DNA from: a virus
Virus record (IMG/VR): IMGVR_UViG_3300009034_002371
Span: 18,762 to 82,761 of that record
Strand: one strand, 5' to 3'
DNA length: 64,000 nucleotides
Shown: piece by piece, positions 1 through 64,000 of the stretch
Position numbering within the stretch: position 1 is the stretch's first letter
How the letters are laid out: every line of letters begins with the position of its first letter
Made by a program: the position numbers and the translations under genes
The notes under the pieces: model-generated
Database searches by the model: none
Told to the model about the DNA's origin: nothing
The model's input: only the letters and a program-made list of their open reading frames with translations

Positions 1-2
1 GA

Positions 3-632
3 TCCACTGGAGTTCAACCAAAGCTTACATCGACGACTAAGTATATCCTTGCAGTCGACGCCCTATTGCGTATCCATGCCATTGATATCCGCCCGTTAAT
101 GTCGGATGGCTTTTTAGAGCCACCTCCCTTAATAGACACTTTCTGGAAAACATTCCAAGTTGCAGAGCGATGCGCAACTTCTTCATCGGATCCTGGTGAG
201 TGGCCTTGTTATCTTGCACGTATGAGACGGGACTTCGATACTCTTTTTCCTGCGATTAAACAGCCTGGGGACAATGATTTAGTGTTACATCATGGTGAGT
301 ACATAATGCCCAATTTGGGTTTTGTTCCTGTGGGCATTGGATGGGAGTGCCGTCCCTTCGATTGGGATGGTGCGTGTATCTCCTCGCGGTGGCATGATCT
401 AGCGTATATGACGTTACCCTCAAGTGATGTTGACATGTTACGTAGTCTCGATCCCAAGCTTGTGCGTAGATATGCAAATGGATTGGGTATATTTGAGGAA
501 GAGTGGGTTACTCTGCTGTTAAAAACATACGCGCAACACAGAATTCTTCAAGTCCTCCGCATGGTTGCTAAGTTTAAGAAGTTAGCTTATACCGACCTCG
601 TGGGTTATTATTTAGACATACTGATGAGATAG
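3..632 (+). CDS. APH/choline-kinase-fold phosphotransferase (5' truncated by window edge)
   Basis: Frame is open from base 3. Brenner-like motif LHHGEYIMPNL (HGD replaced by HGE), then FDWD and WHDLAY as in APH family C-lobes. Confidence 0.6.
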   Translation, partial: STGVQPKLTSTTKYILAVDALLRIHAIDIRPLMSDGFLEPPPLIDTFWKTFQVAERCATSSSDPGEWPCYLARMRRDFDTLFPAIKQPGDNDLVLHHGEYIMPNLGFVPVGIGWECRPFDWDGACISSRWHDLAYMTLPSSDVDMLRSLDPKLVRRYANGLGIFEEEWVTLLLKTYAQHRILQVLRMVAKFKKLAYTDLVGYYLDILMR

Positions 633-635
633 GAT

Positions 636-1463
636 ATGGTTACTCTTACGAAACTAATTCCCATTCATAGAGTTACTGAGTGCCAGGGAGCCGCTGGGGA
701 GCTTACTGGGTACATGTGGGATAAAGGGTTTATTCTAACCAAAGGAGGTGATGAATTTACACGCCTGAAGATGAATGGGAAGAAATTCGCCACTATTACT
801 GAAGTTCCTACACCAGTTAGAGATGCACATGCCTCTGCGGATCGATTACGGGAGTTATTTAGTTCTATTAAAAGAACCGCTGGGACTGCATATCAGCCTG
901 TAATGGTTGCTGATGTAGATGCTCACGAGCCTCGAAGAACAGCAGATACTAGACTTAATTGGATAGCCCAGGCTTTGTCTGATATTTGTTTTCCGTTTGA
1001 AGGGTTATCGCTGCTCGATCTAGGGTGCTCGACAGGGTATATGTCTCTAGCTTTTGATGCCTATGGTTTCACTGTTACCGGTGTAGATGCTAATGCTACC
1101 TCTCTTGAGCTTGCGAACTGTGCAAGTGATGTTGTTAGAGGTAATGTTACTTTCATAAACGAGTGGTGTCTTAATTTTCTATCCCATACGTCGGGTAGTT
1201 ACGACGTGGTACTTTTACTAAATCTACTACATTGGCTACACAGGCAAAATAAGTGGGGCCCTCCCCAAGTTGAGGAATTTATTCAGTCGCTTGCCGACCG
1301 CACACGTATCGCTTTAGCACTTTCATTTTTCCCTAAAAGAGCGTGTATGGGAGAGCAGGGTAAAACTGAAGACTCAATCCGCCGCTGGGGTGAGGGTAAG
1401 TTCAGTGCAATAAAGTACTTAGGCGCCGGTAAGGCCTACCCCCTATGGCTATGTATACGGTAA
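636..1463 (+). CDS. Class I SAM-dependent methyltransferase
   Basis: Motif I LLDLGCSTG, VTGVDAN, YDVVLLLNLLHW. Confidence 0.8.
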   Translation: MVTLTKLIPIHRVTECQGAAGELTGYMWDKGFILTKGGDEFTRLKMNGKKFATITEVPTPVRDAHASADRLRELFSSIKRTAGTAYQPVMVADVDAHEPRRTADTRLNWIAQALSDICFPFEGLSLLDLGCSTGYMSLAFDAYGFTVTGVDANATSLELANCASDVVRGNVTFINEWCLNFLSHTSGSYDVVLLLNLLHWLHRQNKWGPPQVEEFIQSLADRTRIALALSFFPKRACMGEQGKTEDSIRRWGEGKFSAIKYLGAGKAYPLWLCIR

Positions 1464-1496
1464 CAGACAAGTCGGAGAATATTGTTTGGGGGTAAA

Positions 1497-1510
1497 TGTG
1501 TAATAATAAT
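1497..1510 (+). promoter_or_regulatory. TGTGTAATAATAAT intergenic motif, copy 1 (candidate promoter -10 region)
   Basis: An identical 14-mer lies at 17970-17983. Both copies are in AT-rich intergenic gaps upstream of small genes. Confidence 0.5.
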
Positions 1511-1551
1511 TGTCTTATATTTCTTGTACTCGATGATTGGAGGTAGTAAAA

Positions 1552-1983
1552 ATGGCTGAAACTGCTGTACAACAGGAGAAGAAGGACAAATTTATCTTTG
1601 GTTGTATCCACGATCAGAACGTAGTGCTTCCTGATCTCATAACTGGACCGAGGGGATCGGAAGGTGCTCTCAGGTTTGAGCCAGGACAGGTGGTTGATCT
1701 TGAAGATTACTTCTCTGGACCTCGGCTTAGAAGATCTAGGTCCCTGAAGCTAGCTATCAATGAGGGATGGCTAATTCCCTGTAAGAGTGTTGATCAGAAG
1801 GTGACACCCAAGAAACGGATCGTAGAGAGTGGTGAAGCTCCTATTAACGAGTTCGATATGAGGTTAGCTGAGGAACTCGATAAGGAGGAGGCAGAGCTAG
1901 AGAGGCTCAAGCAGGGACATGACGCTCTTGGAGCCCGTGCAAGAAGAGTGAGAGCCCGGCAGGCGGCTGAAAAAGGGACTTGA
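1552..1983 (+). CDS. Hypothetical phage protein with charged helical C-terminus
   Basis: GGAGG SD precedes ATG 1552. Motif SxxLxxAI (RRSRSLKLAINEGWL) is shared with ORFs 1985 and 18004. Confidence 0.7.
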   Translation: MAETAVQQEKKDKFIFGCIHDQNVVLPDLITGPRGSEGALRFEPGQVVDLEDYFSGPRLRRSRSLKLAINEGWLIPCKSVDQKVTPKKRIVESGEAPINEFDMRLAEELDKEEAELERLKQGHDALGARARRVRARQAAEKGT

Positions 1984-1984
1984 G

Positions 1985-2326
1985 ATGAAGGTTATTCATA
2001 CCGCACCTGGGGGCCCCACGGTTTATATTACCGACTTAGGACTTCGGCTTGGTCAGGCTAGTGAAATGTTTGTTCCAGTTCGTAAAGCTGCTGGTTCCGC
2101 GGATCTGGTGAATGCCATAGAGAGGAACCTTGTCCGCATTAAATTTACAGCAGCCGAGGGGAATCATCCTGATCTTCAGGAGCTGTTGTCACGAGTCGAG
2201 CAAGCTGAGGCAAAGCGGGAGGGACAGTTACTATATGCCAAGGTGAAAGAGACCATGGAAACCGGGCGGATGGCCTCTTCCTCTGTCCCAGTACGTCCTG
2301 CGGTGCTTGAACCTGTGACCCCATAG
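1985..2326 (+). CDS. Hypothetical phage protein
   Basis: Starts 1 nt after the upstream stop. AGSADLVNAIERNLV resembles the motif in ORFs 1552 and 18004. Confidence 0.7.
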   Translation: MKVIHTAPGGPTVYITDLGLRLGQASEMFVPVRKAAGSADLVNAIERNLVRIKFTAAEGNHPDLQELLSRVEQAEAKREGQLLYAKVKETMETGRMASSSVPVRPAVLEPVTP

Positions 2327-2340
2327 TGTGTAGTCCAAAT

Positions 2341-2366
2341 GTGGAGGAGTCGTGAGGCTCCTCCAC
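2341..2366 (+). other. 11-bp hairpin with GNRA (GTGA) tetraloop in intergenic leader
   Basis: GTGGAGGAGTC-GTGA-GGCTCCTCCAC (one G-U pair). No U-tract follows. Confidence 0.7.
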
Positions 2367-2385
2367 GCAAAACGGAGAGGGTAAA

Positions 2386-3606
2386 GTGGCTATACGATTA
2401 GGATTGCATGCACCATTCATCTTTGGCCCTGTTGGTTTTGCACGTGTTGGTAGGATGATGGCTCTTGGGCTTAATAATCTTGGTGTGGAGGTGCGATTAA
2501 AAGGTGTAAAAAATCCAAGATACAACAGGGTCATAGCAAAGGAAGAATATGATCGTCTAAAAAGTTTTGCACAGGAGACATGGGAGCCAGATATTTGGGT
2601 TGCCCTGTCCCCCGGTTGTGGTTTTCTTAAAGATGTGAAGGGTTGGAACATAGGTATGTCTATGTGGGAAACACCAGAGCTTCCGGGGTTCGGGCGCCAT
2701 TGTAAACATGTTGATGAGGTTTGGGTTCCCTCTCCCTTTAATTGGAAGATATTTCACGGTTCTGAAAGTAGTAGTGTACCCAGAGAAAGTCTATCCTATA
2801 TGCCCCTTGGGGTAGACACCCGCCTTTATTCCCCACATACCCCATCGATCCGTATTACGGATGACTTTCAAACCAGCTTTGATTTCATCTATGGAATAGT
2901 TTGTGGTTATTCGGCGCGGAAGGGTGTGGACCTCATGTTAACTGCCCACCATGAGCTTTTTGACCATGAGGATAGTGTAGCACTCTTTGTGAAGGGTGAT
3001 CATTTTGGTCAGAGGCTGCTTCCAAAAGATATCCAATCCATGTACAACGGGAAGACTTTAGTAGATCTTTCTGATCAGCCTCCCAGAGTAAGAGAGGAGA
3101 TTGAGCAGAAGGTGTGTAAGCATAAGCCTACTATACTGTACAATTTTGCTAGTCTTAGCGATGCAGATCTTAGCGAAGTCTATAACTCATTAGATGCTTT
3201 TGTTTTCCCATCCCGTGGAGAAGGATTTGGACTACCCCCTCTGGAAGCAATGAGTTGTGAGCTCCCTGTAATTGGGACCGCAGCGACAGGAATGAAAGAG
3301 TTTATGCTTGATGAGTTTAGTTACCCTGTACGCTCAAGGGGTTGGAAGATATGTACTGGTTGCGATTGGATTACTCCTGACTACCGTGGGCAGTTATTTG
3401 TGGATCCAGATTATATACAGTACAGGGATGCGCTTTGGGAGGTTTATTCTGATCGTGAGGCCGCTAAAGTCAAAGGAAAAAAAGCGCGTGAGTTTGTGAT
3501 TGAGAATTACAGTTTTGAAGTTGCAACAGCTAGGATGAAGAGAAGGTTAGAAGAGATAGTGGGTGGTCATATGACGACAGAAAACTTCTGGCCGGAGGGG
3601 GTGTAG
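2386..3606 (+). CDS. GT4 (GT-B) glycosyltransferase
   Basis: VDEVWVPS, PLGVD, RKGVD, FVFPSRGEGFGLPPLEAMSCELPVI. Confidence 0.92.
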   Translation: MAIRLGLHAPFIFGPVGFARVGRMMALGLNNLGVEVRLKGVKNPRYNRVIAKEEYDRLKSFAQETWEPDIWVALSPGCGFLKDVKGWNIGMSMWETPELPGFGRHCKHVDEVWVPSPFNWKIFHGSESSSVPRESLSYMPLGVDTRLYSPHTPSIRITDDFQTSFDFIYGIVCGYSARKGVDLMLTAHHELFDHEDSVALFVKGDHFGQRLLPKDIQSMYNGKTLVDLSDQPPRVREEIEQKVCKHKPTILYNFASLSDADLSEVYNSLDAFVFPSRGEGFGLPPLEAMSCELPVIGTAATGMKEFMLDEFSYPVRSRGWKICTGCDWITPDYRGQLFVDPDYIQYRDALWEVYSDREAAKVKGKKAREFVIENYSFEVATARMKRRLEEIVGGHMTTENFWPEGV

Positions 3607-3609
3607 GCT

Positions 3610-5466
3610 ATTTACTTCCTTTATGCTTCGGAGATCCCATATCACCATAGCGGCGGTGCCTGTCGAAGTGTACAGACGTTATTTAAGGAACTTAGTAAAA
3701 GCGGGCATTCCTGCCTTAGCATTTCTAGGATCCCAGGTGAAAAACATGTTGCCATAGATGGTGTAAAATGTTTACGCACTGCGGTCCCCGAGAGGTGGTT
3801 GGAGAGTATCCTCAAAGATCGGGGTCCGGGAGGGAAGATTGTTCTCGCCCAGCTTGCAGGGGATTCGTGGGTAGTGAAGCTTGCAAAGCAATATAAGGTT
3901 CCTTCTATTTTGCGTATTCCTTCTTTTACTGAGTATATCTGTACAGCTTACGCTAAATTTATACGCTGTTTAAGGCCTTGCTTATCAGGGAACAAATGTC
4001 CGCATAGAGTTGTCAATAGGGCAGTTAGAGAGGCATCGGCAGTTATTACAAGTAGTTATTTTGCAGCAACACTTGTGAAGCAATTTTACGACAAGGATGC
4101 TTTAGTAGTTTACCCATCTATAGATCCGGAGGAGCATTTGGTAAAGAAGACTGGGCATAAAGTGACTCTGATAAATGGGACTCCGGTAAAAGGTATGGGT
4201 GTCCTTCTTAAAGTGGCTAAAAAGCACAAGGAGTTTTCATATATGGTTGTTAGAAATCCTCCCCCGCTTGATAAGTCCTGGAAGGATTATGATATACAGC
4301 TTCTTCCAGGAAGAGACGACATGCATGCTGTGTGGGAGCAAACGAGAATCCTTCTAGTTCCTTCTTTGGTGGCAGAGTCGTTTGGCAGGGTTTGTGTTGA
4401 GGCGGGTATAAATGGAATCCCTGTAATAGCTTCCGATCGTGGGGGGTTACCTGAAGCAGCTGGTCCTGCGGCAGTGATTCCTGTTGAAGATATCAAGGCG
4501 TGGCAACAGGAAGTCTATAAGTTAATGACTGATTCAAAGTACTATGCAACTCGTAGCGCTTCGGCTAGGGAGCATGCTACGCAGTTTGATGTAGTTACCT
4601 CAACAGATAGATTTGCACGGTTGGCTGAGGAACTTTTAGCTGGAAGAGAAGCCGCCCCACTTATTACGAGACTCAACAAGTCTATAATAGAACCTAGTAA
4701 GGTACCTAGAGTAGCACTCTTCGGTCCATGGATTGGGGAATTTGGTTGGGAAGTAGCTACATGGCAGCCTTGGTGCAGAAAGCAGGCAAGAAAATACGAC
4801 AAAGTATATGTGTGCAGTTTCCCCGGTATGGGAGCTCTCTATGAGGACTTTGCGGAGTTTGTACCTCATAGTTATCCTAGACGAGAGGTTTTATGGACGC
4901 TGGATAGGGGTGTGGACCTTTCTAAGGTTGCATATAACAGACCTGCTGATGTTACTACCTTGGTGAATCCTATATGGGAATACCGGATTGATGGAGAGTT
5001 TATAAAATTTGGTAAGGGTCACAACACTCAGTTTGGCTGCCTCATACACGCTGCTAAACACCTGGCGGATGATAAGCTTTGTAAAAATTATCCAGAGAAG
5101 CTTTGGCGGGAGATTGTAGCAGAGCTGCCAGGAAGTGTTGCTTCTATAGGGACTGGGGCAGATTTGCACATAGCGGGGACAGTGGATCGGAGAGGTATCC
5201 CGCTTAATGAGTTGATGGATCTTATGGCTGGATGTAGGGTTGTTGTTGGGGGCAGCTCTGGTCCCATGCATCTTGCCGCCTTTTGCGGTGCTGCTGTTGT
5301 TGTCTGGGGACCGCGAAACGCGTCTTTTGAGCCGCTCAATCGAAGGTATACGAAGGCATGGAACCCATTTGGAACAAGGGTAGAGTACATCTTTGCAGAT
5401 GATTGGAAGCCGCTTCCTGCTGGTGTGGTATCAGCAGTGCGGAGGGTGTTGGAAAATACGTCATGA
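3610..5466 (+). CDS. GT4 + GT9-like two-domain glycosyltransferase; probable ATT start
   Basis: Frame is open upstream of the TTG call (3799) back to 3607 and encodes a typical GT-B N-terminus, YFLYASE...SGGACRSV..L..EL.KSGH. ESFGRVCVEAG..GIPVI marks GT4. GEFGWE and VVGGSSGPMHLAAFCG mark GT9-like. Confidence 0.8.
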   Translation: MYFLYASEIPYHHSGGACRSVQTLFKELSKSGHSCLSISRIPGEKHVAIDGVKCLRTAVPERWLESILKDRGPGGKIVLAQLAGDSWVVKLAKQYKVPSILRIPSFTEYICTAYAKFIRCLRPCLSGNKCPHRVVNRAVREASAVITSSYFAATLVKQFYDKDALVVYPSIDPEEHLVKKTGHKVTLINGTPVKGMGVLLKVAKKHKEFSYMVVRNPPPLDKSWKDYDIQLLPGRDDMHAVWEQTRILLVPSLVAESFGRVCVEAGINGIPVIASDRGGLPEAAGPAAVIPVEDIKAWQQEVYKLMTDSKYYATRSASAREHATQFDVVTSTDRFARLAEELLAGREAAPLITRLNKSIIEPSKVPRVALFGPWIGEFGWEVATWQPWCRKQARKYDKVYVCSFPGMGALYEDFAEFVPHSYPRREVLWTLDRGVDLSKVAYNRPADVTTLVNPIWEYRIDGEFIKFGKGHNTQFGCLIHAAKHLADDKLCKNYPEKLWREIVAELPGSVASIGTGADLHIAGTVDRRGIPLNELMDLMAGCRVVVGGSSGPMHLAAFCGAAVVVWGPRNASFEPLNRRYTKAWNPFGTRVEYIFADDWKPLPAGVVSAVRRVLENTS

Positions 5467-6452
5467 AGGTTCTCTTCGTTACCAGAGTTCCACCGGAGGT
5501 TATAGCGTGGAAGGCTCAGAATGCACTACCCCGGGTCCGCCATCTCCCTTGCGAGCTTGTAGAATGTTACTCTGCCGAGGATGTACGTAACCATATTGGC
5601 ACCGCTGATGTGATTTTATTGGATAATGGTTACAGATATGTACCTTTTTGGGATGAAATTACGTTTATCAACACAGCCTCCTTGTATACTGGTAGGTTTC
5701 ATGTTGATATGTGGCTTCCTCGTGAGAGCGGCACTCCAGCTACCTGGAATGAGAGCTCTATAAGTTTTAACGTGCGTATCATTGCCTACCGTAAGCTCCA
5801 GAAGGAGTACCGACCTGGATGGCAGAATGTGTTTTGGTCTCCTCACTGCATAGACGCTCAACACTATGACGTTCTTCGCGATATTGATGTTTTATTTTGG
5901 GGGGCGTGTAGTCCACAATATCCGTTTCGGCAGTTTGTGTCCCAGAAACTAAAAGAGTGTGTTGTTGGGAATGGGGTACCTATAGATCCCTTTCTGACTA
6001 TGTACGATGTAGTAGTTGCACGTCGTAAATACAAGTATGGTGTCGTACGTTTTGTTTCGAACCCAGTAGATTGGCAACCACCACAAGTACAAACAATGTA
6101 CGGCTACTACGGTCCCCGATTGTTCAGGTTACTGTCTAGGGCTAGAGTTTGTTGTACGGGACCGGCCTGGGGCGTTCCGGTTGGTAAGTATATAGAACAT
6201 GCTGCTTGTGGTGCAGTGAGTTTAACTACGGATTTCTCTGATAGAGAAGCTTTGGGGTTTAGTCATGAGGAGAATATTTGGGTTACCGATAAGCGGCACT
6301 TCATGGGGGACCTCACCCATTTGTTAGAACGTGATAATGTGGTACAAGCGATATCGAGGAACGCGAGGGAGCTTGTAGAGACGCGTCATACTTTAGCTAT
6401 TCGGGCACGAGAGTTATATAAGTTTCTATGTAAGGCGACAGGGAAAGAATGA
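5463..6452 (+). CDS. CgeB/Glyco_trans_1_2-type glycosyltransferase, paralog 1
   Basis: ATGA overlap with the upstream stop. RDIDVLFWG, GKYIEHAACG, ISRNARELV..RHT...RA. Confidence 0.8.
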   Translation: MKVLFVTRVPPEVIAWKAQNALPRVRHLPCELVECYSAEDVRNHIGTADVILLDNGYRYVPFWDEITFINTASLYTGRFHVDMWLPRESGTPATWNESSISFNVRIIAYRKLQKEYRPGWQNVFWSPHCIDAQHYDVLRDIDVLFWGACSPQYPFRQFVSQKLKECVVGNGVPIDPFLTMYDVVVARRKYKYGVVRFVSNPVDWQPPQVQTMYGYYGPRLFRLLSRARVCCTGPAWGVPVGKYIEHAACGAVSLTTDFSDREALGFSHEENIWVTDKRHFMGDLTHLLERDNVVQAISRNARELVETRHTLAIRARELYKFLCKATGKE

Positions 6453-7540
6453 AGGTTGTTTTTGCTACTAAGCGTGTCAGTAAGTTAAGAAGGTTATCGC
6501 TTGTACGGCCAAATGATATGTTAAGACATCTACCGTGCAAGGTGGTTGAATGTTATTCTGCAGCTGATGTACGTAAGCATGTAAAAACTGCTGATGTAGT
6601 GCTTCTCGATTTCTTTAGAGCTATGAACTTAGCTCTTAATTATATTCACTATTGGAAGGATCTTACGTTTCTCAACGAGTTAGATATCCCCGTTGGTTGG
6701 TTCTATTGGGGTGTGTGGCCGCAGCATGGGAAAATTGTTAAACCAATGCTTAACGCTATTAAGATTGACTTTTACCTAGCCCTCCAGCAGGAGATCGTGA
6801 GGGAGTTTCGACAGCATTGGCTTGATGATACATTCTGGTGCCCATCCAGTATGGCAGTACAAAATTACAACGTTCCCAGGGACATAGATATACTACTCTG
6901 GGGCACAGTTGGCATTCCCTCAAAACATACGTATCCGTACCGGGAGTTTCTGAGGAGGGAGTTGAAGAGGCGCATTATCAAGAAGATCGAGGATGTCGAT
7001 CCCTGGCTATCGACCTACAGTATAAGTATCGGGGGGCGTAAGTACAAGTATGCTCGATTACGTCGATTACAGATTGATCGACCCAGTTCGCGGCAAATGA
7101 AGTATGGGTACTATGGACCGAAGCTGCACGAGCTAGTGTCACGAGCTAAGATTTGTCCAACAGGTCCGCATCGCGACAGAATTCCCCTTGGCAAATATTT
7201 TGAGAATGCAGCCTGTGGTGCGGTTACTATGAGTATCAGGTTCGTTGATGATGCAGCTCTCGGCTTCGAGCATGGCAAAACTATTTGGTTTACTGACAGG
7301 AAGTTTCCGTCATACCCACGCTTTTCAAAAAATGATATAAGGTTTCCGAGCCATTGGCAAGAGATCCTTAACAGTAAGGAACATGATTTTTTTGGCGATC
7401 TTGCTTATTTGTTAGAACACCAGGAGGTGATACAGGAGATATCAAACAATGCAAGAGAACTCATCCGAACGAGACATACTCCAGAGGTTCGAGCACTTGG
7501 GTTGTATAAATTCTTGTGCGAGAGGGTGGAAGAATCGTGA
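6449..7540 (+). CDS. CgeB/Glyco_trans_1_2-type glycosyltransferase, paralog 2
   Basis: RDIDILLWG, GKYFENAACG, ISNNARELIRTRHT. Confidence 0.8.
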   Translation: MKVVFATKRVSKLRRLSLVRPNDMLRHLPCKVVECYSAADVRKHVKTADVVLLDFFRAMNLALNYIHYWKDLTFLNELDIPVGWFYWGVWPQHGKIVKPMLNAIKIDFYLALQQEIVREFRQHWLDDTFWCPSSMAVQNYNVPRDIDILLWGTVGIPSKHTYPYREFLRRELKRRIIKKIEDVDPWLSTYSISIGGRKYKYARLRRLQIDRPSSRQMKYGYYGPKLHELVSRAKICPTGPHRDRIPLGKYFENAACGAVTMSIRFVDDAALGFEHGKTIWFTDRKFPSYPRFSKNDIRFPSHWQEILNSKEHDFFGDLAYLLEHQEVIQEISNNARELIRTRHTPEVRALGLYKFLCERVEES

Positions 7541-8523
7541 AAATTTTATTTGTCCCAGCACGCGTGCATAGCTTGTGCCGAGAAAAGGCTGTATGGATAC
7601 GTTCTATGATGAGACATCTACCCTGTGATATGGTAGAGTGTTACTCTCCTGCTGATGTTCGTGCCCATTTGAAAGGGGCTCATGTAGTCTTGTTGGATAT
7701 TCCTAGGTTCATCCCTTTTTTGAAAAGTCTTACGTTTCTTAACAAAGCTAAAGTGTTCAAGGCTATATATTACTGTGATATATGGCGCCCTTATGAGCTT
7801 GATGAGCTTATAAAGCCTAACGTGCATCTAGTACCGGTGCGGAAGCTTGTAGAGAGGTATAGGGCCGAGTGGTTGCGTAGTATGTTTTGGACTCCTGCAA
7901 GCATGGACGTTCAAGAATATGATTTACCACGAGACATAGATGTTTTGTTCTGGGGAACGTTTAGCTACCCCACAGTGGGTACTTACCCGTTCCGGGAGTT
8001 TGTTAGGATATGGTTAAAAGAGCACATTGTTGACAAGATCTCGCAAGTTGATCCGCATTTGGCCATGTACCATGTAGAGATTGGGGGCCGTAAGTACGTG
8101 TATGCTCTGCTAAAGTCTGTTCCTGGTTTGCACTCACGTAACCCAAATAAGGTACAAGCAACATATGGCTATTACGGTGAAAGGTTGTATAGACTAGTTT
8201 CAAGGTCTAAGATTTGCTGTGCCGGACCAAAACTGAAACGTGGTGTTCCCCTTGGCAAATATTTTGAGAATGCAGCCTGTGGCGCTGTTTCTATAAGTCG
8301 CGAGTTCACTGATAGAGAGGCTTTAGGCTTCGAGCATAAAAAGAATATCTGGATTACAGGTACGAAACATTTTGCAAGTGGTCTTACTTACCTATTAGAG
8401 CATGATGACGTGGTAAGGGAGATGTCGGGTAATGCAAGAGAGCTCATTCGGGCGAGACATACCCGGGGGATCCGGGCGCGGGAGCTGTATAAATTCTTAT
8501 CTAAGAAAACGGGGAAAGTATGA
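7537..8523 (+). CDS. CgeB/Glyco_trans_1_2-type glycosyltransferase, paralog 3
   Basis: GTGA overlap start giving (M)KILF. RDIDVLFWG, GKYFENAACG. Confidence 0.8.
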   Translation: MKILFVPARVHSLCREKAVWIRSMMRHLPCDMVECYSPADVRAHLKGAHVVLLDIPRFIPFLKSLTFLNKAKVFKAIYYCDIWRPYELDELIKPNVHLVPVRKLVERYRAEWLRSMFWTPASMDVQEYDLPRDIDVLFWGTFSYPTVGTYPFREFVRIWLKEHIVDKISQVDPHLAMYHVEIGGRKYVYALLKSVPGLHSRNPNKVQATYGYYGERLYRLVSRSKICCAGPKLKRGVPLGKYFENAACGAVSISREFTDREALGFEHKKNIWITGTKHFASGLTYLLEHDDVVREMSGNARELIRARHTRGIRARELYKFLSKKTGKV

Positions 8524-9500
8524 AGGTGCTTTTAGTTTCTAGAGATATACCTAAGCAAAAGGTACACCGGTTGTCTAACTTTCTCTTACGTATGGACTAC
8601 ATGCCTTGTACTTTGCTTAGGGCAAGAACAAATCAGGACATAGCACGTTACATGTCTGAGGCGGATGTTATTTTTCTTAATTCAACATCCCATACTAGGT
8701 GGGTGGCGGAGGATTCTCCTATATACAGGGTGGGGGTTCCAGTGGGTAGGATTTTTGGTGATGTTTGGGGGCTACCACAGCTTGAGAAATACAGGAACAT
8801 GAAAAAGTTTAGGAGTAAGACTGGTACCCTTGTTGCGGACCACTTTAGGCATTACGATTATCGTGTTTGTACTTGTCAGGCACTTTTTAGAGAGTTTTGC
8901 CCGGAGTATGTTGATACCATGTTTTGGTCTCCGCACTGTGTAGACGTTCAGAACTTTGATGTTCCCAAAGATGTTGATGTTTTGATTTGGGGAGCTTTGG
9001 GTACTAGTGCTGACAGAAGACGTGTGAAAAACCTCTTGATGAAACATGTTGTTGCTCCAGGGAGGCAATACGATGCGGCCCGTTTAATATACAAGATTGC
9101 TCTAGGTGGGAGAAAGTATACACTTGTGTGGCTTCGAAGTCATGGTGAGGTATACCGTGGCTCTAAGCTCTACAGAATGATATCAAGGGCTAAGGTTTGC
9201 TGTACAGCTCCCGTACACCAGGCACCTGTTGGTAAATACTTTGAGAATGCAGCCTGCGGCTCTGTGACTTTAACCTTAAAGTTCACCGATAGGGAAGCTT
9301 TGGGGTTTGAACATGGGAAGAATATTTGGATTTCGAGCTTGGGCAGCTACTTAAAGAATTTGCGGTTTCTGTTAGAACATGATGCCTTGGTGAAAGAAAT
9401 GTCCAGGAATGCGAAGGAGCTCATCTGTACTAGACATACTCCAGAGATACGGGGTAAGGAGTTGTATGAGTTCTTTAAGCGTCTGACGGGGAAGACGTAA
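8520..9500 (+). CDS. CgeB/Glyco_trans_1_2-type glycosyltransferase, paralog 4
   Basis: KDVDVLIWG, GKYFENAACG, MSRNAKELICTRHT. Confidence 0.8.
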   Translation: MKVLLVSRDIPKQKVHRLSNFLLRMDYMPCTLLRARTNQDIARYMSEADVIFLNSTSHTRWVAEDSPIYRVGVPVGRIFGDVWGLPQLEKYRNMKKFRSKTGTLVADHFRHYDYRVCTCQALFREFCPEYVDTMFWSPHCVDVQNFDVPKDVDVLIWGALGTSADRRRVKNLLMKHVVAPGRQYDAARLIYKIALGGRKYTLVWLRSHGEVYRGSKLYRMISRAKVCCTAPVHQAPVGKYFENAACGSVTLTLKFTDREALGFEHGKNIWISSLGSYLKNLRFLLEHDALVKEMSRNAKELICTRHTPEIRGKELYEFFKRLTGKT

Positions 9501-10168
9501 TGCGGAATCTTATCCTCCTGGGGGCTAGTGGTAACGCCCGGGAGATACTTGACGTTGTTGATAGTATCAATAAACTGGCTTCCAAGCCTGTTTACAAATG
9601 CCTTGGTTTTCTTGACGATAACAACTCTCTCCATGGTGAAAAAGTTTGTGGTATCCCAGTTTTGGGACCCATAGTAGCTGCACAAGATTTTCCAGATGCT
9701 CATTTTGTAAATGCCATTGGAAGTGTTTCTACTTTTCTGCAACGAGAGTCCATTATTGAAGCTACTAGGATTCCCTTGGAAAGATTTGCTACGATAGTCC
9801 ACCCTCTAGCGAGTGTTTCCCGGACTGCCTATGTAGGGCGAGGGACCGTAGTTCTTCCTCATGTATTCATAGGTTCCGATGCTAGAGTAGGAGATCATGT
9901 TCTTATATTGTCCGGCTCTGCTGTAAATCATGATGTGGTAGTCGGAGATTGTACATGTATTACAAGTGGTGCGTGTATCTCGGGCAAGGTAAAGATAGGC
10001 AGGTTGTGTTACTTGGGGACAAACTGCTCCCTCATAGGAAGTATCACTGTTAATGATTATGTGCTCATTGGTATGGGTAGTGTTGTACTTAAGGATGTTC
10101 CAAGAGGTTGGGCTGTTGTGGGTAACCCCGCTAGGTTTTTGAGATATACTGTAAGGGAGGAGATATGA
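9500..10168 (+). CDS. NeuD/PglD-family sugar acetyltransferase (hexapeptide repeats)
   Basis: LILLGASGNAREI, GFLDD, IVHPLA, NHD, hexapeptide repeats, VVGNPAR. Confidence 0.9.
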   Translation: MRNLILLGASGNAREILDVVDSINKLASKPVYKCLGFLDDNNSLHGEKVCGIPVLGPIVAAQDFPDAHFVNAIGSVSTFLQRESIIEATRIPLERFATIVHPLASVSRTAYVGRGTVVLPHVFIGSDARVGDHVLILSGSAVNHDVVVGDCTCITSGACISGKVKIGRLCYLGTNCSLIGSITVNDYVLIGMGSVVLKDVPRGWAVVGNPARFLRYTVREEI

Positions 10169-11154
10169 ATATGGCGGAGAGGGTCAATGGTTGCGTTCTA
10201 ATTACGGGTGCCGCTGGGCATATCGGCTCATCTATAGCTAGGGCACTGTTGGACGAGCCAGTAGATCAATTGGTACTTCTGGACAACTTTACTAAGGGGA
10301 GACGCGAGGATATTGTAGATGTTGTACGAGATCCTCGGGTACAATGTGTTTCGGGAGATATAAAGGATTCTGGGCTGCTCCATAGGCTCTTTGAAGATGT
10401 AGACTATGTTTTCCATCTGGCTGCTCTGTGGATTCGACAATGTCAGGATTTTCCCTGTGCAGGGTTTGAGGTGAATATCAGGGGTACCTTTAATGTACTT
10501 GAAGCTGCTGCTGCCCAAGGGGTTAGGAGACTGGTGTTTGCATCAAGTTCTTCAGTTTACGGGACACCCGTTGAAACTCCAATAACGGAGGAACATCCAT
10601 ACAACCACAGAACCTTCTACGGCGCGTCAAAGGTTGCGGGGGAGCATTTATGTCGTGCTTTTAACGAGAAATACGGCTTGGATTATGTAGGGCTACGCTA
10701 CATGAACGTTTATGGTCCAGGTCAAAGTTTTACCGGTACTTATACAGCCGTGATATCAAAAATGCTGCAACGTATCGAACAGGGACAGCCTCTCATAATA
10801 TACGGTACCGGACTCCAATCGCGAGACTTTACATATATAGATGATGCTGTAGATGCAAGTATCCTTGCACTGAAACATGGGGAATCGACCGCTATTTATA
10901 ACGTTTGTACGGGTTCGGAAGTAACTGTAAAGGAACTGGCTGACCTTCTTCTGGAACTTACAGGCTCAGACGTGGGTACTGTACATGAAACTGAGGCGGA
11001 AGCCTTTTTGATTCGAAAAGTAGGTAGTACTGAGAAGGCAGAAAGGGGTTTAGGGTTCAAAGCGCAGGTACCTTTAAGGGAGGGACTGCAGCGCTTACTC
11101 CAATGGAGATCTAAACAGCGAGTGGAGGTGCCACATGAAAGTTCCGATAACTAG
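10165..11154 (+). CDS. NAD-dependent nucleotide-sugar epimerase/dehydratase (extended SDR)
   Basis: TGAAGHIGS, VFHLAA, ASSSSVYG, YGASK, RYMNVYGP, RDFTYIDD. Confidence 0.92.
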   Translation: MNMAERVNGCVLITGAAGHIGSSIARALLDEPVDQLVLLDNFTKGRREDIVDVVRDPRVQCVSGDIKDSGLLHRLFEDVDYVFHLAALWIRQCQDFPCAGFEVNIRGTFNVLEAAAAQGVRRLVFASSSSVYGTPVETPITEEHPYNHRTFYGASKVAGEHLCRAFNEKYGLDYVGLRYMNVYGPGQSFTGTYTAVISKMLQRIEQGQPLIIYGTGLQSRDFTYIDDAVDASILALKHGESTAIYNVCTGSEVTVKELADLLLELTGSDVGTVHETEAEAFLIRKVGSTEKAERGLGFKAQVPLREGLQRLLQWRSKQRVEVPHESSDN

Positions 11155-12286
11155 ACCGTTACTGTCAAAAGAGGAAGAGGAGGCTGTTGTCTCTGTGCTG
11201 CAGTCTGGATGGCTAGTTCAGGGAGCAAACGTCGAAGCCTTTGAGAAAGCTATTACTGAATATGTCGGTGGTGGATATGCTGTGGCAGTAAGTTCATGTA
11301 CTACAGCACTTCACCTAGCTCTGATTCTGGGGGGTATTTCAAAGGGTGATGAAGTACTTGTTCCAGCCTTCACGCACACTGCGTCAGCCAATGTTATCGA
11401 ATACCAGGGGGCCACGCCGGTGTTTGTAGATATCGATTTAAACACCTTTAACATGAGTACACGTGGCGTTGCAAAGTCTATTAGTAAGGACACGAAAGCA
11501 ATCATGCCTGTACATCTGTTCGGGTTGTGTGCTGATATGAGTAGTATTTTGAATTTGGCCTCTAGGTATGATCTATTTGTTGTTGAGGATGCTGCCTGTG
11601 CTCTGGGAAGCTCTCTTGCGTTTTCAAAGGATGAAGAGATCCGCTATGCGGGGACTATGGGAGTTGGCTGTTTCAGTTTCCACCCCCGCAAAGTTATTAC
11701 AACAGGTGAAGGGGGCATACTGCTTACAGATCATCCAGAGATGGCTAGTGCGGCTCGTAGTTTACGAGCTTTTGGAATGGCTGCTTCAACCTATAAGCGA
11801 CAGCAAGCTGAAACACCTGCTAATCCTACCTTTGAGAATCTAGGTTACAATTATCGCATGACAGATATCCAGGGAGCCATAGGTGTAGTGCAAATGCGGA
11901 GGTTGGAAGGTATCATTGCGAAAAGGCATATGTTAGCAGCCCGTTACAATGAAGCATTATCGCATGTCCCGGGTATTCAACTTCCTATCGAGCCCATAGG
12001 TTATAAACACATCTATCAGTCGTACGTTCTCCTAATTACAGAGGAGTTCCCGCTACCTAGAGATGAGGTTACTGAGAAGTTACACGGGCAAGGTGTTGCT
12101 ACAAGATCGGGAGCTGAGGCTGTTCCGATGCTAGCTTACTACTGTGAGAAGTATGGGTATACAGAGCAGGACTTCCCTAATGCTATAACTGCGGAAAAGT
12201 GTAGTTTGGTGCTACCGCTGTATCCCCAGATGACGGCCGAGGAGCAGGACTACGTTATAGAGGCTATATGGAGGCTTTCGTCATGA
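11135..12286 (+). CDS. DegT/DnrJ/EryC1/StrS sugar aminotransferase
   Basis: VSSCTTALHL, VEDAACALG, SFHPRKVITTGEGG, GYNYRMTD. Confidence 0.93.
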   Translation: MKVPITRPLLSKEEEEAVVSVLQSGWLVQGANVEAFEKAITEYVGGGYAVAVSSCTTALHLALILGGISKGDEVLVPAFTHTASANVIEYQGATPVFVDIDLNTFNMSTRGVAKSISKDTKAIMPVHLFGLCADMSSILNLASRYDLFVVEDAACALGSSLAFSKDEEIRYAGTMGVGCFSFHPRKVITTGEGGILLTDHPEMASAARSLRAFGMAASTYKRQQAETPANPTFENLGYNYRMTDIQGAIGVVQMRRLEGIIAKRHMLAARYNEALSHVPGIQLPIEPIGYKHIYQSYVLLITEEFPLPRDEVTEKLHGQGVATRSGAEAVPMLAYYCEKYGYTEQDFPNAITAEKCSLVLPLYPQMTAEEQDYVIEAIWRLSS

Positions 12287-13197
12287 CGATACCTGTGGGG
12301 CTTATAGGTTATGGGTATTGGGGGAAGATAGTTGCGAAGTACCTCGATGAGAATACTGACATAGATCTTAAGTGTATATGTAGTCTGGAGTATGAGATAG
12401 AAGACCGTTGGACTAAGGATCCCCTGCATATTTGGGCAGATGATAAAATTGAAGCCGTATTCATAGTAACTCCTATAGAAACTCACTATGGATTGGTTAA
12501 GGAAGCTCTACACCAGGGAAAGCACGTCTTTTGTGAAAAGCCTCTCACCATGAAAGCGGCACATGCGAGAGAGCTTAAAGAGCTTGCGGAAGCCGGTAAG
12601 CTTATGTTGGTAACAGATCTTACATATACCTTCTCCCCCGCTCTCGAACTAGCCAAGTTCTATTTAGAGTCGGGTCGCATAGGAGATCTTCACCATGTCG
12701 AGCTTGCCTTAAAGAAGATGGGCAATCACAGCGAGAAGGATGTACGTTGGGTGTTAGGACCTCATCTTCTTTCTATACTTGGGATGTTTCATCCTCTAGA
12801 GGACTTGCGATTCGATTGTAGTACCTATTTTAGTGTAGACGGCAGAGCGGAAGCTTGTTCTATAGCGCTTGAGGATGGTTGTATAACCGGGCGTATAGAT
12901 TTAAGTGCGAACTATCCCGAGAAGTGCAGGGAAGTTGTTCTGTATGGTAGTAAAGGTGCAATTATCTATCAGCCTGGAGGGAAGGAGTGGACGCTTCGAC
13001 TATTACAGTATTCTGCAGCTACCAGAACCTCTACCAAGATGCTATTACAGGATGTAACGGATATACACACAGATGAGCGTAATAATCTCCGTTATGCTGT
13101 TAAGTTTTTTACAGATGTTTTCTTTGGTCGTCAAGAGTCTAACATAGATGATGCTATACAGGTGACTAGTATACTGGAGCAGTTGGTACAGGAGTAA
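12283..13197 (+). CDS. Gfo/Idh/MocA oxidoreductase (WbpB/WlbA-like sugar 3-dehydrogenase by context)
   Basis: ATGA overlap start. IGYGYWG, TPIETH, GKHVFCEKP. Confidence 0.85.
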   Translation: MTIPVGLIGYGYWGKIVAKYLDENTDIDLKCICSLEYEIEDRWTKDPLHIWADDKIEAVFIVTPIETHYGLVKEALHQGKHVFCEKPLTMKAAHARELKELAEAGKLMLVTDLTYTFSPALELAKFYLESGRIGDLHHVELALKKMGNHSEKDVRWVLGPHLLSILGMFHPLEDLRFDCSTYFSVDGRAEACSIALEDGCITGRIDLSANYPEKCREVVLYGSKGAIIYQPGGKEWTLRLLQYSAATRTSTKMLLQDVTDIHTDERNNLRYAVKFFTDVFFGRQESNIDDAIQVTSILEQLVQE

Positions 13198-13204
13198 AAA
13201 GAGC

Positions 13205-13804
13205 GTGAGTGACTATTTCGTACACGAATCAGCATATGTTGAAGAGGGTGCTATCGTTGGTGAGGGAACAAAGGTATGGCATTTCAGTCATGTGATGAGT
13301 GGCGCCCAGATTGGTAATAACTGTTTACTTGGACAAAGTGTCTTTATCGATAAAAGGGCGAAGATAGGCAATAACGTAAAGATAATGAATAATGTTTCAG
13401 TTTATGATTTGGTAACAATTGAGGATAATGTATTCTGTGGGCCGTCGATGGTATTTACTAACGTCAAGAATCCTCGCGCGGAGATACAGAGGCGCCTGAG
13501 CGAGTACCTGCCTACTGTGGTAAAGCGCGGTGCTACTATAGGTGCTAATGCGACGGTTGTATGCGGAAATACTATCGGGCGGTATGCTTTCATAGGTGCA
13601 GGTTCTGTGGTGACTAAGGATATTCCTGATTATGCTGTGGCATATGGGAATCCGGCTCGTGTAGATGGATGGATGTGTGAATGTGGTGAGGAGCTAAATT
13701 TCACGCCCGAATATGCTATTGCTACATGTGTTAAATGTAACAAGAAGTATAAGAAACGTGTGCAGATTGTAGAACGCCATTGGGGTGATACGGAGAGGAG
13801 CTGA
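13205..13804 (+). CDS. wbpD: WbpD/WlbB-type nucleotide-sugar N-acetyltransferase
   Basis: YFVHESAYVEEGAIVGEGTKVWHFSHVMSGAQIG, FCGPSMVFTNVKNPR, GNPAR..GWMCECG plus a C-terminal CxxC. Confidence 0.85.
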   Translation: MSDYFVHESAYVEEGAIVGEGTKVWHFSHVMSGAQIGNNCLLGQSVFIDKRAKIGNNVKIMNNVSVYDLVTIEDNVFCGPSMVFTNVKNPRAEIQRRLSEYLPTVVKRGATIGANATVVCGNTIGRYAFIGAGSVVTKDIPDYAVAYGNPARVDGWMCECGEELNFTPEYAIATCVKCNKKYKKRVQIVERHWGDTERS

Positions 13805-13806
13805 GA

Positions 13807-14925
13807 ATGATTGTCCCTTTTGTAGATCTAAAAGCGCAATACTTATCGATCAAAGACGAGATCGATGCAGCTATACAGTCTGTGATAGACAATACGTCTT
13901 TCATTATGGGTGCGGATGTTTTCGAGTTCGAAAAGGAGTTTGCTGAATTCTGTGGTGCTAAATACGCAGTTGGTGTAGCCTCCGGTTCAGCTGCCCTAGA
14001 TCTAGCTTTAATAGCCTGTGGTATAAGACAAGGCGATGAGGTTATAACAACACCGAACACCTTTATAGCGACGGCTGAGGCTATTAGTCATGTGGGTGCT
14101 AAACCTGTTTTCATAGATATTGAAAACGTTAGCTATAATATGGATCCTGAACTGCTTGAAGCCGCTCTTACCCCCAGAACTAGAGCAGTTATTCCAGTCC
14201 ATCTGTTTGGACATCCCGTTGACATGGATCCCATAAGTGCTATTGCACATAGACACGATCTAGTAGTTATTGAGGACGCTGCACAGGCTCATGGGGCGGT
14301 ATATAAAAATCGTGTTGTTGGTACACTGGGGAGGGCGGCCTGTTTTAGTTTCTACCCAGCCAAGAACCTCGGCGCTTATGGCGATGCAGGGATGGTTGTA
14401 ACAAATGATGAGGGGATAGCTAGACGGGTGAAACTCCTTAGGAATCACGGACGTGTGGAGAAATACCGTTATGACATTGAAGGTTACGGTGCTCGATTGG
14501 ATACGATTCAAGCAGCTATATTACGTGTAAAGTTAAGGTATTTGGAGCAGTGGACGAGTGAACGCAGAGTGAACGCGCAGATATACAATAGCTGTTTGAA
14601 GGCTAACGGGTTAGGTATAGAGATACCTAAAGAGGCACACCGCTCAAAACATGTGTATCATCTCTATGTAATCAAAACTGATGAACGAGATAATTTACGT
14701 ACATCGCTAAGGGGCGCAAGTATTGCTACTGGGGTACACTATCCCATTCCCCTGCACCTGCAGCCCGCTTATAAGTACCTGGGTTATAAGGAGGGGGACT
14801 TTCCTGTAACGGAGGAACTAGCACAGAGGTGTCTTTCTTTGCCGATGTTTCCTGAGCTTACGGAAGAGAGCATTGTGTATGTTACTTCGTCTATGTTGCA
14901 ATTATTGGAAGGGAGACTTTCGTAG
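13807..14925 (+). CDS. DegT-family aminotransferase (WbpE/WlbC-like by context)
   Basis: VPFVDLKAQY, IEDAAQAHG, SFYPAKNLGAYGDAG, HVYHLYV, GVHYPIPLH. Confidence 0.92.
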   Translation: MIVPFVDLKAQYLSIKDEIDAAIQSVIDNTSFIMGADVFEFEKEFAEFCGAKYAVGVASGSAALDLALIACGIRQGDEVITTPNTFIATAEAISHVGAKPVFIDIENVSYNMDPELLEAALTPRTRAVIPVHLFGHPVDMDPISAIAHRHDLVVIEDAAQAHGAVYKNRVVGTLGRAACFSFYPAKNLGAYGDAGMVVTNDEGIARRVKLLRNHGRVEKYRYDIEGYGARLDTIQAAILRVKLRYLEQWTSERRVNAQIYNSCLKANGLGIEIPKEAHRSKHVYHLYVIKTDERDNLRTSLRGASIATGVHYPIPLHLQPAYKYLGYKEGDFPVTEELAQRCLSLPMFPELTEESIVYVTSSMLQLLEGRLS

Positions 14926-14927
14926 AT

Positions 14928-15863
14928 ATGAGAGTTTTGTTCTTATCTAGAATTGTGCCAAAGAAGGTAGAACATAGACCATCTAATTTTCAAAAACGTG
15001 TAAACCTTATGCCGTGTGAGATAATCCAATGTACTTCCCCGAGTGCTGTACATGAATATGCTGAAACTGCCGATGTTATATTGGTGAACTCTTGGAGCCA
15101 TGTTTCCTGGTTGTCGGAGGTTAGGTTCATTACTGACCTTCCTGCACTTACAGGAGCAATTTATGATCAGGTATGGGTACGGAAAGTAACAAGGAATACC
15201 CTACAGTTTGATGTACGTATTGGCTTCTATCGGGAGCTTATGCAGAGATTTGCTCCCCACTGGATGGAACAGTTTTTCTGGTCGCCGTACTGTGTGGATA
15301 TACGAGAGTATGGTACTCCGCGTGATATTGATACTCTGTTTTGGGGAAAATCTGGTAGCGGTCATAAGTTTCGAAACTTTGTGGATATGACTCTAAGGAA
15401 ATATTGTATTGGAGAGGGGGAAAAAGTAGATTCGCGTTTGACAATGCATGACATAGTGATTGGTGAACGGGAGTACAGACACGCACGACTTATGAGGAAA
15501 CCTCCTACTCCGTATCGTGGGGATCTGAATCTATATCCGCTAATAGGAAGAACTAAGATTTGTCCAACAGGTCCAGCACATAATGCTCCAGTTGCTAAGT
15601 TTTTCGAAAATGCTGCTTGTGGCGCTGTAAATTTGACTTGTGACTTTACCGATAGAGAGGCTCTAGGTTTCGAACATAAAAAGAACATCTGGATTACAGA
15701 TATGGGACACTTTACAGATGATCTTGTCTACCTACTGGAGCATGACGATATCCGAGAAGAGATCTCGAGGAATGCAAGAGAGCTTATAGAGACTCGACAT
15801 ACTCCAGCCATCCGTGCGCAGGAGTTATATGAGTTCTTGTGTAAACGCTCAGGGGTGGTGTAG
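14928..15863 (+). CDS. CgeB/Glyco_trans_1_2-type glycosyltransferase, paralog 5
   Basis: RDIDTLFWG, KFFENAACG, ISRNARELIETRHT. Confidence 0.8.
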   Translation: MRVLFLSRIVPKKVEHRPSNFQKRVNLMPCEIIQCTSPSAVHEYAETADVILVNSWSHVSWLSEVRFITDLPALTGAIYDQVWVRKVTRNTLQFDVRIGFYRELMQRFAPHWMEQFFWSPYCVDIREYGTPRDIDTLFWGKSGSGHKFRNFVDMTLRKYCIGEGEKVDSRLTMHDIVIGEREYRHARLMRKPPTPYRGDLNLYPLIGRTKICPTGPAHNAPVAKFFENAACGAVNLTCDFTDREALGFEHKKNIWITDMGHFTDDLVYLLEHDDIREEISRNARELIETRHTPAIRAQELYEFLCKRSGVV

Positions 15864-17826
15864 CTGTGAAGGTGTTATTTTGTACTACATTCAGAGCTCG
15901 GAGGACAAGACCTACAGCAAAGGCTCCTATGTTGGAGCGGCTACCATGTGAGTATGTAGAATGTGGTAGCTTGCGGCAGGTTGAGAAGCATATAGATACT
16001 GCAGATGTTGTATTGTTAGATTGGCGACCTGGCTGGGTCAAGTTTTGGAGGCAGCTTGATTTCCTTAACGATTTACCCGTGCTTGTAGGCCGGTTTCATG
16101 GTGATATATGGCAGAAGCTAGAGCGCCCTGCGGGAGATTTGAAATTTGATGTTCATCTATCTCCTTTTTTGGAGGGTGCACGACTTCTTGCACCTCATAT
16201 AAAGTTTATTGATTGGCTAGATAAGATGCATTGGGTTCCGGCCTGCGTAGACGTTCCAAAGTACCAAGTATCGAAAGATATCGATATCTTATTCTGGGGT
16301 AGCCTCTCGAGCCATGTGTATTCGTTTAGAAGTTTTGCAAGCAAGACTCTGAGGAAGATGATTGTTAAAGATTATAAAGTACCGGGCAGTGTACGTGCTT
16401 TTGATGTACGTATTGACGATCATATTTATAACTATTCATATCTGAGTTACTCACATAGTGACTATATAGGGGACAAGTTGTTTAAGTTACTATCTAGAGT
16501 TAAGATATGTCCGACGGGTCCAGCACTTATGTGTGGAGTTAGCTTACCCGTTGGAAAGTTTCTCGAAAATGCTGTTTGTGGTGCTGTGAATTTGACTTGT
16601 GACTTTACTGACAGGAAAGCTTTAGGTTTCGAACATAAAAAGAACATCTGGATCACAGATACAAAACGCTTTACAGATGATCTTGTCTACCTACTGGAGC
16701 ATGACGATATCCGAGAAGAGATCTCGAGGAATGCAAGAGAGCTTATAGAGACTCGACATACTCGGGATGTTAGAGCTCAGGAGCTGTATACGTTTCTGTG
16801 TGATAAAACAAGTAGCTCTCGTCCTGGTAAAAAGGTCTCTCAGAGTTTGCCAAAATTAGAGGAGTTGGTAGTTGTCTTTTCGTCTACGTATAATGGTAGC
16901 AGAGGACCCTATGCAACTCATGTACACGGTATGTTGGGACACCTTCCATGTAAGTTTGTAACCTGTACCTCGGTGGGTGCTGTTCGAAAACAGATTGAAG
17001 CAGGTGCTGGTGTTGTTATACTGGACAAAGGGCCCCGGTTTACTCCCGATTGGAATGGGCATACATTTCTTAACGAGTTACCGGTGTTTGTATCTAGAAT
17101 TTACAATGATACCTGGCATCCCGTAGAGCAAGATCCTGGTAACGTGCGGCTTGATGCTCTTTTTGTCCAGTATTTTGAATCGTCGAAACGGACTCGACCA
17201 GAGCTTGCAGATAAAATGGTTCAAGTTCCTCCTAGCGTGGATGTATATGATTTAGAGCCTGTTCGTGATATTGATATACTGTCCTGGGGGGGCATTAGCC
17301 AACATTATCGGCTTCGTAGGCTTATTCGTCAATGGCTACAAAAGCGAGTAGTTGGGGAGTTGGATATAGTTGATGAGTATTTAACGATCTACGAAGTTAA
17401 GCTTAATGGTAGGCGTTATAGATATGCACTTTTACATAAGTGCCGATCTGGTCTGTATACGGGGAAGAACTTGTTTAAGTTGATTGCACGTTCGAAAGTT
17501 TGTCCTACGGGTACCATGAACATCCGAAATTGTTACTATCCCCCGCTTGGTAAATACTTTGAAAATCCTGCAGCTGGGGCGGTTATGCTAAGTAACGAGT
17601 TTAGTGACAGGGAATCTCTGGGTTTTGAACATGGAAAGAATATCTGGATTTTAGAGGAAGGACAGTTTGTAGATAGTGTGGCTGAGGATTATTTTATAGA
17701 AAATCTCGTTTATCTGTTGGAACATGACGATATCCGAGAAGAGATCTCGAGGAATGCAAGAGAGCTTATAGAGACTCGACATACTCGGGATGTTAGAGCT
17801 CAGGAGCTGTATACGTTTCTGTGTGA
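15710..17826 (+). repeat. Three identical tracts at the 3' ends of GT domains
   Basis: 15710-15804 equals 16669-16763 (95 nt). 16700-16803 equals 17723-17826 (104 nt). Confidence 0.9.
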
Positions 17827-17845
17827 GGAGACGAGAAAGAGATAG
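15866..17845 (+). CDS. Tandem two-domain CgeB/Glyco_trans_1_2-type glycosyltransferase (domains 6 and 7)
   Basis: Two copies of DIDILxWG / GK[FY][LF]EN / ISRNARELIETRHTRDVRAQELY joined by a short linker. Confidence 0.85.
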   Translation: MKVLFCTTFRARRTRPTAKAPMLERLPCEYVECGSLRQVEKHIDTADVVLLDWRPGWVKFWRQLDFLNDLPVLVGRFHGDIWQKLERPAGDLKFDVHLSPFLEGARLLAPHIKFIDWLDKMHWVPACVDVPKYQVSKDIDILFWGSLSSHVYSFRSFASKTLRKMIVKDYKVPGSVRAFDVRIDDHIYNYSYLSYSHSDYIGDKLFKLLSRVKICPTGPALMCGVSLPVGKFLENAVCGAVNLTCDFTDRKALGFEHKKNIWITDTKRFTDDLVYLLEHDDIREEISRNARELIETRHTRDVRAQELYTFLCDKTSSSRPGKKVSQSLPKLEELVVVFSSTYNGSRGPYATHVHGMLGHLPCKFVTCTSVGAVRKQIEAGAGVVILDKGPRFTPDWNGHTFLNELPVFVSRIYNDTWHPVEQDPGNVRLDALFVQYFESSKRTRPELADKMVQVPPSVDVYDLEPVRDIDILSWGGISQHYRLRRLIRQWLQKRVVGELDIVDEYLTIYEVKLNGRRYRYALLHKCRSGLYTGKNLFKLIARSKVCPTGTMNIRNCYYPPLGKYFENPAAGAVMLSNEFSDRESLGFEHGKNIWILEEGQFVDSVAEDYFIENLVYLLEHDDIREEISRNARELIETRHTRDVRAQELYTFLCEETRKR

Positions 17846-17969
17846 TTTAGACTAGAGTGAATAGGGGAGATAACAATTCCGATGGATTGTTACTATGCTC
17901 ACGATATTGTCGAGCATTGTCATCGGTCAACTGCAGAAACACGGAGTTGTCTTCACTAAGTGACCAAAG

Positions 17970-17983
17970 TGTGTAATAATAAT
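17970..17983 (+). promoter_or_regulatory. TGTGTAATAATAAT intergenic motif, copy 2
   Basis: Identical to 1497-1510. Followed by the CGGAGAGGAG RBS and ATG 18004. Confidence 0.5.
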
Positions 17984-18003
17984 CGAGCGGAGAGGAGAGC
18001 ACA

Positions 18004-18408
18004 ATGATACAAATTAGGAAACATCCAGATGTTGAAGCAGCCCTGTATATATCGGGCTTGGATGTTAAATTACCTGCGGACCACTCGTGGGTAACTATAT
18101 CTAGTCGCTTCTCTGTCGATGAGATTGAAGGTTCGAAGAACCTTGAGGATGCCCTCAGGGTGAAATTCATTGAGATGCGAATTGACGGAGACTATAGCGA
18201 TGCTCCTAGTTGGTTTCTCGAATCGTACGCCGATGCTGTACGTGTCCCGGTTGAGGTTCTGGACGATAATGAGTTGACAGCTGTGCAAAAACTGGAGAGT
18301 CTTAAAGCGTCTGCTCATCCTATTATGTGGGCTATTATACGTTCAGAACTGTTTAATGTAGAGAGTGAAGGGCGAAATCGCCCTACCGTGCTTAATATGT
18401 TGCGATAG
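18004..18408 (+). CDS. Hypothetical phage protein
   Basis: Strong RBS. EGSKNLEDAL motif resembles ORFs 1552 and 1985. C-terminal ESEGRNRPTVL. Confidence 0.7.
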   Translation: MIQIRKHPDVEAALYISGLDVKLPADHSWVTISSRFSVDEIEGSKNLEDALRVKFIEMRIDGDYSDAPSWFLESYADAVRVPVEVLDDNELTAVQKLESLKASAHPIMWAIIRSELFNVESEGRNRPTVLNMLR

Positions 18409-18425
18409 GTGTGCGAGGTAGAGAT

Positions 18426-19052
18426 ATGAGGGAGTTTGATTACGACGCTGCATATTTTGAAAATATGTTGCATATGTATAGCGGGTCGGCCGGGAAGATT
18501 GCTGAGACCCGCTGGGACTTTGTTAAAGAAGCGGGGGCCCGTACAATTTTGGATTTTGGGTGTGGTTGTAACTTTATGACTATATTCGCTCCTGATGGAA
18601 CTGATGTGGATTCATACGATATAGGGCATATCGACGATAATCCATATCCGCAAACTGGTATACGCCGTGATCATTATGATTTGGTCCTTTTCCATGATGT
18701 GTTGGAGCATATTGACTGGGAGAATAATCCAGATGCGAAGATAGAGGAGATAGTCCAGAAGACACGGTGGATATCTGTAACTGTTCCTATGTTACCCGAT
18801 GGACAGCCACTAGAGGAATGGAAGCACTATAAGCCAGGTGAACACCTGACTTACTTTACGGGAGAATCTCTCGACAAGTTTTTTGAGGAGCGTGGGTTCG
18901 TGAAAGCAAAAAGTGGGTATCCGGAATGCCCACCACGTATAGATATTTTGTCGGTGCTTTATAGGAGGGAGGATGAACCTCTTCGGGCATCACAATCCTC
19001 AGCTACTTCGACGTCTAGTATTCCTGAAACTAGAAAAGTATCTGAGGTGTGA
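18426..19052 (+). CDS. Class I SAM-dependent methyltransferase with Ser/Thr-rich tail
   Basis: ILDFGCG, YDLVLFHDVLEHI, EHLTYFT. GAGGT SD precedes ATG 18426. Confidence 0.8.
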   Translation: MREFDYDAAYFENMLHMYSGSAGKIAETRWDFVKEAGARTILDFGCGCNFMTIFAPDGTDVDSYDIGHIDDNPYPQTGIRRDHYDLVLFHDVLEHIDWENNPDAKIEEIVQKTRWISVTVPMLPDGQPLEEWKHYKPGEHLTYFTGESLDKFFEERGFVKAKSGYPECPPRIDILSVLYRREDEPLRASQSSATSTSSIPETRKVSEV

Positions 19053-19090
19053 AGTAAGAGCGGAGGCAAATAACGCTCAAGGAGGCGTAA

Positions 19091-20647
19091 ATGAGATTAG
19101 GGGTGGTAATAAACCAGCCTGGAGCTGCCAAACCGGAGGATCAAAAGATACTTAAGCTACCTGGCGTTAAGCCGGTAGAAGTATCGGTTGAAGTACCTCC
19201 CGATGGTACCGTAGTTGAAGTAGCGCAGCTACCGGCAGGTGTTAAAACTATTGAGATTCCGGAGCAACCTGTGGAACAGGTTCAGCCTGCTATTGCTCCT
19301 CTCGGTGCTGCTGCCAGAGCTGGTGCAGTGGAGGGAGCTCCACAGGTACCACCGGGCAGAAAGATTATCTTATATCAGCGCCAGTCGCCAGGTGACATCT
19401 TGACTATGTCGAATCCCGTTGGCGACCTGAAACGGACATATCCCGATTGGTTTATAGATGTAAAATCTCCAGCTCAGGAGGTCTGGCTTAATAATCCACA
19501 TCTCACACCACTTGATGAAAACGATCCAACGGTGGAGAAATATGATGTCACGTACGATGATATCAATATTAGCGGCTGGGATGGACTTCACTTTACGGAT
19601 GCGTTTCGATACGATATAGAGAGGAAATTAAACTCTAATCCGGCGATGGTGTCGAAGTGGGGGAGAGTAGAGATAAGAAAGACCAGTTTCCGACCGGAGT
19701 TGTATATATCCGATGACGAGAGGAGCTGGTGGTCCCAGGTTCATTGCGAATTCTTCTGGGACGGTCCCTATTGGGTGATTAACGCGGGGCGAAAGCCTGA
19801 TAACGAATTAAAACAGTATCACCGGTGGCAGGAGTCAGTAGCACAGCTGAATGAGTACTTTGCCGGGCGCGTAAAGATAGTCCAAATGGGACACGAGAGT
19901 CATATACATCCTCCGCTGGAGGGTACTTTCAGCCTTGTAGGTAAAACTGATATACGGCAGCTTATCCGTCTCATATACTGGTCACATGGTACAATTGGAC
20001 CTCTGTCCTTTCAGTTTGTTATCTCAGGGGCCTTCGAGCAACCAGCTGTATGTGTGGCTGGTGGAAAGGAAGGAGTTCCGTGGCACCTTTATCCGCATAT
20101 GAGGTATATTTACACTAATGGTGCTCTGGAGTGCTGCAGGTGGGACGGGTGTTGGTTAGGGGGCATGCAGGGTGAATGTAAGGATTCTGTTGATGGTGTT
20201 CCCCATTGCTTCAGGTTAATCGAACCCCACATGATAGCAGACGGTGCTAAAATGTACTATGAGGGCGGTCGATTACCTATGCCGACTGAGGAGCAGGTTG
20301 AAGAGTGGACTAAAGATATTCTCATTCTTGAGGATCAACCTGATAGGCAAGAGGCGTTTCAGCAGAAGCTGGGCCATACCCACCGATTAACCATTCTAGA
20401 TAATGCTAAGGCAGCTATCAAGATACTTGGGGAAAAGTCCTTTGATGTAATATCGCTGGATCATCATCTTACTGATGAGAAACCAAAACAAGGGCAAACA
20501 CCCAACACGGGGGAAACGGTTGCCAAGTTTCTAGCGAAACAGAAACCTGATTCCCACATTATAGTGCATTGTCATGATGGTTTTGGTGTTAAGCTCATTA
20601 CAAAACACTTACCACAGGCAGAGCATCGTCCAGGTTATTGGGTCTAA
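19091..20647 (+). CDS. GT9 (heptosyltransferase-like) glycosyltransferase fused to a C-terminal receiver-like domain
   Basis: SPGDILTMS, WLNNPHL, LVGKTDIRQLI. C-terminal ILILEDQPDR...ISLDHHL...TG..VA.FL...IIVHCHD. Pro/Val-rich N-terminal arm. Confidence 0.75.
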   Translation: MRLGVVINQPGAAKPEDQKILKLPGVKPVEVSVEVPPDGTVVEVAQLPAGVKTIEIPEQPVEQVQPAIAPLGAAARAGAVEGAPQVPPGRKIILYQRQSPGDILTMSNPVGDLKRTYPDWFIDVKSPAQEVWLNNPHLTPLDENDPTVEKYDVTYDDINISGWDGLHFTDAFRYDIERKLNSNPAMVSKWGRVEIRKTSFRPELYISDDERSWWSQVHCEFFWDGPYWVINAGRKPDNELKQYHRWQESVAQLNEYFAGRVKIVQMGHESHIHPPLEGTFSLVGKTDIRQLIRLIYWSHGTIGPLSFQFVISGAFEQPAVCVAGGKEGVPWHLYPHMRYIYTNGALECCRWDGCWLGGMQGECKDSVDGVPHCFRLIEPHMIADGAKMYYEGGRLPMPTEEQVEEWTKDILILEDQPDRQEAFQQKLGHTHRLTILDNAKAAIKILGEKSFDVISLDHHLTDEKPKQGQTPNTGETVAKFLAKQKPDSHIIVHCHDGFGVKLITKHLPQAEHRPGYWV

Positions 20648-20665
20648 TCGGAGAGGAGACCTATA

Positions 20666-21433
20666 ATGATTACAAGTTTCAAGGAAAAAAAGCTTGTGGA
20701 GTACCTTGAGCCGGGAGGTAAGTATTTAATCCGTTTTGGGCATGGATTCGGGGACACTATCATGTTTATGCCCATCTATGATAAGTTAGTGGGGATGTTT
20801 ACCGATTGTCAAATAGACCTCTATGTGGAATCTGGACAGGAAGAGATCTGGAAGTCTGTAGCAGATAAGGACGCTCCCGGGTATGATGTAGTGTTCTCGC
20901 TGGACTTCCCCATGGCCATAGGTAGCGACCTCACAAAGCCAGCTAAATGTTGCATAGACGAAGTGGGTATTGAACCAATTACAGCCCTTGCAGAGCTTCC
21001 GGAGAAGCCGAGTCCGTTAGTTGGTATACATTATCAGGGAACAGCCTTACCGGATTCTGTTGGTTGTCCCCAGGAGGTAGCCCAACAGATATGGAACGAG
21101 GTTCTGGAATTTGGCAAAGTTCCCATAGAGTGCCACTTCGAGCACATGTTTCATAACCCAGTTAATAAAATGTTCTGGTTTGTTAGTAGCCATGTTAGAA
21201 ACTGTACTGCAAACCTCCATAATTTGATTGGGTTGATACAGCATACGGGAGCGTTTATGGGTGTTGCCTCCGGTCCTTGGGTGGCAGCTTTATCTATTAT
21301 GCCAGAGAGAACGTTGTATTTGGAGAAACATCACAAGTTAGAAACATATACCAGTGAGGCTAGAGCCCGGGTAGATGTACTTGACTATCGCTCCGGGAGT
21401 GTAAAAGAGTGGTTAGAGAGCCTGACATGGTGA
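20666..21433 (+). CDS. GT9-like glycosyltransferase
   Basis: HGFGDTIMF, LIGLIQ..AFMGVASGP. Confidence 0.65.
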   Translation: MITSFKEKKLVEYLEPGGKYLIRFGHGFGDTIMFMPIYDKLVGMFTDCQIDLYVESGQEEIWKSVADKDAPGYDVVFSLDFPMAIGSDLTKPAKCCIDEVGIEPITALAELPEKPSPLVGIHYQGTALPDSVGCPQEVAQQIWNEVLEFGKVPIECHFEHMFHNPVNKMFWFVSSHVRNCTANLHNLIGLIQHTGAFMGVASGPWVAALSIMPERTLYLEKHHKLETYTSEARARVDVLDYRSGSVKEWLESLTW

Positions 21434-21478
21434 TGGGTGTTTGGGGAGAACGCCATAAAAACGGAGAGGAGAACAATA

Positions 21479-22435
21479 ATGGCTAGAAAATATGCCATGA
21501 TAGTGACAGATTCCGGGTACCTAGGCGGGGTCAACGGGATGCTTAACGGGTTGTGGTACTATAATAACGATGTAGATTTCCACTATATCTATAAGGAAAG
21601 TAGACGTGGGGAACTCACTGCGTTCATGGAGGACGTAAAAAAGGACCCGTGGTATTCCGATCGAATCTATATGACGAAGTATGAGGAGTTAATAAATGAG
21701 GGTTACCCTGAAGGCTCAGGTCGCCCTCCATGGCGTCTCAAGTTCTACCGCTATCTATATGGTATTAGAAGATGTCAAGACTATGACGCCGCAGTCATAT
21801 TTGATGCGGATATGATAATAGTTAATAACTTCATGCGGTACTTTGATATTGCTGCCGAGACGGGAAGAATTTTAGTTCCTAATAACGATTACTCGGGAGA
21901 GGAGTTTGATTGTTATCGTGGAGGCTATAAAGGCGCTTCTTCCCCACCTCTCTATTGTATGCCGCTTTTCTTCGTTCCCAGTAACCCGGATATAATCAAA
22001 GCTTTCGAAAGGATTCCGGAGTTGGCTATAGAGCGAGATACAAGTGACATGGTTGCTTTTAATCACTCGATGATAGAGTCTAAGCTGATAGAGGAGCTTC
22101 TCCTACTGCCCGCTGTTTTGTGGTTACAAGTGCATTACTACTTTGTAATGCTGGCAAGGAGAAATATAGGTGGTAAACAGTATCTAGCACTACATAGGGG
22201 TGGTGATAGATTGTTCTCTTTTCATCGGCGGTGGTGGTTTGAATCCGACTGTAGGAAGAAAATAGTGATGCCCAAAACGGCTATAGGGGCTGCGTTTGCA
22301 TATAACAACGTGCGTCTGTTTTGGGAGTTTACTAGGTTCTTCAATCTACAGTGTCGCCACAATGTCGAGTGGCAGGAGAGGTGGGGCGACTTTCCTAAAG
22401 AGATACCAAAACCGAAGTTGCCAGGGAAGTATTAG
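21479..22435 (+). CDS. GT-A (GT8-like) glycosyltransferase
   Basis: CGGAGAGGAG RBS precedes ATG 21479. DSGYLGG..MLN, KFYRY, IFDADM (DxD), SDMVAFN. Confidence 0.65.
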   Translation: MARKYAMIVTDSGYLGGVNGMLNGLWYYNNDVDFHYIYKESRRGELTAFMEDVKKDPWYSDRIYMTKYEELINEGYPEGSGRPPWRLKFYRYLYGIRRCQDYDAAVIFDADMIIVNNFMRYFDIAAETGRILVPNNDYSGEEFDCYRGGYKGASSPPLYCMPLFFVPSNPDIIKAFERIPELAIERDTSDMVAFNHSMIESKLIEELLLLPAVLWLQVHYYFVMLARRNIGGKQYLALHRGGDRLFSFHRRWWFESDCRKKIVMPKTAIGAAFAYNNVRLFWEFTRFFNLQCRHNVEWQERWGDFPKEIPKPKLPGKY

Positions 22436-22464
22436 GTAGATTTCAGTCGAGAGGGAGGTTTACG

Positions 22465-23472
22465 ATGGGGGCAGGTGTACCGGGTAATAAATTCGCGTTT
22501 GTAGTGGGGGCGTCAGATAACTATTTGCAAGGTCTAACAGCCATGTTCAATAGTCTAGAATATCACGGTAGTACCGCTGATGTTCTCTTGATTCCCTGGA
22601 AACTACCAGAGGAATTTCTGAACGGACTTAGCAGGTATAGTTTCCAGGTTAGATTGTTTCCCAACGAGATACAACATCAGGTTTTGGCCACAGCTATAGA
22701 GAGGTTTAGAGTTGCGTATCAGGCCGGTGCAGAGTACGAGGCTGTGTGTTTGCTTGATGCCGATATGTTTTTCCTCGATAATGTTGATCTCTTCTTCGAG
22801 ATAGCTGCAAAGGGGTTTATAGTTACCGGCAGCAATGGGATGATTATTAACTTCAATACGGGTTACCAAAATCAGTACAGTCTGGATCTAGGTCAGCCTG
22901 AGTGGCCATATAAGAAGGTACATACAACTGCACCAATCTTTATAAGTCCTTCAGACTTGGATTGGTTTGAAGCGTTGTACAGTGCACGTCGTGTCGATTC
23001 GTGGGATGACTTTCTCTATCTTAACATTTTGGGTATAAAGCTGGGGAAGTATAAAAACATGTTGTGTATGCCTCCCTATGCGTTTACAGGGATACACCAC
23101 TGGGATCTGAAAGTAGAAACGGGTTTGGTACGTAAAAGTTCTGAGATAGTGCTTGCTGGTACAGAAGAGGCCGTGTATATGGCCCACGGTAAGTTCTGGG
23201 ACGAGAGCTATTGTAAAGATCTTCTCAATGTCATGCACCAGTACCTAGAGCGTTGGAATATGGGCGATATGTGTAAGCAAAGAGTGGAGGACGCTCATAA
23301 GATAGCTATTCAGGAGTTCCAAAAGTATCTTAATTATCAAGTTGGCCATGAACCAGAGCCCACTCCCGTTGCTTGGTTCCTTAAACGGCACTCGTCGAGT
23401 TCTAGTAGGATGTCCGCCTCACCAGGTAGCGGACCTGATAGAAGTTCTACTTCTTCAAAGGCAACTGTGTAG
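22465..23472 (+). CDS. GT-A (GT8-like) glycosyltransferase with Ser-rich C-terminal tail
   Basis: DNYLQG..AMFNS, ERF, LLDADM, DFLYLN, HGKFW. Paralog of ORF 21479. Confidence 0.65.
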   Translation: MGAGVPGNKFAFVVGASDNYLQGLTAMFNSLEYHGSTADVLLIPWKLPEEFLNGLSRYSFQVRLFPNEIQHQVLATAIERFRVAYQAGAEYEAVCLLDADMFFLDNVDLFFEIAAKGFIVTGSNGMIINFNTGYQNQYSLDLGQPEWPYKKVHTTAPIFISPSDLDWFEALYSARRVDSWDDFLYLNILGIKLGKYKNMLCMPPYAFTGIHHWDLKVETGLVRKSSEIVLAGTEEAVYMAHGKFWDESYCKDLLNVMHQYLERWNMGDMCKQRVEDAHKIAIQEFQKYLNYQVGHEPEPTPVAWFLKRHSSSSSRMSASPGSGPDRSSTSSKATV

Positions 23473-23515
23473 ATAGTCCAATCTAACTAACCATGATCTA
23501 AATCACACTATTAAA

Positions 23516-24820
23516 ATGGCTACTGAATTTATATGCAAAGTTGGGTGGGACGGACCACCCACCCGAGACTTTAAACAGCTATCGCTCTGGACTATAACGT
23601 GTCATTGTGATCTAACGGCTGCATCTACTAAAGTTTTTAGTAGTACTAGGCATGCTGGAACTAGATTCCCCGTGCAGGACGGTAGACGAGTTTACTTGTA
23701 TCGGGGCGGTACTCTCATGAATGCTAACGCCTGGATGCTGCATGCTACAGAGACCCAGACTTTAGTTAGAGATATTCAGGGTACCGATACGCCTCAGGCC
23801 GGTGATCAGTGGCGACAAACTGCGGGTAATATATATGGTTGGGTCACTATAAGCGATGCCGGAGATTCTGTCATCGCGGTAGCTGAATGTTATAGTGACC
23901 GTGACATGATAGATCGTATTAAGCTTATAGGTTGGGGAACAAATGCTATAAACTATGTAAAGATATATGCACCTAGTGGTCAGCGCCATACAGGTGTTGC
24001 AAATACCGGTTTCAAGATTTATGTTCCGGATGCTGATAATATCTTGGAGTTGAACGATGTAGATATTCTTATTCAGTATATTGAGTTCCATGGTGGTGGT
24101 AGGCAGATAACTGGCACCTACAGATATGGGATACGTACTATAAGGATAGACAGTTGTATATTCCATGATAACATTTGGGGTGCAATGATAGATATCCCAA
24201 ACAATGCCTACTTGACAACTATGATATGGAACTCTGTCTTCTATAGTTCGTTCTCTGCTGCTATCGGACCTGGTCATTACAGTGCTGATGTTCATGTAGA
24301 AAACTGCTCTATCTATAACCCAGGTGGTATTGGCGTCTTTAGAGCAGAGTGTTACAATGTTGTAACGCATAGAGGAGAGAATGCTGTAGACCCAGGTTTT
24401 GGAGATGAGTGTACAGGTGACTATAATTGCGATGGGGTTGAGGTGGAAACGGATGGTAGTGCGCCTGGACTGAACTCATTGCATAATCAGACACTCTCGG
24501 ATATATCATGGGTTTGTACCGATTTACATCCTGCGGAGAATAAGCAGATAGACCTCCATACTTATACTGACTATTATACCGATAGTGTACTCATCGGGCA
24601 AGGTGTTGATAGATCCGCAGGTGTTATTGGATTTAATACTGACATTGATGGTGATCCCCGTATAGGCCTTTGGACTATTGGTGTGGATCAAAAGGCGTAC
24701 TCATCGAGTTCGTCTAGCGCGTCTAGTTCAAGCGCGTCTTCTGCTTCAGTAGTTTCAAGTTCATCCAGTAGCGGATCTACATTCGATTTGAGACTACGCG
24801 ACATAACTTACGATGTATAG
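23516..24820 (+). CDS. Right-handed beta-helix (pectin-lyase-like) putative virion protein with Ser linker and short C-terminal peptide
   Basis: Asn/Cys-ladder repeats (IDSCIFHDN, IWNSVFY, VENCSIYN) and terminal DIDGDPR..WTIGVDQ, then a Ser/Ala tract and TFDLRLRDITYDV. Confidence 0.6.
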   Translation: MATEFICKVGWDGPPTRDFKQLSLWTITCHCDLTAASTKVFSSTRHAGTRFPVQDGRRVYLYRGGTLMNANAWMLHATETQTLVRDIQGTDTPQAGDQWRQTAGNIYGWVTISDAGDSVIAVAECYSDRDMIDRIKLIGWGTNAINYVKIYAPSGQRHTGVANTGFKIYVPDADNILELNDVDILIQYIEFHGGGRQITGTYRYGIRTIRIDSCIFHDNIWGAMIDIPNNAYLTTMIWNSVFYSSFSAAIGPGHYSADVHVENCSIYNPGGIGVFRAECYNVVTHRGENAVDPGFGDECTGDYNCDGVEVETDGSAPGLNSLHNQTLSDISWVCTDLHPAENKQIDLHTYTDYYTDSVLIGQGVDRSAGVIGFNTDIDGDPRIGLWTIGVDQKAYSSSSSSASSSSASSASVVSSSSSSGSTFDLRLRDITYDV

Positions 24821-24841
24821 CTGCTGTTGGGGGAGTTTAGC

Positions 24842-25654
24842 ATGGATATTGTTTATCTAGATGATAAGTGGCCGTTTAGAGTACAGACAGCCGAGCCAGA
24901 TAACACACCCCTTATCGTGGACGATGCTGAGGTGACCATCACCAGGGTAGATGATATGGTAGTGGTGTTGCCAACTATGTCTGTAGCCCCAGGTGGTATT
25001 TTTCCCGGCTACACTGAGTATATCGTCTCTCCCCCGGTCACATCGACAGAGGGGAACTATATCATTGATTGGAATATTATACTAAATGGTGTAAGTAAAA
25101 GCTTCCGTCAGGTGTATCAAGTTATCTCTCTCCCCGAGTATGCTATCGAGGAACGGGACATGATAAATGCACTGAGGATTCGATTAAAGGATAATCGACC
25201 CGAGTTGTATAGGGTTGATGAGGCAGAGCAAAAGTGGCATGATGAGGAGTTATACTCCTTCCTCTATTATGCCCTAGCTGACTTTAATGGTTATCCTCCC
25301 TACTGGACGGATTATACATTTGTGGATCTGCCTTTACAGCTGCATGGTATGGTGTTGCTCGGTGCACAGATAATGGCTATAATTGCGGAAGCAACCTTAC
25401 AAGCAGCTAACGACTTTAGCTATAATGATAATGGGTTGACTGTGACATTATCTCGTTCCGGAAAGTATATGGCTATTGCTAGTCAGCTCTGGAATATGTA
25501 TGTACAGCTTGTAGCCAGGGTCAAGAGATTTCTTGGATTTTACCTTACTGAGTGGGTGGGTGTCAAGACACGACGTATGCCGATCAGTGTCAGACGCCCA
25601 CTTTCCATGTTACCGCACCTGGAAAATGTATTTGGTCGTGAGGGTGGTATGTAG
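24842..25654 (+). CDS. Putative head-tail adaptor/neck protein with N-terminal Ig-like domain
   Basis: Beta-rich N-terminus (EGNYIIDWNI), then helical LRIRLKD...DEELYSFL..ALADFN...FSYNDNGLTVTL, typical of adaptor proteins. Located in the structural region. Confidence 0.5.
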   Translation: MDIVYLDDKWPFRVQTAEPDNTPLIVDDAEVTITRVDDMVVVLPTMSVAPGGIFPGYTEYIVSPPVTSTEGNYIIDWNIILNGVSKSFRQVYQVISLPEYAIEERDMINALRIRLKDNRPELYRVDEAEQKWHDEELYSFLYYALADFNGYPPYWTDYTFVDLPLQLHGMVLLGAQIMAIIAEATLQAANDFSYNDNGLTVTLSRSGKYMAIASQLWNMYVQLVARVKRFLGFYLTEWVGVKTRRMPISVRRPLSMLPHLENVFGREGGM

Positions 25655-25668
25655 GAGGTTGGTTAGTA

Positions 25669-26868
25669 ATGGCCTTACATGCAGATACGGTATGGGAAGT
25701 AAGATCAGCAGGAAGCAATAACAATGGAGGAGGTTGGCACGACGCGGGCGGAGCCTCTGCCGACCACTCTCAGCAGGATGCTGCAAACGAGAGCTGGACG
25801 AACCTGTCCATTAGTGGGTCAACGTTGACTGACGACGATGCCGGCGGTAAGTTCACTGCGAGTATGCTCGGAAATATCATCAACGTTTTGACGTCAGGCC
25901 GCTTTGAAATAAGCACCGTTACGGATGGCGATAACGTTGAGCTAGATCGATCACCGGGGAACGATACTGGGCTGACAGGATACGAGGGTGGAGCTGTCGC
26001 CGATCTAGAACAGATCGACAATATAATTGTAGCGGGGAATACGGTACATGTAAAGGCAGGGACATATGTAGCGGGAGGAGCACTATCCTTTACGGCTGGA
26101 GGGAGCGCTACACCAGTTGTAATTGAAGGATATAATTCATCCAGAGGCGACAATCCTACAGGGACTAATAGACCGTTGCTCACGATGGGAGCGAACGCTA
26201 TTACTACTGGGCTATACACCCAGTTTCGGAACTTCAGGATGACATCCAGCGCGGCCACCTTCTTCTCCCTCGGTACTATAAGTATGATAGTGAATTGTGC
26301 TATAGATCACACCAATACGGGTGACGCTGTTGCTGCGGGCCAGAGCGCTTCTGTCATTGACTGTGATATTACTTCTAACGGTACAGGGATAGACTGCGGC
26401 GGGTATGGCGTTAGAATACATGGCTGTTATATCCACGACCTTAGTATAGGGATTGAGCTTGACCAATATGCCTGTTCCATTGAGTTTTGCATTCTTGATA
26501 CCTGCAGCACTTACGGTATATATCTTAGCGGGGTGGGCGCACGGCACAGCCAGGACATAACAAACAACGTCTTCTACAGTTGTACGGACGCCATATATGC
26601 CGGTGTAGCGGTATACGGTAACAAGATAATGAGCAACAGTTTCTCCGATGGAACTGATGGCATTCACATTACCTCTAGTTCTCCTCATAACCATATTGAC
26701 TATAACAACTGGTACAACAACGGTGGTAATGATGTGACCAACGTTTCCAAAGGGGATAATGCTACTGCGAACGATCCGCTATTTACAAATGCTGGTGCTG
26801 GCGACTTTTCTTTACAGTCTGGTTCTGCGATGAGAGGTGCAGGGTTCGCTGTGAGGGTAGGTGTATAA
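25669..26868 (+). CDS. Beta-helix virion protein, family member lacking the terminal DQGAxQ motif
   Basis: MAL...VWEVR..G.NNNGGG start shared with ORF 44589. GY...GD.PTG.NRP and beta-helix repeats. Ends GFAVRVGV. Confidence 0.65.
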   Translation: MALHADTVWEVRSAGSNNNGGGWHDAGGASADHSQQDAANESWTNLSISGSTLTDDDAGGKFTASMLGNIINVLTSGRFEISTVTDGDNVELDRSPGNDTGLTGYEGGAVADLEQIDNIIVAGNTVHVKAGTYVAGGALSFTAGGSATPVVIEGYNSSRGDNPTGTNRPLLTMGANAITTGLYTQFRNFRMTSSAATFFSLGTISMIVNCAIDHTNTGDAVAAGQSASVIDCDITSNGTGIDCGGYGVRIHGCYIHDLSIGIELDQYACSIEFCILDTCSTYGIYLSGVGARHSQDITNNVFYSCTDAIYAGVAVYGNKIMSNSFSDGTDGIHITSSSPHNHIDYNNWYNNGGNDVTNVSKGDNATANDPLFTNAGAGDFSLQSGSAMRGAGFAVRVGV

Positions 26869-26927
26869 ATAGTAAGTTAATAACACGAGGTTTCCGTTTA
26901 AGAGATTAGTAGTTGTCCTAGACGGGG

Positions 26928-27554
26928 GTGATATATTTGACTACTAGTACTACAGAGCTAAAGGAGCCTGTAGAACAGGCACTGGGTGCTGATCTCAATA
27001 CGATTTTTCATCTAGGGCCTTCTGGGTTAAAGAAAGCTGATATAGCGTATGCTTATGTTACAGCTGATGAGATACAAGCTGCCACTATTGTCGAGATTGG
27101 TGCAGGCTACGGTATCTCGAGTGTAACATTGGGGGCCGTTGCTAAGAAGTACGGTGGTAAGCTCTATAGTGTTGAGTACAGAGTGAAAGCGGCTTGGTGG
27201 ACAAACCTAAAGAAATATGGTGTCATAGATCATGTTGAGCTTGTACAAGGGAGGAATCCCTTCCTTGACTGGTCACAACTTGATCATATTAGAACTGTAG
27301 ATTATCTTCTAATCGACGGTAATCACTGTTATATGCCTGTAATGGTTGACTTCTTTACTTGGGTGCCAAGGGTACGCAACGGAGGTAGAATAGCTTTTCA
27401 TGATTACCTTAACGGGAGAGCTCAAGTGAAGGATGCAGTAGATAAGCTAGAGAAAGTCTATCCTCTGGAGTATGTTGGTTTATCAGCTTCCAAGAGTGGT
27501 CTATATGTGGTAACCAAGTCACTAGATGAGAGAGGTAGATTTCCGAAGTTCTGA
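26928..27554 (+). CDS. Methyltransf_24-type SAM methyltransferase
   Basis: IVEIGAGYG.S, LLIDGNHCY, GGRIAFHDY. Confidence 0.85.
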   Translation: MIYLTTSTTELKEPVEQALGADLNTIFHLGPSGLKKADIAYAYVTADEIQAATIVEIGAGYGISSVTLGAVAKKYGGKLYSVEYRVKAAWWTNLKKYGVIDHVELVQGRNPFLDWSQLDHIRTVDYLLIDGNHCYMPVMVDFFTWVPRVRNGGRIAFHDYLNGRAQVKDAVDKLEKVYPLEYVGLSASKSGLYVVTKSLDERGRFPKF

Positions 27555-27563
27555 GGTGATCTT

Positions 27564-28109
27564 ATGGCCCGCCCCCCTTCTGCTATGATCTTAGCCGTTA
27601 AGGAAGCTTTTGGAGATCGACCTCTGACCGGTGCAGAGATTGGAGTATTCATAGGTGATAATGCCAAGTTTATATTGGATACGTTAAACCTCCAGAGGTT
27701 GTATCTTATAGATCCCTTTGATCCAAACAACGACTTCGAAGCCTATATAAAGCCCAGGGTAGGGAAAGCTAGAGCGCATGTTGTAAAGAGGTTGGAACAA
27801 TATGAACATATTGTTACATGGCTATTTGTAACGTCAGATGAGGCTGTTGACAGGATAACGGATATACTGGATTTTGTCTATATCGATGGTAATCATAGTT
27901 ACGAATATGTTAAGCGTGATATCGGAAATTACTATCGTTTAGTAAGGCCGGGCGGTTTTGTAGGCGGTCATGATTACATGATGCGAAAGAAGCCTCCTAT
28001 AGAGGCAAAAAGGGCTGTGGACGAGTTCGTACAAGAGCATGGATGTGACTTGGTAGTATCCAAAGAGTTTGACCCACATCACCCGGATTGGTGGTTTCGC
28101 AAGCAATGA
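27564..28109 (+). CDS. Methyltransf_24-type SAM methyltransferase
   Basis: GAEIGVFIG, DFVYIDGNHSYE, PGGFVGGHDY. Confidence 0.85.
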   Translation: MARPPSAMILAVKEAFGDRPLTGAEIGVFIGDNAKFILDTLNLQRLYLIDPFDPNNDFEAYIKPRVGKARAHVVKRLEQYEHIVTWLFVTSDEAVDRITDILDFVYIDGNHSYEYVKRDIGNYYRLVRPGGFVGGHDYMMRKKPPIEAKRAVDEFVQEHGCDLVVSKEFDPHHPDWWFRKQ

Positions 28110-28867
28110 TACATTTTATATGGTTGGGACCTGATGAGTTTAGATATGCAGACTATCTGGCAATCAGAACAGCTCAGAAAGTCTATAAAGAAGTTCCGTA
28201 TCTCTGGGTGGATGATACTGTACCGGAGAACGAGTGGTTAGCAAAGGCGAGAGGTTACAGTGTCCGACAACTTATTCCTGGCGATTGGCAGCGGTTTGTG
28301 GTTATAGGAAAGAAACAAAGTGCAAGTCAGAGCTCTAATTATCTGAGATATTGTCTCTTATATAGATTTGGTGGCCTATATTTAGATACGGATACGCTCT
28401 GCATTAAATCTATCTTTGATTTCGACTTGCAGGGTTTGGTAGTAGGTAGGGATGATGTTGTAAAGCGGTGGCCGTTGTGTACTGCTATTATGTATGTTAA
28501 GAAGTGCCACAATCCAGATGTAAAAGTTCTGCTACGGAGATGCATTGATATACTGGAGGAGTCCGGCGGTGATGTTAAATGGGGAACAACAGGACCGAGA
28601 TTACTAAGTGCTGTACTTCCCACAAGTGATAACCTACATACTCTTCTACCTAAAGAGTGTTTTTACTTCTATGGATACCCCGAGTGGCAGGAACTGTTTG
28701 AGGATAACCCTATAGATGAACGAATGTACGTACTTCACTACTGGGGTAAGTATGCCAGGGATCCCGAGTGTATGGGTTTAGATTGCATAACACCAGAGTA
28801 TATTAGAACATCAAATAGCCTTTATGCTAAAGTAGTGAGAAAAGTACTAGGGGAAGATTATCTATGA
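28106..28867 (+). CDS. GT32-like (DxD sugar-binding) glycosyltransferase
   Basis: ATGA overlap start. IHFIWLG, SNYLRY.LLY.FGGLYLDTD, WGTTGPRLL. Confidence 0.85.
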   Translation: MIHFIWLGPDEFRYADYLAIRTAQKVYKEVPYLWVDDTVPENEWLAKARGYSVRQLIPGDWQRFVVIGKKQSASQSSNYLRYCLLYRFGGLYLDTDTLCIKSIFDFDLQGLVVGRDDVVKRWPLCTAIMYVKKCHNPDVKVLLRRCIDILEESGGDVKWGTTGPRLLSAVLPTSDNLHTLLPKECFYFYGYPEWQELFEDNPIDERMYVLHYWGKYARDPECMGLDCITPEYIRTSNSLYAKVVRKVLGEDYL

Positions 28868-28914
28868 TGTTGGGGAGTGAAATTCCGTAGCCCCCTCGTT
28901 AACACGGTAGTAAT

Positions 28915-29733
28915 ATGTTATCAGTGATAATTCCTATCATGGGAAAGCGCCCGGATCGGGTCCCCCTCTTTGCAGAAACGTTGCGGTGTATACAACAACA
29001 GGACTTTCGGGATTATGAACTAATCGTGGTAGAACAGTATTCGGATGAGCCAATGTGGGAGGAGGATGTAGCTACTTTCTCCCCCAGATATATTGCTATT
29101 CAAGGAAGTCCTCTTTGTGTGCCTTGGTGTAAAAACGTGGGGGCTCGAGAAGCTAGAAGCGATGTTTTAGTTTTCCTTGACGCTGATGTAGTATTCGGTA
29201 CTGATTACTTTCGCGTCATTATGGAGAATTTTACTTCAGCTAGGAAGTACTCCGCTGGATGGGATAGCACCCTATGGTTGCGTCAAACTGGGCTCCAGGA
29301 GTATTTATCTACGCACACTTATACACCTAACTGGAGTCCGGAGCTTCTTCAACAGGAATTATTTATAGGGTTAGATGGTCCCGTAAACTTTGGACTGTCT
29401 ATAGTTTTTGATAGGGAGTTTTTTAGGAGCATCGGGGGGTACAACGAGAATTTTGATATGTGGTCTGCAGATGATAAGGATCTGTTGACTAGAGCTATTG
29501 CCGCGACAGGTGACGACTGTAAGTTACACACCATACCGTATACCGTTCTTCATTTGTGGCATGATATGCGGGAGAAGTCCCCAACGTGGAAAGAAGACAG
29601 GGAATACCGGCTTAGTTGTGTAAGGAAATATCCCCTAGAAGTTTCAAGGCGTCTTGTAGAGGCACAAACCGGCAACCCAGAGCATAGGTCACTTATAGAT
29701 TGGCCCGATATGCGGTGGCAGGGGATTTTATGA
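28915..29733 (+). CDS. GT2 glycosyltransferase
   Basis: LSVIIP, YELIVVE, KNVGAR, FLDAD, IGGYNENF..W..DD.D. Confidence 0.88.
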   Translation: MLSVIIPIMGKRPDRVPLFAETLRCIQQQDFRDYELIVVEQYSDEPMWEEDVATFSPRYIAIQGSPLCVPWCKNVGAREARSDVLVFLDADVVFGTDYFRVIMENFTSARKYSAGWDSTLWLRQTGLQEYLSTHTYTPNWSPELLQQELFIGLDGPVNFGLSIVFDREFFRSIGGYNENFDMWSADDKDLLTRAIAATGDDCKLHTIPYTVLHLWHDMREKSPTWKEDREYRLSCVRKYPLEVSRRLVEAQTGNPEHRSLIDWPDMRWQGIL

Positions 29734-30993
29734 ATGGTATTGCTAATTAACTTACCGGCACCCTTTTTAGTTGAGCAAAGGGTACACCCACCACTGGGCT
29801 TATTATATCTAGGGGCTGTGCTACAAGAGAATAAAGTTGAGGTAGAAGTTGTTGATCTAGCAGGGCAGTCCTGTGAAGATCTGTTGGTGTATAATACCCC
29901 TGAGCTTGTTGGTATATCATCCGTTACTCCTCAGTTTGACGATGCCAAGGTTGTTCTGGATCGATTAAGGGAGCAGTGTCCAGATGTACCAGTTGTAATT
30001 GGAGGGCCCCATGCTACCGTCGATCCTAAGTCCTGTGGGGTCTTTGACTATATTGCAGTGGGCGAGGGAGAACAAGTTATTGCAGATTATAAAAAGTGGG
30101 GTGAGGCTAAGGTAATTCAATATACATCTGCAGGCGATCTAGATAGTATTCCTTTCCCGGCTAGGGATCTAGTGGATCTCGGATCTTATAGTTACGATAT
30201 CGGCGGCGAACCAGCTACAACTCTCGTGACTAGTCGCGGGTGCCCTTACCGTTGTGCATTTTGTTGTCGCACTTGTGGCCCTAGGATGAGGATGCGGTCT
30301 CCCGAGAATATTATTGAAGAGGTGCGTTTACTTAAGAGAAAGTATGGGTACAGGGCGTTTGCGATCTTTGATGATGTGTTTGTGCTAAATAGGAAGAGGA
30401 TTAGTAGGATAACGAGTTTATTGAAAAAGGAAAATGTGATATATAGGTGTTTTGTCAGGAGTGATGTTGTTGACTTGTCATTGCTCAGGATGCTTAAGGA
30501 GTCCGGGTGCTATGAGGTAGGGTTTGGGGCAGAGAGTGGCTCCCAGAAAATATTAGATGTTGTAGATAAGAGGACTAGCGTACAGCAAAATACACGGCTA
30601 GTTGAGATGTGTAAGCAGGTGAGTTTGAAAGTTAAGGCGTTTATGATTGTGGGCCTGCCGGGAGAAACTCACGAGACCATGCAGGAGACATATAACTGGT
30701 TAAGAGATGTTGCTCCCGATACCTGGGATGTATCCATTTATACTCCATATAAAGGTAGTCGAATAGTTAGTAGTCCGTTTTTATATGACATAAAGATAAA
30801 TAATATTGCTTTTAAGGATGCTTGGCACAAAGGAGTCCCAGGTGCGTATAAATGTGCCGTCTCCACTAGTGGCCTCAGCTCTGATGATATTGTACAGTGG
30901 CGGGATAAGATAGAAGCTGAGCTCGGAGGAAACCGGTACAAGCATCCCGTCTCTGATGTGCTCCACAGCCTGAGCACAGGTCCAATCTCATGA
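29734..30993 (+). CDS. B12-binding domain radical SAM enzyme (class B methyltransferase-like)
   Basis: PPLGLLYL, VVIGGPHAT, GEGE, TSRGCPYRCAFC (CxxxCxxC), GAESGSQKIL, GLPGET. Confidence 0.92.
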   Translation: MVLLINLPAPFLVEQRVHPPLGLLYLGAVLQENKVEVEVVDLAGQSCEDLLVYNTPELVGISSVTPQFDDAKVVLDRLREQCPDVPVVIGGPHATVDPKSCGVFDYIAVGEGEQVIADYKKWGEAKVIQYTSAGDLDSIPFPARDLVDLGSYSYDIGGEPATTLVTSRGCPYRCAFCCRTCGPRMRMRSPENIIEEVRLLKRKYGYRAFAIFDDVFVLNRKRISRITSLLKKENVIYRCFVRSDVVDLSLLRMLKESGCYEVGFGAESGSQKILDVVDKRTSVQQNTRLVEMCKQVSLKVKAFMIVGLPGETHETMQETYNWLRDVAPDTWDVSIYTPYKGSRIVSSPFLYDIKINNIAFKDAWHKGVPGAYKCAVSTSGLSSDDIVQWRDKIEAELGGNRYKHPVSDVLHSLSTGPIS

Positions 30994-32312
30994 CTCATGA
31001 AGTTTTAACAGCAAAGCGGCTCCCAAGTACCTTAGTGCAGGAGCTCAAGCGGTCGTTTGGTAATGCACCAGTACGTGGTGCTGAAATTGGGGTTCTAGAC
31101 GGTCGGAATGCTCTGTACATGTTGCAGGCGCTAAATATTGAGAAGCTGTATCTTATAGATCCCTACGAGGGTTATAATGGATATTGTGATTTAGATGAAG
31201 ATACCTTACGCGTTGCCAGGACGATGGCAATGCAAAGGCTAAAGCCTTTTGAGGACAGAATTGTATGGCTTTACCTAAGATCAGATGAAGCTGTAGACAA
31301 AATACCAGATATGCTAGATTTTGTCTATATCGATGGTAATCATAGTTATGAATATGTTAAACGAGATATTGAGAATTATCACTGCTTGGTAAAGCCTGGC
31401 GGTTTTGTTGGAGGACATGACTATACTTCAAATATCGACCCGAGATATGTTATTAAGGTAAAGAAAGCCGTTGATGAGTTTGTTACTAAATATGGTTATA
31501 AGTTGTTCGTTCGCCCTTATAGAAAATCAGATGACTGGCCAGATTGGTGGGTGAGGACAGGAACAGTACATTTTATTTGGTTTGGCCCGGCAGCCTTAGG
31601 CTATGCAGATTTTTTAGCAGTTAAAACTGCTGCATTGGTGTATGGTGTAGCCCCCTATGTTTGGTTGGATGCTGTGCCCGAAAATGAGTGGCTATCAAGA
31701 ATAAGGGAGATTTCCATACAGGGGCAAATTAAAGATGAGTGGTTAGATATTGCACATTTAACTACAAATACTGGGCACCGATCAGATTACCTGAGATATC
31801 AACTTCTACATGACTTCGGTGGTTTATATTTAGATTTTGATACCATTTGTGTAAGATCCATTTTTGATCTCAGCCTCAATGGCGTAGTTGTAGGACGCCA
31901 GGGGATACAAATAGACCCTCTAAATGGTGCTGTTATGTATGTTGCCGAGCCTTGTCATCCAATTGTAAAGACTCTGTTGTGCAAATCTACTGACTTGTTG
32001 AAAAGGTTTGGGAGTGGGCTTCAATGGGAGGCTACAGGGCCCTGGCTGTTGAAGGAAGTGTTATTTGAGAATGAACATTCCCACACTATTTTACCTCAGG
32101 AGGTTTTCTACTTTTACAGTCCCTGTAATTGGCAGCAGTTGTTTAGGGATAATCCTGTAAGTGATCAAATGTATGTTATGCACTGGTGGCGCGCTGCTGC
32201 TAAGGGAAAAGTAGGTAAGATTGCGGCAAGGAAGATTACACCAGAGTATGTTAGAACGTCGAGTGAGTTTTATGCCAGGGTAGTTAGGGAGGTACTAGGG
32301 GATGACGTGTAG
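30990..32312 (+). CDS. Methyltransf_24 - GT32 fusion protein
   Basis: N-half is paralogous to ORF 27564 (IDGNHSYE, GGHDY). C-half is paralogous to ORF 28106 (VHFIWFG, GGLYLDFD). Confidence 0.88.
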   Translation: MTHEVLTAKRLPSTLVQELKRSFGNAPVRGAEIGVLDGRNALYMLQALNIEKLYLIDPYEGYNGYCDLDEDTLRVARTMAMQRLKPFEDRIVWLYLRSDEAVDKIPDMLDFVYIDGNHSYEYVKRDIENYHCLVKPGGFVGGHDYTSNIDPRYVIKVKKAVDEFVTKYGYKLFVRPYRKSDDWPDWWVRTGTVHFIWFGPAALGYADFLAVKTAALVYGVAPYVWLDAVPENEWLSRIREISIQGQIKDEWLDIAHLTTNTGHRSDYLRYQLLHDFGGLYLDFDTICVRSIFDLSLNGVVVGRQGIQIDPLNGAVMYVAEPCHPIVKTLLCKSTDLLKRFGSGLQWEATGPWLLKEVLFENEHSHTILPQEVFYFYSPCNWQQLFRDNPVSDQMYVMHWWRAAAKGKVGKIAARKITPEYVRTSSEFYARVVREVLGDDV

Positions 32313-34431
32313 GTTAATACACTTTGTATGGTTTGGACCTAGACCTTTAGGTTATACTGAGTTTCTGGCTGTTAAAACAGCCCGTAAGATATATGGGGTT
32401 GAACCATACCTCTGGACAGACAATTCTGTCCCGGAAAACGAGTGGTTGTTAAGAATAAAAGAGATCGCCGTACAAAAACAGATTAAAAGTGAGTGGCAGC
32501 AGATCGCTAACCTTGCCAGCAAGTATAATTACAAATCAGACTATCTAAGATATCAACTCCTACACGATTACGGGGGTTTGTACCTAGATATAGATACCCT
32601 CTGTGTGAAACCTATCTTCGGCCTCGTTCTGCAGGGTTTGGTCGCCGCGCAGCAGCAGTCTTCCAAAGAGCCCATCAATGGCGCTGTTATGTATGTTGCC
32701 GAGCCTCAGCATCCAGTTGTGGCTGCCCTCTTAAACGAATCTATAAGAATACTCAGAGAGGTCAAGTCTATGACCTGGTCAGAGATTGGCCCTAAATTGC
32801 TTTCCAAAACTTTGAAACCGAATATTGATTGTACTATACTACCTCATGAACATTTCTATTTCTATAAGTCGTCTCACTGGCGGCAGATATTTGAGGATAA
32901 TCCTATAGATGACCAGATGTGTGTTATTCATTGGTGGAACAAACATGCAGGTGCATTTGCCAGGAAAACTGTTAACCCAGAATATATTAGGACTTCTAAC
33001 AGCCTCTATGCCAAGATGGTAAAGAGAGTGTTAGGTTCGGATTATGGTTTGTCCCAGAAGACACCTGCACTGTCGGCTATTGTTTCTATTATGGGTGATC
33101 ACCCTCAGCGAGCCAGAAACTTTGAAGCGACTCTGCGGTGTATACAGCAACAAGACTTCCAAGACTATGAGCTAGTAATTGTAGAGCAGTATATAGAGAA
33201 GCCTCTATGGGAGAGTCGTGCTAAATCTCTAAATGCAACTTACATGACCATCACAGAGAGTACCCTACCTGACTGGGCACGCTTCTGCCTTTCGTGGTGT
33301 AAGAATGTCGGAGCCCGGGTATCTAAGCATGATACTTTATTGATGCTTGATGGTGATGTGGCATTTGGTAATGATTACTTTTCACGTGTGGTTAGTACTT
33401 TCAGGACTGATTGGGGTTACCTTATGGGATTTAGCTTGCTTATCCGGTTGAACACCAAAGGTACTGGCATCTACTTGAGAGATGGGACCTACCATGCGGA
33501 GTGGCCACGTGAGCATGTTGAGAAGACTAACAATCCAGGTTTCTCAGGTAGTGGAGGCGGGGGTGGTTCCGTTGTCTTCGACAAGCGGTTTTTCTTTGAT
33601 GTTATAGGGGGTTATAGTGAGAATTATTTCGGCTGGGGTAAAGAGGATAAAGATTGTCTACTGAGGGCTTATAGATTTGCTGGAGGCAATGAAGAGGGTA
33701 GGTTAAGGCGTATGGACTACACCCTACTGCATTTGTTCCATCGCCACATAGGACTCGCGCATAGGCCGAAGGAAGCGACTACCCACTATTTCAAGTATAC
33801 ACGGCCATATCCACGTCGTGTTACACATCTTCTCGTGGAGGCCCAAGTAGGTAGACCGGAGCATAGAACTCTTATAGATCTGTCGCGTTTGGATTCTCCC
33901 AGTGCTGGTTGTGTTGAACTTCAAAGATCCCCGTTGTCCCAGGAAGAACGTGTGAGTATGTTGGGTAACCACCACCCCGAGTATAGTTTTGAAGATTTCA
34001 CTAATCAAAAGTTGTTCGATGCCACAGATCTAGACGGCTCTGTCATTGTTGGCAGTTGTTTCTATCAGGATCCCGATTCTCAAGATGCAGATCCTCGCGT
34101 GAAAGTTTTTCCTGATGATATGCAGGGGGTTACGTTTATTGAATGCAATTTAGATAATGTGTATGTACCCCCAGGTAATACAGTTGACCTCTTGTGTTCT
34201 TGTAGGAGGATCAAACGTCAGAATGACGGAGAGTCTTGGATACTTAATGAAGATCTAGTGCCTATTGAGCCATTGAGCAAGGAACGCTTAGCCGCGGTTG
34301 GTGGTAATATAGTCCCCAGGAAGATACCGCGACGTGCTATACGTAAAGAGGAATTGCGTCGCTTACGCAGTGAACGAATGAAGAAGTTCCAAGAGTTTTA
34401 CGCGTCTCGAGAGAGGCAGGATGAAGAATGA
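32302..34431 (+). CDS. GT32 - GT2 fusion with an extra C-terminal domain
   Basis: IHFVWFG/GGLYLDID, then YELVIVEQ, KNVGAR, LDGD, GGYSENYFGWGKED. About 157 aa of unrelated sequence follows from Met at 33958. Confidence 0.85.
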   Translation: MTCRLIHFVWFGPRPLGYTEFLAVKTARKIYGVEPYLWTDNSVPENEWLLRIKEIAVQKQIKSEWQQIANLASKYNYKSDYLRYQLLHDYGGLYLDIDTLCVKPIFGLVLQGLVAAQQQSSKEPINGAVMYVAEPQHPVVAALLNESIRILREVKSMTWSEIGPKLLSKTLKPNIDCTILPHEHFYFYKSSHWRQIFEDNPIDDQMCVIHWWNKHAGAFARKTVNPEYIRTSNSLYAKMVKRVLGSDYGLSQKTPALSAIVSIMGDHPQRARNFEATLRCIQQQDFQDYELVIVEQYIEKPLWESRAKSLNATYMTITESTLPDWARFCLSWCKNVGARVSKHDTLLMLDGDVAFGNDYFSRVVSTFRTDWGYLMGFSLLIRLNTKGTGIYLRDGTYHAEWPREHVEKTNNPGFSGSGGGGGSVVFDKRFFFDVIGGYSENYFGWGKEDKDCLLRAYRFAGGNEEGRLRRMDYTLLHLFHRHIGLAHRPKEATTHYFKYTRPYPRRVTHLLVEAQVGRPEHRTLIDLSRLDSPSAGCVELQRSPLSQEERVSMLGNHHPEYSFEDFTNQKLFDATDLDGSVIVGSCFYQDPDSQDADPRVKVFPDDMQGVTFIECNLDNVYVPPGNTVDLLCSCRRIKRQNDGESWILNEDLVPIEPLSKERLAAVGGNIVPRKIPRRAIRKEELRRLRSERMKKFQEFYASRERQDEE

Positions 34432-36368
34432 GAACTATACCAGTAAAGGAATATGTTGAAGATAGGATAGAAGATAACGGATCGTATAGTCGGACTTTTC
34501 TGTCCTATCCTAAATACCATAGGCATGAAGATGGTACCCTCCATGAGACTGATTGCACTATTATAGAGAGTCAGGATCCTGATTGGGATTGGGAAGTTAC
34601 CGAGGGTGTCTGGACTCTTTATGTTAAAAGAGATGGTACCTTCCAGTCGCGGTTCCATGAACATACTGTTACAAGGAAGCCGGTTGGTATTGGATTTTAT
34701 AATATCAGAACCAAGACTTCCATAAACAGAGTTGAGTTTGATTTAACTACATGGGACGTTGAGGTTGGGCATGATACCATAACATGGACAAATCCTGAGA
34801 ACGGTATTATCTTTAAGGTATGGTATATACATGATCAGGCTCGAGGTATCGTGGAACTTCCACAAGAAGTACAAACAGAGTTATTAGCTAAGAGGCGCAA
34901 GAGCTGGTCCCGTGAAAATACTTATGTTAGCGTTATTTACGATGCTGATATGAATTTTCAGGATGAGGATATGGAGTCCGAAGATCGGATCAGACATAAG
35001 CATCCTGATTGGGAGATCCAGATCGGAGGGCACCACATCGTCCATGAAAAATTCGGTCGGAAACCGAATCCACATCCCCCAGAGGTTGAGCGGGAAGATG
35101 CAGATGAGTCACTAGATTATACATGGCCCAAACGTAAGATATACTTTGCCGAACAGAAGAAGTTCATCGAAGCCTGTAGAATAGATGCTCTGGAAAGCGA
35201 AGATGGGAAAATCATTTTCAATACTACCGATACCTTTGGTTTTGCTTTCTGCGAAGATGCCTATATCCGTGGCTATCCTAATTACAATAATACCAACTAT
35301 AATGGTGTCGGTCTTATTGTAGATGGGCACACCAGTTCCGCGTGTGAGTATTTTTCGTTTATCAGATTCAACTTGAGTAGTCAGCTTGGTATCCCAGGTA
35401 CTATATCTCTTGTTCGCTTGTACTTATACTGCTATAATACTTCCTACGGTGGGATCGATTACATGTATGCCAGCCCGACACTCAAGCCGTGGACAGAAAC
35501 GGGAGTTACCTGGCGTAGATGGAATGGCTCTGCGTATTGGAATGACCCGGGAGCTTGGTACGGGTTTTATGACTGGGAGGGATGTGAATACGATTTCAAT
35601 ACCCTGAATGGGGCTGGTTGTGATATTAGTAAGTATTACGCCTCTAGGCCGGTTAATGAAGGTCACGAGGATTCCTATATAGCTATTGGTGATCTTGGGT
35701 TCCATAATATGTTTGACCATCTCCAGGCCCAGTGGGAGGCCGATAAGTGGTATGGTTGGAAAATCCACAACCCGTCTGACGAGCTTGGGAGAGCATATTT
35801 TAGAGATTCTGAGTATGCGACTGTTGGTCAGAGGCCCTATTTAGAAGTTACTTGGGTATCTAGTAGTTCAAGTAGCTCTGCCTCGTATAGCTGTAGTTCC
35901 TCAAGTTCCAGCTCGTCCCACTCCAGTTCTTCCTCGTTTAGTTCTAGTTCTTCCAGCTTCAGTAGTTCAAGCTCATCGTGTTCTAGTTCCTATCCAGGTC
36001 CATACTACGTTAGGGCGGACGCACTCGGTGGAGGTGTGGGAGATGCCGATACTCAGGCTCGAGCTCTTACTCCGGAAGAATTTAGAACTCATAATGCAGG
36101 GTCCCCGGTAACCTATTACGTTAAAGGAAAATTTGGAACATGTTTAGGTGACTACGCATTTAGTGGTAACTTAAACTACTCGGCAAGGGATGGTAATTTT
36201 GCTAATGCTATGCTTATCAAGGGATACCTGAACAACGGGCCACTTGACGTAGTCCACGGAAGGTATCGTCCAAGATTTATTCTTGGGGATGTCTCTCTGA
36301 GTTCGTCAAGCTCGTGTAGTTCAAGTTCTGGTTCTTCAAGTGTTAGTTCTTCAAGTAGCTCTACTTGA
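34428..36368 (+). CDS. Modular virion protein: N-domain + DNRLRE-like domain + Ser linker + N-terminal fragment of beta-helix module + Ser tail
   Basis: EDAYI...FIRFNLS...LYLY...PWTETGVTW...DSEY....RPYLEVTW is DNRLRE-like. YYVRADALGGG...TYYVKG...IKGY...RPRFILG matches the N-terminus of ORF 39838. Confidence 0.65.
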   Translation: MRTIPVKEYVEDRIEDNGSYSRTFLSYPKYHRHEDGTLHETDCTIIESQDPDWDWEVTEGVWTLYVKRDGTFQSRFHEHTVTRKPVGIGFYNIRTKTSINRVEFDLTTWDVEVGHDTITWTNPENGIIFKVWYIHDQARGIVELPQEVQTELLAKRRKSWSRENTYVSVIYDADMNFQDEDMESEDRIRHKHPDWEIQIGGHHIVHEKFGRKPNPHPPEVEREDADESLDYTWPKRKIYFAEQKKFIEACRIDALESEDGKIIFNTTDTFGFAFCEDAYIRGYPNYNNTNYNGVGLIVDGHTSSACEYFSFIRFNLSSQLGIPGTISLVRLYLYCYNTSYGGIDYMYASPTLKPWTETGVTWRRWNGSAYWNDPGAWYGFYDWEGCEYDFNTLNGAGCDISKYYASRPVNEGHEDSYIAIGDLGFHNMFDHLQAQWEADKWYGWKIHNPSDELGRAYFRDSEYATVGQRPYLEVTWVSSSSSSSASYSCSSSSSSSSHSSSSSFSSSSSSFSSSSSSCSSSYPGPYYVRADALGGGVGDADTQARALTPEEFRTHNAGSPVTYYVKGKFGTCLGDYAFSGNLNYSARDGNFANAMLIKGYLNNGPLDVVHGRYRPRFILGDVSLSSSSSCSSSSGSSSVSSSSSST

Positions 36369-36385
36369 TGGTACATATTTACGCC

Positions 36386-36413
36386 TTGACTGTACTTAGG
36401 GTGAATTTGTAAT
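36386..36413 (+). promoter_or_regulatory. sigma70-like promoter TTGACT-N16-TGTAAT
   Basis: Lies in the 58-nt gap before ORF 36427. The same -10 hexamer occurs at 49553, 1499 and 17972. Confidence 0.5.
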
Positions 36414-36426
36414 TGGGGGTTGTTGT

Positions 36427-39400
36427 ATGAAACCTCAACCAACGGGTTTATATACCGAAGACGCGATAGAATCGGGTGGTATGCACCATACCACCTTCCT
36501 ATCCTATCCCAAATATCATCGACATGAAGATGGTACTCTCCATGAGACTGATTGTGTTATCAGGGACAGTCAGGACCCTGATTGGGATTGGGAAGTTATC
36601 GAGGGTGTCTGGACTCTTTATGTTAAAAGAGATGGTACTTATCAGTCCCGATTTCATGATTATACTATCACGAGAAAGCCAGTTGGTGTTGGGTTCTGTA
36701 ACACACATTCCAAGAAGTGTGTCGTTAAGATAGACTTTGATCTGAACTCCTGGGTAGTCAAGATCGATGGGGATACTGCAACATGGACAAATCCCGATAA
36801 CGGTATTGTTTTCAAAGTCCAGTATATACATGATCAGGCTCGAGGTATCGTAGAACTTCCACAAGCAGTACAAACACAACTGTTAGAGGATTGTGGATCC
36901 TGGCCAGTTGAAGATACCTCCGTTTGTGTTATTTATGATGCCGATATAGACTTCCTTAGTGAAGATGTAGATACTGTAGATAGTATAATAGATGGGAACT
37001 CGAAGTGGGTAGTTAAAGTTGGAGGACTTTATGTAGTTCACGAGAAGCATGGACTGGTAAGTAAAGAACACCGCGATAATCTCGCTTGGCAAAAGCATAC
37101 GATATACCTTCCTGAACAAAAGAGATATATTGAAGCATGTGCTCTAGATGCTTTAAAAAGTGAAGATGGCGTACTTATCTTTAACGATACTGATACGTTT
37201 AAGGAAGGTGTGGATGGCTACTCAGGCTGCGAGGATACTTATATAGAGTTAAGTAGTGAAACCACCCACGGTAGTTCTACCCAGATATACTGCGACGGGG
37301 ACTCTTGGGATACAAAGAAAGTCTTGATTAAGTTTGACCTAAGTGGTGAGATTCCACTAGTTCCTCATCAAACAATAACTTCTGCTTCCCTGGGTCTATA
37401 CGTTCTTAACCACTTTGATGGCCCAGCTGACTCCCTTCGGATTATGTGTGCAGGTGTCCTTAAACCATGGACAGAAGATGAGGCTACCTGGACGCGCTGG
37501 CATAAAACAAATGACAAGTGGTGGCACAGTAGCGGCTGTGATGCTAAGAATGACTATGCCTACTTCAATAGTTTTAGTGGTTATGGGTATGATAGATTTA
37601 GTAGTTGGACCCAAGCGTTTATTAACGAAAGTGATGAGGATGACTACACTTCATGGGTTGTTAGACCATGGCAAATACAAAAGCAGTATGATGCTCAGCT
37701 CTGGTATGGTTGGGTACTCGACCCTGGCGTTCCAGAGCATGTAGAAATTACTTTTGCTAGTTCGGAGCATGCTGATCCAACAAAGCGGCCGTATCTGACA
37801 GTTACCTGGGAACCAACTAGTTCCTCAAGCTCCAGTTCGAGCTTCAGTAGTAGTTGTTCCAGTTCGAGCTTCAGTAGTAGTAGTTCTTCATGGGGCCCCT
37901 ACAGTTGTCAGTTTGGAGATTATACAGTACTACAACACCTTCATTTTGAAACTGAAAACCCTGATGGGATCCAAATTGGTAAATATAGTATTGTCCATAA
38001 CTGTTATGCTAACCAGGCCTCCCCCACTGCAGACTATCCAGCGTGGAAAGCAACTGGAAGCGGATTTAATGTAACTTCGTTCATCAGCTGTGAAGGGGCT
38101 AGTGTTGGTGGGTACGCCTTCTATACAGATCTTGAGGATATAACCTTCACAGGGTGCCTTGCTCGTGATAGTAATGTTGGTTTTTATGTTGGAAACCAGG
38201 CTATCAGATTAGTCCATAATCTGATTTATAACTGTGCACGTGGTATACATATAGCAAGTAGAGATACCTTTATACATGGCAATACTATTTACAACTGTAG
38301 TACCTGTGGAATATATCTTGGTACTACTTGGGCCAGTGTGTACATTCTAGGCAATATTTTAGATTCCTGTGACTATGGTATATTGGCATCTTTTCGACAA
38401 CCGGCATGCTATCTTGATTGGAACAATTTCAGTAATAGCCTCACTCTAGATATAGCCCAGTCTGGTGGCCAAGACGTTGTGAATAAGGGGCCGAATACTA
38501 CCTCCCTTGATCCTGGTTTCTTTGATATAGGAAGTTTAGATTTCCGTGTTGGTCAACATATGAGGGGACTTGGTGTTAAGTCTAATTTTGGTAGTAATAA
38601 TATTATAGCAGCTAGTTGTATCGGCTATCCGGATCAGGGAGCCATACAGCGGAGAGAGGTAATTGGTGAGGATGCAGCGGTATGGGAGACAGGACCTGAT
38701 GCACATACCGGAATTGGTTATGTGAAGCTGAGTCCTACTCACGCTAGTAGATATCCCCTGAAGTGGGAATTCTTAGCTCCTGTCAAAGCTGATCGTGCTC
38801 TTCAGTTTAGCTTTTGGCGTAAGGGGAGTTTTAGTGGTACATTTCAATTTCTTGCAACAGGTGTTGGTATAAGCATATCTGAGGTTGTTGCTGTACCGGG
38901 TTCGTATCAACAACATATATCCCCTGTGGTGACTCCAACTTCGGATCAGTTTGCCAAGATAACGTTACAAGCGCAAGGAACAGGTACTATCTATGTCGAT
39001 GACTTTGGAACTTCGCAAAGTTGTTCCTCAAGCTCATCGTTCTCAAGTAGTTGTTCCTCAAGCTCATGTAGTAGTTCCTGTTCGTCAAGTTCATGTAGTT
39101 CATCGTTCTCAAGTAGTTGTTCCTCAAGCTCATCAAGTTCATGTAGTTCATCGTTCTCAAGTAGTTGTTCCTCAAGTTCATGTTCGAGTAGCTTCTCAAG
39201 TAGTTGCTCTTCGAGCTCCAGCTTTAGTTCATCATGCTCAAGTAGCTTCTCAAGTTCATGTAGCAGCTCCTCGTTCTCAAGCAGCTGCTCATCGAGTTCA
39301 TCATGTTCAAGTAGCTTCTCATCGAGTTCATCATGTTCAAGTAGCTTCTCAAGTAGCTGTTCATCGAGCTTCTGTTCATCAAGTTCATGTTCAAGTAGCT

Positions 39401-39828
39401 TCTCGAGCTCCTGTTCATCGAGCTTCAGCTCATCGAGTAGCTGTTCAAGTAGCTTCAGTAGCTGCAGTTCAAGCTTCAGCTCATCAAGTTCATGTTCAAG
39501 TAGCTTCTCGAGTTCATGCTCTTCGAGCTTCAGCTCATCGAGTTCATGTTCAAGTAGCTTTAGTAGCTGCAGTTCATCGTTCTCAAGTAGCTGCTCATCG
39601 AGCTTCAGCTCATCGAGTTCGTGCTCAAGTAGTTTTAGTAGCTCATCGAGTAGCAGTTTCAGTTCATCGAGTTCATGTTCAAGTAGTTTCTCAAGTTCAT
39701 GTTCAAGTAGCTTCTCAAGTTGTTCATCGAGCTCCAGCTTTAGTTCATCATGTTCAAGTAGCTTCTCAAGTTGTTCATCGAGCTCCAGCCTTAGTTCATC
39801 ATGTTCAAGTAGTTCGAGCATACAGTAG
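36427..39828 (+). CDS. Modular virion protein: N-domain + DNRLRE-like + Ser linker + C-terminal part of beta-helix module + beta-sandwich + ~270-aa Ser/Cys/Phe tail
   Basis: N-terminal ~460 aa are paralogous to ORF 34428. Beta-helix repeats, DQGAIQRRE and a C-domain ending IYVDD are paralogous to ORF 39838. Confidence 0.7.
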   Translation: MKPQPTGLYTEDAIESGGMHHTTFLSYPKYHRHEDGTLHETDCVIRDSQDPDWDWEVIEGVWTLYVKRDGTYQSRFHDYTITRKPVGVGFCNTHSKKCVVKIDFDLNSWVVKIDGDTATWTNPDNGIVFKVQYIHDQARGIVELPQAVQTQLLEDCGSWPVEDTSVCVIYDADIDFLSEDVDTVDSIIDGNSKWVVKVGGLYVVHEKHGLVSKEHRDNLAWQKHTIYLPEQKRYIEACALDALKSEDGVLIFNDTDTFKEGVDGYSGCEDTYIELSSETTHGSSTQIYCDGDSWDTKKVLIKFDLSGEIPLVPHQTITSASLGLYVLNHFDGPADSLRIMCAGVLKPWTEDEATWTRWHKTNDKWWHSSGCDAKNDYAYFNSFSGYGYDRFSSWTQAFINESDEDDYTSWVVRPWQIQKQYDAQLWYGWVLDPGVPEHVEITFASSEHADPTKRPYLTVTWEPTSSSSSSSSFSSSCSSSSFSSSSSSWGPYSCQFGDYTVLQHLHFETENPDGIQIGKYSIVHNCYANQASPTADYPAWKATGSGFNVTSFISCEGASVGGYAFYTDLEDITFTGCLARDSNVGFYVGNQAIRLVHNLIYNCARGIHIASRDTFIHGNTIYNCSTCGIYLGTTWASVYILGNILDSCDYGILASFRQPACYLDWNNFSNSLTLDIAQSGGQDVVNKGPNTTSLDPGFFDIGSLDFRVGQHMRGLGVKSNFGSNNIIAASCIGYPDQGAIQRREVIGEDAAVWETGPDAHTGIGYVKLSPTHASRYPLKWEFLAPVKADRALQFSFWRKGSFSGTFQFLATGVGISISEVVAVPGSYQQHISPVVTPTSDQFAKITLQAQGTGTIYVDDFGTSQSCSSSSSFSSSCSSSSCSSSCSSSSCSSSFSSSCSSSSSSSCSSSFSSSCSSSSCSSSFSSSCSSSSSFSSSCSSSFSSSCSSSSFSSSCSSSSSCSSSFSSSSSCSSSFSSSCSSSFCSSSSCSSSFSSSCSSSFSSSSSCSSSFSSCSSSFSSSSSCSSSFSSSCSSSFSSSSSCSSSFSSCSSSFSSSCSSSFSSSSSCSSSFSSSSSSSFSSSSSCSSSFSSSCSSSFSSCSSSSSFSSSCSSSFSSCSSSSSLSSSCSSSSSIQ
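39013..39822 (+). repeat. Low-complexity coding repeat encoding poly-Ser with periodic Cys and Phe
   Basis: Degenerate units such as agttcatgttcaagtagcttc and agcttcagctcatcg, translating to SSSCSSSFSSSS. Confidence 0.95.
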
Positions 39829-39837
39829 AGGTAGAGG

Positions 39838-41250
39838 ATGGCTGCACCCAAGACAAGATATGTTCGCGCTGACGCCGCTGGTGGTGGTAATGGTACCGTA
39901 GATGCTGCAAGCGGGCCAGGCGGTAATTATGCCTGGACGTGGAATGAGTTTATGTCCAATCTCCCACGCTATGGCGATACCTACTATATTAAAGGTCCTT
40001 ACACATATACCCTTACAACGGACCTTGATTTCTATGCCGGACGTTCTAGTGCCCCTATAGTTGTTGAAGGATATTATAATTCCCCCGGAGACAACCCTAC
40101 AGGAAATAATAGACCTAGAATTGCTTGCGGTGTCCATGAGTTGGACCTAGGTGGTTATTTCTATTTTAGGAATTTCCGAATAACAATAAGCGAGTGGCTT
40201 GGATGTTATTCCGAGGGTCCGAATACAATTGTACAAAATTGTAGTAGTTATAATACCGGTCCTGCTATTGACTATCCAGCTGCCTTCTCCGGCGGGGGAG
40301 GCGTTTGGATTGACTGTGATGGGAGAGCAAGAGACGCCGGGTGGTTTTTCGAGGGTAATGTTATCGGTTGCTGTGCTTACAACTGCGATTACGGTTTTAT
40401 CTCATGGGCGCACGATGTTTGCATTATACATAGTATAACAAAAAATTGCGGCTACGGGGTATGGATGTACTCCGGCGGGAGTGCTATATTGAACAATACA
40501 TTCTATAACTGTTCCTCAGGTGGAATCTTTGGCGAGAATCAGGCTGTTGGCCCTATTATAGGTAACGTGTTTGACTCTGGTGATAAAGGTGTAGAGTATG
40601 ATGTTCCGGCAGGTCGGGAGGTGTGGCTTGATTACAATAATTATGAGAACCTCTCCGGGAGTGATACTGTAAACTGTAGCAAGGGGGAGGACTGGACCAG
40701 CGATGATCCCGAGTTCTTCGACTTCGGAACTAGCGACTTTCGGGTAGGTCCAGGTATCAGAGGACAGGGATTCCCGAAGTGGCAAGATTTCTTTGACCAT
40801 ATCCTCAACCCCAATTTGGAGGGTTGGTCTGATCAGGGAGCTTTGCAGCGACGAGAAGAAGTAGGGGAAATGTCTGTCGAGAAGGAGACAGGTCCTAACG
40901 CTCGCGGGGGCACTGGATCATGTGTACGATTCACTCCTTCATCTACTGTACACCCTCAAGTATGGGTTTTCAAGGTTCCCTGCCAGGATAGTATTGCTGT
41001 ACAGTTGGACATGTGGCATAAAATCACGTCCGGCTTTAATGGGTCTTTTACATTTAGTGCTTCTGGTAGTGGTATCACTCCAATAAATGAGGAAGTAGTG
41101 GCGCTTACAGATGATGGTGTTTACCATGAGTTTCTTTCCAGTATAATGACGCCGACCGAGTCCGGTTACATTGCAGTAACACTGAGAGCAAAGCAGGGTG
41201 TAGTTTCCGGTAGCATTTTCGTTGATGACATTACTACTCTAGAAGTATAG
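39838..41250 (+). CDS. Complete beta-helix module protein with C-terminal beta-sandwich (putative carbohydrate-binding virion protein)
   Basis: RYVRADAAGGG, EGYYNSPGDNPTGNNRP, Asn/Cys ladders, DQGALQRRE, terminal IFVDD. Confidence 0.65.
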   Translation: MAAPKTRYVRADAAGGGNGTVDAASGPGGNYAWTWNEFMSNLPRYGDTYYIKGPYTYTLTTDLDFYAGRSSAPIVVEGYYNSPGDNPTGNNRPRIACGVHELDLGGYFYFRNFRITISEWLGCYSEGPNTIVQNCSSYNTGPAIDYPAAFSGGGGVWIDCDGRARDAGWFFEGNVIGCCAYNCDYGFISWAHDVCIIHSITKNCGYGVWMYSGGSAILNNTFYNCSSGGIFGENQAVGPIIGNVFDSGDKGVEYDVPAGREVWLDYNNYENLSGSDTVNCSKGEDWTSDDPEFFDFGTSDFRVGPGIRGQGFPKWQDFFDHILNPNLEGWSDQGALQRREEVGEMSVEKETGPNARGGTGSCVRFTPSSTVHPQVWVFKVPCQDSIAVQLDMWHKITSGFNGSFTFSASGSGITPINEEVVALTDDGVYHEFLSSIMTPTESGYIAVTLRAKQGVVSGSIFVDDITTLEV

Positions 41251-41266
41251 GGGTTGAGGTAGCAGT

Positions 41267-42124
41267 ATGGCAAGCTCAAGTTCTAAAGTACCCCGTGATA
41301 CAGGTACATTTGAGTATCGTTATCGAGATAGCGCTCTGCCACCTGTAATTCATGATGATGAAAAGTATAATCTACCATCACAGGATTTCATCGATGAACT
41401 AAACGACCCTTCATTTTTCCAGGGAGATTTTTATGAGGATGTAAGTCTAAGTTCTAGCTCATCGAGCTCTTGTTCTCCAAGTCCAAGTTCATCAAGCTCA
41501 AGTAGTATAAGTCTTTCGTGTTCTAGCTCTTCAAGTTATAGTTCACAGTCGGTAAGTAGTTCATCTTCAAGTTGTAGTAGTCTTGAAGCCCCAGACGTAA
41601 CTGACGCCAGAGTAGACCCACCACGTTTTCGTTCCGGTGAAATTATATGTGCTAGGTATACCTATCATGGTGCTTTTCCTGAAGCCGGTTCTCAGATCCG
41701 TTGGTATAAGAACGATGTATATCAGCCGGATCATGATAATGAGATATGTTTCGAAGTAACTGGTCAACGGGGAGATGTTTGGTTCTTCTATGTTACACCA
41801 TGTGATGCGTTTGTATGTGGGAACCCTGTGGAGTCTCTCCCTGGGATTATGATAAATAACCCTCCGTCTGCACCCTCCCGTATAGAGATTGTTCCTCATA
41901 ATCCACAGGTGGATGATGACTTATTTGCAATTGTAGAGGGATCTGTCGATCTCGATGGTGACAGGATTATATATCATATAACATGGTACAGACTCAGGGA
42001 CGGGGTTACTGAGGAGTTAGTAGCGTATCGTAATAAGACTACGGTACCGTATACTGAGGTACAGGAGGGAGATGTATTCTCCATTGAGGCTAGGGCATTT
42101 GACGGAAGTGATGAGTCCGGGTAG
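41267..42124 (+). CDS. Ser-linker protein with two Ig-like domains (second truncated at C-terminus)
   Basis: YTY....EAGSQIRWYKN...GDVW...VTP.D and NPPSAP...DLDGD.I.Y..TWYR...GDVF.IEARAFDG. Homologous to the Ig domain in ORF 45836. Confidence 0.65.
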   Translation: MASSSSKVPRDTGTFEYRYRDSALPPVIHDDEKYNLPSQDFIDELNDPSFFQGDFYEDVSLSSSSSSSCSPSPSSSSSSSISLSCSSSSSYSSQSVSSSSSSCSSLEAPDVTDARVDPPRFRSGEIICARYTYHGAFPEAGSQIRWYKNDVYQPDHDNEICFEVTGQRGDVWFFYVTPCDAFVCGNPVESLPGIMINNPPSAPSRIEIVPHNPQVDDDLFAIVEGSVDLDGDRIIYHITWYRLRDGVTEELVAYRNKTTVPYTEVQEGDVFSIEARAFDGSDESG

Positions 42125-42187
42125 TGAATTCATAGCCCCATGCCTTTCCGTTGGTTATAGGGGATTAGGGGGTTTAGCCGTATATTA

Positions 42188-42301
42188 GTAGGCGAGGCTC
42201 TCTACTAGACTTTGGCATAGTGGTGGGCTACACGAAGGTGCTCCTCTCCGTGCCCATACTATGACAGAGCTCCTCTCGACTAGTTGGGGAGCCTCTCCTA
42301 T
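42188..42301 (+). ncRNA. Long irregular stem-loop (candidate structured RNA or leader)
   Basis: Nested arms TAGG/CCTA, GAGGCTCTC/GGGAGCCTC, ACTAG/CTAGT, CTTTG/CAGAG, CATAGT/ACTATG, GTGGGC/GCCCAT in non-coding DNA. Confidence 0.55.
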
Positions 42302-42320
42302 ACCTCGCGGGGTGATAAAG

Positions 42321-43259
42321 ATGCCTGTATGGGTTACAGATAACTTTTTTAGGACTATGAGATACTTTAATCGGTTCATAGGTCTACAGGCTCATGAGCC
42401 TGTGTACCTACTGTTTAGGAAGTGGTCTGGTCCCGTAATCTCTGGCACAGCGTCTGGCTTTCGTCTTAACCCTGTTTACCAAAGATATGAATTTACCCTG
42501 TATACACCACCTACGCCTATAGTAGGCACCGGGAAGCCCTTCTTGCTATCTTTAAAGTTATTCCTAGATGGCGCCGAAATGAATCCTGTATATCAGTACG
42601 ACCTAACAACATCAAATCTTGACTTTTGGATGGAGATAGATAAGGGAGGGCCCAAAGATCCAGATAGCTATGGTGGTTATATTGTAGGCTTTCATGATGG
42701 TTTTGACCCTGCTGGACATATAATAGAGTACCGCTACGAAGAAGTTTGTCACTGCGTAGATGTTGGAGAGGAGAGTTTTCATCCTGACTCTAGATGTTCG
42801 ACCTGTTACGGTACAGGATTTGTGGGTGGCTATGATCAATATACGTCATTCCAAGAAAGAGAAGCTGGGCGGATTGTTAAGCCAGCTAATACTATCCTTT
42901 GTAGGTTCCCTATTACTTCTGAAATACTAAAGATAAGCAGATACGGTGGTGAAATAGTTACTCAGAGAAAGAGCTGGGCCATCGTTAGCCCACTTTTGCA
43001 TGACTGGGATATACTTATAAGAATGAGAGCTTACGGTGCTCCTATGCAGCTAAATCCTACTACACTCACGGTGCCAGATGAACGATACTGGATCATAGAG
43101 TGGGAACACTCATCTGCAAGGCCTTCATACGACCTGCCCCTGAGGGCGCAGCCCGGGATGCATGCTGTGCGAAAGGGAGTTACTCTTCACCAAAAATTTA
43201 ACACAGCGGAGATACAGCCACAACATATAGCGTATCAGATTCCGTTCCTGAGAGGGTAA
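42321..43259 (+). CDS. Putative neck/head-closure protein
   Basis: GGGGTGA SD precedes ATG 42321. CHC...PDSRCSTCYGTGFVGGY Cys motif resembles those of large-myovirus neck proteins. Position is upstream of the sheath. Confidence 0.55.
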   Translation: MPVWVTDNFFRTMRYFNRFIGLQAHEPVYLLFRKWSGPVISGTASGFRLNPVYQRYEFTLYTPPTPIVGTGKPFLLSLKLFLDGAEMNPVYQYDLTTSNLDFWMEIDKGGPKDPDSYGGYIVGFHDGFDPAGHIIEYRYEEVCHCVDVGEESFHPDSRCSTCYGTGFVGGYDQYTSFQEREAGRIVKPANTILCRFPITSEILKISRYGGEIVTQRKSWAIVSPLLHDWDILIRMRAYGAPMQLNPTTLTVPDERYWIIEWEHSSARPSYDLPLRAQPGMHAVRKGVTLHQKFNTAEIQPQHIAYQIPFLRG

Positions 43260-43263
43260 TAGC

Positions 43264-43761
43264 ATGGTTATATCTGTTGCCTCACTAGTTGGTAGGGTTC
43301 TCGTTCAACGGGGCATGAATCAGCTAATAGCCCAGGTGACAGCACAAGCTGTTGAAGAAGTGATTGAATCTTTTAGGGAAGAAAGTGCAGAACTCGCCAG
43401 CCAGCGAATCGGAGTTATTGATATAGAATCCGATACATGGTACGCTTTTCATATGGCCAATCGACAGAGTTGGGAAGCTGGGCTTCGTAAGTGGGCTGAT
43501 GTGCTTAAAAGAGAAATCCCACGACGTTACGTTGGACAGGGTGCAGGACCCGGGAGCAGATCAATGTTCAGGACAGATATAAATGCTACTGGGGAGGGTT
43601 TGGATATACGTCTTGTTCGTCTACCTGGATCTCCTCGCGGGATTAGTAGAGCTGCTGCCCAAGGGGTTATACGAAAAGCTGTTCAGGATACTATAAAGGC
43701 TTATATAAGGTGTGTTGCTACCGGTGGTGCAGGTTTCCCGGAGGATTATGAGGGTGCTTGA
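43264..43761 (+). CDS. Hypothetical protein (neck/tail completion region)
   Basis: Fills the gap in the operon between neck-like genes; no motif recognised. Confidence 0.55.
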   Translation: MVISVASLVGRVLVQRGMNQLIAQVTAQAVEEVIESFREESAELASQRIGVIDIESDTWYAFHMANRQSWEAGLRKWADVLKREIPRRYVGQGAGPGSRSMFRTDINATGEGLDIRLVRLPGSPRGISRAAAQGVIRKAVQDTIKAYIRCVATGGAGFPEDYEGA

Positions 43762-43763
43762 TA

Positions 43764-44555
43764 ATGGCATTTTACAGGTTTACTCGCTCTTGTAGACAAG
43801 TTCTAATCAATTATTTGCAGAGTCAGTTGAGCAGATCAGAGAAGCACTGGGACGGATCTGAGTGGGTTGAGCTGCCAGAGATTCGTGTTGTAGATGCTCA
43901 TGAATATCAACCGAGGCTGCTTCCGGCTGTTGTTACAGATACGGTCATGGGTAATATACGAACTCTATCTTTTAACCATGTTATTCACGTGTGGACAGAT
44001 GATTACGGCCTCTACGGGCCCCGTAATGCCACGTATCAGGTATTTGGTGGTAGGGGTGACTTTGATGTGACATTTTTCTGTGGCGCTAATGATAGAGAGC
44101 TCCAACAAAAGTTAGTTGATGTAACGACGATGTATTTGACGATTGGTCGTGGATACCTTTGGCTTTACCGGTTTGTATTGGTGGGTGATGTGAGAATACA
44201 AGGTGATGGTGTCGAGGGTGAGGTACAACAAGAGAGGGTGTGGTATGGTAACTTGCTCACGCCTGTATCTGCTGACTGGCGACTAATCGTGCCCCGAGAT
44301 CAGGTCGAGCGTTTTGATATTGATATTGATTTGGTAACACCGGACGATCCATTTGAGAGTCCAGATGGACTTGCACCTGGAGTACTTACTCCCATGGATC
44401 CAGAGGGTGCAAGAGCCAGACTCGTAGAAATGCAGAGGCAGGAGTCAGCGCAAGCACCTGCTAGTTCATTGAGAGACCTCATGATAGAAGGTTCCGATGC
44501 CGAGGATTTGCCCCTTCGACCTATGAGAAGTTATAAGAAGGTCCAGAAGGAATAG
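43764..44555 (+). CDS. Putative tail terminator/tail completion protein
   Basis: Position in the operon and an alpha/beta pattern RLLPAVV...FDVTFFC.AND..LQQKLVD typical of tail terminators. Confidence 0.45.
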   Translation: MAFYRFTRSCRQVLINYLQSQLSRSEKHWDGSEWVELPEIRVVDAHEYQPRLLPAVVTDTVMGNIRTLSFNHVIHVWTDDYGLYGPRNATYQVFGGRGDFDVTFFCGANDRELQQKLVDVTTMYLTIGRGYLWLYRFVLVGDVRIQGDGVEGEVQQERVWYGNLLTPVSADWRLIVPRDQVERFDIDIDLVTPDDPFESPDGLAPGVLTPMDPEGARARLVEMQRQESAQAPASSLRDLMIEGSDAEDLPLRPMRSYKKVQKE

Positions 44556-44588
44556 CTTTGTGGTGGAGTTTCGAGGAGGTTATATATA

Positions 44589-45836
44589 ATGGCACTTAAC
44601 GCAGCGATTGTGTGGGAGGTAAGAACCTCCGGCAATAATAATAATGGTGGAGGCTTCAAAGCGGGGGCATCTGGGACTGATCGCTCGCAACAGGACGCTG
44701 CCCATTTATCTTTTACCGATCTAGAAGTTAAGGGCGCGGTCTATACCAGAGTATACTCTGTCACAGAGAATGCAAACTTAGTTGCTACTTGTATTGGAAA
44801 CTTAATCCATATAACTGGCGACGGTGGCTCCGGGCTTTTTACAGTCGGGTTTTATGAGGTCACTGGGCAAGGTAACGATGGTAATAACTATCTCGATATA
44901 GATAGGAACTGCGCTACTGGTAATGCTAGTGACGGAATTGCCGCCCTCGGGGGCGCTGTTGCGGACTTATTGGAGATAGATAGTGTTGTAGTCGCGGGTA
45001 ATACCATGTATGTTAAAGCTGGAACGTACGCTCACGCTAGTGCGTTAAGTGTAAACAATGGTACTGCTAGTCTATATATTAAAACAATAGGCTATAATAC
45101 TGCTAGGGGTGACGCCCCCACAGGTGATAACAGGCCACTGATACAGGACGGCGGTAACGAACAGAAATGGGGAACGTATAACGAGATTGAGAATTTCAGA
45201 CGTACAGGTTCTCACACCTACGGTATCTATACTTTGAACTACTGCGTTATTCGCAATTGCAAGAGTACGGTAGCAGCTAACACACGCTGCTTCAGGTATG
45301 GTGCTGGAAGTGTTGTGATCGATTGTGAAGCTATTGGACCTGGTACCCTAGGGATAGGTTTTGAATCGTCCGGAGGTGGTTCATTTACAATAGCTTGTTA
45401 TGCCGAGGGTTTGAACCGAGGCTATGAACATGTAATAGGTAATGAGGTAGTCGCCTTCTGCACTTTCGATACTTGTACATATGGGTGGTACGGTAATAAC
45501 GTTAATGGTCGCCCAGGTTGTAAAATTCTCAATAATAATTTTTATAACAGCTCGAATACTGGTGTGTATGGTAATTATGGAGGGCAGACAGCGTATTCCT
45601 GGCTCGTTCTGAATAACCAATTTGTGGACTGCGGTGTTGGCATGCAAATAACTATTTCTTCGCCAGGGGTATATCTTGATTTTAATAACTTCTTTAATAA
45701 TACCACAGATGTAACTAACGTTATCAAGGGTGCAAATACAACAGCGAACAATCCCGGATATACAAATGCCCCTGCTGGCGATTTCAGTGGTGTTGACAGT
45801 GCAGACGGCTTTGGTATTAGACTTGGAGTTGGATAA
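44589..45836 (+). CDS. Beta-helix virion protein (paralog of ORF 25669), lacking the terminal DQGAxQ motif
   Basis: MALNAAIVWEVRTSGNNNNGGG, GYNTARGDAPTGDNRP, beta-helix repeats. Ends GFGIRLGVG with a TAATG overlap into the next gene. Confidence 0.68.
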   Translation: MALNAAIVWEVRTSGNNNNGGGFKAGASGTDRSQQDAAHLSFTDLEVKGAVYTRVYSVTENANLVATCIGNLIHITGDGGSGLFTVGFYEVTGQGNDGNNYLDIDRNCATGNASDGIAALGGAVADLLEIDSVVVAGNTMYVKAGTYAHASALSVNNGTASLYIKTIGYNTARGDAPTGDNRPLIQDGGNEQKWGTYNEIENFRRTGSHTYGIYTLNYCVIRNCKSTVAANTRCFRYGAGSVVIDCEAIGPGTLGIGFESSGGGSFTIACYAEGLNRGYEHVIGNEVVAFCTFDTCTYGWYGNNVNGRPGCKILNNNFYNSSNTGVYGNYGGQTAYSWLVLNNQFVDCGVGMQITISSPGVYLDFNNFFNNTTDVTNVIKGANTTANNPGYTNAPAGDFSGVDSADGFGIRLGVG

Positions 45837-47935
45837 TGGCTCAAGCAACAATATACCAAGGGGCCTGGCAGCAAAGTACCTATCAAGGGGCCTGGCAAGA
45901 GCAAGCGCCTGTTTCCAGTTCGTCTTCATCCTTGAGCAACTCATCGAGTAGCTGTTCATCAAGCTTCAGCTCATCGAGTTCATGTTCAAGTAGCTTCAGT
46001 AGCTGTTCCTCGAGTTCAAGCTTCTCGAGTAGCAGTTTCAGTTCATCGAGTAGCAGTTTCAGCTCATCAAGTTCATGTTCAAGTAGCTTCAGTAGCTGCA
46101 GTTCATCGTTTTCGAGTTCATGTAGCAGCTCATCGAGCTTCAGCTCATCGAGTTCATGTTCAAGTAGCTTCAGTAGCTGCAGTTCATCGTTCTCGAGTTC
46201 ATGTTCAAGTAGCTTCTCAAGTAGCTGTTCGTCAAGCTTTGCTTCCAGCTCATGCAGTAGCAGTTTTAGTTCCGGTTCGCTTTCATCCTCATCTTCGAGC
46301 AGTTTGGCTGTTCCGCGTCCACCAGAGGCTCGGAACGTGATTATTCGACCTCTAAGTCCACGGCCTCATCATGATCTAGAGCTGACCTATGATTACTATG
46401 ATCCTGACGGTGACCCCGAGCAGGGATCTTTAATCCAGTGGTATAGGAATGGTGGGCGTCAATCGGGCTATGATAACTTGTCAACACTTCCCTACACGGC
46501 TACCAGTGCAGGTGAAATCTGGTACGCTATGGTTCGACCGAGAGATAATCAGGGGTTGTGGGGAAACTGGGCTATTTCTAACATTGTGCGGATATCGTCT
46601 GTCATTACAGACTGGTATTATGGTCCGGGTGCATATCCAAGCAGACAATTCGAGCGCCGGCCGGTAGTTCCTAGCTTTTCAAGTTCATCACGTTCAGTAA
46701 GTTCAGTAAGTGCAAGTTCTTCGAGTAGTTCTAGTTTATCAGGTATAAGCAGTTCGAGTAGTAGATCATCCGAGTCGCTTTCTGAATCATACTACTTTAT
46801 GGATACTGCATTCAAGTCTACAAGCTCCTATGTGTTTGCTACTGTTATAAGTTACGCCACCGGCAATCCTAGGGGAGTTGTGTCTATAGATGTGGACGAT
46901 CCATCGAACCCGAGCATTGTTGGCTGGTTGCCAATTGATCCTACTGTTTATGGTAGCGTTAAACATTGTCAGATTACAAATTCTGGCCACCTTGCAGTGA
47001 GCCTTAGTGAATGGAGTGGTGTTTCTGGAGGTGTAATCTTAGTTGATATATCTAACCCTGCCTCCATGTCGTTGATGGGGAAATATAGTCTTGGAAATCC
47101 AGCCACATATGTTACCAGTGTGAACTACTTCGATGTGGCTACCATCACGGGGCCTGAGGAACGTATTTATCTTGCAACAGCTGATAGTGCGCTGGGATTA
47201 GTTGCCGTAGATATAGATAATCCTAATAGTTTAACCAAGGCCGGTGACTATGTGCCAGGGACGGAGATTTTTGATGTTGCTGTTACTAATAACAATGTTG
47301 TTGTTATAACTAATAACAGAGTTCGGTTCTTGTCTAGAAACGATTCTCTTACACTTCAGAGCGAGCCCGATCTAACGACAGCCCCTGGAACTTCCGGGAG
47401 CTGTCCTACCTGCAACTACGACCCAAGCAAAGCTACGGGCTTTAACGATACTGATTTCAAGTTACTTACTCTTGCCGCAGACGCAGCAGCAAACGTTGTC
47501 TATTTTGTAGTACGTAAACTCGATGCAACAGCAAGCCACTTATGGGTGGTCAACTCCGGTGGAGTGGAAAGTCTTGCCCCAATTAGTTTTGGAACTACAT
47601 CAGATCTTCAAATGGTTATTTACTTCAACACCGGAGTATATGTATGTGCTTCGGTTAGTGCTCGTATATTGTACTCCCACGATTCAAATAATACTATTGA
47701 TTTTTGCGACACCCCTTGGTATATGGGAATGAACTGTGGACCACCAACACCGTCCATTTACCTAGATTACCCTGTGTCTAAAGATACTAAAAGTCATGAT
47801 ATTATAGGAATAGATGGGGGTATAGTGTCTGCAACACCTTATATATTCTGTGCTTGTATGGATGAGGGGTTGAGGATTTATGACGTAACTGACATAAGTA
47901 ATCTTTCATTGGAGTATGTAAACTTTGGTCAATAG
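45836..47935 (+). CDS. Modular protein: tandem QGAWQ motif + Ser tract + Ig-like domain + Ser tract + LVIVD-repeat beta-propeller
   Basis: YDYYDPDGDPEQGSLIQWYRNG marks the Ig domain. GVVSIDVDDPSNP, GVILVDISNPAS, GLVAVDIDNPNS and GLRIYDVTD are LVIVD repeats. Confidence 0.72.
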   Translation: MAQATIYQGAWQQSTYQGAWQEQAPVSSSSSSLSNSSSSCSSSFSSSSSCSSSFSSCSSSSSFSSSSFSSSSSSFSSSSSCSSSFSSCSSSFSSSCSSSSSFSSSSSCSSSFSSCSSSFSSSCSSSFSSSCSSSFASSSCSSSFSSGSLSSSSSSSLAVPRPPEARNVIIRPLSPRPHHDLELTYDYYDPDGDPEQGSLIQWYRNGGRQSGYDNLSTLPYTATSAGEIWYAMVRPRDNQGLWGNWAISNIVRISSVITDWYYGPGAYPSRQFERRPVVPSFSSSSRSVSSVSASSSSSSSLSGISSSSSRSSESLSESYYFMDTAFKSTSSYVFATVISYATGNPRGVVSIDVDDPSNPSIVGWLPIDPTVYGSVKHCQITNSGHLAVSLSEWSGVSGGVILVDISNPASMSLMGKYSLGNPATYVTSVNYFDVATITGPEERIYLATADSALGLVAVDIDNPNSLTKAGDYVPGTEIFDVAVTNNNVVVITNNRVRFLSRNDSLTLQSEPDLTTAPGTSGSCPTCNYDPSKATGFNDTDFKLLTLAADAAANVVYFVVRKLDATASHLWVVNSGGVESLAPISFGTTSDLQMVIYFNTGVYVCASVSARILYSHDSNNTIDFCDTPWYMGMNCGPPTPSIYLDYPVSKDTKSHDIIGIDGGIVSATPYIFCACMDEGLRIYDVTDISNLSLEYVNFGQ
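45914..46303 (+). repeat. Second long poly-Ser(Cys/Phe) coding repeat
   Basis: About 130 codons. 46133-46194 matches 39523-39584 at 61 of 62 nt. Confidence 0.92.
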
Positions 47936-48045
47936 AGTATCCGGAGAGGAGTTAGGTTTTTATCATTAGGTGATAGGAGGAGAGGAGCGGCCGAGGAAGT
48001 TCTAGTTCCCCGGTGTATCATTACTTATTTAAGGAGGTTGTCAGA

Positions 48046-49512
48046 ATGGCTTACCGTCCACCTGGAGTATATGTCGAGAAGATAGTCAATCCTGGCTTAG
48101 TTGCTATGTTTCAGGGAGCTCGCGTACCTGTTATAGTAGGAGCTGGTCAGCGGACTATAGAGGAGGTAGAGAGTCTTGTACATGGATCTGCGGGGGGTAC
48201 TGATCAGCTTACGTACGCTGCAACATCGATAATAAGATCTGGTGACTATCCGGATCAGATAAAGTATCGGGAAGGTACCGACTTCCTCTTCAGCGGCACG
48301 TTAGCTAACCCCTCACAGAACCTAGTTTGGAGTCCCTCTGGATCAGGTACGCGAGAACCTGATGTAGGAGCAACTTACTGGGTGACGTATAGACGTCCGG
48401 TAGATGATGATCAGTACGATTATCATATGTATACTAACGAGAATGACATCATTCAGCGCCATGGACCCGAGTCCAGTTTTAACCTTGCGACTGTGGGGGC
48501 CATTGTTGCTCTGAGACAGGGTTGTCAACAAGTTGGCATTATCCAGTTGAACCTAGTGGCAGCTACTGAGCAAAGTTACCCACATGGGGATCCTGATGAT
48601 CCAACACCCGCTGAGTGGTATACGGCGTTTATAGACGTCCTACCAATTCTCGAGCAGCTTGATACAGAGCAGTGTAGATACATTGTACCCATGACCACGT
48701 TGGGTGACGAGGCAGGGGAAGAAGATTACGATATCTTCAATGATTACCTGTTCCATGTCGACGAGATGAGCTTGACTTCTCAGCGTAGATGGAGAATGAT
48801 AGTCAGGGGGAAGGCGGCGACCCCGAGTGCATCCAATAGCACCGTTCGGGATGCGTTTAAAACGCAAGCTGAAGGGTACCGCTTCCATAATTCCGCTCGC
48901 AGGATGATAGTAGCCAGCCCGGGCGAGATTTACAGGATAATTCGGGACCCCGATACGGGGATCGCTACTAGAACGCTGTTTGATGGTAGTGTACTTGCAG
49001 CCGCGACTGCCGGTAGAATTTGTTCCTGGAACAATCCTGCAGTTCCTATCACCATGAAGGATTTTGCCGCGATCCAGTTCACCAGGATCTTCAGTAACGC
49101 TGACATGAACTATATGGCAGCTAACGGTGTTTGCGTATACTGGTACAAGGGTGAGAGTCTTAAATGCCGTCATGGTATAACATGCGACCTCACTAATGCT
49201 AATACGCAGGAGATCTCTGTCGTGGAGATAGAGGATTGGATCAAAGTGCAAGCTATCTTTGTACTGGAAAACAGGTATATCGGATCGATTATTGTAGGAG
49301 GGTTAACCGAGTCGATCCGAGCTACCCTAGTTGCACACTGGGAAGGACTGGTAAGAGCACAGAATATTGCAGACTTCGATCAGGGCTCTATTACAGTGAC
49401 CCAGAATGAAACTGATCCTCGTATCATTGATGTATACGGCAGGATAAAACCAGCGTACCCACTAAACTGGATTGATATTCGATTCATGTTCTACGCTGGT
49501 CCTGCCACATAA
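48046..49512 (+). CDS. Tail sheath protein
   Basis: AAGGAGG SD. N-terminal YRPPGVYVE. C-terminal GITCD...QEISVV.I.D...YIG...PAYPLNWIDI. Confidence 0.9.
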   Translation: MAYRPPGVYVEKIVNPGLVAMFQGARVPVIVGAGQRTIEEVESLVHGSAGGTDQLTYAATSIIRSGDYPDQIKYREGTDFLFSGTLANPSQNLVWSPSGSGTREPDVGATYWVTYRRPVDDDQYDYHMYTNENDIIQRHGPESSFNLATVGAIVALRQGCQQVGIIQLNLVAATEQSYPHGDPDDPTPAEWYTAFIDVLPILEQLDTEQCRYIVPMTTLGDEAGEEDYDIFNDYLFHVDEMSLTSQRRWRMIVRGKAATPSASNSTVRDAFKTQAEGYRFHNSARRMIVASPGEIYRIIRDPDTGIATRTLFDGSVLAAATAGRICSWNNPAVPITMKDFAAIQFTRIFSNADMNYMAANGVCVYWYKGESLKCRHGITCDLTNANTQEISVVEIEDWIKVQAIFVLENRYIGSIIVGGLTESIRATLVAHWEGLVRAQNIADFDQGSITVTQNETDPRIIDVYGRIKPAYPLNWIDIRFMFYAGPAT

Positions 49513-49529
49513 GGCCTCATGATTAGCAC

Positions 49530-49558
49530 TTGCGTCAAGAGGTACATTATTGTGTAAT
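49530..49558 (+). promoter_or_regulatory. sigma70-like promoter TTGCGT-N17-TGTAAT upstream of tail tube gene
   Basis: Consensus spacing in the intergenic gap. Confidence 0.45.
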
Positions 49559-49658
49559 CTTCGATTGAAGGTGGGCGTTAACTCGCCTGGACTCTAGGGT
49601 GGTGCCGCGAGAGGGTAACCACCTTAGGTCCTTGGTGTATGCTCATATATTGAAGATT
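49556..49658 (+). ncRNA. Multi-branched structured leader between sheath and tube genes
   Basis: AATCTTCGAT/ATTGAAGATT encloses GGGCG/CGCCT and a ~14-bp stem at 49589-49631. Confidence 0.4.
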
Positions 49659-49675
49659 TGAAGGGAGGATGAAAG

Positions 49676-50344
49676 ATGCCTTTTCCAAGCGGATTGACAG
49701 GGTGGCGAGATGTTCCGCCTCCACCACAAGCGACAAGGGTTTACTATTCTTACCGCATCCTGGTACCCGCTGTAGAGTACGGTGGTGGAGCAGGAATCGG
49801 AGGAAAGACTATGGTGCAGGTTGGAACCTTCCAAAACTTTGCACCAACATCAACCCGTCAAGTGGTCCGTGTAAGGGGTATTGCCAATAACGGTGGATAT
49901 CCTTTAGAGCTAGTTCCGGGACCAGCTGACACCTCTATCAATGTTACCTACCTATCTCTTTATCTATTGCCTCTTAATGAGGCACTTGGATACGATATAG
50001 GTTCAGTGGTTGACTTGAACAGGCAACGGATACCTTTTGATATTCAAGAGGTGTGCCAGATGCCTATTGGAGCTGAGGCCTTCGGGCAGATTGGGGAGGC
50101 CGGCATTCCTAGGCGAAGAACTGCGTACGAGGTAAACCACTATTACGAATGTTACCTAAGTAACGTTGGTAGAACTATTAACCAGGGTACTGTAACCATT
50201 GCAGAAACTGCAACGATTCAAGTTACAGCTGTGGCTCCTCTAAAGCAGCCGCCTGAGATGGGAACTGCGCTTGATGTGCCAGAGATTCCAAGTCTTGGTG
50301 CAAGAGGCGGTACTCTATATTCTACGACACCGGCGTTCGGATAA
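49676..50344 (+). CDS. Tail tube protein
   Basis: Follows the sheath. VG..Q...TSTR.V.RVRGI, ELVPG, PFDIQE, Y..CYLS......I..G.VTIAE.ATI. Confidence 0.8.
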   Translation: MPFPSGLTGWRDVPPPPQATRVYYSYRILVPAVEYGGGAGIGGKTMVQVGTFQNFAPTSTRQVVRVRGIANNGGYPLELVPGPADTSINVTYLSLYLLPLNEALGYDIGSVVDLNRQRIPFDIQEVCQMPIGAEAFGQIGEAGIPRRRTAYEVNHYYECYLSNVGRTINQGTVTIAETATIQVTAVAPLKQPPEMGTALDVPEIPSLGARGGTLYSTTPAFG

Positions 50345-50368
50345 TACACTATTGAGAGGGTGTATGTT

Positions 50369-50857
50369 ATGGCTTTTGTGTGGCCCGATACTGAGCGGGA
50401 TACTGTGACGGCTAGACTCACTCAGCTGTTTACACTTCCCGCTAGGGTCTTTGAGGTTCCAGTTGGAGAGGGGCAAGTAATAAGGGTTAAACTGCGCCTA
50501 CTAAATGATAGGGAGAATCTGGAAGTTGCCGATATGGTTGACAGGTATGGTATGATCGGTAAGTCTATTGTAGAGCGCAGGCAGATTCTTGCCAGAGCGG
50601 TTCTGTGGCTTGAAGATCAGCCCCTTCGGATGTCTACGTCTGTAAAGCAGAGTTTTATGGATCGTAACGACCGATCTCCTACAGAGGTAGAGGAGAAACT
50701 GTGGGTTTTCGAGATGTGTCAACCTGTAGTATTGGATGCTTTGTTTGAGAAGTATGATGAGCTGATGCGTGAGCAGTTAAGACTCGTGAGTGAGTTAAAA
50801 AAAAATTACGTAGACGGCTTGGAAGGGACGCAACCCGAGATGAAGTCGTCTCCGTAG
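50369..50857 (+). CDS. Tail assembly chaperone (lambda gpG-like)
   Basis: Lies between tube and tape measure. Ends just after an ELKKN slippery site. Confidence 0.75.
   Translation: MAFVWPDTERDTVTARLTQLFTLPARVFEVPVGEGQVIRVKLRLLNDRENLEVADMVDRYGMIGKSIVERRQILARAVLWLEDQPLRMSTSVKQSFMDRNDRSPTEVEEKLWVFEMCQPVVLDALFEKYDELMREQLRLVSELKKNYVDGLEGTQPEMKSSP
50797..50856 (+). promoter_or_regulatory. Programmed -1 ribosomal frameshift signal (A9 run + downstream hairpin)
   Basis: TTA AAA AAA AAT. The -1 frame is open into ORF 50899. 50807-50820 pairs with 50843-50856 (13 of 14). Confidence 0.8.
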
Positions 50858-51453
50858 TTCTGTTCCGATTCCCCTACCTGTTACACGATTTTGGAAAAAT
50901 GTCCGAGTTCGGTTGGTGGTATCTGTATATCCAGATTTTGCAGGCAGAAGGGGAAAAGAGGAAAGAGATCAGCGATCTCATAGAGGCTTTGTTGCCCTGG
51001 ATAAACCCGGAACTTTGGGCCGAGGTTCAAAAGCGCGACGGGAAGGTTCGGGAGAATGTTGCTTTTGAGAACCAGATTAGATCCATGTTTGACGGGACCT
51101 GGGATCCGGATCCTAGTGCAGAACAGGTTCCCTTTATTGATGAACTTGCTGTAAGTGAACCGGGATCAGAAGCTGATCTAGTGCAACAAATGTTTAATCA
51201 ATATGGACAGGAGCAACCCCCTGGTACAATAAGAAGTCAGTTATTCCCAGGTGTGCCGCCTACGTTTAGGGGGCCTGGGGATCAGGTTCCCGAGACAATA
51301 GGGGCTGTTTCTAGAGACCCACGTCGCGTTCAATCAAGTCCCGGGGGCGCTGAGGAGGCTTTTAGACAATTGCGGAAGCGAGAACGAGAACAAGAACAAG
51401 AACAGTCATCACCAGAGACCCAACTGCCTAGTTCTGAAGAGGAGGATAAGTAG
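50806..51453 (+). CDS. Frameshift extension of tail assembly chaperone (gpGT-like)
   Basis: The -1 frame reads LRRRLGRDATRDEVVSVVLFRFPYLLHDFGKMSEFGWWY... with no stop. No SD precedes ATG 50899. Confidence 0.75.
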   Translation, partial: LRRRLGRDATRDEVVSVVLFRFPYLLHDFGKMSEFGWWYLYIQILQAEGEKRKEISDLIEALLPWINPELWAEVQKRDGKVRENVAFENQIRSMFDGTWDPDPSAEQVPFIDELAVSEPGSEADLVQQMFNQYGQEQPPGTIRSQLFPGVPPTFRGPGDQVPETIGAVSRDPRRVQSSPGGAEEAFRQLRKREREQEQEQSSPETQLPSSEEEDK

Positions 51454-53894
51454 TGCAGGATTCGACTACAGGGCCACTACAGCCAGGAGGAGCTGGCATC
51501 CCACAGGTACCAGGCGCTTCGCAGGAAATTCGAGATGAGTATCTACTGCGTCTGGGAGTCAGGGCTGACGATGCACAAGCTAGCTTACGAACTATGTCTA
51601 ATGCTTTGCGGGAGTCAAGTGAGCAGGGCGTTAGACAGTCGACCGCTCTTGGCACTGCTTTGAAGGGCGTTTCCAAAATTGCGGGTGTGTTGGGAGTTAG
51701 TTTGGCACCCACTGCTATATTGAGAGGTATACTCGAGGCTCAGTCCGAGGTGCGAGCGCTTCGTATGACCATGTTCGAAGCTGGAAGAGAAGCTGCACGT
51801 GGTGGAGCTGCTATGCTCGAATGGACTAAATATAATCAGGAGGCCGCTCACGTTTACAATACTGTCGTTGAACATGCAAGAGTTCACTGGAGACGTTCTG
51901 CCGATGACGTAAAACAAATGTTCACAGCGGTTTCTCGCTCCGGTATAGGTATGGTAGAGGGTGTAGGAGCTTCTACTGATAGGGTGTTACGCGCTATAAC
52001 TGAGGTAGCGCAAGCTACTAGGACGGCCTTTGCACTTCAGTTTTTGGGATTTGACCCCGATCAAATTACTTCCATATACCGGTCTCTGGCTGTTAATTTG
52101 AGGATGACAGTTGGTCAGATAGAAGAAGCCATGTATAGGTTTCTTCTTATTTCCCAGGACACTACTCTTGCCTGGCGTGATCAGATTCGTATAGTTGTTG
52201 AAGCGCTGTCTCAGTATAGTAAGTTTGGTGTAACGCTAGATGATGTGACTCTGATGTTAAGTGGCTTAGTACGGGAATCGCAGAGCCTTAGAGAAGGTTT
52301 TATGACTGTTGGGATGGCTTACGATATACTTATGAACAAGCTGGGTATTCGTACTCGTGTTACTCCTCAACAAGTGATGATGGCGTTCTCACAATTAACA
52401 CCAACGGATGTAGAGCAGATTCTTACAGGTTTGAGACCTGAGCAGTTAAGGACCCTAACAGGTCCACAAAGGGAGGAAAGACAGCGGGTCCTCGATGCCT
52501 TAACTAAGTGGATGCAACGGTTACCTGCGGGTACGTTACCTCCTGGGCTAGAACGTGCAGAGCAGTTACTAGAGGAAGGCGTTCCTATCGGAGTTTGGCC
52601 TCAAGTAGTTCCTGGACTTGATCCCAGACAGTGGGCTAGAATAGGTCCCGCCCTGGCACGTAGGTTAGGCGCAGGACGGTTTATACAGGGCATGCCACTA
52701 GAGCAGGCGCCCATCTTCTGGCAACAGTTACAGGGCATGTTTGGTAGTCTTGCGGAAGGGTTTTGGGAGATGCGTGTAGGGAGAGCTGCAGATCCCCTAG
52801 GATTAACTGAGAGAGCCCTAGAGGGTATAGAAGCCTCGTCAACAGCTGCACAGGAAGCAAAAAAGGTCTTAGATAAGTTGAGGTCAGAGGGGCGAGAGGT
52901 ATCGCTGACGGCTAAGGATTTCTATGCGAATGTTGATCAATCGATGAGGAAAGTGGCCGATAATACTACCGGTTTGCTAAGGGATGTAGGTTTCATTGCA
53001 AGTACCATGATGAGGGCAATTGTTAGTCGTGAAGCGCGGGAACAGTGGCGTACTAGAGAAGAGATGGAGATGGCAGAGTCCAGGCGGTCGCAATATCGAA
53101 AGTGGCTTGAAGAGGGCGGGAGGAGACGGATAGGTCGCGAGCTCAGATTAGATGTCCCGGAGGAGTTTCTAGAACCTGAACAGGCGAGAGAGCGTAGGCG
53201 GTTGATGGAACAGATGAGTGAAGCTTATCGAGCTTACTTTGAGGAGGCTCCTACTCCGGAGACTCTGATGCAGTTTCTCAGACCTGGCGGACCCGTTGAC
53301 CCTGGAGCGCGCCGAACTTTGCTGGAGATGCTTAGTGTTATGCGGCAGATGCCAGAGCTTGAGCAATATATTACACCTGAGGCATTTCCAGGGTTAAATG
53401 AAGTACTTGAAACACTGTTGGAAACTGGAATCATGGGTGCGGGTGGTTTGGGAGGGCAGAGACGGAGGCTAGAGAGATATCTTGAGAATTTACAGGTTGA
53501 GGCTATGCCTCCCACGCGACAGGCGGCTGCTCAGTGGTTGAGGACTATAGGTCCTCATATTCCCCAGGAAACAATTGATGAGACGTTATGGCAACGCTGG
53601 GGGATCCGGCCAGGGGAGATTCCAAGCCTTATAGCTCCGCCATCGAAGGTTGTACCTCTACCAGAGATTCCAGCAGCTGAGGCTGAACCCACCACCGCCC
53701 TCCCCAAGGATATAAGGGATCAGCTAGGGTTGGGAGAGGGTGGAGAACTCACTACAGGGTTATCTGAAGCGAATATTACTGTAGTTGTTAATATTGATGG
53801 TGAAGAGCTTAACATTCCTGTTCAACGACGACTAAATATCGATAGGGCAAATGAAAGGCCGACAGACGTTGATACAGCAGGCTTACCAACATAA
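51453..53894 (+). CDS. Tail tape measure protein
   Basis: Long helical Ala/Leu/Glu/Arg-rich ORF directly after the chaperones. C-terminal NITVVVNIDG. Confidence 0.8.
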   Translation: MQDSTTGPLQPGGAGIPQVPGASQEIRDEYLLRLGVRADDAQASLRTMSNALRESSEQGVRQSTALGTALKGVSKIAGVLGVSLAPTAILRGILEAQSEVRALRMTMFEAGREAARGGAAMLEWTKYNQEAAHVYNTVVEHARVHWRRSADDVKQMFTAVSRSGIGMVEGVGASTDRVLRAITEVAQATRTAFALQFLGFDPDQITSIYRSLAVNLRMTVGQIEEAMYRFLLISQDTTLAWRDQIRIVVEALSQYSKFGVTLDDVTLMLSGLVRESQSLREGFMTVGMAYDILMNKLGIRTRVTPQQVMMAFSQLTPTDVEQILTGLRPEQLRTLTGPQREERQRVLDALTKWMQRLPAGTLPPGLERAEQLLEEGVPIGVWPQVVPGLDPRQWARIGPALARRLGAGRFIQGMPLEQAPIFWQQLQGMFGSLAEGFWEMRVGRAADPLGLTERALEGIEASSTAAQEAKKVLDKLRSEGREVSLTAKDFYANVDQSMRKVADNTTGLLRDVGFIASTMMRAIVSREAREQWRTREEMEMAESRRSQYRKWLEEGGRRRIGRELRLDVPEEFLEPEQARERRRLMEQMSEAYRAYFEEAPTPETLMQFLRPGGPVDPGARRTLLEMLSVMRQMPELEQYITPEAFPGLNEVLETLLETGIMGAGGLGGQRRRLERYLENLQVEAMPPTRQAAAQWLRTIGPHIPQETIDETLWQRWGIRPGEIPSLIAPPSKVVPLPEIPAAEAEPTTALPKDIRDQLGLGEGGELTTGLSEANITVVVNIDGEELNIPVQRRLNIDRANERPTDVDTAGLPT

Positions 53895-53903
53895 GGTGAT
53901 ACT

Positions 53904-54794
53904 ATGGCAGGTATACAGTTAGCAGCACCCGTAAGGACAGCAACGCGACCATTTAATGATGTTGAACGGATGGCTATTGAGCGGGCAAACACTCCATCAG
54001 ATTTTGTCGTTATGCATATTAACCCGCAGAGAATCAATATCCGCTACAGAAAAGTGATTCAGCGAGTTCAGACGAACACTCGGTGGGTTTTTCAGCACTG
54101 GGGAGCAGAGCCAGTTACCCTTACTTATAACGGACTTACTGGCTATATGAATTCTGAGGTAGCTCAAGAGTATAGTCGAAAGTATCTACCAAATCAAATT
54201 ACCAGTCTTCGAGATGCAAGAGAAGCGCGAAAGTTTCTTACACCATATGAAACTAACGCTTATAGAGCTCTATTGAGATTGAAAACGTTTTATGAAGAAC
54301 CTCATAAGTGGCTCCAAGGAAGAGACTTAACCAAGATTGCTGGAGCCAATATAGACGATAGACTGCAGGGCCTGAAGTTAAATTTGTATTATCGCGATAC
54401 AATGTATGTAGGATACTTCACTAGAATGGAGATCCGGGAGGAGGAGACCTCCCCTTGGATGTGGGCTTACAGTATGGAGTTCACTGCGTACGACACGCAA
54501 TCTAGCCCATGGCAGGGTCAACTTACTAGCTGGGAGAGAGATGCGCTGGCGGAGGCTGCGAAGGAAGCAGGCATAGAAGTGGATAAGGTTCTAGCCCGAG
54601 CAAGTAAGTTAGTTGAGAAGTCGGCACCGTCTACAAAGGGTACTATACCTCCGGGTCCAGCTCGTTGGGGTCCTGCTGCTGCATCTGAGCAGGCATGGAA
54701 GAAAGAGTCTTATACAAGAACTCCGCAGTTTAATGCTAACTTAGTTCGTAAGAATCTGTTAACTGTCCAAACTAGTGACGAGGAGTCGGAATAG
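53904..54794 (+). CDS. Baseplate/tube initiator protein
   Basis: INPQRINI.Y.K.....TNT.WVFQHWG....LTY.G.TG and Y.GYF..MEI.EE..SPW..AYSMEF. Position follows the tape measure. Confidence 0.6.
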   Translation: MAGIQLAAPVRTATRPFNDVERMAIERANTPSDFVVMHINPQRINIRYRKVIQRVQTNTRWVFQHWGAEPVTLTYNGLTGYMNSEVAQEYSRKYLPNQITSLRDAREARKFLTPYETNAYRALLRLKTFYEEPHKWLQGRDLTKIAGANIDDRLQGLKLNLYYRDTMYVGYFTRMEIREEETSPWMWAYSMEFTAYDTQSSPWQGQLTSWERDALAEAAKEAGIEVDKVLARASKLVEKSAPSTKGTIPPGPARWGPAAASEQAWKKESYTRTPQFNANLVRKNLLTVQTSDEESE

Positions 54795-54801
54795 TTTAGT
54801 T

Positions 54802-57792
54802 ATGGCTGATGATGATTTTGTATACCCGGGTCCATCTGACGTTGAACTCAGAGATCCTTTTGAGCCTCAGAGCTCACTTCCGACCGCGCCCCCGTCTCCT
54901 GAGGCCGAGGCAGTTTGGAGTGAGCAGTCTCCAAGGCCTGTACTTCCCTGGCAAGGTGAGCGTGGGTGGGCTGCTGTCGTCCCTACGCAGGCTGATGTTA
55001 GGGCTTCTGTTCCAACCGCTGAGCATTATCCTTATGTTTGGATTGACGTTTACACAGGGGAGAGTCTTAACGAGACTAGATACCCCTGGGGAATAGCACA
55101 GCAGTATGGTGGCGGTGACTTTTCAAGAGTTGCTTTTGACAGCAAGGATTTTGTGCGTTTAGCTGATGTACAGGGGCTACGTGTTAGGTTATCTACTAGC
55201 TCGGGTTCCCCAGGTACCTGTACTATTTCTTTACAGAACGCCCTTGTTGGGAGGGAGCGGGACGATGGAACCTGGCACTGGGAAAGACACCATTTCAAAT
55301 CAGGTCGTTTTAGCGATGGGCAAACTGTCCGGTATCTGCAGCGACGCCCCGATACTCGAGGCAAAGGTGCCCTCTGGTTTAGAGGTAGGTTGCGGAAAGT
55401 TCTGACTGGTGAGTCTTATGATGTTATTCTGGAGGAAAAGCCTTTCAAGGTTGTTTGGGAAGCTAACGGTGGGCCCTCTGCTTCTGAGGTCGATTTTCGG
55501 GCGGGTGAGTTTGAAAGGGTTACTGATGAGGAGGGACGTGAAGAGTTTATCATCGCTCGGGGATCTCGCTTTCGAGGAGCAAGTGCCTTAGATCCTAGTT
55601 GCTTCTTTGTGGAGACAGCTGGAGAGCCAATCTTTGAGCCTATGCAGAAAATCAAAATCTTCGGCATGAACAGGTTTGCTCCCGAGAAACTAAACGGCTT
55701 CCCATACCGACCATACTCAGGTCCTGGCGGTGTGAAACCGGAGGGTGAGGAAGACAAACAGGTTACTAGCGGGGAAGTCAGTACTTCATCGAGATTTCGC
55801 CCTAGAGAGCGTTCTATCGATGGCACGTTTATACCTGAACAGAAGATGTTTCAATATAGTGGAGAAGCTGCTTACTTCTATGCCACTCCAATCTTTACCG
55901 GGTTCATTACCGATGTAGCAAATACACAGCAAGGTCCAGACTGGCGTGTAACTATTACAGCGCGCGATGTGACATGTTGGCTCGACTATAGTCAGCTTAA
56001 TGTTAACCCCTCCATAAATATTTTCAATGCAGATTTTATTCGTGAGTTAGAGGAACAGAATTGGCAGATCTATACCAGTCGATTTGAAACAATGCCGGCG
56101 CATGAAATAGTTAGGGCGCTTTACCTGGGGCTATATGAGGCGAGAATAAGCACGAAAGAAACTATAACGGACTTTGATCTCCTACAGGTTACAACGCTCT
56201 TCCCGTCGGCAGCTCAGCTCAGGGCAAGACTTATCGAGGCCAACTCTGTACAGGGTGCATATTTCTATTTTCAACGACCTGAGCGGGATAGTAATCCTCC
56301 GCGATTTAGGATAACAGGTGAACGTGGTCGACCTATAGTGTTGCCGTTTAACGCCAGGGTATTTATACGAGGACAGTGGCCCACGGACGGAGATCCTGAG
56401 TGGTATTATGTAGCTACAATTGGTGGCCAGTTGGGGTGGGTTAGTGCAAAGGATATAGGAAAAGTCCAGGCTACCTATAACGCTGTTGGTCATTTCAGAG
56501 AGATGCAAGATTCATCTACCCCGCTTATACCTATAGGTATGTCTACGGACCAGATAAAGAGCATGTTCGCTTACGATAAGCTTATTATTAACCCAGCAAT
56601 AGAGCCTGGTGATGACCACGCAATAGGTGCCTACGAAAGGTATATGAGGCAGAACTGGCCTCTAGTTCAATCAGAGTATGTATCTCGGCGTAGTATTATA
56701 AACCAAGTTACGAAGCATGCCAACTGTGAATCCTATGCTGACGGGGATGGTCGTGTATGGTTCCATCCTGTACGCGCTTACCTTTCAGTTTCGGATCCTG
56801 TATATATTATACATCCTGAGGAAACTACTACTTGGGCGTTTACTTTTTCTGATAGGGAGATCGTTACCTGGGTCCACGTACATGGTGAATTCTTATTTAA
56901 CACAATACCCGGTGAGTGGTTATATGGTCAGATAATGGAAAATGAGGACATGATAAAAAGGTTCGGTATCCGAGCCATCCATGTCTCCAATCCTAACATT
57001 AAAACAAGACCAGCTGCAAGAGCACTCGCGAGATCGCTTGCCAAACGAATTAACGCAAATAAGGTTACAGGTTCAGTTACTATTATATTTCGCCCTGAGA
57101 TGCAGCTAGGTAGGAATGTTTATATACCATGGTTAAATGTAATTGGTTATGTTTCTAATATAGATCATAACATACAGTGGGGGAGGACGGCTACGACAAC
57201 TCTCTCCTTAAGGTATGTACGCCATCCTTGGGAGCCCTGGAGTCCCCTGGAATATGATGCGCCTAAGATAATTACTAAGCTTGATGATTGGTGGAGAAGG
57301 GACAATCCATCTCGAGGGCGCTCACCAGCATCTAAGGGAGAGGCGTCTTTTGAACAGGAGACGATACCGGATAAGAACATTACTACAGCCCGCAGAACAC
57401 CAGATAAATCTGAGGGCGGGTACAAGATGCGGGACTATGTACATCATGCTTATAAAGAGGCAGCTAAAAGTATACAGAAGAATCTGGATGTGCTGTGTCG
57501 CGTGACTAAGGGTCGAGACCCGAGGGGAGCAGAACCTTGGAGGAGGGGTATTGCGCTTAAAGTTGAACTAGATACTATGGTATCCGCTATGGGTCCCGGA
57601 GCGAAATACACTAGAGCGGCAGCCGCTACAAACTTACCTCTTGTTATGAAAACTTTTAGAGAAGCAGGTTTTAGAGTTGTAAATAACTATATATCTACAG
57701 CGAGATGGGAGGTGGAAGATTCTAGAGGTCATCTAGTTCTTGTTTATAGTGAACCACCACCAGCGGATATAGTTCCGGAGGATGAGCTTTAG
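54802..57792 (+). CDS. Baseplate hub protein (gp27/gpD-like) with insertions including an SH3b-like domain (alternative start 54775)
   Basis: IFTGFITDV, ITARD, YADGDG.VWFHP, RFGIR, GSVTIIFRPEMQLG, YVSNIDH.I......TTLSL. Confidence 0.7.
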   Translation: MADDDFVYPGPSDVELRDPFEPQSSLPTAPPSPEAEAVWSEQSPRPVLPWQGERGWAAVVPTQADVRASVPTAEHYPYVWIDVYTGESLNETRYPWGIAQQYGGGDFSRVAFDSKDFVRLADVQGLRVRLSTSSGSPGTCTISLQNALVGRERDDGTWHWERHHFKSGRFSDGQTVRYLQRRPDTRGKGALWFRGRLRKVLTGESYDVILEEKPFKVVWEANGGPSASEVDFRAGEFERVTDEEGREEFIIARGSRFRGASALDPSCFFVETAGEPIFEPMQKIKIFGMNRFAPEKLNGFPYRPYSGPGGVKPEGEEDKQVTSGEVSTSSRFRPRERSIDGTFIPEQKMFQYSGEAAYFYATPIFTGFITDVANTQQGPDWRVTITARDVTCWLDYSQLNVNPSINIFNADFIRELEEQNWQIYTSRFETMPAHEIVRALYLGLYEARISTKETITDFDLLQVTTLFPSAAQLRARLIEANSVQGAYFYFQRPERDSNPPRFRITGERGRPIVLPFNARVFIRGQWPTDGDPEWYYVATIGGQLGWVSAKDIGKVQATYNAVGHFREMQDSSTPLIPIGMSTDQIKSMFAYDKLIINPAIEPGDDHAIGAYERYMRQNWPLVQSEYVSRRSIINQVTKHANCESYADGDGRVWFHPVRAYLSVSDPVYIIHPEETTTWAFTFSDREIVTWVHVHGEFLFNTIPGEWLYGQIMENEDMIKRFGIRAIHVSNPNIKTRPAARALARSLAKRINANKVTGSVTIIFRPEMQLGRNVYIPWLNVIGYVSNIDHNIQWGRTATTTLSLRYVRHPWEPWSPLEYDAPKIITKLDDWWRRDNPSRGRSPASKGEASFEQETIPDKNITTARRTPDKSEGGYKMRDYVHHAYKEAAKSIQKNLDVLCRVTKGRDPRGAEPWRRGIALKVELDTMVSAMGPGAKYTRAAAATNLPLVMKTFREAGFRVVNNYISTARWEVEDSRGHLVLVYSEPPPADIVPEDEL

Positions 57793-57802
57793 GAGTATGT
57801 GA

Positions 57803-59920
57803 ATGGCTATTGGTACTCCCGGACATTTTTATAGAGATGGTTTAGAATCGGGTCCTAGCCCCTATCTTCGGTGGGGTATAGTTGAAGATGTGTATGAAAC
57901 AGATAACTTTTATCCTGCCACAGATGAGTTCGGTAACATAGATAGAGCTATCCCCCTGTCATATGCTCGGTCTGTTACTATTAAATGGTGTAATGCGGCT
58001 GCAGGTCGTTCTACGGTTAAGTTTGTGGAACCCTGGGGCGTAACATCTATGCCCCTGAAGGGCTCTGTAGCTGCAGTAGGATTTGTAGGAGGTCCTGGTG
58101 GTGAGCCTGTTATATTGGGCTTCTGGACGCAAGGGTATGCTCAGCGTTTGATTAAGGGGCCGGAAGATGAACTGGGTACTGGGGAGTTGGGACCAGGTCT
58201 AAAACCCGGTCAGGAGATCTGGCGCAGGTCGGGTTGGCGACTTCGTGTAATACCCTATTACAATGATGTACGGAAGTTTGATGAGCAGTATGTACAGTCT
58301 CCGTGGGCGTTAGATTTAATAGCCGGGGAACAAGCAGACAAGGCATGTTTCTGTCCTAAATGTCAAACTAGATATGCTGCTACGGAAGAGCGGGATTCAG
58401 AAACTGGCAAACTGAAACTTACATGTCCGACTGAGTGTCCTGAGTGTGGTGGTAAAGCTATCCTGGTTACGAGTTCTGTGGCAAGCGGGCAGGGTGAAGC
58501 GTGGCTTGTTGTTCAGGAGATAAGGCTCGTTAACGCGATAATGAAAGAACTTTCGGACCTATATGACGAAATAATTATAGGTGCTAACATCCCAGATATT
58601 ACATTGCAGGTTGAGATTCAGAGGCGGTGGCGCCGTTTTCGTGATACCGAGTTAAGGCGTAAATGGGGAAGAGAAGTCGGAGGCTTTTTTAGAGCCCAAG
58701 TTGCCGGGTACTGGGAATCTATTCTCAGGGAATATTTTACAGTTGGTAATCTCCTGACTTATGCACATGATGCCCCGATTATGACTGGCCCACTTGTTCT
58801 TTTACTACATCAATATGTAGAAGGGTGGCTGCTTACGCATCTCACTAACTATCTAATGGTAGATGGTAGGCTTACCAAGGCACAGAGAGATGCGCTTATG
58901 AACAGGCTCAGGACTAATCTCGTAGCCTATATAACAGACTATACGCCACGGTTGATAGAACAGATGGTCAAGCAGGCTATAATGAATAAGGCCAGAGCTT
59001 ACCTCACTGATGTAGTTTCACGGCTCCGGAGGAAGGCAGTTAACTGGTTACATAAGACCTTTCTTAAAACAGCTAAAGACGCGGCTCTTGGTTTTATCAG
59101 GGATAAGTTGGATATAGATTGGAAAGGGTTTAGATGGGTACGTGATACAGCTGGTCAAACTATTGCTGATTTTTATGAGAAAGTTGCAGAGTTCGACCTT
59201 GTTGCGGAAATGAGGAAAGCACTTGACGAGGGTTTAGAAGATCCAGAAGAACTTCCGATATTAGAACTCCGGGGAGAGCAAGCTATACGTTCTGTGCTAA
59301 ATCCGGAGTCTGGTAGGGAAGAGGGTCAAGGAGATAAGGCATCTAGGTTTACTCTCAGATTGTATAGGGACGGCGAACTACATATTCAAGTACAGGAAGG
59401 GCTCTTTCTCTACTGTCGTGCAGACGGTACCTTTGAGCTTGACTGTGAAGCTATAGATTTTACAGCTAATAAACTCGATGTATTACTTCGTGACTTTTCT
59501 CGTATAGTTGTTCAAGATATCTTAGCCATAGGTAATCCTCTCGGAGAAGCTGGTCCTCAACCTTTTAAGAAGGTAACACTCGATGAAGATAATGTAAGGG
59601 AGTATGACCCAGGTCCCGCTGGCATAAGTACGAGGCGGTTTGTAGAACGAGTTGCATGGGCATATATCTCGCAACAGTTAGGACAACTATTTGCTCAGGC
59701 GCCTGTAACGCCTACCGATGGCGGATTAACGTTTAAGACATACCTAGCAACACAACTCCTCGGGGGCAGTCCCCTGAGCTGGAACCTGGGGTCGTCTCTC
59801 CCGCTAGGCATATCGTCTCTTGCGGAAGCTATTGGAGTCCTCAAACAGCTAACAATCCCCCCACCGGATTCCATTGTTGGTAAAACTGAAGCATCTGCAG
59901 AGCATATAGAAGGCAACTAG
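57803..59920 (+). CDS. Central spike (gp5/gpV OB-fold) protein with Zn-ribbon and helical insertions
   Basis: GIVEDVY...SVTIKW...MPLKGSVAAVGF...PVILGF, then LKPGQ. Beta-strand C-terminal part. Position between hub and gp25. Confidence 0.6.
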   Translation: MAIGTPGHFYRDGLESGPSPYLRWGIVEDVYETDNFYPATDEFGNIDRAIPLSYARSVTIKWCNAAAGRSTVKFVEPWGVTSMPLKGSVAAVGFVGGPGGEPVILGFWTQGYAQRLIKGPEDELGTGELGPGLKPGQEIWRRSGWRLRVIPYYNDVRKFDEQYVQSPWALDLIAGEQADKACFCPKCQTRYAATEERDSETGKLKLTCPTECPECGGKAILVTSSVASGQGEAWLVVQEIRLVNAIMKELSDLYDEIIIGANIPDITLQVEIQRRWRRFRDTELRRKWGREVGGFFRAQVAGYWESILREYFTVGNLLTYAHDAPIMTGPLVLLLHQYVEGWLLTHLTNYLMVDGRLTKAQRDALMNRLRTNLVAYITDYTPRLIEQMVKQAIMNKARAYLTDVVSRLRRKAVNWLHKTFLKTAKDAALGFIRDKLDIDWKGFRWVRDTAGQTIADFYEKVAEFDLVAEMRKALDEGLEDPEELPILELRGEQAIRSVLNPESGREEGQGDKASRFTLRLYRDGELHIQVQEGLFLYCRADGTFELDCEAIDFTANKLDVLLRDFSRIVVQDILAIGNPLGEAGPQPFKKVTLDEDNVREYDPGPAGISTRRFVERVAWAYISQQLGQLFAQAPVTPTDGGLTFKTYLATQLLGGSPLSWNLGSSLPLGISSLAEAIGVLKQLTIPPPDSIVGKTEASAEHIEGN

Positions 59921-60189
59921 TCTCTAGTATATGGCTAAAAGCCTTTTATCCCCCTTATAAGCCACTTTTAGCTTAAGCGTTATGTAAAGTCCCGTTTTTA
60001 TTTATGCCGCCCCTTAAAACCCCGGTTCCCGACGCAGGTCCAATTTTCAGATTCGGGCCGCATCTTTTTGCTGCGTACTTATTTCAAGGGGCTAGCAAAT
60101 ACGTTTAGAAAACTAGTTATAAAAACCTTATGAATCCGTGGACTGAGCGCACTTGAGTTTTACTACTTCGTAGGGATAGAGAACTAAAA

Positions 60190-60696
60190 ATGAGTTTTGA
60201 TATAGGTAAAACAATACCTTGTGACCATGTAGACAGGTATGGCAACACCTATCATAGCCCTGAACGAATAAACCTATGCCCGAAGTGTGCGGGTAGCAAC
60301 GAGTATTACGATTTCGTTTGGAGCGTTGTATCTGGAGATATAGAGTTGGTTGAGGATAATCCATTACTTCAAGAACTCTGTGTTAAAGCTGTTGTAACCG
60401 CGAAAGGTGACAATATATTTCACCCGAGTTATGGAACTTCTATTGCTGATTCCGTAGGTGCTCCCTCATCGTCCATTGAAGCAGTTGCCCGATTGATTGA
60501 GCGTGAAATCGTCAAGGGTATCGGAGCTGTAAGATTTAGACAGGACCAACAGTTGGAACTTGGGCAGGAGATGAGTGACGATGAGCTTCTCCATTCTCTT
60601 GATGGAATAGAGATAGGAATAGCAGATGAGAGAACCTTATCTGTAACTTTGCGTATCATAGCGGAGTCAGGGAGCTCACTGGTATTTACTATTTAG
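60190..60696 (+). CDS. gp25/gpW-like baseplate wedge protein with N-terminal Cys/His finger
   Basis: LLQE..KAVVTAKGDNIFHPSYGTSI...VG. N-terminal PCDH...CPKC.G. Confidence 0.75.
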   Translation: MSFDIGKTIPCDHVDRYGNTYHSPERINLCPKCAGSNEYYDFVWSVVSGDIELVEDNPLLQELCVKAVVTAKGDNIFHPSYGTSIADSVGAPSSSIEAVARLIEREIVKGIGAVRFRQDQQLELGQEMSDDELLHSLDGIEIGIADERTLSVTLRIIAESGSSLVFTI

Positions 60697-60708
60697 GAGG
60701 TGCTTTGT

Positions 60709-62160
60709 ATGGGAGCTAGTGGCATTAGAAGCTATGATGAGATAGTAGAAACTCTGCTAGCAGAACTGCAGAGTACGCAGCCCAATGCTAATCTAGCTAT
60801 TGGAACTGCTAATAGAGACTTACTTGTCGATGTTCCAGCTAGCTCGCTAGCTGAACTATATGGTGAGGTTGCTATTGCTCAGGAGGCTCAGTCAGTCAGA
60901 GATGCTATCAACGAGCATCTAGATAGGCTTTTGGCTAACTGGGCACTATATAGAAGGCCGGGAACAAGAGCGCGCGGCTCTATAATCTTCTATCGAGATA
61001 CTGTTCCTATTGCTGATATAGAGATCCCAGCGGGTACGATGCTGCAGACTTCTACAACAATAGAGCAAGACTCCATAGAGTTTGTTACTACAATAACTGT
61101 GACTATGTTAGCAGCACAGGCGTCGGATTATTATAATCCTGCGGAGGATAGGTATGAGATCCAGGCTCCTATAGAGGCGGCTATTAGCGGGATCTCGGGT
61201 AATGTTGGTCCGGGCACCGTCACTGCATATACGGGGACTGCAGATGTCAGTGGAGTTACCAACATTACTTCGACAAGTGGTGGATCTGATGGTGAGACAG
61301 ACATAGAGTTGCGAGCAAGAGGTACATCAGTGCTTGCGGGTGTGAATGCAGGCACTAAACAAGGTTATGAGATTCTAGTAGAGACTATCCAGGGAGTTCA
61401 GAATGCAATCGTAGTTGATCCAAACGATTCGGAGATGGAGAGGGTTAGAGATGGCGGCGGTGCAGATGTCTGGATTGAAACTCAGGAGATTGAAGAGGCA
61501 ACGGAAACGTATACCTATCCATCAGGGGAAACCTATAGATCGTTGGAGAACAGACCCGTGTTATCCATCTCGTCGGTTAAATCGGATGGGGTATTGTTAG
61601 TCCCTGGTACAGATTATGAGTTCGGTTATGATACTGGAGTCTATGCTAGATCTGTATATTCAAGGGACCGCCTTAACTGGATAATAACCCCGGTTGTAGG
61701 TTCTACTATTGAGATAATATATGCCCACACGGATCTCATTCAGACCCTACAGGATCTCCTAGATGCCGATGATAATCATCATGTTGGTGCGGAAATAGTA
61801 GCTAAGGTTGCTTACTACGCCGATATAGATGTTACTATGACAGTTGAAGTGCTCGCGGGATATAACCCAAGTGATGTTACAAGCACTGTTAATACTGCTA
61901 TTACAGCGCACATTGAAGCGCTCGAGCTAGGTGATGGAGTACAACAGTCCGATCTAATTGCTCTAGCAGAAGTAACGCCAGGTGTGGACTCCGTGGTTCT
62001 TCCGCTTACAACATTTCAAGTAACGCGAGAGCTTTCCGGAATTACCGATGGCCCTGATGAGGTGGAAGGAGTTGCAACGGGAGCTACTACTGGTAATCTA
62101 GTGCTACGGCGCTTTGAATCGCCTAGAGTAGACGTTGTTCAGATAAACTATTACGTATAG
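60709..62160 (+). CDS. Baseplate J / gp47-like wedge protein
   Basis: GGAGGTG SD. LDRL..NW.L.R, IPAGT, G.SGNV, GGSDGETDIELRAR, GT..GY, GGADVWI, TPGVDSV. Confidence 0.9.
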   Translation: MGASGIRSYDEIVETLLAELQSTQPNANLAIGTANRDLLVDVPASSLAELYGEVAIAQEAQSVRDAINEHLDRLLANWALYRRPGTRARGSIIFYRDTVPIADIEIPAGTMLQTSTTIEQDSIEFVTTITVTMLAAQASDYYNPAEDRYEIQAPIEAAISGISGNVGPGTVTAYTGTADVSGVTNITSTSGGSDGETDIELRARGTSVLAGVNAGTKQGYEILVETIQGVQNAIVVDPNDSEMERVRDGGGADVWIETQEIEEATETYTYPSGETYRSLENRPVLSISSVKSDGVLLVPGTDYEFGYDTGVYARSVYSRDRLNWIITPVVGSTIEIIYAHTDLIQTLQDLLDADDNHHVGAEIVAKVAYYADIDVTMTVEVLAGYNPSDVTSTVNTAITAHIEALELGDGVQQSDLIALAEVTPGVDSVVLPLTTFQVTRELSGITDGPDEVEGVATGATTGNLVLRRFESPRVDVVQINYYV

Positions 62161-62169
62161 GAGTAAGAG

Positions 62170-63903
62170 GTGGCTGATTTTGAAACCACTCCGGCAACTG
62201 AACCAGTTTCTATTAGAGCACAGATGCTGGAGCGTTTAACTAGATACTATCCTAGAGACTCTCGTAATACCAACTTCTACAAATTTCTATCGGCTCTTGG
62301 CGATATAATGACCGATATAGATTTTGAGGTAGATTATACTATCCTGGATAATGGTATCGACGAGGCTCGAGTAGCTGCCCTATACCCCAACTTTGGGTAT
62401 GTTGCTGCCGATCTCCCTCCTAGAGGAGACCTAAACTGGGGGTGGGACGATTATAGGTTTATGCTGAAAGTGTTAACAGAGGCATGGACCGTTTACGGCT
62501 CTACCAAGTTTGGACTACGTAGAGTGGTACAGGTAGCAACTGGGGTCTCTCCTTACGTCTTTGAACACTACTGGCACGCGGGCTGGATTCTAGGACAGTT
62601 CGCATTGGGCGCTACTGCCATAGTACAGACCGGTAATTATATATGGAACTCGGTTTCACTCCCTGCGGTAAGCACTTATGACTTTGAAGCTATATGGCCT
62701 CAACAGCAAACTAGAGTCTGGGCTTGTGGTACGGATGGAGCTGCCGGACAGATATGGAGAAGTCAAAACGCTGGTGAGACGTGGTATACTATGTCCCCTC
62801 CAGCAGCTGTCATATATTATGATATCCATGGAATCTCTCCTTCTAAAACCTGGGCCTGTGGTGATACTGCAGCAGCCGCTATAGTTGTTCAATGGCATCA
62901 TATTTTTGGCTGGAGTACTGTACTTAGTGTCCCTGGTATCTCGTTTAGAGGGATCTGGATGCGTTCTTCTCAGGAAGGTTGGGTAGTTGGTACACTGGGT
63001 ACTGTTTATCACTGGAGTGGAGGTACATGGACGTTAACTGCTATTCCCGGACCTGCTTTATCTCTCTTTGCAGTAGACGGGACACCAGATGGATATGTAT
63101 ATGCTGTAGGCGCTAGTAGTAAAGTTGTTAGGTACGACCCTACAACTTTAACTTGGTCAGATGTTTCTGTGCCAGGACCTCCTCAAGATTTTAGGTCTGT
63201 CTCTGTAGTAGATAGGGATACAGCTTATGCTTGTGGTTTGACAGGAGCTGTCAGCTGGACAACTGATGGTGGCGCATCTTGGTCAAGTACTGTGATCCCA
63301 CCCGCCCTCGACTTACATGGTATTTCGGCTTCTTCAGACGGACAGGATATCCGTGTAGTAGGAAGAACCGGGGTGTTATACTATTCTCAGGATGGTGGGG
63401 CTACTTGGGGAACTGAATCTTATCAAGGCTCGTTAGTTGACCTGAATGGTATCCGTATGCGCCCTAACGATACTATGGGGTTTATATGTGGGGATAACGG
63501 AGTGCTCTTACGGCGTAACGGGCAGTCTCCGGGATATACGCTCTCCAATGGAGAGTTTTTAGCAAACGGTGAACTTATAGATGGTGCTATTCTAGAGTCC
63601 CGTTATGGTAGAAGAAACTCGGTTGATGTTATTGTTTGGAACGTTATGGATTATAATCTGCTATGGCGTTTCCTTACTGAGATGAAGCCCGCACATGTTA
63701 AGTTATTTATCATGTTTGAGCATCCATTTATAATGGATTACTACTATTATGATGAAGACTTTTATACGGGCGCCCACAGGAGGCATTTGTTAGCAGATGT
63801 TGGGCCGGGAAGGGGTACAGTAATTAACGGCCGGACGTACGGTGAGTCGATGAGCAGAGTCGTGGTGAACGAGGGGGAGTTGTTTATACCACAACTACCT
63901 TGA
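62170..63903 (+). CDS. gpI-like baseplate wedge protein with inserted YCF48/BNR-type beta-propeller
   Basis: N-terminal YYP..NFYKFL...YRFML...GST..GL. Repeats WACG/WVVG..G and TTDGGASW/SQDGGATW. C-terminal EMKPAHV. Confidence 0.75.
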   Translation: MADFETTPATEPVSIRAQMLERLTRYYPRDSRNTNFYKFLSALGDIMTDIDFEVDYTILDNGIDEARVAALYPNFGYVAADLPPRGDLNWGWDDYRFMLKVLTEAWTVYGSTKFGLRRVVQVATGVSPYVFEHYWHAGWILGQFALGATAIVQTGNYIWNSVSLPAVSTYDFEAIWPQQQTRVWACGTDGAAGQIWRSQNAGETWYTMSPPAAVIYYDIHGISPSKTWACGDTAAAAIVVQWHHIFGWSTVLSVPGISFRGIWMRSSQEGWVVGTLGTVYHWSGGTWTLTAIPGPALSLFAVDGTPDGYVYAVGASSKVVRYDPTTLTWSDVSVPGPPQDFRSVSVVDRDTAYACGLTGAVSWTTDGGASWSSTVIPPALDLHGISASSDGQDIRVVGRTGVLYYSQDGGATWGTESYQGSLVDLNGIRMRPNDTMGFICGDNGVLLRRNGQSPGYTLSNGEFLANGELIDGAILESRYGRRNSVDVIVWNVMDYNLLWRFLTEMKPAHVKLFIMFEHPFIMDYYYYDEDFYTGAHRRHLLADVGPGRGTVINGRTYGESMSRVVVNEGELFIPQLP

Positions 63904-63914
63904 GGTGATTAAGG

Positions 63915-64000
63915 ATGGCTGATCAAATAGATCAGGGTGCGGCGCAGGAGTTAAATCAGGGTGCGTGGCAAGCCCCTACTGCGAGTGAATCTTCATCGAG
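63915..64000 (+). CDS. Start of another Ser-rich modular protein with tandem QGAxQ motif (3' truncated)
   Basis: GAGGTGA SD. Reads MADQIDQGAAQELNQGAWQAPTASESSS to the window end. Confidence 0.7.
   Translation, partial: MADQIDQGAAQELNQGAWQAPTASESSS

Follow-up and report, generated by a model that had tools for sequence, protein, structure and literature searches.

The window, which is the whole stretch of 64,000 nucleotides that was analysed, comes from an uncultured tailed phage in which two neighbouring, co-oriented genes, P0001 and P0002, each encode one part of a single sugar-enzyme-like right-handed beta-helix domain. These genes and a third one, P0003, are located on the plus strand between a glycosyltransferase block on one side and tail genes on the other, with the sheath at 48013. 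The P0001 gene (34428..36368; 646 amino acids by ORF translation) encodes the domain A1 (residues 1-477, 34428..35858), a Ser-rich linker (linker 1, residues 478-521, 35859..35990; translation and tract scan), the fragment B1 (residues 522-620, 35991..36287), and finally DVSL, about 22 further residues that form a Ser tail, and a stop codon (36288..36368; translation). This ORF contains only the first ~100 residues of the beta-helix, that is, the N-terminal cap and the first rungs as assigned by BLASTP, alignment and co-folding, flanked on both sides by Ser tracts; the last B1 residues are RPRFILG, encoded at 36267-36287 in the translation. A spacer of 58 nucleotides (36369..36426), which contains a weak terminator-like hairpin (36382-36403; terminator scan), precedes the next gene, which is in another reading frame. 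The promoter scan gave 10 promoter-like sites, fewer than the mean of 16.3 in the shuffled sequences.

The P0002 gene (36427..39828; 1133 amino acids) encodes A2 (residues 1-463, 36427..37815), a second Ser-rich linker (linker 2, residues 464-488, 37816..37890; translation), the remaining beta-helix rungs, B2 (residues 489-744, 37891..38658; BLASTP and alignment), a CBM-like C-terminal beta-sandwich (residues 745-862, 38659..39012) that is homologous to residues 345-467 of P0003, and a periodic Ser/Cys/Phe tail of about 270 residues followed by a stop codon (39013..39828; translation and tract scan). Only the remainder of the beta-helix is present in this ORF: directly after the Ser tract it starts with WGPYSCQFGDYTVLQHLHF, the W of WGPYSCQFGDY being encoded at 37891-37893, and it ends with the QGAIQ strand. 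Both ORFs are open. The third gene, P0003 (39838..41250), encodes an intact beta-helix plus beta-sandwich and is the nearest intact relative of both B1 and B2. In PHROGs, no family was found for P0001, P0002 or P0003.

A1 and A2 are paralogous over their N-terminal ~470 amino acids (BLASTP, 221/487 identities, 45%, E 2e-125), and their DNA includes a block of 85-87% identity with a shared exact run of 39 nucleotides. According to Pfam, AF2 and Foldseek, A1 is composed of a beta-rich N-terminal part and a CBM96-like carbohydrate-binding module: residues 274-363 of P0001 match the Pfam family CBM96 (PF24517) with 37.1 bits (cut-off 26), and the A-domain model matches 8wab, a chondroitin-sulfate-binding CBM, with a Foldseek probability of 1.00 (TMt 0.59-0.60), as against at most 0.38 for phage tail complexes. 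On this profile match and fold matching, carbohydrate binding is predicted for P0001. Note that the A1 model has a mean pLDDT of 69.8, and that its CBM96 part has stretches below 50.

The fold of the divided domain can be seen in P0003, whose AF2 model (pLDDT 87.3, pTM 0.78) has regular short strands from residue 6 to about residue 270 that are stacked as the rungs of a beta-helix. Foldseek matched this model with a probability of 1.00 to tailspikes, the pectate lyase Pel9A (1ru4, TMt 0.44) and PL6 alginate lyases, the top matches being CBA120 TSP4 (5w6h, E 2e-7) and K64-1 S2-4 (9k4a); CBM16, CBM4 and CBM61 modules were matched with TMt 0.54-0.61. Sequence identity to the solved enzymes is 8-14%, and a lyase or hydrolase activity is putative only. 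On Pfam profiles, P0003 stays below the cut-offs of PF13229 Beta_helix (23.9 bits, cut-off 25.9) and PF05048 NosD (20.7, cut-off 23.6), as P0002 does on PF12708 (20.8 bits, cut-off 27); the paralog P0004 reaches 32.3 bits on PF05048, above the cut-off.

Comparison with P0003 locates the division precisely. In BLASTP, B1 (100 amino acids, 35991-36290) matches P0003 with 35/103 identities (E 2e-9; query 2-99 to subject 4-98), and B2 (376 amino acids, 37885-39012) matches it with 132/362 identities (E 8e-56; query 32-376 to subject 127-467); when the latter match is extended without gaps, W489/G490 of P0002 falls on residues 98/99 of P0003. Likewise, in MAFFT alignments with 24 intact homologs, the three paralogs from the window included, B1 extends as far as the G of RPxxxxG and B2 begins immediately past it. 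In the alignment made for B1, this fragment is 37% identical to P0003, versus 16-29% to the other intact homologs. The initial annotation had described a beta-helix split at this position into complementary halves that join without a gap against the paralogs; with the sequences checked and both methods in agreement, this description holds. In the P0003 model, the equivalent point is a loop between strands 94-98 and 108-111, which places it inside the helix, away from any domain border.

The same breakpoint occurs in relatives below 50% identity. P0007 (49% identity) and P0008 (46%) are orthologs of P0001 with the same architecture; their B1 parts end with RPRLVMG, followed by [DE]VSL, so that the DVSL of P0001 is conserved, and by a Ser tail ending ST(P). 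P0010, an ortholog of P0002 (47% identical over 885 columns), has a B2 that starts with SSSSSSWGAYPVKFGRYTILQHLQF at the same junction; all three were compared as individual protein sequences. Since the breakpoint is shared on both sides at such distances, chance would not give this pattern. B1 aligns without indels to P0007 (68/97 identities, 70%) and P0008 (61/97, 63%), while the A domains are 47% and 45% identical, respectively. B1 is, by these sequence comparisons, the most constrained part of P0001, contrary to the neutral evolution of the N-terminal fragment that the initial annotation had named as grounds for giving up its proposal. Among the B1 nucleotide differences listed for related contigs, 5 of 8 are synonymous (40 of 423 differences were sampled).

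A trivial origin of the split, either by misassembly at the Ser-coding repeats or by insertion into a gene that is now decaying, has to be considered because low-complexity DNA of this kind does break assemblies, and several public homologs are cut in Ser tracts (e.g. P0009, and P0010 at its end). The exact P0001 protein occurs on three public contigs, the longest of 96,905 nucleotides. To these, the junction check adds the contigs of four runs, among them X3 from one other study, and X1 and X2 from another. Contigs from X3, X1 and X2 bridge B1, the Ser tail and the start of A2; the spacer is unchanged in X1 and X2, and in X3 186 other letters replace 36314-36426. A contig of X3 also covers 37555-37977, which runs from A2 through linker 2 into B2. 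Misassembly does not account for the split, nor is the breakpoint unique to one assembly, which the initial annotation had named as a further ground against its proposal, as the same junctions recur in contigs of other studies and in open-frame relatives at 46-49% identity. A relic, which the initial annotation had listed as an alternative, is contradicted by the conservation of the breakpoint and by that of B1, which exceeds that of the rest of P0001. We give artefact and decay scarcely any credence.

Two joints in these contigs differ from the arrangement above. An X1 contig joins 34727 to 36727, and X2, from the same sample, has a similar joint of 34705 to 36751. If real, the X1 joint represents a variant with a single A-Ser-B2 gene and no B1; however, both may be assembly chimeras or mosaic paralogs because the 39-nucleotide run and the 85-87% block shared by A1 and A2 are nearby. 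A low-depth X1 joint of 35976 to 36316 (side 23) lies inside the Ser-coding repeats and was set aside as unreliable.

Several searches were made for further relatives. Homolog searches, which depend on shared words, found no unsplit A-Ser-B1B2 protein. Residues 489-862 of P0002 compared with proteins of 623-1983 amino acids found only P0010 among 1983 candidates, and with B1 alone as the query P0007 was the single find among 333 candidates of greater length. A blastn search with 34400-41300 gave no match in the phage collection, and no relative was found in viral contigs (scanned with P0002, P0003 and two alignments) or in genome contigs (two alignments). The alignment scan of metagenome contigs yielded five loci (L001-L005): in L001-L003 an A-domain gene, with a different small gene before it, is cut off by the contig end after its first part, and L004 encodes a distant protein of different build; judging from their ORFs, none of L001-L004 reaches the B1/B2 region. 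In the library, 98 of the 149 relatives of P0003 span the breakpoint in a single chain and 47 match through the C-terminal sandwich domain alone, carried on other N-terminal modules; the only one that starts at the breakpoint is P0010. An A-domain tree of eight rows, cut at the first Ser run and built with P0013 and the metagenome loci left out, placed P0001, P0002, P0007+P0008 and P0009+P0010 in an unresolved fork that does not separate carriers of B1 from carriers of B2, so the duplication cannot be dated relative to the split. As a speculation, a P0003-like tandem paralog was probably the starting point, divided by a rearrangement at or near the Ser-coding repeats.

These comparisons bear on whether the two proteins act together at all. 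They might be independent products of duplication and reciprocal domain loss, B1 being an autonomous module that binds, for example, another partner or a glycan, and B2 an uncapped helix, with complementarity left over from their history. Such an origin would suit the tandem paralogy of A1 and A2, the domain splits and fusions common in this genome, and the X1 joint of 34727 to 36727, which, if real, would be a B2 without B1. It would require, however, that both losses occurred at the same residue and were fixed on both sides in relatives below 50% identity. Moreover, the B1 region is never found apart from B2 in the library matches that cover it (98 of 98), it is integral to the helix in the P0003 model, and in modelling without B2 it reaches a pLDDT of only 45. 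We regard independence as unlikely.

Exact complementarity by itself also gave rise to the idea, raised in the initial annotation for DNA and RNA, that the halves are rejoined into one chain, whether in the DNA, in the RNA or in the protein (by a deletion variant, an intron or bypass, or trans-splicing). Against this, the intervening 1.6 kb is a conserved, full A2, which has a start of its own and is read in a different frame, and the orthologs P0007 and P0008 keep the stop past the Ser tail. A joint of 36287 to 37897 did not occur in the contigs of the four runs, which drop rare forms and cannot prove absence. No Rfam family was found at E <= 0.1 in 34000-42500, and at E <= 0.01 Pfam gave only CBM96 (P0001) and Pect-lyase_RHGA_epim (P0002), with no intein or Hint domain. 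Rejoining at the DNA or RNA level is unsupported, and we consider rejoining at any level highly improbable. A split intein acting by protein trans-splicing was rejected as a candidate, the break being flanked only by Ser tracts.

To model association directly, B1 and B2 were co-folded, as the initial annotation had suggested. The co-fold reached an ipSAE of 0.83 in 3/3 runs, versus 0.00 for the best of three controls, although its weight is limited: B1 and B2 are halves of one fold, so a pass is expected through likeness, and intact homologs are present in the alignments of both chains, so it may mirror intact beta-helices instead of binding in trans. The mark used is reached by 58/80 solved complexes and 2/110 mismatched pairs, a calibration that is only roughly valid with user alignments. 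Contact agreement between runs was at least 91% and partner pLDDT at least 79. In the modelled interface (123-127 contacts), residues 489-511 and 516-531 of B2 face residues 60-106 of the B1 fragment, DVSL included, with contacts such as F507 with F99 and T500/V501 with M77/L78, and the last B1 strands stack on the first B2 rung. The pLDDT of B1 was 80-88 with B2; the value of 45 given above was obtained when an unrelated protein replaced B2. Binding of B1 to B2 is supported by these models.

From sequences and models, we find it fairly probable that the two proteins join by rebuilding one beta-helix fold in trans. A1 and A2 would be beta-rich N-terminal domains with a CBM96-like sugar-binding module, each leading into a flexible Ser-rich tether; B1 would provide the cap and first rungs of a helix of the polysaccharide-lyase/tailspike type, and B2 the other rungs together with the QGAIQ strand and the CBM-like sandwich. 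Once both proteins have been made, the MLIKG and RPRFI strands at the end of B1 would stack, in parallel orientation, against TVLQHLHF, the exposed first rung of B2, and so complete one continuous capped beta-helix that ties P0001 to P0002 non-covalently. What results would be a heterodimer that combines two tethered CBM96 arms, a single beta-helix and the long Ser/Cys/Phe tail. The fold complementation proposed in the initial annotation is, in view of the conserved breakpoint, the conserved B1 and the co-fold, the best-supported reading, its evidence being of two kinds, conservation and modelling; binding in trans, and any virion role of P0001 and P0002, are what we infer from it. The further idea of the initial annotation, that this coupling helps to build a branched appendage, found no direct support in the analysis and is conjectural.

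Association may alternatively be temporary. Rungs of beta-solenoids can template the next rungs, as in autotransporters, two-partner secretion and HET-s, and B1 could similarly nucleate the folding of B2 or cap it in trans, in the manner of an intermolecular chaperone, and then leave, or gate the activity of B2. Complementarity and interface would be as in a lasting union; however, given the number of contacts and the backbone hydrogen-bonded stacking that the model implies, easy release would be unexpected, and we see only a slim chance of a temporary association.

Lasting complementation of this kind would resemble several known systems in part. In chaperone-usher pili, an Ig-like fold lacking one strand is completed by a short N-terminal extension of another subunit. 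Here too an incomplete fold would be completed by another protein, the completed fold being the link, but the likeness is one of principle: the phage domain is a beta-helix instead of an Ig-like fold, it is interrupted after about 2-3 rungs, and what is donated is a multi-rung piece of 100 amino acids, both pieces being tethered by Ser to large paralogous domains. In HET-s/NWD2 amyloid signalling, heterotypic beta-solenoid templating proceeds between short motifs into open-ended amyloid polymers. Rungs of different polypeptides would stack into one beta-solenoid in both cases, whereas here two defined halves would make a helix of the enzyme type that is closed, capped and fixed in length. Branched tailspikes of the CBA120 and K64-1 type, in which dedicated N-terminal adaptor domains join whole, trimeric helices, share with this locus the depolymerase-type beta-helix folds and the encoding of several such proteins side by side; here, as known from sequence and models, the helix itself is divided.

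The order of modules is that of modular carbohydrases of marine bacteria (Teredinibacter, Saccharophagus), in which a CBM, a polyserine linker and a catalytic-type module follow one another within single chains, and for which we know of no report of a split catalytic domain; the phage has two chains instead of one. A full-text literature search found no description of a naturally split beta-helix. The term polyserine is used in papers on these two genera (e.g. PMC2699552), and by title or opening lines of the abstract none of the polyserine-linker papers deals with phage proteins.

If B1 and B2 do bind each other, the locus is a case of an enzyme-type beta-helix that is naturally split and kept so by selection, and it would show that docking of a few rungs in trans on an uncapped helix can serve as a specific protein-protein connector. 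This would bear on how phage host-recognition or depolymerase machinery is built from separately encoded modules, and it would offer protein engineering a ready-made orthogonal split-domain pair. In annotation, 'truncated' beta-helix ORFs beside Ser tracts should in that case not be dismissed as pseudogenes.

A second divided beta-helix occurs in the same genome. P0005 stops immediately short of its QGAxQ strand, and two copies of YQGAWQ on a Ser tether form the start of the next protein. As with B1 and B2, a fragment of the same fold family is tethered by Ser in a neighbouring gene, but here one C-terminal strand has been moved and doubled, whereas in P0001 and P0002 the N-terminal rungs have been moved. 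It is possible, though we hold this only tentatively, that the lineage uses beta-helix pieces (N-terminal rungs and the C-terminal QGAxQ strand) on probably glycosylated Ser tethers as plug-in connectors of a self-assembling, multi-armed complex that binds and cuts sugars. If so, the divided beta-helix would serve in nature to form heterodimers by rung stacking, a form of coupling with no prior description for enzyme-type beta-helices. Domain splits and fusions in this genome extend to other genes: methyltransferase and glycosyltransferase modules are split at 27564/28088/28915 and fused at 30990/32302.

P0001, the 646-aa product of the gene at 34428-36368, and P0002, the 1133-aa product of the next gene on the same strand (36427-39828), are encoded in different reading frames and separated by a spacer of 58 nt. 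Their N-terminal regions of about 470 aa (domain A; A1 in P0001 and A2 in P0002) are paralogous (221/487 identities, E 2e-125) and are followed in both proteins by a Ser tract. After this tract, P0001 contains a beta-helix fragment, B1 (residues 522-620), which ends with RPRFILG (36267-36287); from there, DVSL and a Ser tail of about 22 residues lead to the stop codon. In P0002, the segment B2 comes directly after the Ser tract, beginning with W489 at 37891, then WGPYSCQFGDYTVLQHLHF, and extending to residue 862; Ser, Cys and Phe make up the remaining tail of about 270 aa. Compared with P0003 (39838-41250), the intact paralog encoded next to them, B1 aligns to residues 4-98 (E 2e-9) and B2 to residues 127-467 (E 8e-56), and gap-free placement puts the start of B2 at residue 98/99. 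In MAFFT alignments with 24 intact homologs, B1 ends on the G of the conserved RPxxxxG and B2 starts immediately past it. Translation and these alignments reproduce the coordinates and sequence strings of the initial annotation, and the split of a beta-helix between P0001 and P0002 is confirmed.

The AF2 model of P0003, calculated from a 72-row alignment (pLDDT 87.3, pTM 0.78), consists of two parts, a right-handed beta-helix that starts near residue 6 and a beta-sandwich C-terminal to it (345-469). The site equivalent to the cut lies between strands 94-98 and 108-111 (pLDDT 92-94), so that the cut is predicted to be inside the helix, past the N-terminal cap and first rungs and away from the domain boundary. 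When Foldseek is used against the PDB, the helix matches phage tailspike depolymerases (CBA120 TSP4, K2-2 TSP and others), pectate lyase Pel9A and PL6 alginate lyases, and the sandwich matches CBM16, CBM4 and CBM61 modules. Domain A has a Pfam CBM96 match above the cut-off, and Foldseek pairs its model (pLDDT 69.8) with the chondroitin-sulfate-binding CBM 8wab (prob 1.00); the first 200 residues of A form a confident beta-rich domain for which no convincing match is found. No PHROGs family is assigned to P0001 or P0002. Because of the CBM96, helix and sandwich matches, the two proteins look like putative modular carbohydrate-active proteins composed of a CBM, a Ser linker, a beta-helix, a CBM and a Ser tail, a build reminiscent of polyserine-linked carbohydrases from marine bacteria.

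Searching 5115 candidates for homologs of P0001 gives 8 proteins at E <= 0.001. Two public relatives, P0007 (631 aa, 49% identity to P0001) and P0008 (628 aa, 46%), share the architecture of P0001 (A, Ser, B1, Ser), and their C-termini read RPRLVMG-[SP]-[ED]VSL, followed by a Ser tail and TP. A third relative, P0010 (905 aa), shares 47% identity with P0002 across 885 columns and opens with SSSSSSWGAYPVKFGRYTILQHLQF past its Ser tract. These shared ends and this shared start argue that both sides of the break are fixed in relatives, compared here as proteins, in which half of the residues have diverged; the same break thus recurs at below 50% identity and is not confined to one assembly. Conservation within P0001 is highest in B1, where 68/97 residues are identical to P0007 and 61/97 to P0008 with no indels, by comparison with 47% and 45% identity, respectively, in domain A. 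This is contrary to the neutral evolution that the initial annotation had named as evidence against its fold-complementation reading. Between P0002 and P0010, B2 is 50% identical and the C-terminal domain 56%. Note that P0010 and P0013 both open with a conserved M-[RH]-I-P-x-P, followed by a Ser tract and domain A, and that this start peptide is missing from P0002.

The identical P0001 protein is present on 3 public contigs, the longest of which is 96,905 nt. In addition, we aligned contigs of four runs from two other studies to 34428-38990 at a likeness of at least 85%. In a marine sediment metagenome (X3), a 654-nt contig contains 35970-36313, then 186 other letters and then 36427-36531, and a 525-nt contig (37555-37977) runs from A2 across the Ser linker into the start of B2. 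Contigs of two runs from a single sample, X1 and X2, span 36298-36567 and 36293-36500, respectively. Among the B1 nucleotide differences, 5/8 are synonymous in a small partial sample (40 of 423 differences listed). Decay or an assembly artefact is contradicted by the open relatives with the same break, the contigs of other assemblies and the high conservation of B1. The halves might instead be rejoined at the nucleic-acid or protein level, for which the initial annotation had suggested looking for a 36287-37897 junction; no such joint occurs in the contigs of the four runs. Rejoining is unlikely because the intervening 1.6 kb is part of a conserved gene, the frames of the halves differ, the stop is kept in orthologs, an RNA family search of 34000-42500 gives no match and Pfam gives no intein signal.

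A different joint is found in X1, where one contig connects 34727 to 36727 (skipping 1999 nt), and in X2, where a contig connects 34705 to 36751 (skipping 2045 nt). If these joints are real, they represent a variant in which B2 follows a single hybrid A gene and B1 is missing. A1 and A2 share a block (34548-34667 and 36547-36666) with 85-87% nucleotide identity and a 39-nt exact run, located about 90 nt upstream of the joints; the other 60-column windows are mostly 47-70% identical, and one more reaches 85%. A real variant is therefore no more likely than an assembly chimera or a gene-converted paralog. Taken together, the block and the joints hint at gene conversion or recombination between the two paralogs, assembly chimeras being the other option. 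Carriers of B1 and B2 do not separate in the A-domain tree, perhaps because of conversion between A1 and A2.

An exhaustive representative search with P0003 gives 486 matches at E <= 0.001; the best 150 include P0003 itself, and the 149 others were re-scored locally. In 98 of these 149, one chain crosses P0003 residues 85-115, and in 47 the C-terminal sandwich is matched alone. The other four are P0010, whose match begins at query residue 94, past its Ser tract; P0019 and P0105, whose N-termini are divergent, the junction being visibly intact in P0105; and P0014 (JGI, 26.5-kb contig), which is 53% identical to P0003 but just 281 aa long and begins near helix residue 199, for which a further split, a frameshift or a wrongly called start may account. 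Given the 98 intact chains and P0010 as the sole start at the break, the intact helix is the rule among the best 149 of 486, and the split is confined to the P0001/P0002 lineage. The homologs from the P0001 and P0002 searches include no unsplit A-Ser-B1B2 protein. B1 shares 37% identity with its intact neighbour P0003 versus 16-29% with other intact homologs, and B2 is 36% identical to P0003 versus 27% to P0005, a further paralog; these highest identities would fit an origin of the split from a tandem paralog.

To model the pair, we performed a controlled co-fold of B2 (P0002 residues 487-862) with a 107-aa B1 fragment. The ipSAE is 0.83 in 3/3 runs, against 0.00 for the best of three controls, although halves of one fold tend to pass by likeness, intact homologs being present in the alignments of both chains, and this may explain the result. 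The ipSAE mark is reached by 58/80 solved complexes and 2/110 mismatched pairs, a calibration that is approximate for user alignments. The runs share at least 91% of contacts, with a partner pLDDT of at least 79, and B1 pLDDT drops to 45 when B2 is replaced by an unrelated protein. The modelled interface involves B2 489-511 and 516-531 and residues 60-106 of the B1 fragment, the tightest pairs being F507-F99, H506-R98, T500/V501-M77/L78 and Q503-K80. With these contacts, the first rung of B2 would stack on two B1 strands, MLIKG and RPRFI, in the manner of an uninterrupted helix. The co-fold supports binding of B1 to B2. A serious alternative is that P0001 and P0002 work apart after reciprocal domain loss; this would mean that an integral piece of the helix is stable and has a use without the rest, and that two deletions arose independently and met at one residue. 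Fold complementation, by which the initial annotation had the two proteins clip together, is the best-supported reading given the conserved break, the constrained B1 and the co-fold, and we regard it as fairly probable, the binding itself being model-based; the role in a branched appendage proposed with it is speculation. Fold or strand complementation is known, and the beta-helix case would be a variation on it, for which a literature search found no precedent in this fold and setting.

About 5 kb downstream of the split, P0005 (44589-45836) ends with GFGIRLGVG, directly ahead of the xQGAxQ strand of its homologs. The next protein (45836-47935), which also matches the LVIVD repeat, opens with MAQATIYQGAWQQSTYQGAWQ, containing two YQGAWQ copies, and continues with a Ser tract of about 130 aa. 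This pair appears to be a further case of the fold being split, which would make it more likely that this phage uses fragment docking as a general means of assembly. Separately, 24770-24820 and 41267-41340 encode a short peptide in common adjoining Ser tracts (P0164 ends with SSGSTFDLRLRDITYDV and P0163 opens with MASSSSKVPRDTGTFEYRYRDS), a possible further tag for docking.

The window lies in a single-contig assembly of 82.8 kb, in which the plus strand carries nearly all window genes and GC skew is steadily positive. Querying 34400-41300 against a phage collection gives zero nucleotide matches. The protein of 48013-49512 is a tail-sheath homolog (PHROG tail sheath, E 1e-12) with weak tblastn matches to the sheaths of Bacillus phage G and others, which points to a divergent, uncultured contractile-tailed phage as the source.

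In a relative's contig, L001, positions 1-1006 encode the last part of another beta-helix-type protein with a periodic Ser/Cys/Phe/Trp tail of about 170 aa, and an A-domain gene lies two genes past it; the Ser-tail style is thus common to this phage group. In three relatives (L001:1827-2315, L002:612-1169 and L003:225-713), a conserved 160-185 aa protein with the pattern KYSFxDFTxQ...CNLDNV...PQNDG precedes the A-domain gene, whereas in the window a glycosyltransferase gene directly precedes P0001. The block directly upstream of P0001 and P0002 consists of glycosyltransferase, methyltransferase and B12-radical-SAM genes. Within 27564-34431, methyltransferase and glycosyltransferase modules are split and fused across neighbouring genes: 27564 (methyltransferase) and 28088 (GT32-like), which overlap by 22 nt, jointly match 30990, and 28088 and 28915 (GT2-like) jointly match the first 526 aa of 32302.

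Follow-up and report, generated by a model that had tools for sequence, protein, structure and literature searches.

A predicted long hairpin with exposed CU tracts in the tail region of a giant phage fragment as a candidate anti-ribosome-site RNA

Introduction

What does a long, stable hairpin do between two structural genes of a tailed phage, and why do its weakly paired parts mirror ribosome-binding sites that lie kilobases away? To our knowledge, hardly any regulatory RNAs of lytic and giant phages have been described, and none of uncultured phages. A first-pass annotation, made from the sequence alone, had proposed that the hairpin displays two anti-ribosome-site sequences, and that it might be a small RNA or processed leader coordinating glycosylation genes with tail assembly. 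Here, we examined its fold, its putative targets, its relatives and the alternatives to this proposal.

The hairpin lies in an IMG/VR virus record of 82,761 nt. The window analyzed here is the 64,000-nt stretch formed by bases 18762-82761 of that record; positions are those of the window, and negative numbers lie upstream of it. Given a completeness estimate of 27% for 82,761 nt, the record is a fragment of a giant tailed phage. All long genes listed in the window are on the + strand. Genes for the major head protein and for a sigma-factor-like protein lie just upstream of the window, the latter implying that the phage has its own transcription control.

Results

A non-coding gap before the tail block

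The hairpin occupies most of a 196-nt gap (42125-42320, + strand) between two structural genes. The left neighbor (41267-42124; 285 aa) had no family match when PHROGs and Pfam were searched. The right neighbor (42321-43259, + strand; 312 aa) opens the tail block and belongs to no recognized family, PHROGs and Pfam having given no informative match for it either. Its Shine-Dalgarno (SD) sequence and ATG, GGGGTGAT, lie at 42309-42323 on the + strand, and a GGTGAT-type SD is present upstream of its homologues in the related contigs L002, L003 and L005. The longest frame over this gene begins at an in-frame ATG at 42261, inside the hairpin region. Among 25 homologues of the protein (58-81% identity), 14 are exactly 312 aa long and the others range from 233 to 319 aa; those that were aligned start at the Met of 42321 (consensus MPIW) and not at the ATG of 42261. 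Based on these lengths and aligned starts, we regard the gap as non-coding. A gene on the minus strand was also considered and rejected, because behind the motif there is only a GTG-TAG or a 9-codon frame and the minus strand carries no long gene.

The 5' part of the gap (42125-42187, + strand) contains the G tracts TATAGGGGA (42156-42164) and TTAGGGGG (from 42165) and a block, CCGTATATTAG (42178-42188), and it is kept in L003. A repeated intergenic cassette of a related genome, G001, holds TATAGGGG and TTTAGCCGTAT(A/T)TTA blocks, as do the first 63 nt of the gap; in G001 the first shared block lies in the loop of hairpins, and these hairpins are followed by a T-run. We conjecture that the 5' part may be a control region ahead of the hairpin, either a promoter or a terminator remnant, and that a transcript starting in the gap would make the hairpin the 5' structure of the tail-block message. 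No sigma-70 promoter or terminator consensus was called in the gap.

Farther downstream in the tail block is the sheath gene (48046-49512, + strand), with a 110-nt leader upstream of it. A second long hairpin that lacks a U tail was observed 3' of this gene, at 49555-49657 (z -3.9).

Fold and stability of the hairpin

We then considered the structure itself. The first-pass annotation had described an interrupted stem of at least about 35 bp in non-coding DNA, and this description holds: the element at 42188-42301 (+ strand; 114 nt) is predicted to form 37 main pairs in stems of 5+15+5+7+5. The lower stem pairs 42188-42208 with 42280-42301 and comprises 20 bp, broken by a single mismatch and a bulged U. 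Above it come a 10-nt one-sided loop and then the middle and upper stems (42210-42228 with 42252-42269), which total 17 bp. The apex (42229-42251) is weakly paired and contains GCUCCUCUCCGU. All of these parts are given for the + strand.

The predicted minimum free energy (MFE) is -52.7 kcal/mol, compared with -37.0 ± 3.6 for shuffled sequences (z -4.37), and none of 200 shuffles was equally stable. Among about 5,500 overlapping 120-nt windows (step 15) covering the whole 82,761-nt record, the hairpin had the lowest MFE; after GC correction its residual was the second lowest in the record (-4.17 sd vs -4.18). Opening the stem arms would cost 9-19 kcal/mol. The + strand is predicted to fold better than the minus strand in the window (-52.7 vs -45.5 kcal/mol) and also in the hairpins of L003 (-47.2 vs -44.8 kcal/mol) and L005 (-46.4 vs -27.8 kcal/mol). 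These advantages of 7.2, 2.4 and 18.6 kcal/mol, respectively, come from G-U pairs. Together with the + orientation of all listed genes, the better folding of the + strand points to an RNA rather than a palindrome in DNA.

The hairpin could not be placed in a described class by family search, and ARAGORN gave no tRNA or tmRNA. Across the whole window, Rfam 15, with its models of C4 antisense RNA and known anti-SD sRNAs, gave no match at the gathering score, and the region 42050-42400 gave no Rfam 15 match even at E values up to 10. An intrinsic terminator combines a GC-rich stem with a U run; here the stem is followed by ACCTCGCGGGGTGAT without a T-run, and no terminator-like site was called over 42188-42320. 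The hairpin occurs once in the 82.7-kb record, in contrast to a repeated or mobile element. It does have the predicted anatomy of an RNase III signal, namely about two helical turns of double-stranded RNA in an intercistronic position, with an internal loop.

CU tracts and their predicted exposure

Three CU tracts lie on the + strand of the hairpin. Tract 1, GCTCCTCTCCGT (42240-42251), falls in the weakly paired apex; tract 2, GCTCCTCTC (42269-42277), falls in the one-sided 10-nt 3' bulge and provides the second GCUCCUCUC copy; and tract 3, GCCTCTCC (42291-42298), is buried in the 3' arm of the lower stem. The apex and the 3' bulge both carry GCTCCTCTC(CGT). More broadly, a GC(U)C(C)UCUC motif occurs in four copies, at 42196, 42240, 42269 and 42291, all of which are kept in L003. 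On the + strand of the 82.7-kb record, CTCCTCTC occurs three times, and two of these copies are inside the hairpin.

In predicted folds, opening costs separate the three tracts: 5.5 kcal/mol for tract 1, 2.8-4.0 kcal/mol for tract 2 and 11-19 kcal/mol for tract 3. Thus, as in the anti-SD class of RNAs, a stable structure is predicted to leave a pyrimidine tract accessible in a loop or bulge. The earlier suggestion that both CU segments are exposed was upheld for tract 1, with a mean unpaired probability of 0.52, and in part for tract 2. When the gap was folded alone, the mean unpaired probability of tract 2 was 0.75-0.79, and it fell to 0.21-0.33 with coding flanks. An alternative fold is predicted to win once the first 20 nt of the downstream gene or upstream coding sequence is added; in this fold 42286-42292 becomes the partner of tract 2, and the upstream G tract that of the 5' arm.

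A purine motif at start regions and in leaders

The complement of the CU tract, GGAGAGGAG, is the commonest all-purine 9-mer of the record, with 10 copies on the + strand. Within the window it has nine matches (eight on the + strand, one on the minus strand) against 0.66 expected, and none of 100 shuffles reached nine. Given this excess and the concentration of CTCCTCTC in the hairpin, the match between tract and motif exceeds chance.

Four copies, at 13792, 17989, 20650 and 21463, lie 6-7 nt before an ATG and are the SDs of four genes in the glycosylation block. The aminotransferase SD, ACGGAGAGGAGC (13790-13801), is a 12-nt complement of tract 1 and precedes the ATG at 13807 of a DegT/DnrJ/EryC1 gene. 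The other three are CGGAGAGGAG at 17988-17997 (10-nt match; gene 18004-18408), CGGAGAGGAG at 20649-20658 (10-nt match; gene 20666-21433) and ACGGAGAGGAG at 21461-21471 (11-nt match; gene 21479-22435), all four sites being on the + strand. Three further copies (-2821, 47943 and 47979) lie in leaders with no start codon behind them. The first lies before a gene for a 164-aa protein, which is itself just upstream of the gene for the major head protein. The other two form twin sites on the + strand of the 110-nt sheath leader (47942-47988), which is predicted to be unstructured (z +0.6); the real SD of the sheath gene is AAGGAGG, before the ATG at 48046. The remaining copies, at -17385, 21896 and 42765, are inside coding sequence. 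The exact apical complement of the aminotransferase ribosome-binding site, the 10-11-nt matches at 17988, 20649 and 21461, the second tract in the one-sided bulge and the two sheath-leader sites that are not the gene's own SD had all been described in the first-pass annotation, and all were recovered here.

The majority of other genes have ordinary GGAGG-type sites, and GAGAGG is the hexamer common to the largest number of intergenic gaps (7 of 21). The motif may be no more than an extended SD of high strength, or a standby site for ribosomes, with no antagonist needed.

Predicted pairing energies

To rank the possible targets, we calculated a net energy as the sum of the duplex energy, the cost of opening the tract in the gap and the cost of opening the target within ±70 nt. 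Out of 64 start regions, the best was that at 21479 (net -14.3 kcal/mol), followed by those at 13807 (-13.8 kcal/mol) and 18004 (-13.6 kcal/mol). The start region at 20666 is predicted to pair more weakly (-7.4 kcal/mol) because the target is less open. The remaining 60 start regions reached -7.1 kcal/mol at best, and the median over all 64 was -0.6 kcal/mol. In the sheath leader, the site at 47943 gave -12.7 kcal/mol with tract 1 and that at 47979 gave -13.5 kcal/mol with tract 2; the leader site at -2821 gave -10.4 kcal/mol, and the three coding copies of GGAGAGGAG ranged from -0.2 to -9.4 kcal/mol.

Predicted pairing with three of the 64 start regions and with the two sheath-leader sites thus stands out and is energetically plausible. 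In these models, the complementarity also extends beyond the generic SD core, with 10-12 nt of exact match and three of 64 start regions at or below -13.6 kcal/mol. Since the energies are selective for sites with the special motif, the CU tracts would not be generic anti-SD sequences. When a 19-nt probe was scanned more crudely, leaving out opening costs, several G-rich coding windows scored equal to the motif sites. We set aside RNAcofold runs that combined the hairpin with the sheath leader and 65 start regions, and used duplex energy plus opening costs instead, because RNAcofold cannot represent pairing of a loop to a strand without opening the hairpin.

We also considered whether the hairpin is an inverted duplicate of a leader, and rejected this candidate. 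Reverse-complement alignments stop at 10-16 nt, and between 0 and 23 of 300 shuffles scored equally; complementarity this limited shows that no leader was copied in inverted form to give the hairpin.

Relatives of the hairpin

To find homologous structures, we built a covariance model, R1, from the window sequence alone. In L003, whose protein is 79% identical to the 312-aa protein, a homologous gap is present and R1 finds the hairpin at L003:70-182 (E 8.5e-8). The model also matches the minus strand weakly, the lower stem being sufficiently palindromic. The lower stem and all three CU tracts of L003 are identical to those of the window or differ by pair-preserving changes, and its middle and upper stems have other sequences with pairing preserved. 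The layout of the hairpin (z -4.9) is also the same: the apex holds tract 1, and a 3' bulge of 11 nt holds tract 2. Tract 2 is identical to that of the window and is predicted to be unpaired in all folded contexts. The 10-nt core of tract 1, GCTCCTCTCC, is identical as well (GTGCTCCTCTCC including the two preceding bases), and its last two bases are GT in the window and TA in L003. Stems that are rewritten but still paired, together with fixed unpaired tracts, are the signature of an RNA.

In a more distant relative, L005 (60% identity), the gene follows an additional ORF of 103 aa and a gap of 370 nt (z -5.8). This gap begins with a non-homologous hairpin in the same place, also 114 nt long (z -6.3), whose internal loop is asymmetric on the 3' side and whose 17-nt apical loop contains CCUCUCCG (CCUCUCC). 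The core CCUCUC, the complement of GAGAGG, is common to all seven pyrimidine tracts of the window, L003 and L005 hairpins. GGAGAGG is absent from the + strand of the L003 (1.5 kb) and L005 (4.2 kb) contigs.

In other relatives the junction differs. The two genes abut without a gap in L002, which is part of G001, and in L007/L009, which represent one lineage; L004 has a different sequence over its 63 nt upstream. Out of the four lineages with enough upstream sequence, two have a long hairpin showing the loop core and two have nothing. In addition, two DNA contigs from other sediment samples cover the hairpin at about 93% identity: X2 record 13 covers 42131-42649, with 33 differences and 5 insertions, and X4 record 27 matches from 42225. 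The contigs of samples X1 and X3 do not reach 42171-42304.

The structural comparison comprises two homologous sequences and one analogue, too few for a covariation statistic. Because MAFFT misaligns the arms that have been rewritten, RNAalifold run on its alignment missed the upper stems. Pattern scans of IMG/VR returned 26, 1 and 4 stretches, none with further similarity to the gap, and these were judged to be chance matches; the single stretch from the second scan is antisense within a coding gene. Pattern loci from a genome collection and IMG/VR (at least 120 stretches plus 4; 124 examined) showed no BLAST similarity at E values up to 1. A protein-based scan of the genome collection likewise found no relative.

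A contrast genome

As a comparison to the window, we used G001, a genome of 159 kb that is 90% complete and has no gap at the junction. A search of G001 with R1 gave no match. GGAGAGGAG is not enriched there (three forward and no reverse copies, vs 3/1 for the control pattern), and no comparable purine 9-mer was found in it. G001 has no aminotransferase homologue, its sheath leader is 18 nt long and carries no motif, and a textbook terminator follows its sheath gene. Hairpin, motif and glycosylation block are thus jointly present here and jointly absent in G001, in this single comparison.

Discussion

Comparison with known systems

Several known RNAs share parts of this arrangement. The c4 RNA of phage P1 is described in an excerpt of PMC8198154 as sharing an operon with the genes it represses. 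The immI operon of P1 and P7 (c4-icd-ant) thus encodes a phage RNA together with its targets, all on one strand, and similarly the two tracts described here face two sheath-leader sites, located 5.7 kb downstream of the hairpin on the same strand. According to Citron and Schuster (1990), c4 reportedly acts through two unpaired segments on two downstream sites that cover the ribosome site. Unlike c4, the present element is a single 114-nt hairpin with no Rfam match, and its putative targets are kilobases away and also lie upstream, in the glycosylation block. The setting differs too, being the structural operon of a lytic-looking giant phage rather than an immunity region.

A second parallel is SprX, encoded by converting phages, whose C-rich loop blocks the spoVG ribosome site, according to the portion of PMC4005690 that deals with it. 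As in SprX/RsaOR, a pyrimidine-rich loop on a stable hairpin is complementary to an SD, the pairing being a predicted one here. RNAIII and RsaE are further Firmicutes RNAs in which C-rich loops mask ribosome sites. The present hairpin has no sequence or Rfam relation to the SprX type, and its tract is CU-mixed, fitting a phage-specific extended motif rather than a generic SD. RNAs of the SprX type are transcribed as separate units, each bounded by a promoter and a terminator, whereas the present hairpin has no terminator and its promoter is conjectural.

The third comparison is with the processing signals of phage T7. Passages of PMC3867540 report five RNase III signals in the T7 polycistronic precursor, and describe internal loops that steer RNase III to single-strand cuts, creating stabilizing 3' hairpin ends. 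Like those signals, the present element would be a hairpin between co-directional genes with a stem broken by an internal loop. We know of no conserved exposed tracts complementary to ribosome sites in the T7 signals.

Possible functions of the hairpin

The evidence favors an RNA structure that is functional and in which selection acts on the sequence of the unpaired tracts. Pairing of the tracts with the GGAGAGGAG sites would be the simplest mechanism to account for all the observations. We therefore put forward, tentatively and with somewhat less than even confidence, an operon-embedded anti-ribosome-site RNA resembling P1 c4 or SprX. It would be a structured RNA within the + strand message, in a leader or in an intercistronic gap before the 312-aa gene. 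A long, rigid hairpin would present two GCUCCUCUC copies, one at the apex and one in the 3' bulge. These tracts would pair with GGAGAGGAG sites and presumably lower ribosome loading there, although production of the RNA, the pairing and the direction of the effect are all inferred. As targets we envisage the twin sites in the sheath leader and, in the glycosylation block, three or four start regions. The RNA may act while still part of the long message or once freed from it by a cut at the long stem, which would then be a processing site that releases or stabilizes it. Counted against this proposal is that a tail-message element damping the sheath gene would be an unobvious design. Of the small-RNA reading in the first-pass annotation, the structure, the conservation of the tracts, the analogue in L005 and the selective predicted pairing stood up; for its coordination of glycosylation with tail assembly, the evidence is the single contrast with G001.

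Less likely, in our view, though plausible, is the alternative that the element is an RNase III-type processing or stabilizing hairpin between two cistrons of a long phage message. As far as anatomy goes, such a hairpin, or an element bound by a protein, would account for what is seen nearly as well as pairing does. A cut in the asymmetric loop would split the fibre/glycosylation part from the tail block and leave protective ends, and the CU tracts would be incidental or serve local folding. The surroundings fit such a role: the genes on either side are co-directional, there is no T-run and no terminator was called. So does the predicted shape, with a nearly continuous lower stem of about 20 bp, a one-sided internal loop and a 17-bp upper stem, and internal loops direct single-strand RNase III cuts in the T7 precedent, as parts of PMC3867540 describe. 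The hairpin after the sheath gene (49555-49657, z -3.9) likewise has no U tail, and the L005 hairpin has equal size and the same 3'-side asymmetry. This account leaves unexplained why unpaired tracts are conserved base for base amid changing stems, why they mirror the commonest purine 9-mer of the record and why an unrelated hairpin in L005 shares the loop core; moreover, two related lineages manage without any gap at the junction. Processing is compatible with the pairing reading, rather than exclusive of it.

The remaining alternatives move the function from base pairing to proteins or to DNA. It is unlikely that the four GC(U)C(C)UCUC copies form a platform bound by a phage or host RNA-binding protein, such as an antitermination factor, a phage protein that regulates its own synthesis, or ribosomal protein S1 as an enhancer of translation of the gene that starts 19 nt farther on. 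RNAs that titrate proteins typically display arrays of short motifs in loops. Here the four copies (5' arm, apex, bulge and 3' arm) are all kept in L003, the SD of the downstream gene begins 8 nt after the end of the hairpin, and the phage encodes a sigma-factor-like protein; yet the lower stem buries two of the four copies, no RNA-binding protein emerged as a candidate, the neighbors having no informative Pfam or PHROG matches, and the enrichment of the complementary purine motif at start regions is left unexplained. Very unlikely is a feature of the DNA itself, be it orientation-independent transcription-factor sites in promoter regions, a cruciform or what is left of a small mobile insertion. 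Three of the larger gaps (those at -2822 and 42125 and the sheath leader) do contain GGAGAGGAG or its complement, the first 63 nt of the hairpin's gap are similar to the repeated intergenic cassette of G001, and the palindromic lower stem lets the model match the minus strand weakly. The junction is also variable among relatives, with no gap, a hairpin, a hairpin plus a 103-aa ORF or another sequence. Against this, the element is present in a single copy in the record and in none in G001, no relatives were present among the matches listed by three IMG/VR pattern scans and one genome-collection scan, and G-U pairs favor the + strand fold by 2.4 to 18.6 kcal/mol. Furthermore, the stems vary with pairing kept as the unpaired tracts stay fixed, and four purine copies stand at the canonical SD distance from an ATG. 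The probability left over from the pairing reading and these three alternatives we assign to no function.

Implications

Taken together, the hairpin appears to be a new conserved RNA structure without a family and, in our models, a credible candidate for an anti-ribosome-site regulator. If the pairing reading is true, it would represent compact, testable control of late-gene translation in a phage through a motif/anti-motif pair, and it would add a new structured RNA family. The hairpins of the window, L003 and L005 provide a starting alignment for a family model. If the element is a processing hairpin only, it would still show where one expression unit ends and the next begins in a giant phage with a glycosylated virion.

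A bolder extension of the pairing reading, which we consider rather unlikely, is a private translation code in which GGAGAGGAG marks a small regulon and synthesis of the tail message sets its rate of translation. The regulon would consist of the sugar-modification genes together with sites in the sheath leader and in the leader of a head gene that serve as decoys or for ribosome standby. One operon-embedded hairpin would show several exact copies of the complement, and related phages would do the same task with unrelated hairpins that share a loop core. If true, such a code would provide timing at the RNA level between glycosylation of the virion and assembly of the tail.

Gene content near the 312-aa and sheath genes

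The junction at which the poly-Ser gene is followed by the 312-aa gene, whose upstream gap holds the 42.2-kb hairpin, is an insertion hot spot. At this junction, L005, a relative's locus with an unrelated hairpin, carries an insertion comprising a 103-aa ORF and a 250-nt AT-rich stretch (L005:193-504 and 505-874). The 103-aa product shows a Cys/His pattern at its N-terminus, and its PHROG match is only weak. Further downstream, the interval from the 312-aa gene to the sheath gene contains four genes over 4.7 kb here (window 43264-47935), compared with two genes over 1.3 kb (L040 236-1470) in G001, a related 159-kb phage genome lacking the hairpin; a 699-aa LVIVD-repeat protein is among the additional products.

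For the sheath gene, ATG 48046 is the most likely start rather than GTG 48013 of the longest frame: AAGGAGG lies 8 nt upstream of this ATG, and the alignment with the homologue in G001 begins at residue 3. Immediately 3' of the sheath gene, a second long interrupted hairpin without a U tail is found at window 49555-49657 (gap z -3.9). The same post-sheath position in G001 is occupied by a classical terminator (L040 about 2980-3020) that combines a 12-bp stem with a U run.

Short hairpins and a repeated intergenic cassette

Short hairpins that join an SD-like arm to its CU-rich complement, GTGGAGGAG...GCTCCTCCAC and TTAAGGAGG...CCTCCTTAA, are located at window 2340-2366 and, before the window, at about -960 to -930, their positions being just 5' of a gene start or behind the head gene. 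These hairpins pair their pyrimidine tract in cis, in contrast to the 42.2-kb hairpin.

G001 also carries a repeated intergenic cassette, found at 10393, 63748, 92880, 109466 and 157556 and as an inverted pair at 115480-115640; the most stable 120-nt window of that genome is an inverted pair of the cassette. In the cassette, the palindrome TATGTAATTACATA is followed after ~15-20 nt by a hairpin with the loop TATAGGGGG(G)AAT/TTT and then by a T-run. The cassette blocks TATAGGGG and TTTAGCCGTAT(A/T)TTA are also present at window 42156-42188, in the gap preceding the 312-aa gene, and at 33-68 of L003, a relative's locus that keeps the hairpin. In this group of phages, the G001-type cassette may be a unit that joins a terminator to a promoter.

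Transcription control

A block, (A)AGTGTGTAATAATAAT or AAATGTGTAATAATAAT, is common to two gaps (window 1494-1510 and 17966-17983) and also occurs at 49551. Judged by its sequence, this block looks like an extended -10 promoter, and in the 17846 gap it lies ~5 nt upstream of the CGGAGAGGAG site of gene 18004. Just before the window, directly 3' of the gene for the major head protein (L049:2883-3881, phrog_2522), is a 177-aa gene (L049:3957-4490; G000, the full record, 17856-18389) whose product matches phrog_1740, a family of RNA polymerase sigma factors, at E 8e-22. Late transcription is probably directed by the phage itself.

What the first reader, a model, noticed from the sequence alone, without database searches (positions are those of the whole stretch)
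44589..64000. The beta-helix C-terminal QGAxQ motif has moved, in tandem, to the N-termini of other genes
Seen: intact family members finish the helix with DF...G.G...DQGA[IL]Q (38632, 40831). Two members (25669, 44589) stop just before this motif, at GFAVRVGV* and GFGIRLGVG*. The gene overlapping the 44589 stop starts MAQATIYQGAWQQSTYQGAWQ and then poly-Ser (DNA repeat 45857/45884). The gene at 63915 in the baseplate region starts MADQIDQGAAQELNQGAWQ and then Ser. Inference: QGAxQ is a donor peptide that completes and captures motif-less beta-helix subunits, two per scaffold. This would be a plug-and-socket, cellulosome-like way of hanging interchangeable carbohydrate-binding heads on neck and baseplate fibres.
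Basis: partly seen in the sequence, partly recalled or inferred. Interest (0 to 1): 0.85.

Follow-up and report, generated by a model that had tools for sequence, protein, structure and literature searches.

The report
Split beta-helix cap joins phage proteins
In this uncultured phage and at least twelve other phage lineages, a sugar-enzyme-like beta-helix protein stops just short of its usual last strand, and a neighbouring protein begins with two copies of that strand, so the two most likely clip together by rebuilding the fold.

Summary
QGAxQ occurs six times in the 82.8-kb contig, at the named places. Shuffled sequence gives a mean of 0.45.

ORFs 25669 and 44589 are paralogous right-handed beta-helix proteins. 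They end about 7 residues after GxGF and lack the D-Q-G-A-x-Q strand that ORFs 36427 and 39838 carry in cis. ORF 45836 overlaps the 44589 stop (TAATG). ORF 63915 lies in the tail-fibre position. Both start with a tandem QGAxQ pair.

The split is not a sequencing error:
- Thirteen phage lineages keep a truncated helix ("socket") next to a gene that starts with tandem [IQ]GA[WYF]Q ("plug").
- Each plug gene has its own ATG, usually preceded by GGAG.
- Socket ends and plug starts map to consecutive positions of a profile built from unsplit relatives.
- One homologue, P0022, has both parts in a single chain.
- Plug proteins share only their N-termini. Their bodies include lectin-like and esterase domains.

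The stoichiometry is unresolved.

This scan found the same design earlier on other DNA (e1-5696798, e1-5696782). My four literature searches found no description of it.

The parts
25669..26868 (+). Short beta-helix protein P0001 (399 aa), an 'orphan socket'. It ends GAGFAVRVGV* and no plug gene is adjacent; the next gene, 26928, is a methyltransferase.
   Evidence: Translation. Pfam NosD, E 8.9e-8, 32.3 bits against a cut-off of 23.6. It ends at position 66 of the 92-position cis profile. No motif lies in any frame after the stop.
36427..39828 (+). Protein P0006 with the C-terminal two thirds of a beta-helix module and the cap strand in cis (DQGAIQ at 38632-38649). A roughly 130-aa domain and a poly-Ser tail follow.
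   Evidence: Translation. The cis profile is matched to position 91 of 92, domain E 4.8e-16.
39838..41250 (+). Complete beta-helix protein P0005 with the cap strand in cis (DQGALQ at 40831-40848) and a C-terminal domain.
   Evidence: Translation. Alignment A1. Cis profile positions 7-91, E 7.7e-17. Pfam Beta_helix, E 3.5e-5, just below the cut-off.
44589..45836 (+). Short beta-helix protein P0002 (415 aa), the 'socket'. It ends DGFGIRLGVG*.
   Evidence: Translation. It is 42% identical to P0001. 26 homologues end the same way.
45825..45838 (+). Junction: GGAG (45825-45828, inside the Leu-Gly-Val codons), TAA stop (45834-45836) and ATG of the plug gene (45836-45838). The plug gene is in the -1 frame relative to the socket gene.
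   Evidence: Sequence. The same GGAG/GGGG-spacer-ATG layout occurs at the other junctions read.
45836..47935 (+). Plug protein P0003 (699 aa): tandem plug (QGAWQ at 45857-45871 and 45884-45898), poly-Ser linkers, an Ig-like segment and an LVIVD-repeat region.
   Evidence: Translation. Pfam LVIVD, E 6.2e-8. The N-terminus aligns with the plugs of 9 other loci.
63915..64000 (+). Start of the second plug protein P0004: QGAAQ at 63933-63947 and QGAWQ at 63957-63971, then Ser-rich. It is cut by the contig end. It sits after baseplate J (60700) and the BNR-repeat protein (62170), that is, in the tail-fibre position.
   Evidence: Translation. Contig end. Context.

Best explanation
This is a naturally split beta-helix end.

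P0002, and by homology P0001, is a right-handed parallel beta-helix protein of a large family from uncultured phages. It stops at ...RLGVG, just before the last conserved strand of the domain. That strand is D-[IQ]-G-A-x-Q, the phage counterpart of the DIGA[YF]E end of bacterial 'choice-of-anchor Q' beta-helix domains.

The missing strand is encoded, twice in tandem and with an aromatic residue at x, at the very N-terminus of another protein. Usually this is the next gene. That gene is translated from its own ATG, with a Shine-Dalgarno sequence lying inside the Leu-Gly-Val codons of the socket gene.

Inferred mechanism: the N-terminal plug inserts into the open C-terminal end of the helix and restores the cap. 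This makes a stable heteromer. A flexible Ala/Pro/Ser linker then tethers whatever body the plug protein carries: in the window an LVIVD-repeat protein, elsewhere discoidin, ConA-like lectin, sialate-esterase-like domains, or almost nothing.

Shown here:
- the truncation;
- the homology of the plug to the cis strand;
- the conserved adjacency of socket and plug genes;
- separate translation starts;
- the modular distribution of the plug on unrelated proteins.

Inferred, not shown:
- physical docking;
- which partner is fixed to the virion;
- how many helices one tandem plug holds.
For: 1. Truncation at a homologous point. P0001 and P0002 end about 7 residues after GxGF, where P0005 and P0006 continue to DQGA[IL]Q. 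In a 92-position profile built from 54 unsplit homologues, 10 of 10 sockets end at position 66 or earlier. 10 of 10 plug N-termini map to positions 75-91.

2. Fused forms exist. P0022 reads ...GFGIRLGVGATPSTIHQGAYQ... in one chain. The L022 ORF reads ...ITLGVATDVTTHQGAV....

3. Co-occurrence, helix side. Among 46 IMG/VR loci, the 7 with an LGV-ending helix all have an ORF at or overlapping the stop that starts with a tandem motif. None of the other 39 does. Fisher p = 1.9e-8, ignoring relatedness.

4. Co-occurrence, plug side.
- Pattern GA[WYF..]Q-N15-GA..Q: 9 of 37 hits lie at ORF starts (7 lineages), and all 9 are next to a truncated helix gene. None of the 28 others has a helix hit.
- Pattern with N12 spacing: 3 of 53 loci, with the same result.
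- In L061 the order is tape measure, plug protein, socket.

5. Numbers match. L071 has three tandem sockets followed by a protein with three motif pairs. L130 has two socket-plug cassettes. Five records have one socket each, and each shows one pattern match. The window has two sockets and two plug proteins.

6. Separate genes. Every plug has an ATG. GGAG or GGGG lies 7-9 nt upstream at most junctions. The frame relation varies: a -1 overlap in 6 loci and in-frame in 4.

7. The plug is the only shared part. In an all-against-all BLAST of 11 plug proteins, similarity stays within the first 17-41 residues, except for L009 against L031.

8. A profile of the plug finds 14 further N-terminal tandem plugs, on proteins of 42-1253 aa, among 22 hits in 1.84 billion representatives.

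9. Both units are under selection. Over 11 proteins, comparing 7 codons per unit, there are 31 identical codons, 30 synonymous differences and 16 amino-acid differences.

10. Position x is aromatic in 21 of 22 trans motifs and in 0 of 54 cis motifs. For loci found by the DNA pattern this count is biased, because the pattern required such a codon. The 8 plugs found from the socket side are unbiased: 16 of 16 are aromatic.
Against:
- The individual plug-to-profile matches are weak (E 0.02-1.5 in a 20-sequence search), as expected for about 12 residues.
- P0001 has no adjacent plug. P0004 has no adjacent socket upstream; a BNR-repeat protein precedes it.
- The conserved LGV tail overlaps the ribosome-binding site of the next gene, so part of its conservation may be at the nucleotide level.
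- Most plug proteins in the library search are tiny (10 of 14 are 103 aa or shorter). That fits a cap or assembly factor as well as a tether.
- The L071 and second L130 plugs lack the aromatic residue and are degenerate.
- The lineages are related to unknown degrees, so the Fisher values overstate independence.
Confidence: 0.68

Rival explanations
1. The plug is a transient assembly chaperone or cap. It covers the open, aggregation-prone helix end only during folding or assembly and is not a permanent tether in the virion.
For: 10 of the 14 N-terminal plug proteins found in the library are 42-103 aa long with no recognisable body. L006, L041 and L042 have plug ORFs of 71, 52 and 89 aa. Small genes after fibre genes are often assembly factors (general knowledge, recalled). 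The L130 plug protein has a weak, sub-threshold Phage_TAC_7 match, E 6.5e-4.
Against: Large plug proteins carry lectin-like or esterase domains behind flexible linkers. These would have no obvious route to the virion without a permanent joint. Cis relatives keep the strand permanently.
Confidence: 0.12
2. The tandem motif is an independent attachment tag that binds some other virion part, such as the baseplate or a neck protein. Its likeness to the helix end is only a relic of gene fission.
For: P0004 follows the baseplate J and BNR genes and no helix gene. The L061 plug protein directly follows the tape measure gene. Short N-terminal peptides are known to dock receptor-binding proteins onto T4gp10-like domains (PMC6872550, passages read).
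Against: Every N-terminal plug with readable context lies next to a truncated helix gene, including in L061. Sockets lack exactly the segment that plugs carry. No T4gp10-like or other docking domain was detected in P0001 or P0002.
Confidence: 0.08
3. Recoding (a -1 frameshift or stop read-through) makes one fused helix-plug-body polypeptide, so the split is only apparent.
For: In L002, L031, L042 and L080 the two ORFs are in frame, separated by one stop plus 0-2 codons. In the window the shift would be -1.
Against: The frame relation differs between lineages. I saw no slippery heptamer in the 18 nt where a shift would have to occur in the window. Every plug ORF has its own ATG, mostly with GGAG 7-9 nt upstream. 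In L061 the gene order is reversed.
Confidence: 0.04
4. An assembly or sequencing error split one gene in this contig.
For: It is a metagenomic contig. No sequencing run was found that holds the stretch, so the reads could not be inspected.
Against: The same stop/start layout recurs in independent assemblies of 12 other lineages. 26 homologues end at the same residue pattern.
Confidence: 0.01

Closest known systems
Lactococcus phage Tuc2009 baseplate tripod: BppU C-terminal beta-hairpin with BppA domain 2 (PMC4742702; passages read)
   Same: This is a solved phage adhesion-device joint. A roughly 25-residue terminal hairpin of one protein 'completes one of the beta-sheets' of another protein, and so holds a carbohydrate-binding module at the periphery. 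In both cases a short terminal two-strand element acts as the joint.
   Different: In Tuc2009 the donor is C-terminal and completes an Ig/titin-like sandwich. Here the donor is N-terminal, is a tandem repeat, and is homologous to the last strand of a right-handed beta-helix that unsplit relatives carry in cis. No structure exists for the present case.
Anchor-branch receptor-binding systems with short conserved N-terminal peptides docking on T4gp10-like domains (K1-5/SP6, G7C gp63.1-gp66, KP32, CBA120; PMC6872550, passages read)
   Same: Short conserved N-terminal peptides (7-29 aa) on otherwise variable tail proteins serve as standard connectors. The depolymerase or binding bodies are interchangeable.
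   Different: The docking site there is a T4gp10-like domain, and none was detected here. Here the peptide is the missing piece of the partner's own fold. The supplementary figure of that paper, which lists the peptide consensus sequences, could not be opened, so I could not compare them with GA[WYF]Q.
Choice-of-anchor Q domain (NCBIfam NF041518) at the end of bacterial beta-helix proteins
   Same: Same position and same pattern: DP.F..A..GDF.L...SP.I.AG ... D-I-G-A-[YF]-E. The bacterial ORF in L072 (...DIGAFE) matches NF041518 at E 1.9e-12 and also matches the phage socket profile.
   Different: In bacteria it is one continuous segment. P0001, P0002 and P0005 do not reach the model at E 0.01 or better. 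The phage motif ends in Q, not E.
Donor-strand complementation in chaperone-usher pili (recalled, not read here)
   Same: An incomplete fold is completed by an N-terminal strand of the next subunit.
   Different: The fold differs (Ig-like against beta-helix). There is no chaperone-usher machinery here, and the donor is a tandem repeat.
Earlier reports of this scan on other DNA: e1-5696798 and e1-5696782 (choice-of-anchor-Q-like motif split across phage tail genes) and e1-5678532 (beta-helix with separately encoded cap)
   Same: The same idea: a phage beta-helix lacks its last piece, and neighbouring tail proteins start with it (summaries seen).
   Different: They concern other genomes. I saw only their short summaries and could not compare sequences.

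Membership tests
Right-handed parallel beta-helix proteins (Pfam NosD PF05048 / Beta_helix PF13229) | Match to the Pfam repeat models above the gathering score | tested here: met
   P0001 matches NosD at 32.3 bits against a cut-off of 23.6. P0002 has no Pfam hit of its own but is 42% identical to P0001 over its full length. P0005 matches Beta_helix at 23.9 bits, just under the 25.9 cut-off.
Choice-of-anchor Q domain (NCBIfam NF041518) | Match to the 58-position model at or above 25 bits | tested here: not met
   P0001, P0002, P0005, P0030, P0067 and P0084 give no hit at E 0.01 or better. The bacterial L072 ORF scores 47.3 bits.
Choice-of-anchor Q domain (NCBIfam NF041518) | Terminal D-I-G-A-[YF]-E strand after DP.F...D[FY].L...G | tested here: inconclusive
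   The same order of elements is visible, with D-[IQ]-G-A-x-Q in the phage proteins. The likeness is by pattern, not by a significant alignment.
Anchor-branch RBP systems (T4gp10-like docking domain plus N-terminal conserved peptide) | T4gp10-like domain in the docking protein | tested here: not met
   P0001 and P0002 give no such hit in Pfam or PHROGs. No HHpred-type search was run.
Anchor-branch RBP systems (T4gp10-like docking domain plus N-terminal conserved peptide) | Short conserved N-terminal peptide on otherwise unrelated partner proteins | tested here: met
   In 11 plug proteins the similarity is confined to the first 17-41 residues, apart from one pair. Alignments A5 and A7.
Beta-strand complementation joints (Tuc2009 BppU-BppA type) | A terminal strand or hairpin of one chain is built into a sheet of the other chain | not testable with these tools
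Beta-strand complementation joints (Tuc2009 BppU-BppA type) | The acceptor lacks, and the donor carries, a segment that is contiguous in unsplit relatives | tested here: met
   Sockets end at profile position 66 or earlier and plugs map to positions 75-91. P0022 is a fused form.
Programmed recoding (one gene read through or shifted) | A conserved frame relation and a recoding signal at the junction | tested here: not met
   Frames differ between lineages, and each plug has an ATG, mostly with GGAG upstream.

The most novel reading that the evidence does not exclude
The tandem GA[WYF]Q tag and the open-ended helix form a portable coupling standard used across many uncultured phages. Any protein carrying the tag can be clipped onto any LGV-ending beta-helix. 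The two near-identical units each cap one helix subunit, so one plug protein clamps two helices. Pairs need not be neighbours: in this phage the orphan socket 25669, in the head/neck gene block, would be captured by the tail-fibre-position protein 63915. Gene order alone would then not reveal how the virion surface is wired.
Probability: 0.3. Interest if true: 0.85.

Novelty: new variant of a known kind. Interest (0 to 1): 0.72.

Why it matters
Phage receptor-binding machines are built from exchangeable parts, and how the parts are joined limits both host-range evolution and engineering. This would be a joint of a different logic from the known N-terminal-anchor and T4gp10-like systems. The connector is a piece of the partner's own fold: the capping strand of a beta-helix.

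That logic would make the two proteins dependent on each other for folding. It would also explain why the genes are translationally coupled.

The work yields a simple sequence rule for predicting who binds whom in uncultured phages: a helix ending ...LGVG paired with a protein starting M-x(1-6)-[IQ]GA[WYF]Q-x4-[IQ]GA[WYF]Q. It also gives a short peptide tag (about 20 residues) that could be tested as a natural protein-coupling device.

Finally, it is a natural test of the idea that beta-helices need end caps.

Tried and rejected
Sequencing error or single gene: rejected on the conservation of the split in other assemblies.

Recoding: considered and rejected as the main reading, because the frames differ and each plug has its own start.

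I had also considered folding the in-frame L031/L042 junction read through its stop.

Solved relatives by sequence: only weak beta-helix repeat matches turned up (xylosidase 3vst, E 3e-4). The bacterial cap segment found none.

Cultured phages: tblastn of P0002 and P0084 against 50,697 GenBank phage records gave no match.

Full length of gene 63915: an exact-match scan of IMG/VR for its 86 bases found nothing.

Relatives of this phage: the search for related loci with P0002 and with P0010 returned only distant loci. The metagenome scan gave 11 loci, all of them long forms or fragments.

Orthologues of the P0003 body: only two weak LVIVD hits.

A search for longer fused forms of P0002 gave one 807-aa protein, P0126. 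It has no LGV...GAxQ junction.

PHROGs gave no family for any socket or plug protein, apart from a weak tail-spike hit for the L080 plug protein.

Sequencing runs: no listed run holds more than 7% of the sampled words, and no RNA holder is listed.

Literature:
- 'beta-helix' + 'strand complementation' + 'phage': 1 irrelevant paper.
- 'DIGAYE': only an author name.
- 'beta-helix' + 'capping motif' + 'aggregation': 19 papers, 10 seen as listings, none on phage split caps.
- 'tailspike/beta-helix/split/two genes/adaptor': 13 papers, 10 seen as listings. I opened only PMC6872550.

These four searches are the basis for saying I found no description in print.

Correction: I computed a plug-side Fisher test with 10 and 27. 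The correct count is 9 and 28, recomputed.

Full report
WHAT IS IN THE WINDOW

The window is the last 64 kb of a single 82,761-bp virus contig. It is a myovirus-type genome:
- tail sheath at 48013 (PHROG tail sheath, E 1.4e-12);
- a Mu gp45-like baseplate protein at 57803;
- a baseplate protein at 60190;
- baseplate J at 60700 (Pfam E 6e-21).

Four ORFs belong to one beta-helix family. Two are short: 25669-26868 (P0001, 399 aa) and 44589-45836 (P0002, 415 aa). They are 42% identical, share the N-terminus MALxAxxVWEVRxxGxNNNGGG, and end at ...GFAVRVGV* and ...GFGIRLGVG*. The other two are 39838-41250 (P0005) and the middle of 36427-39828 (P0006). These run on for about 20 more residues to DQGALQ and DQGAIQ, then into a further domain of about 130 residues.

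ORF 45836-47935 (P0003) begins MAQATIYQGAWQQSTYQGAWQ. ORF 63915 (P0004) begins MADQIDQGAAQELNQGAWQ and is cut by the contig end. QGA.Q occurs only at these six places in all six frames of the contig. Shuffles give 0.45 on average, and none of 200 shuffles gives a tandem pair.

THE SHORT FORM IS A NATURAL, WIDESPREAD FORM

A word-indexed search with P0002 returned 132 homologues at E 1e-3 or better, and I examined the 119 listed besides the query. I classified them with a regular expression:
- 55 carry x-G-A-x-Q in cis after residue 330, typically ...TTGYLDIGA[AV]Q[HR]Q[DE]..GGG. One more, P0106, was misfiled as short.
- 26 end within two residues of ...[RL]LGV[G].
- One, P0022 (532 aa), has both in one chain: ...GFGIRLGVGATPSTIHQGAYQPAGG...
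- 36 have other endings. These include variant motifs (DIGIAQ, NIGxDQ) and other early stops.

The fused P0022 places the window's two gene ends side by side: GFGIRLGVG | MAQATIYQGAWQ.

CO-OCCURRENCE FROM THE HELIX SIDE

Seven of these loci hold a helix that stops at the LGV tail: L002, L006, L009, L014, L031, L041 and L042. In all seven an ORF starting at, or one to four bases after, the stop begins with a tandem motif:

| Locus | N-terminus of the plug ORF | Length |
|---|---|---|
| L002 | MASRINQGAWQVMEQGTWQ | 759 aa |
| L006 | MATGLYQGAWQDRLYQGAWQ | 71 aa |
| L009 | MSASIPTIGAWQSQVTVGAWQ | 344 aa |
| L014 | MTASTPTIGAYQPSPTIGAWQ | 340 aa |
| L031 | MSAIGAYQPSESIGAYQ | 273 aa |
| L041 | MADNSPHIGAWQSISTDDDKPHIGAWQ | 52 aa |
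| L042 | MAIGAFQHSTAIGAFQ | 89 aa |

None of the other 39 loci shows such an ORF. Those loci hold long forms or other endings, and two of them, L012 and L035, are cut by the contig end. The Fisher test gives p = 1.9e-8. It treats loci as independent, which they are not.

CO-OCCURRENCE FROM THE PLUG SIDE

I scanned IMG/VR for the back-translated tandem motif.

- The strict pattern (GAWQ-N15-GAWQ) gave 4 hits. Three lie at ORF starts next to sockets and one is a chance hit.
- The degenerate N15 pattern gave 37 hits. Nine lie at ORF starts, in seven lineages: the L006, L009, L014, L031 and L042 contigs, L061, and the group L080/L093/L097. All nine lie beside a truncated helix gene. None of the other 28 has a helix hit.
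- For the L080 group my first thresholds missed the helix. Its 439-aa upstream ORF matches the cis profile at E 8.8e-16 over positions 10-66 and stops 6 nt before the plug ATG.
- The N12 pattern gave 53 loci. Three lie at ORF starts (L115, and L130 with its relative L153), and all three directly follow a truncated helix.

Gene order can differ. In L061 the order is tape measure (986 aa), plug protein (289 aa, F5/8 type C domain), socket (410 aa...GFGMRLGVG).

Counting the window and L071, this makes 13 lineages.

NUMBERS MATCH

- L071 is a contig binned with a Gammaproteobacteria MAG. It has three short helix genes in a row, followed by a 437-aa protein whose N-terminus holds three motif pairs: NIGAGL..EIGASQ, NQGATH..DQGAVQ and NIGATR..EVGAVQ.
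- L130 has two socket-plug cassettes. The second plug is degenerate.
- Five whole records have one socket each, and each shows one pattern match.
- The window's contig has two sockets and two plug proteins.

COLLINEARITY WITH UNSPLIT RELATIVES

I built a 92-position profile from the last 75 residues up to the motif, plus 8 more, of 54 cis forms. Its consensus is ...DSPFTNAAGGDFSLNNTAGAGAALRAAGFPGAFPGGLTTGYLDIGAVQHQEAGGGG. On this profile 10 of 10 sockets end at position 66 or earlier (E 2e-7 to 2e-16), and 10 of 10 plugs fall at positions 75-91. The plug matches are individually weak, E 0.02-1.5.

The bacterial counterpart is visible in L072...DPKFTDAANGNFSLQASSPCIDAG...DIGAFEY. It matches NCBIfam 'choice-of-anchor Q' at E 1.9e-12. 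The phage proteins do not reach that model.

TWO GENES, NOT ONE

Every plug ORF starts with ATG. At most of the junctions GGAG or GGGG lies 7-9 nt upstream, formed by the Leu-Gly-Val codons of the socket. Stops are TAA or TAG.

The plug is in the -1 frame and overlaps the stop by one base in the window, L006, L009, L014, L041 and L071. It is in frame in L002, L031, L042 and L080. A single recoding mechanism does not fit this spread. Coupled but separate translation does. Sequencing error is excluded by the recurrence in independent assemblies.

THE PLUG IS A MODULE

Among 11 plug proteins, BLAST similarity is limited to the first 17-41 residues. The exception is L009 against L031.

Domains behind the plug:
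- LVIVD repeats in P0003;
- F5/8 type C in L061;
- Laminin_G_3 in P0132 and an SASA carbohydrate esterase in P0143.

A profile of the plug (A7) searched against 1.84 billion representatives gave 22 hits at E 1e-3 or better. Fourteen are N-terminal tandem plugs on proteins of 42-1253 aa, and ten of these are 103 aa or shorter. Eight are internal repeats or translated junk. After the second unit there is always an Ala/Pro/Ser-rich stretch.

WHY TWO UNITS?

Cis forms have one motif, with V, A, I or L at position x (0 of 54 aromatic). Trans plugs have two motifs, aromatic in 21 of 22. The 16 of 16 found from the socket side are free of pattern bias.

Within a protein the two units resemble each other, including the variable residue before [IQ]G: YQ/YQ, LYQ/LYQ, PHI/PHI, PTI/PTI, DI/DI. 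Yet they differ at 30 synonymous sites, against 31 identical codons. The likeness is therefore kept by selection, not by recent gene conversion.

Against this, L071 pairs three different sockets with three pairs whose halves differ systematically. That would fit one pair per helix, for example a hairpin forming a last rung. I leave the stoichiometry open.

WHAT IS KNOWN

- Tuc2009: a 25-residue BppU hairpin 'completes one of the beta-sheets' of BppA and holds a carbohydrate-binding module on the baseplate (PMC4742702, passages).
- Branched receptor-binding systems use conserved N-terminal peptides of 7-29 residues that dock on T4gp10-like domains (PMC6872550, passages).

Neither involves a split beta-helix cap. 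My four literature searches found no such description. This scan has reported the same design on other DNA (e1-5696798, e1-5696782). One of those summaries gave me the Tuc2009 lead.

LIMITS

- No binding or structural test could be run.
- The virion location of P0002/P0003 ('neck') rests only on gene position just upstream of the sheath. The neighbouring ORFs have no family hits.
- The pairing of P0001 with P0004 is a guess from counts. The contig ends inside 63915.

VERDICT

It is a new variant of known terminal-peptide and strand-complementation joints in phage adhesion devices.

Noticed in passing
window 34428-36368 and 36427-39828: This is a second split of the same beta-helix module. ORF 34428 carries only the first ~100 residues of the module (YYVRADALGGG...RPRFILGD), between poly-Ser tracts. 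ORF 36427 matches the family profile only from position ~179 onward. The split was also noted by other readers (e1-6124328, e1-6124308).
   Followed up: partly
window 45823-45838; same place in L002, L006, L009, L014, L031, L041, L042, L071: The conserved Leu-Gly-Val codons at the end of the socket gene spell (T)TAGGAG / CTTGGAG. They therefore double as the Shine-Dalgarno sequence of the plug gene, so one stretch is under both protein-level and translation-signal constraint.
   Followed up: partly
L002 5838-6278, L006 4951-5484, L041 5171-5479, L042 7583-7918, L130 2483-2860: A small conserved gene (M.(T/I)N.KYSYKDF..., 102-177 aa) sits directly upstream of the socket gene in five lineages. 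It has no Pfam hit. I saw no equivalent upstream of 44589 in the window.
   Followed up: partly
L071 2798-4111: Behind its three motif pairs, the three-pair plug protein consists of more than a dozen copies of a unit of about 22 residues..ADSYQDQYTENI....
   Followed up: no
window 26928-27554 and L001 5437-6000: A methyltransferase gene (Pfam Methyltransf_24, E 1.7e-16, for the window gene) lies next to the beta-helix gene in the window. A similar-looking 187-aa ORF lies next to the cis-form helix gene in L001, just after the capsid gene. The L001 ORF was not scanned.
   Followed up: no
L114, L117, L121, L125, L126, L140, L141, L143-L145, L147, L148, L150, L151: Fourteen large-phage contigs, 12 of them from one sample (3300045988), share a conserved stretch that reads ...SGGAFQVISSGAFQGVGVG... 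in one frame. In L140 the called ORFs there lie in other frames. I treated the stretch as non-plug DNA and left it unexplained.
   Followed up: partly
P0138 (726 aa): A tail-fibre-like protein has about ten internal copies of ..QAN[IL]GAYQT[YF]ANTT... The GAYQ unit also exists as an internal repeat, not only as an N-terminal plug.
   Followed up: no
window 62170-63903: The 577-aa protein between baseplate J and the plug gene 63915 carries BNR/Ycf48-like propeller repeats (Pfam PSII_BNR, E 7e-10). This is unusual for the gpI position of a Mu/P2-type baseplate.
   Followed up: no
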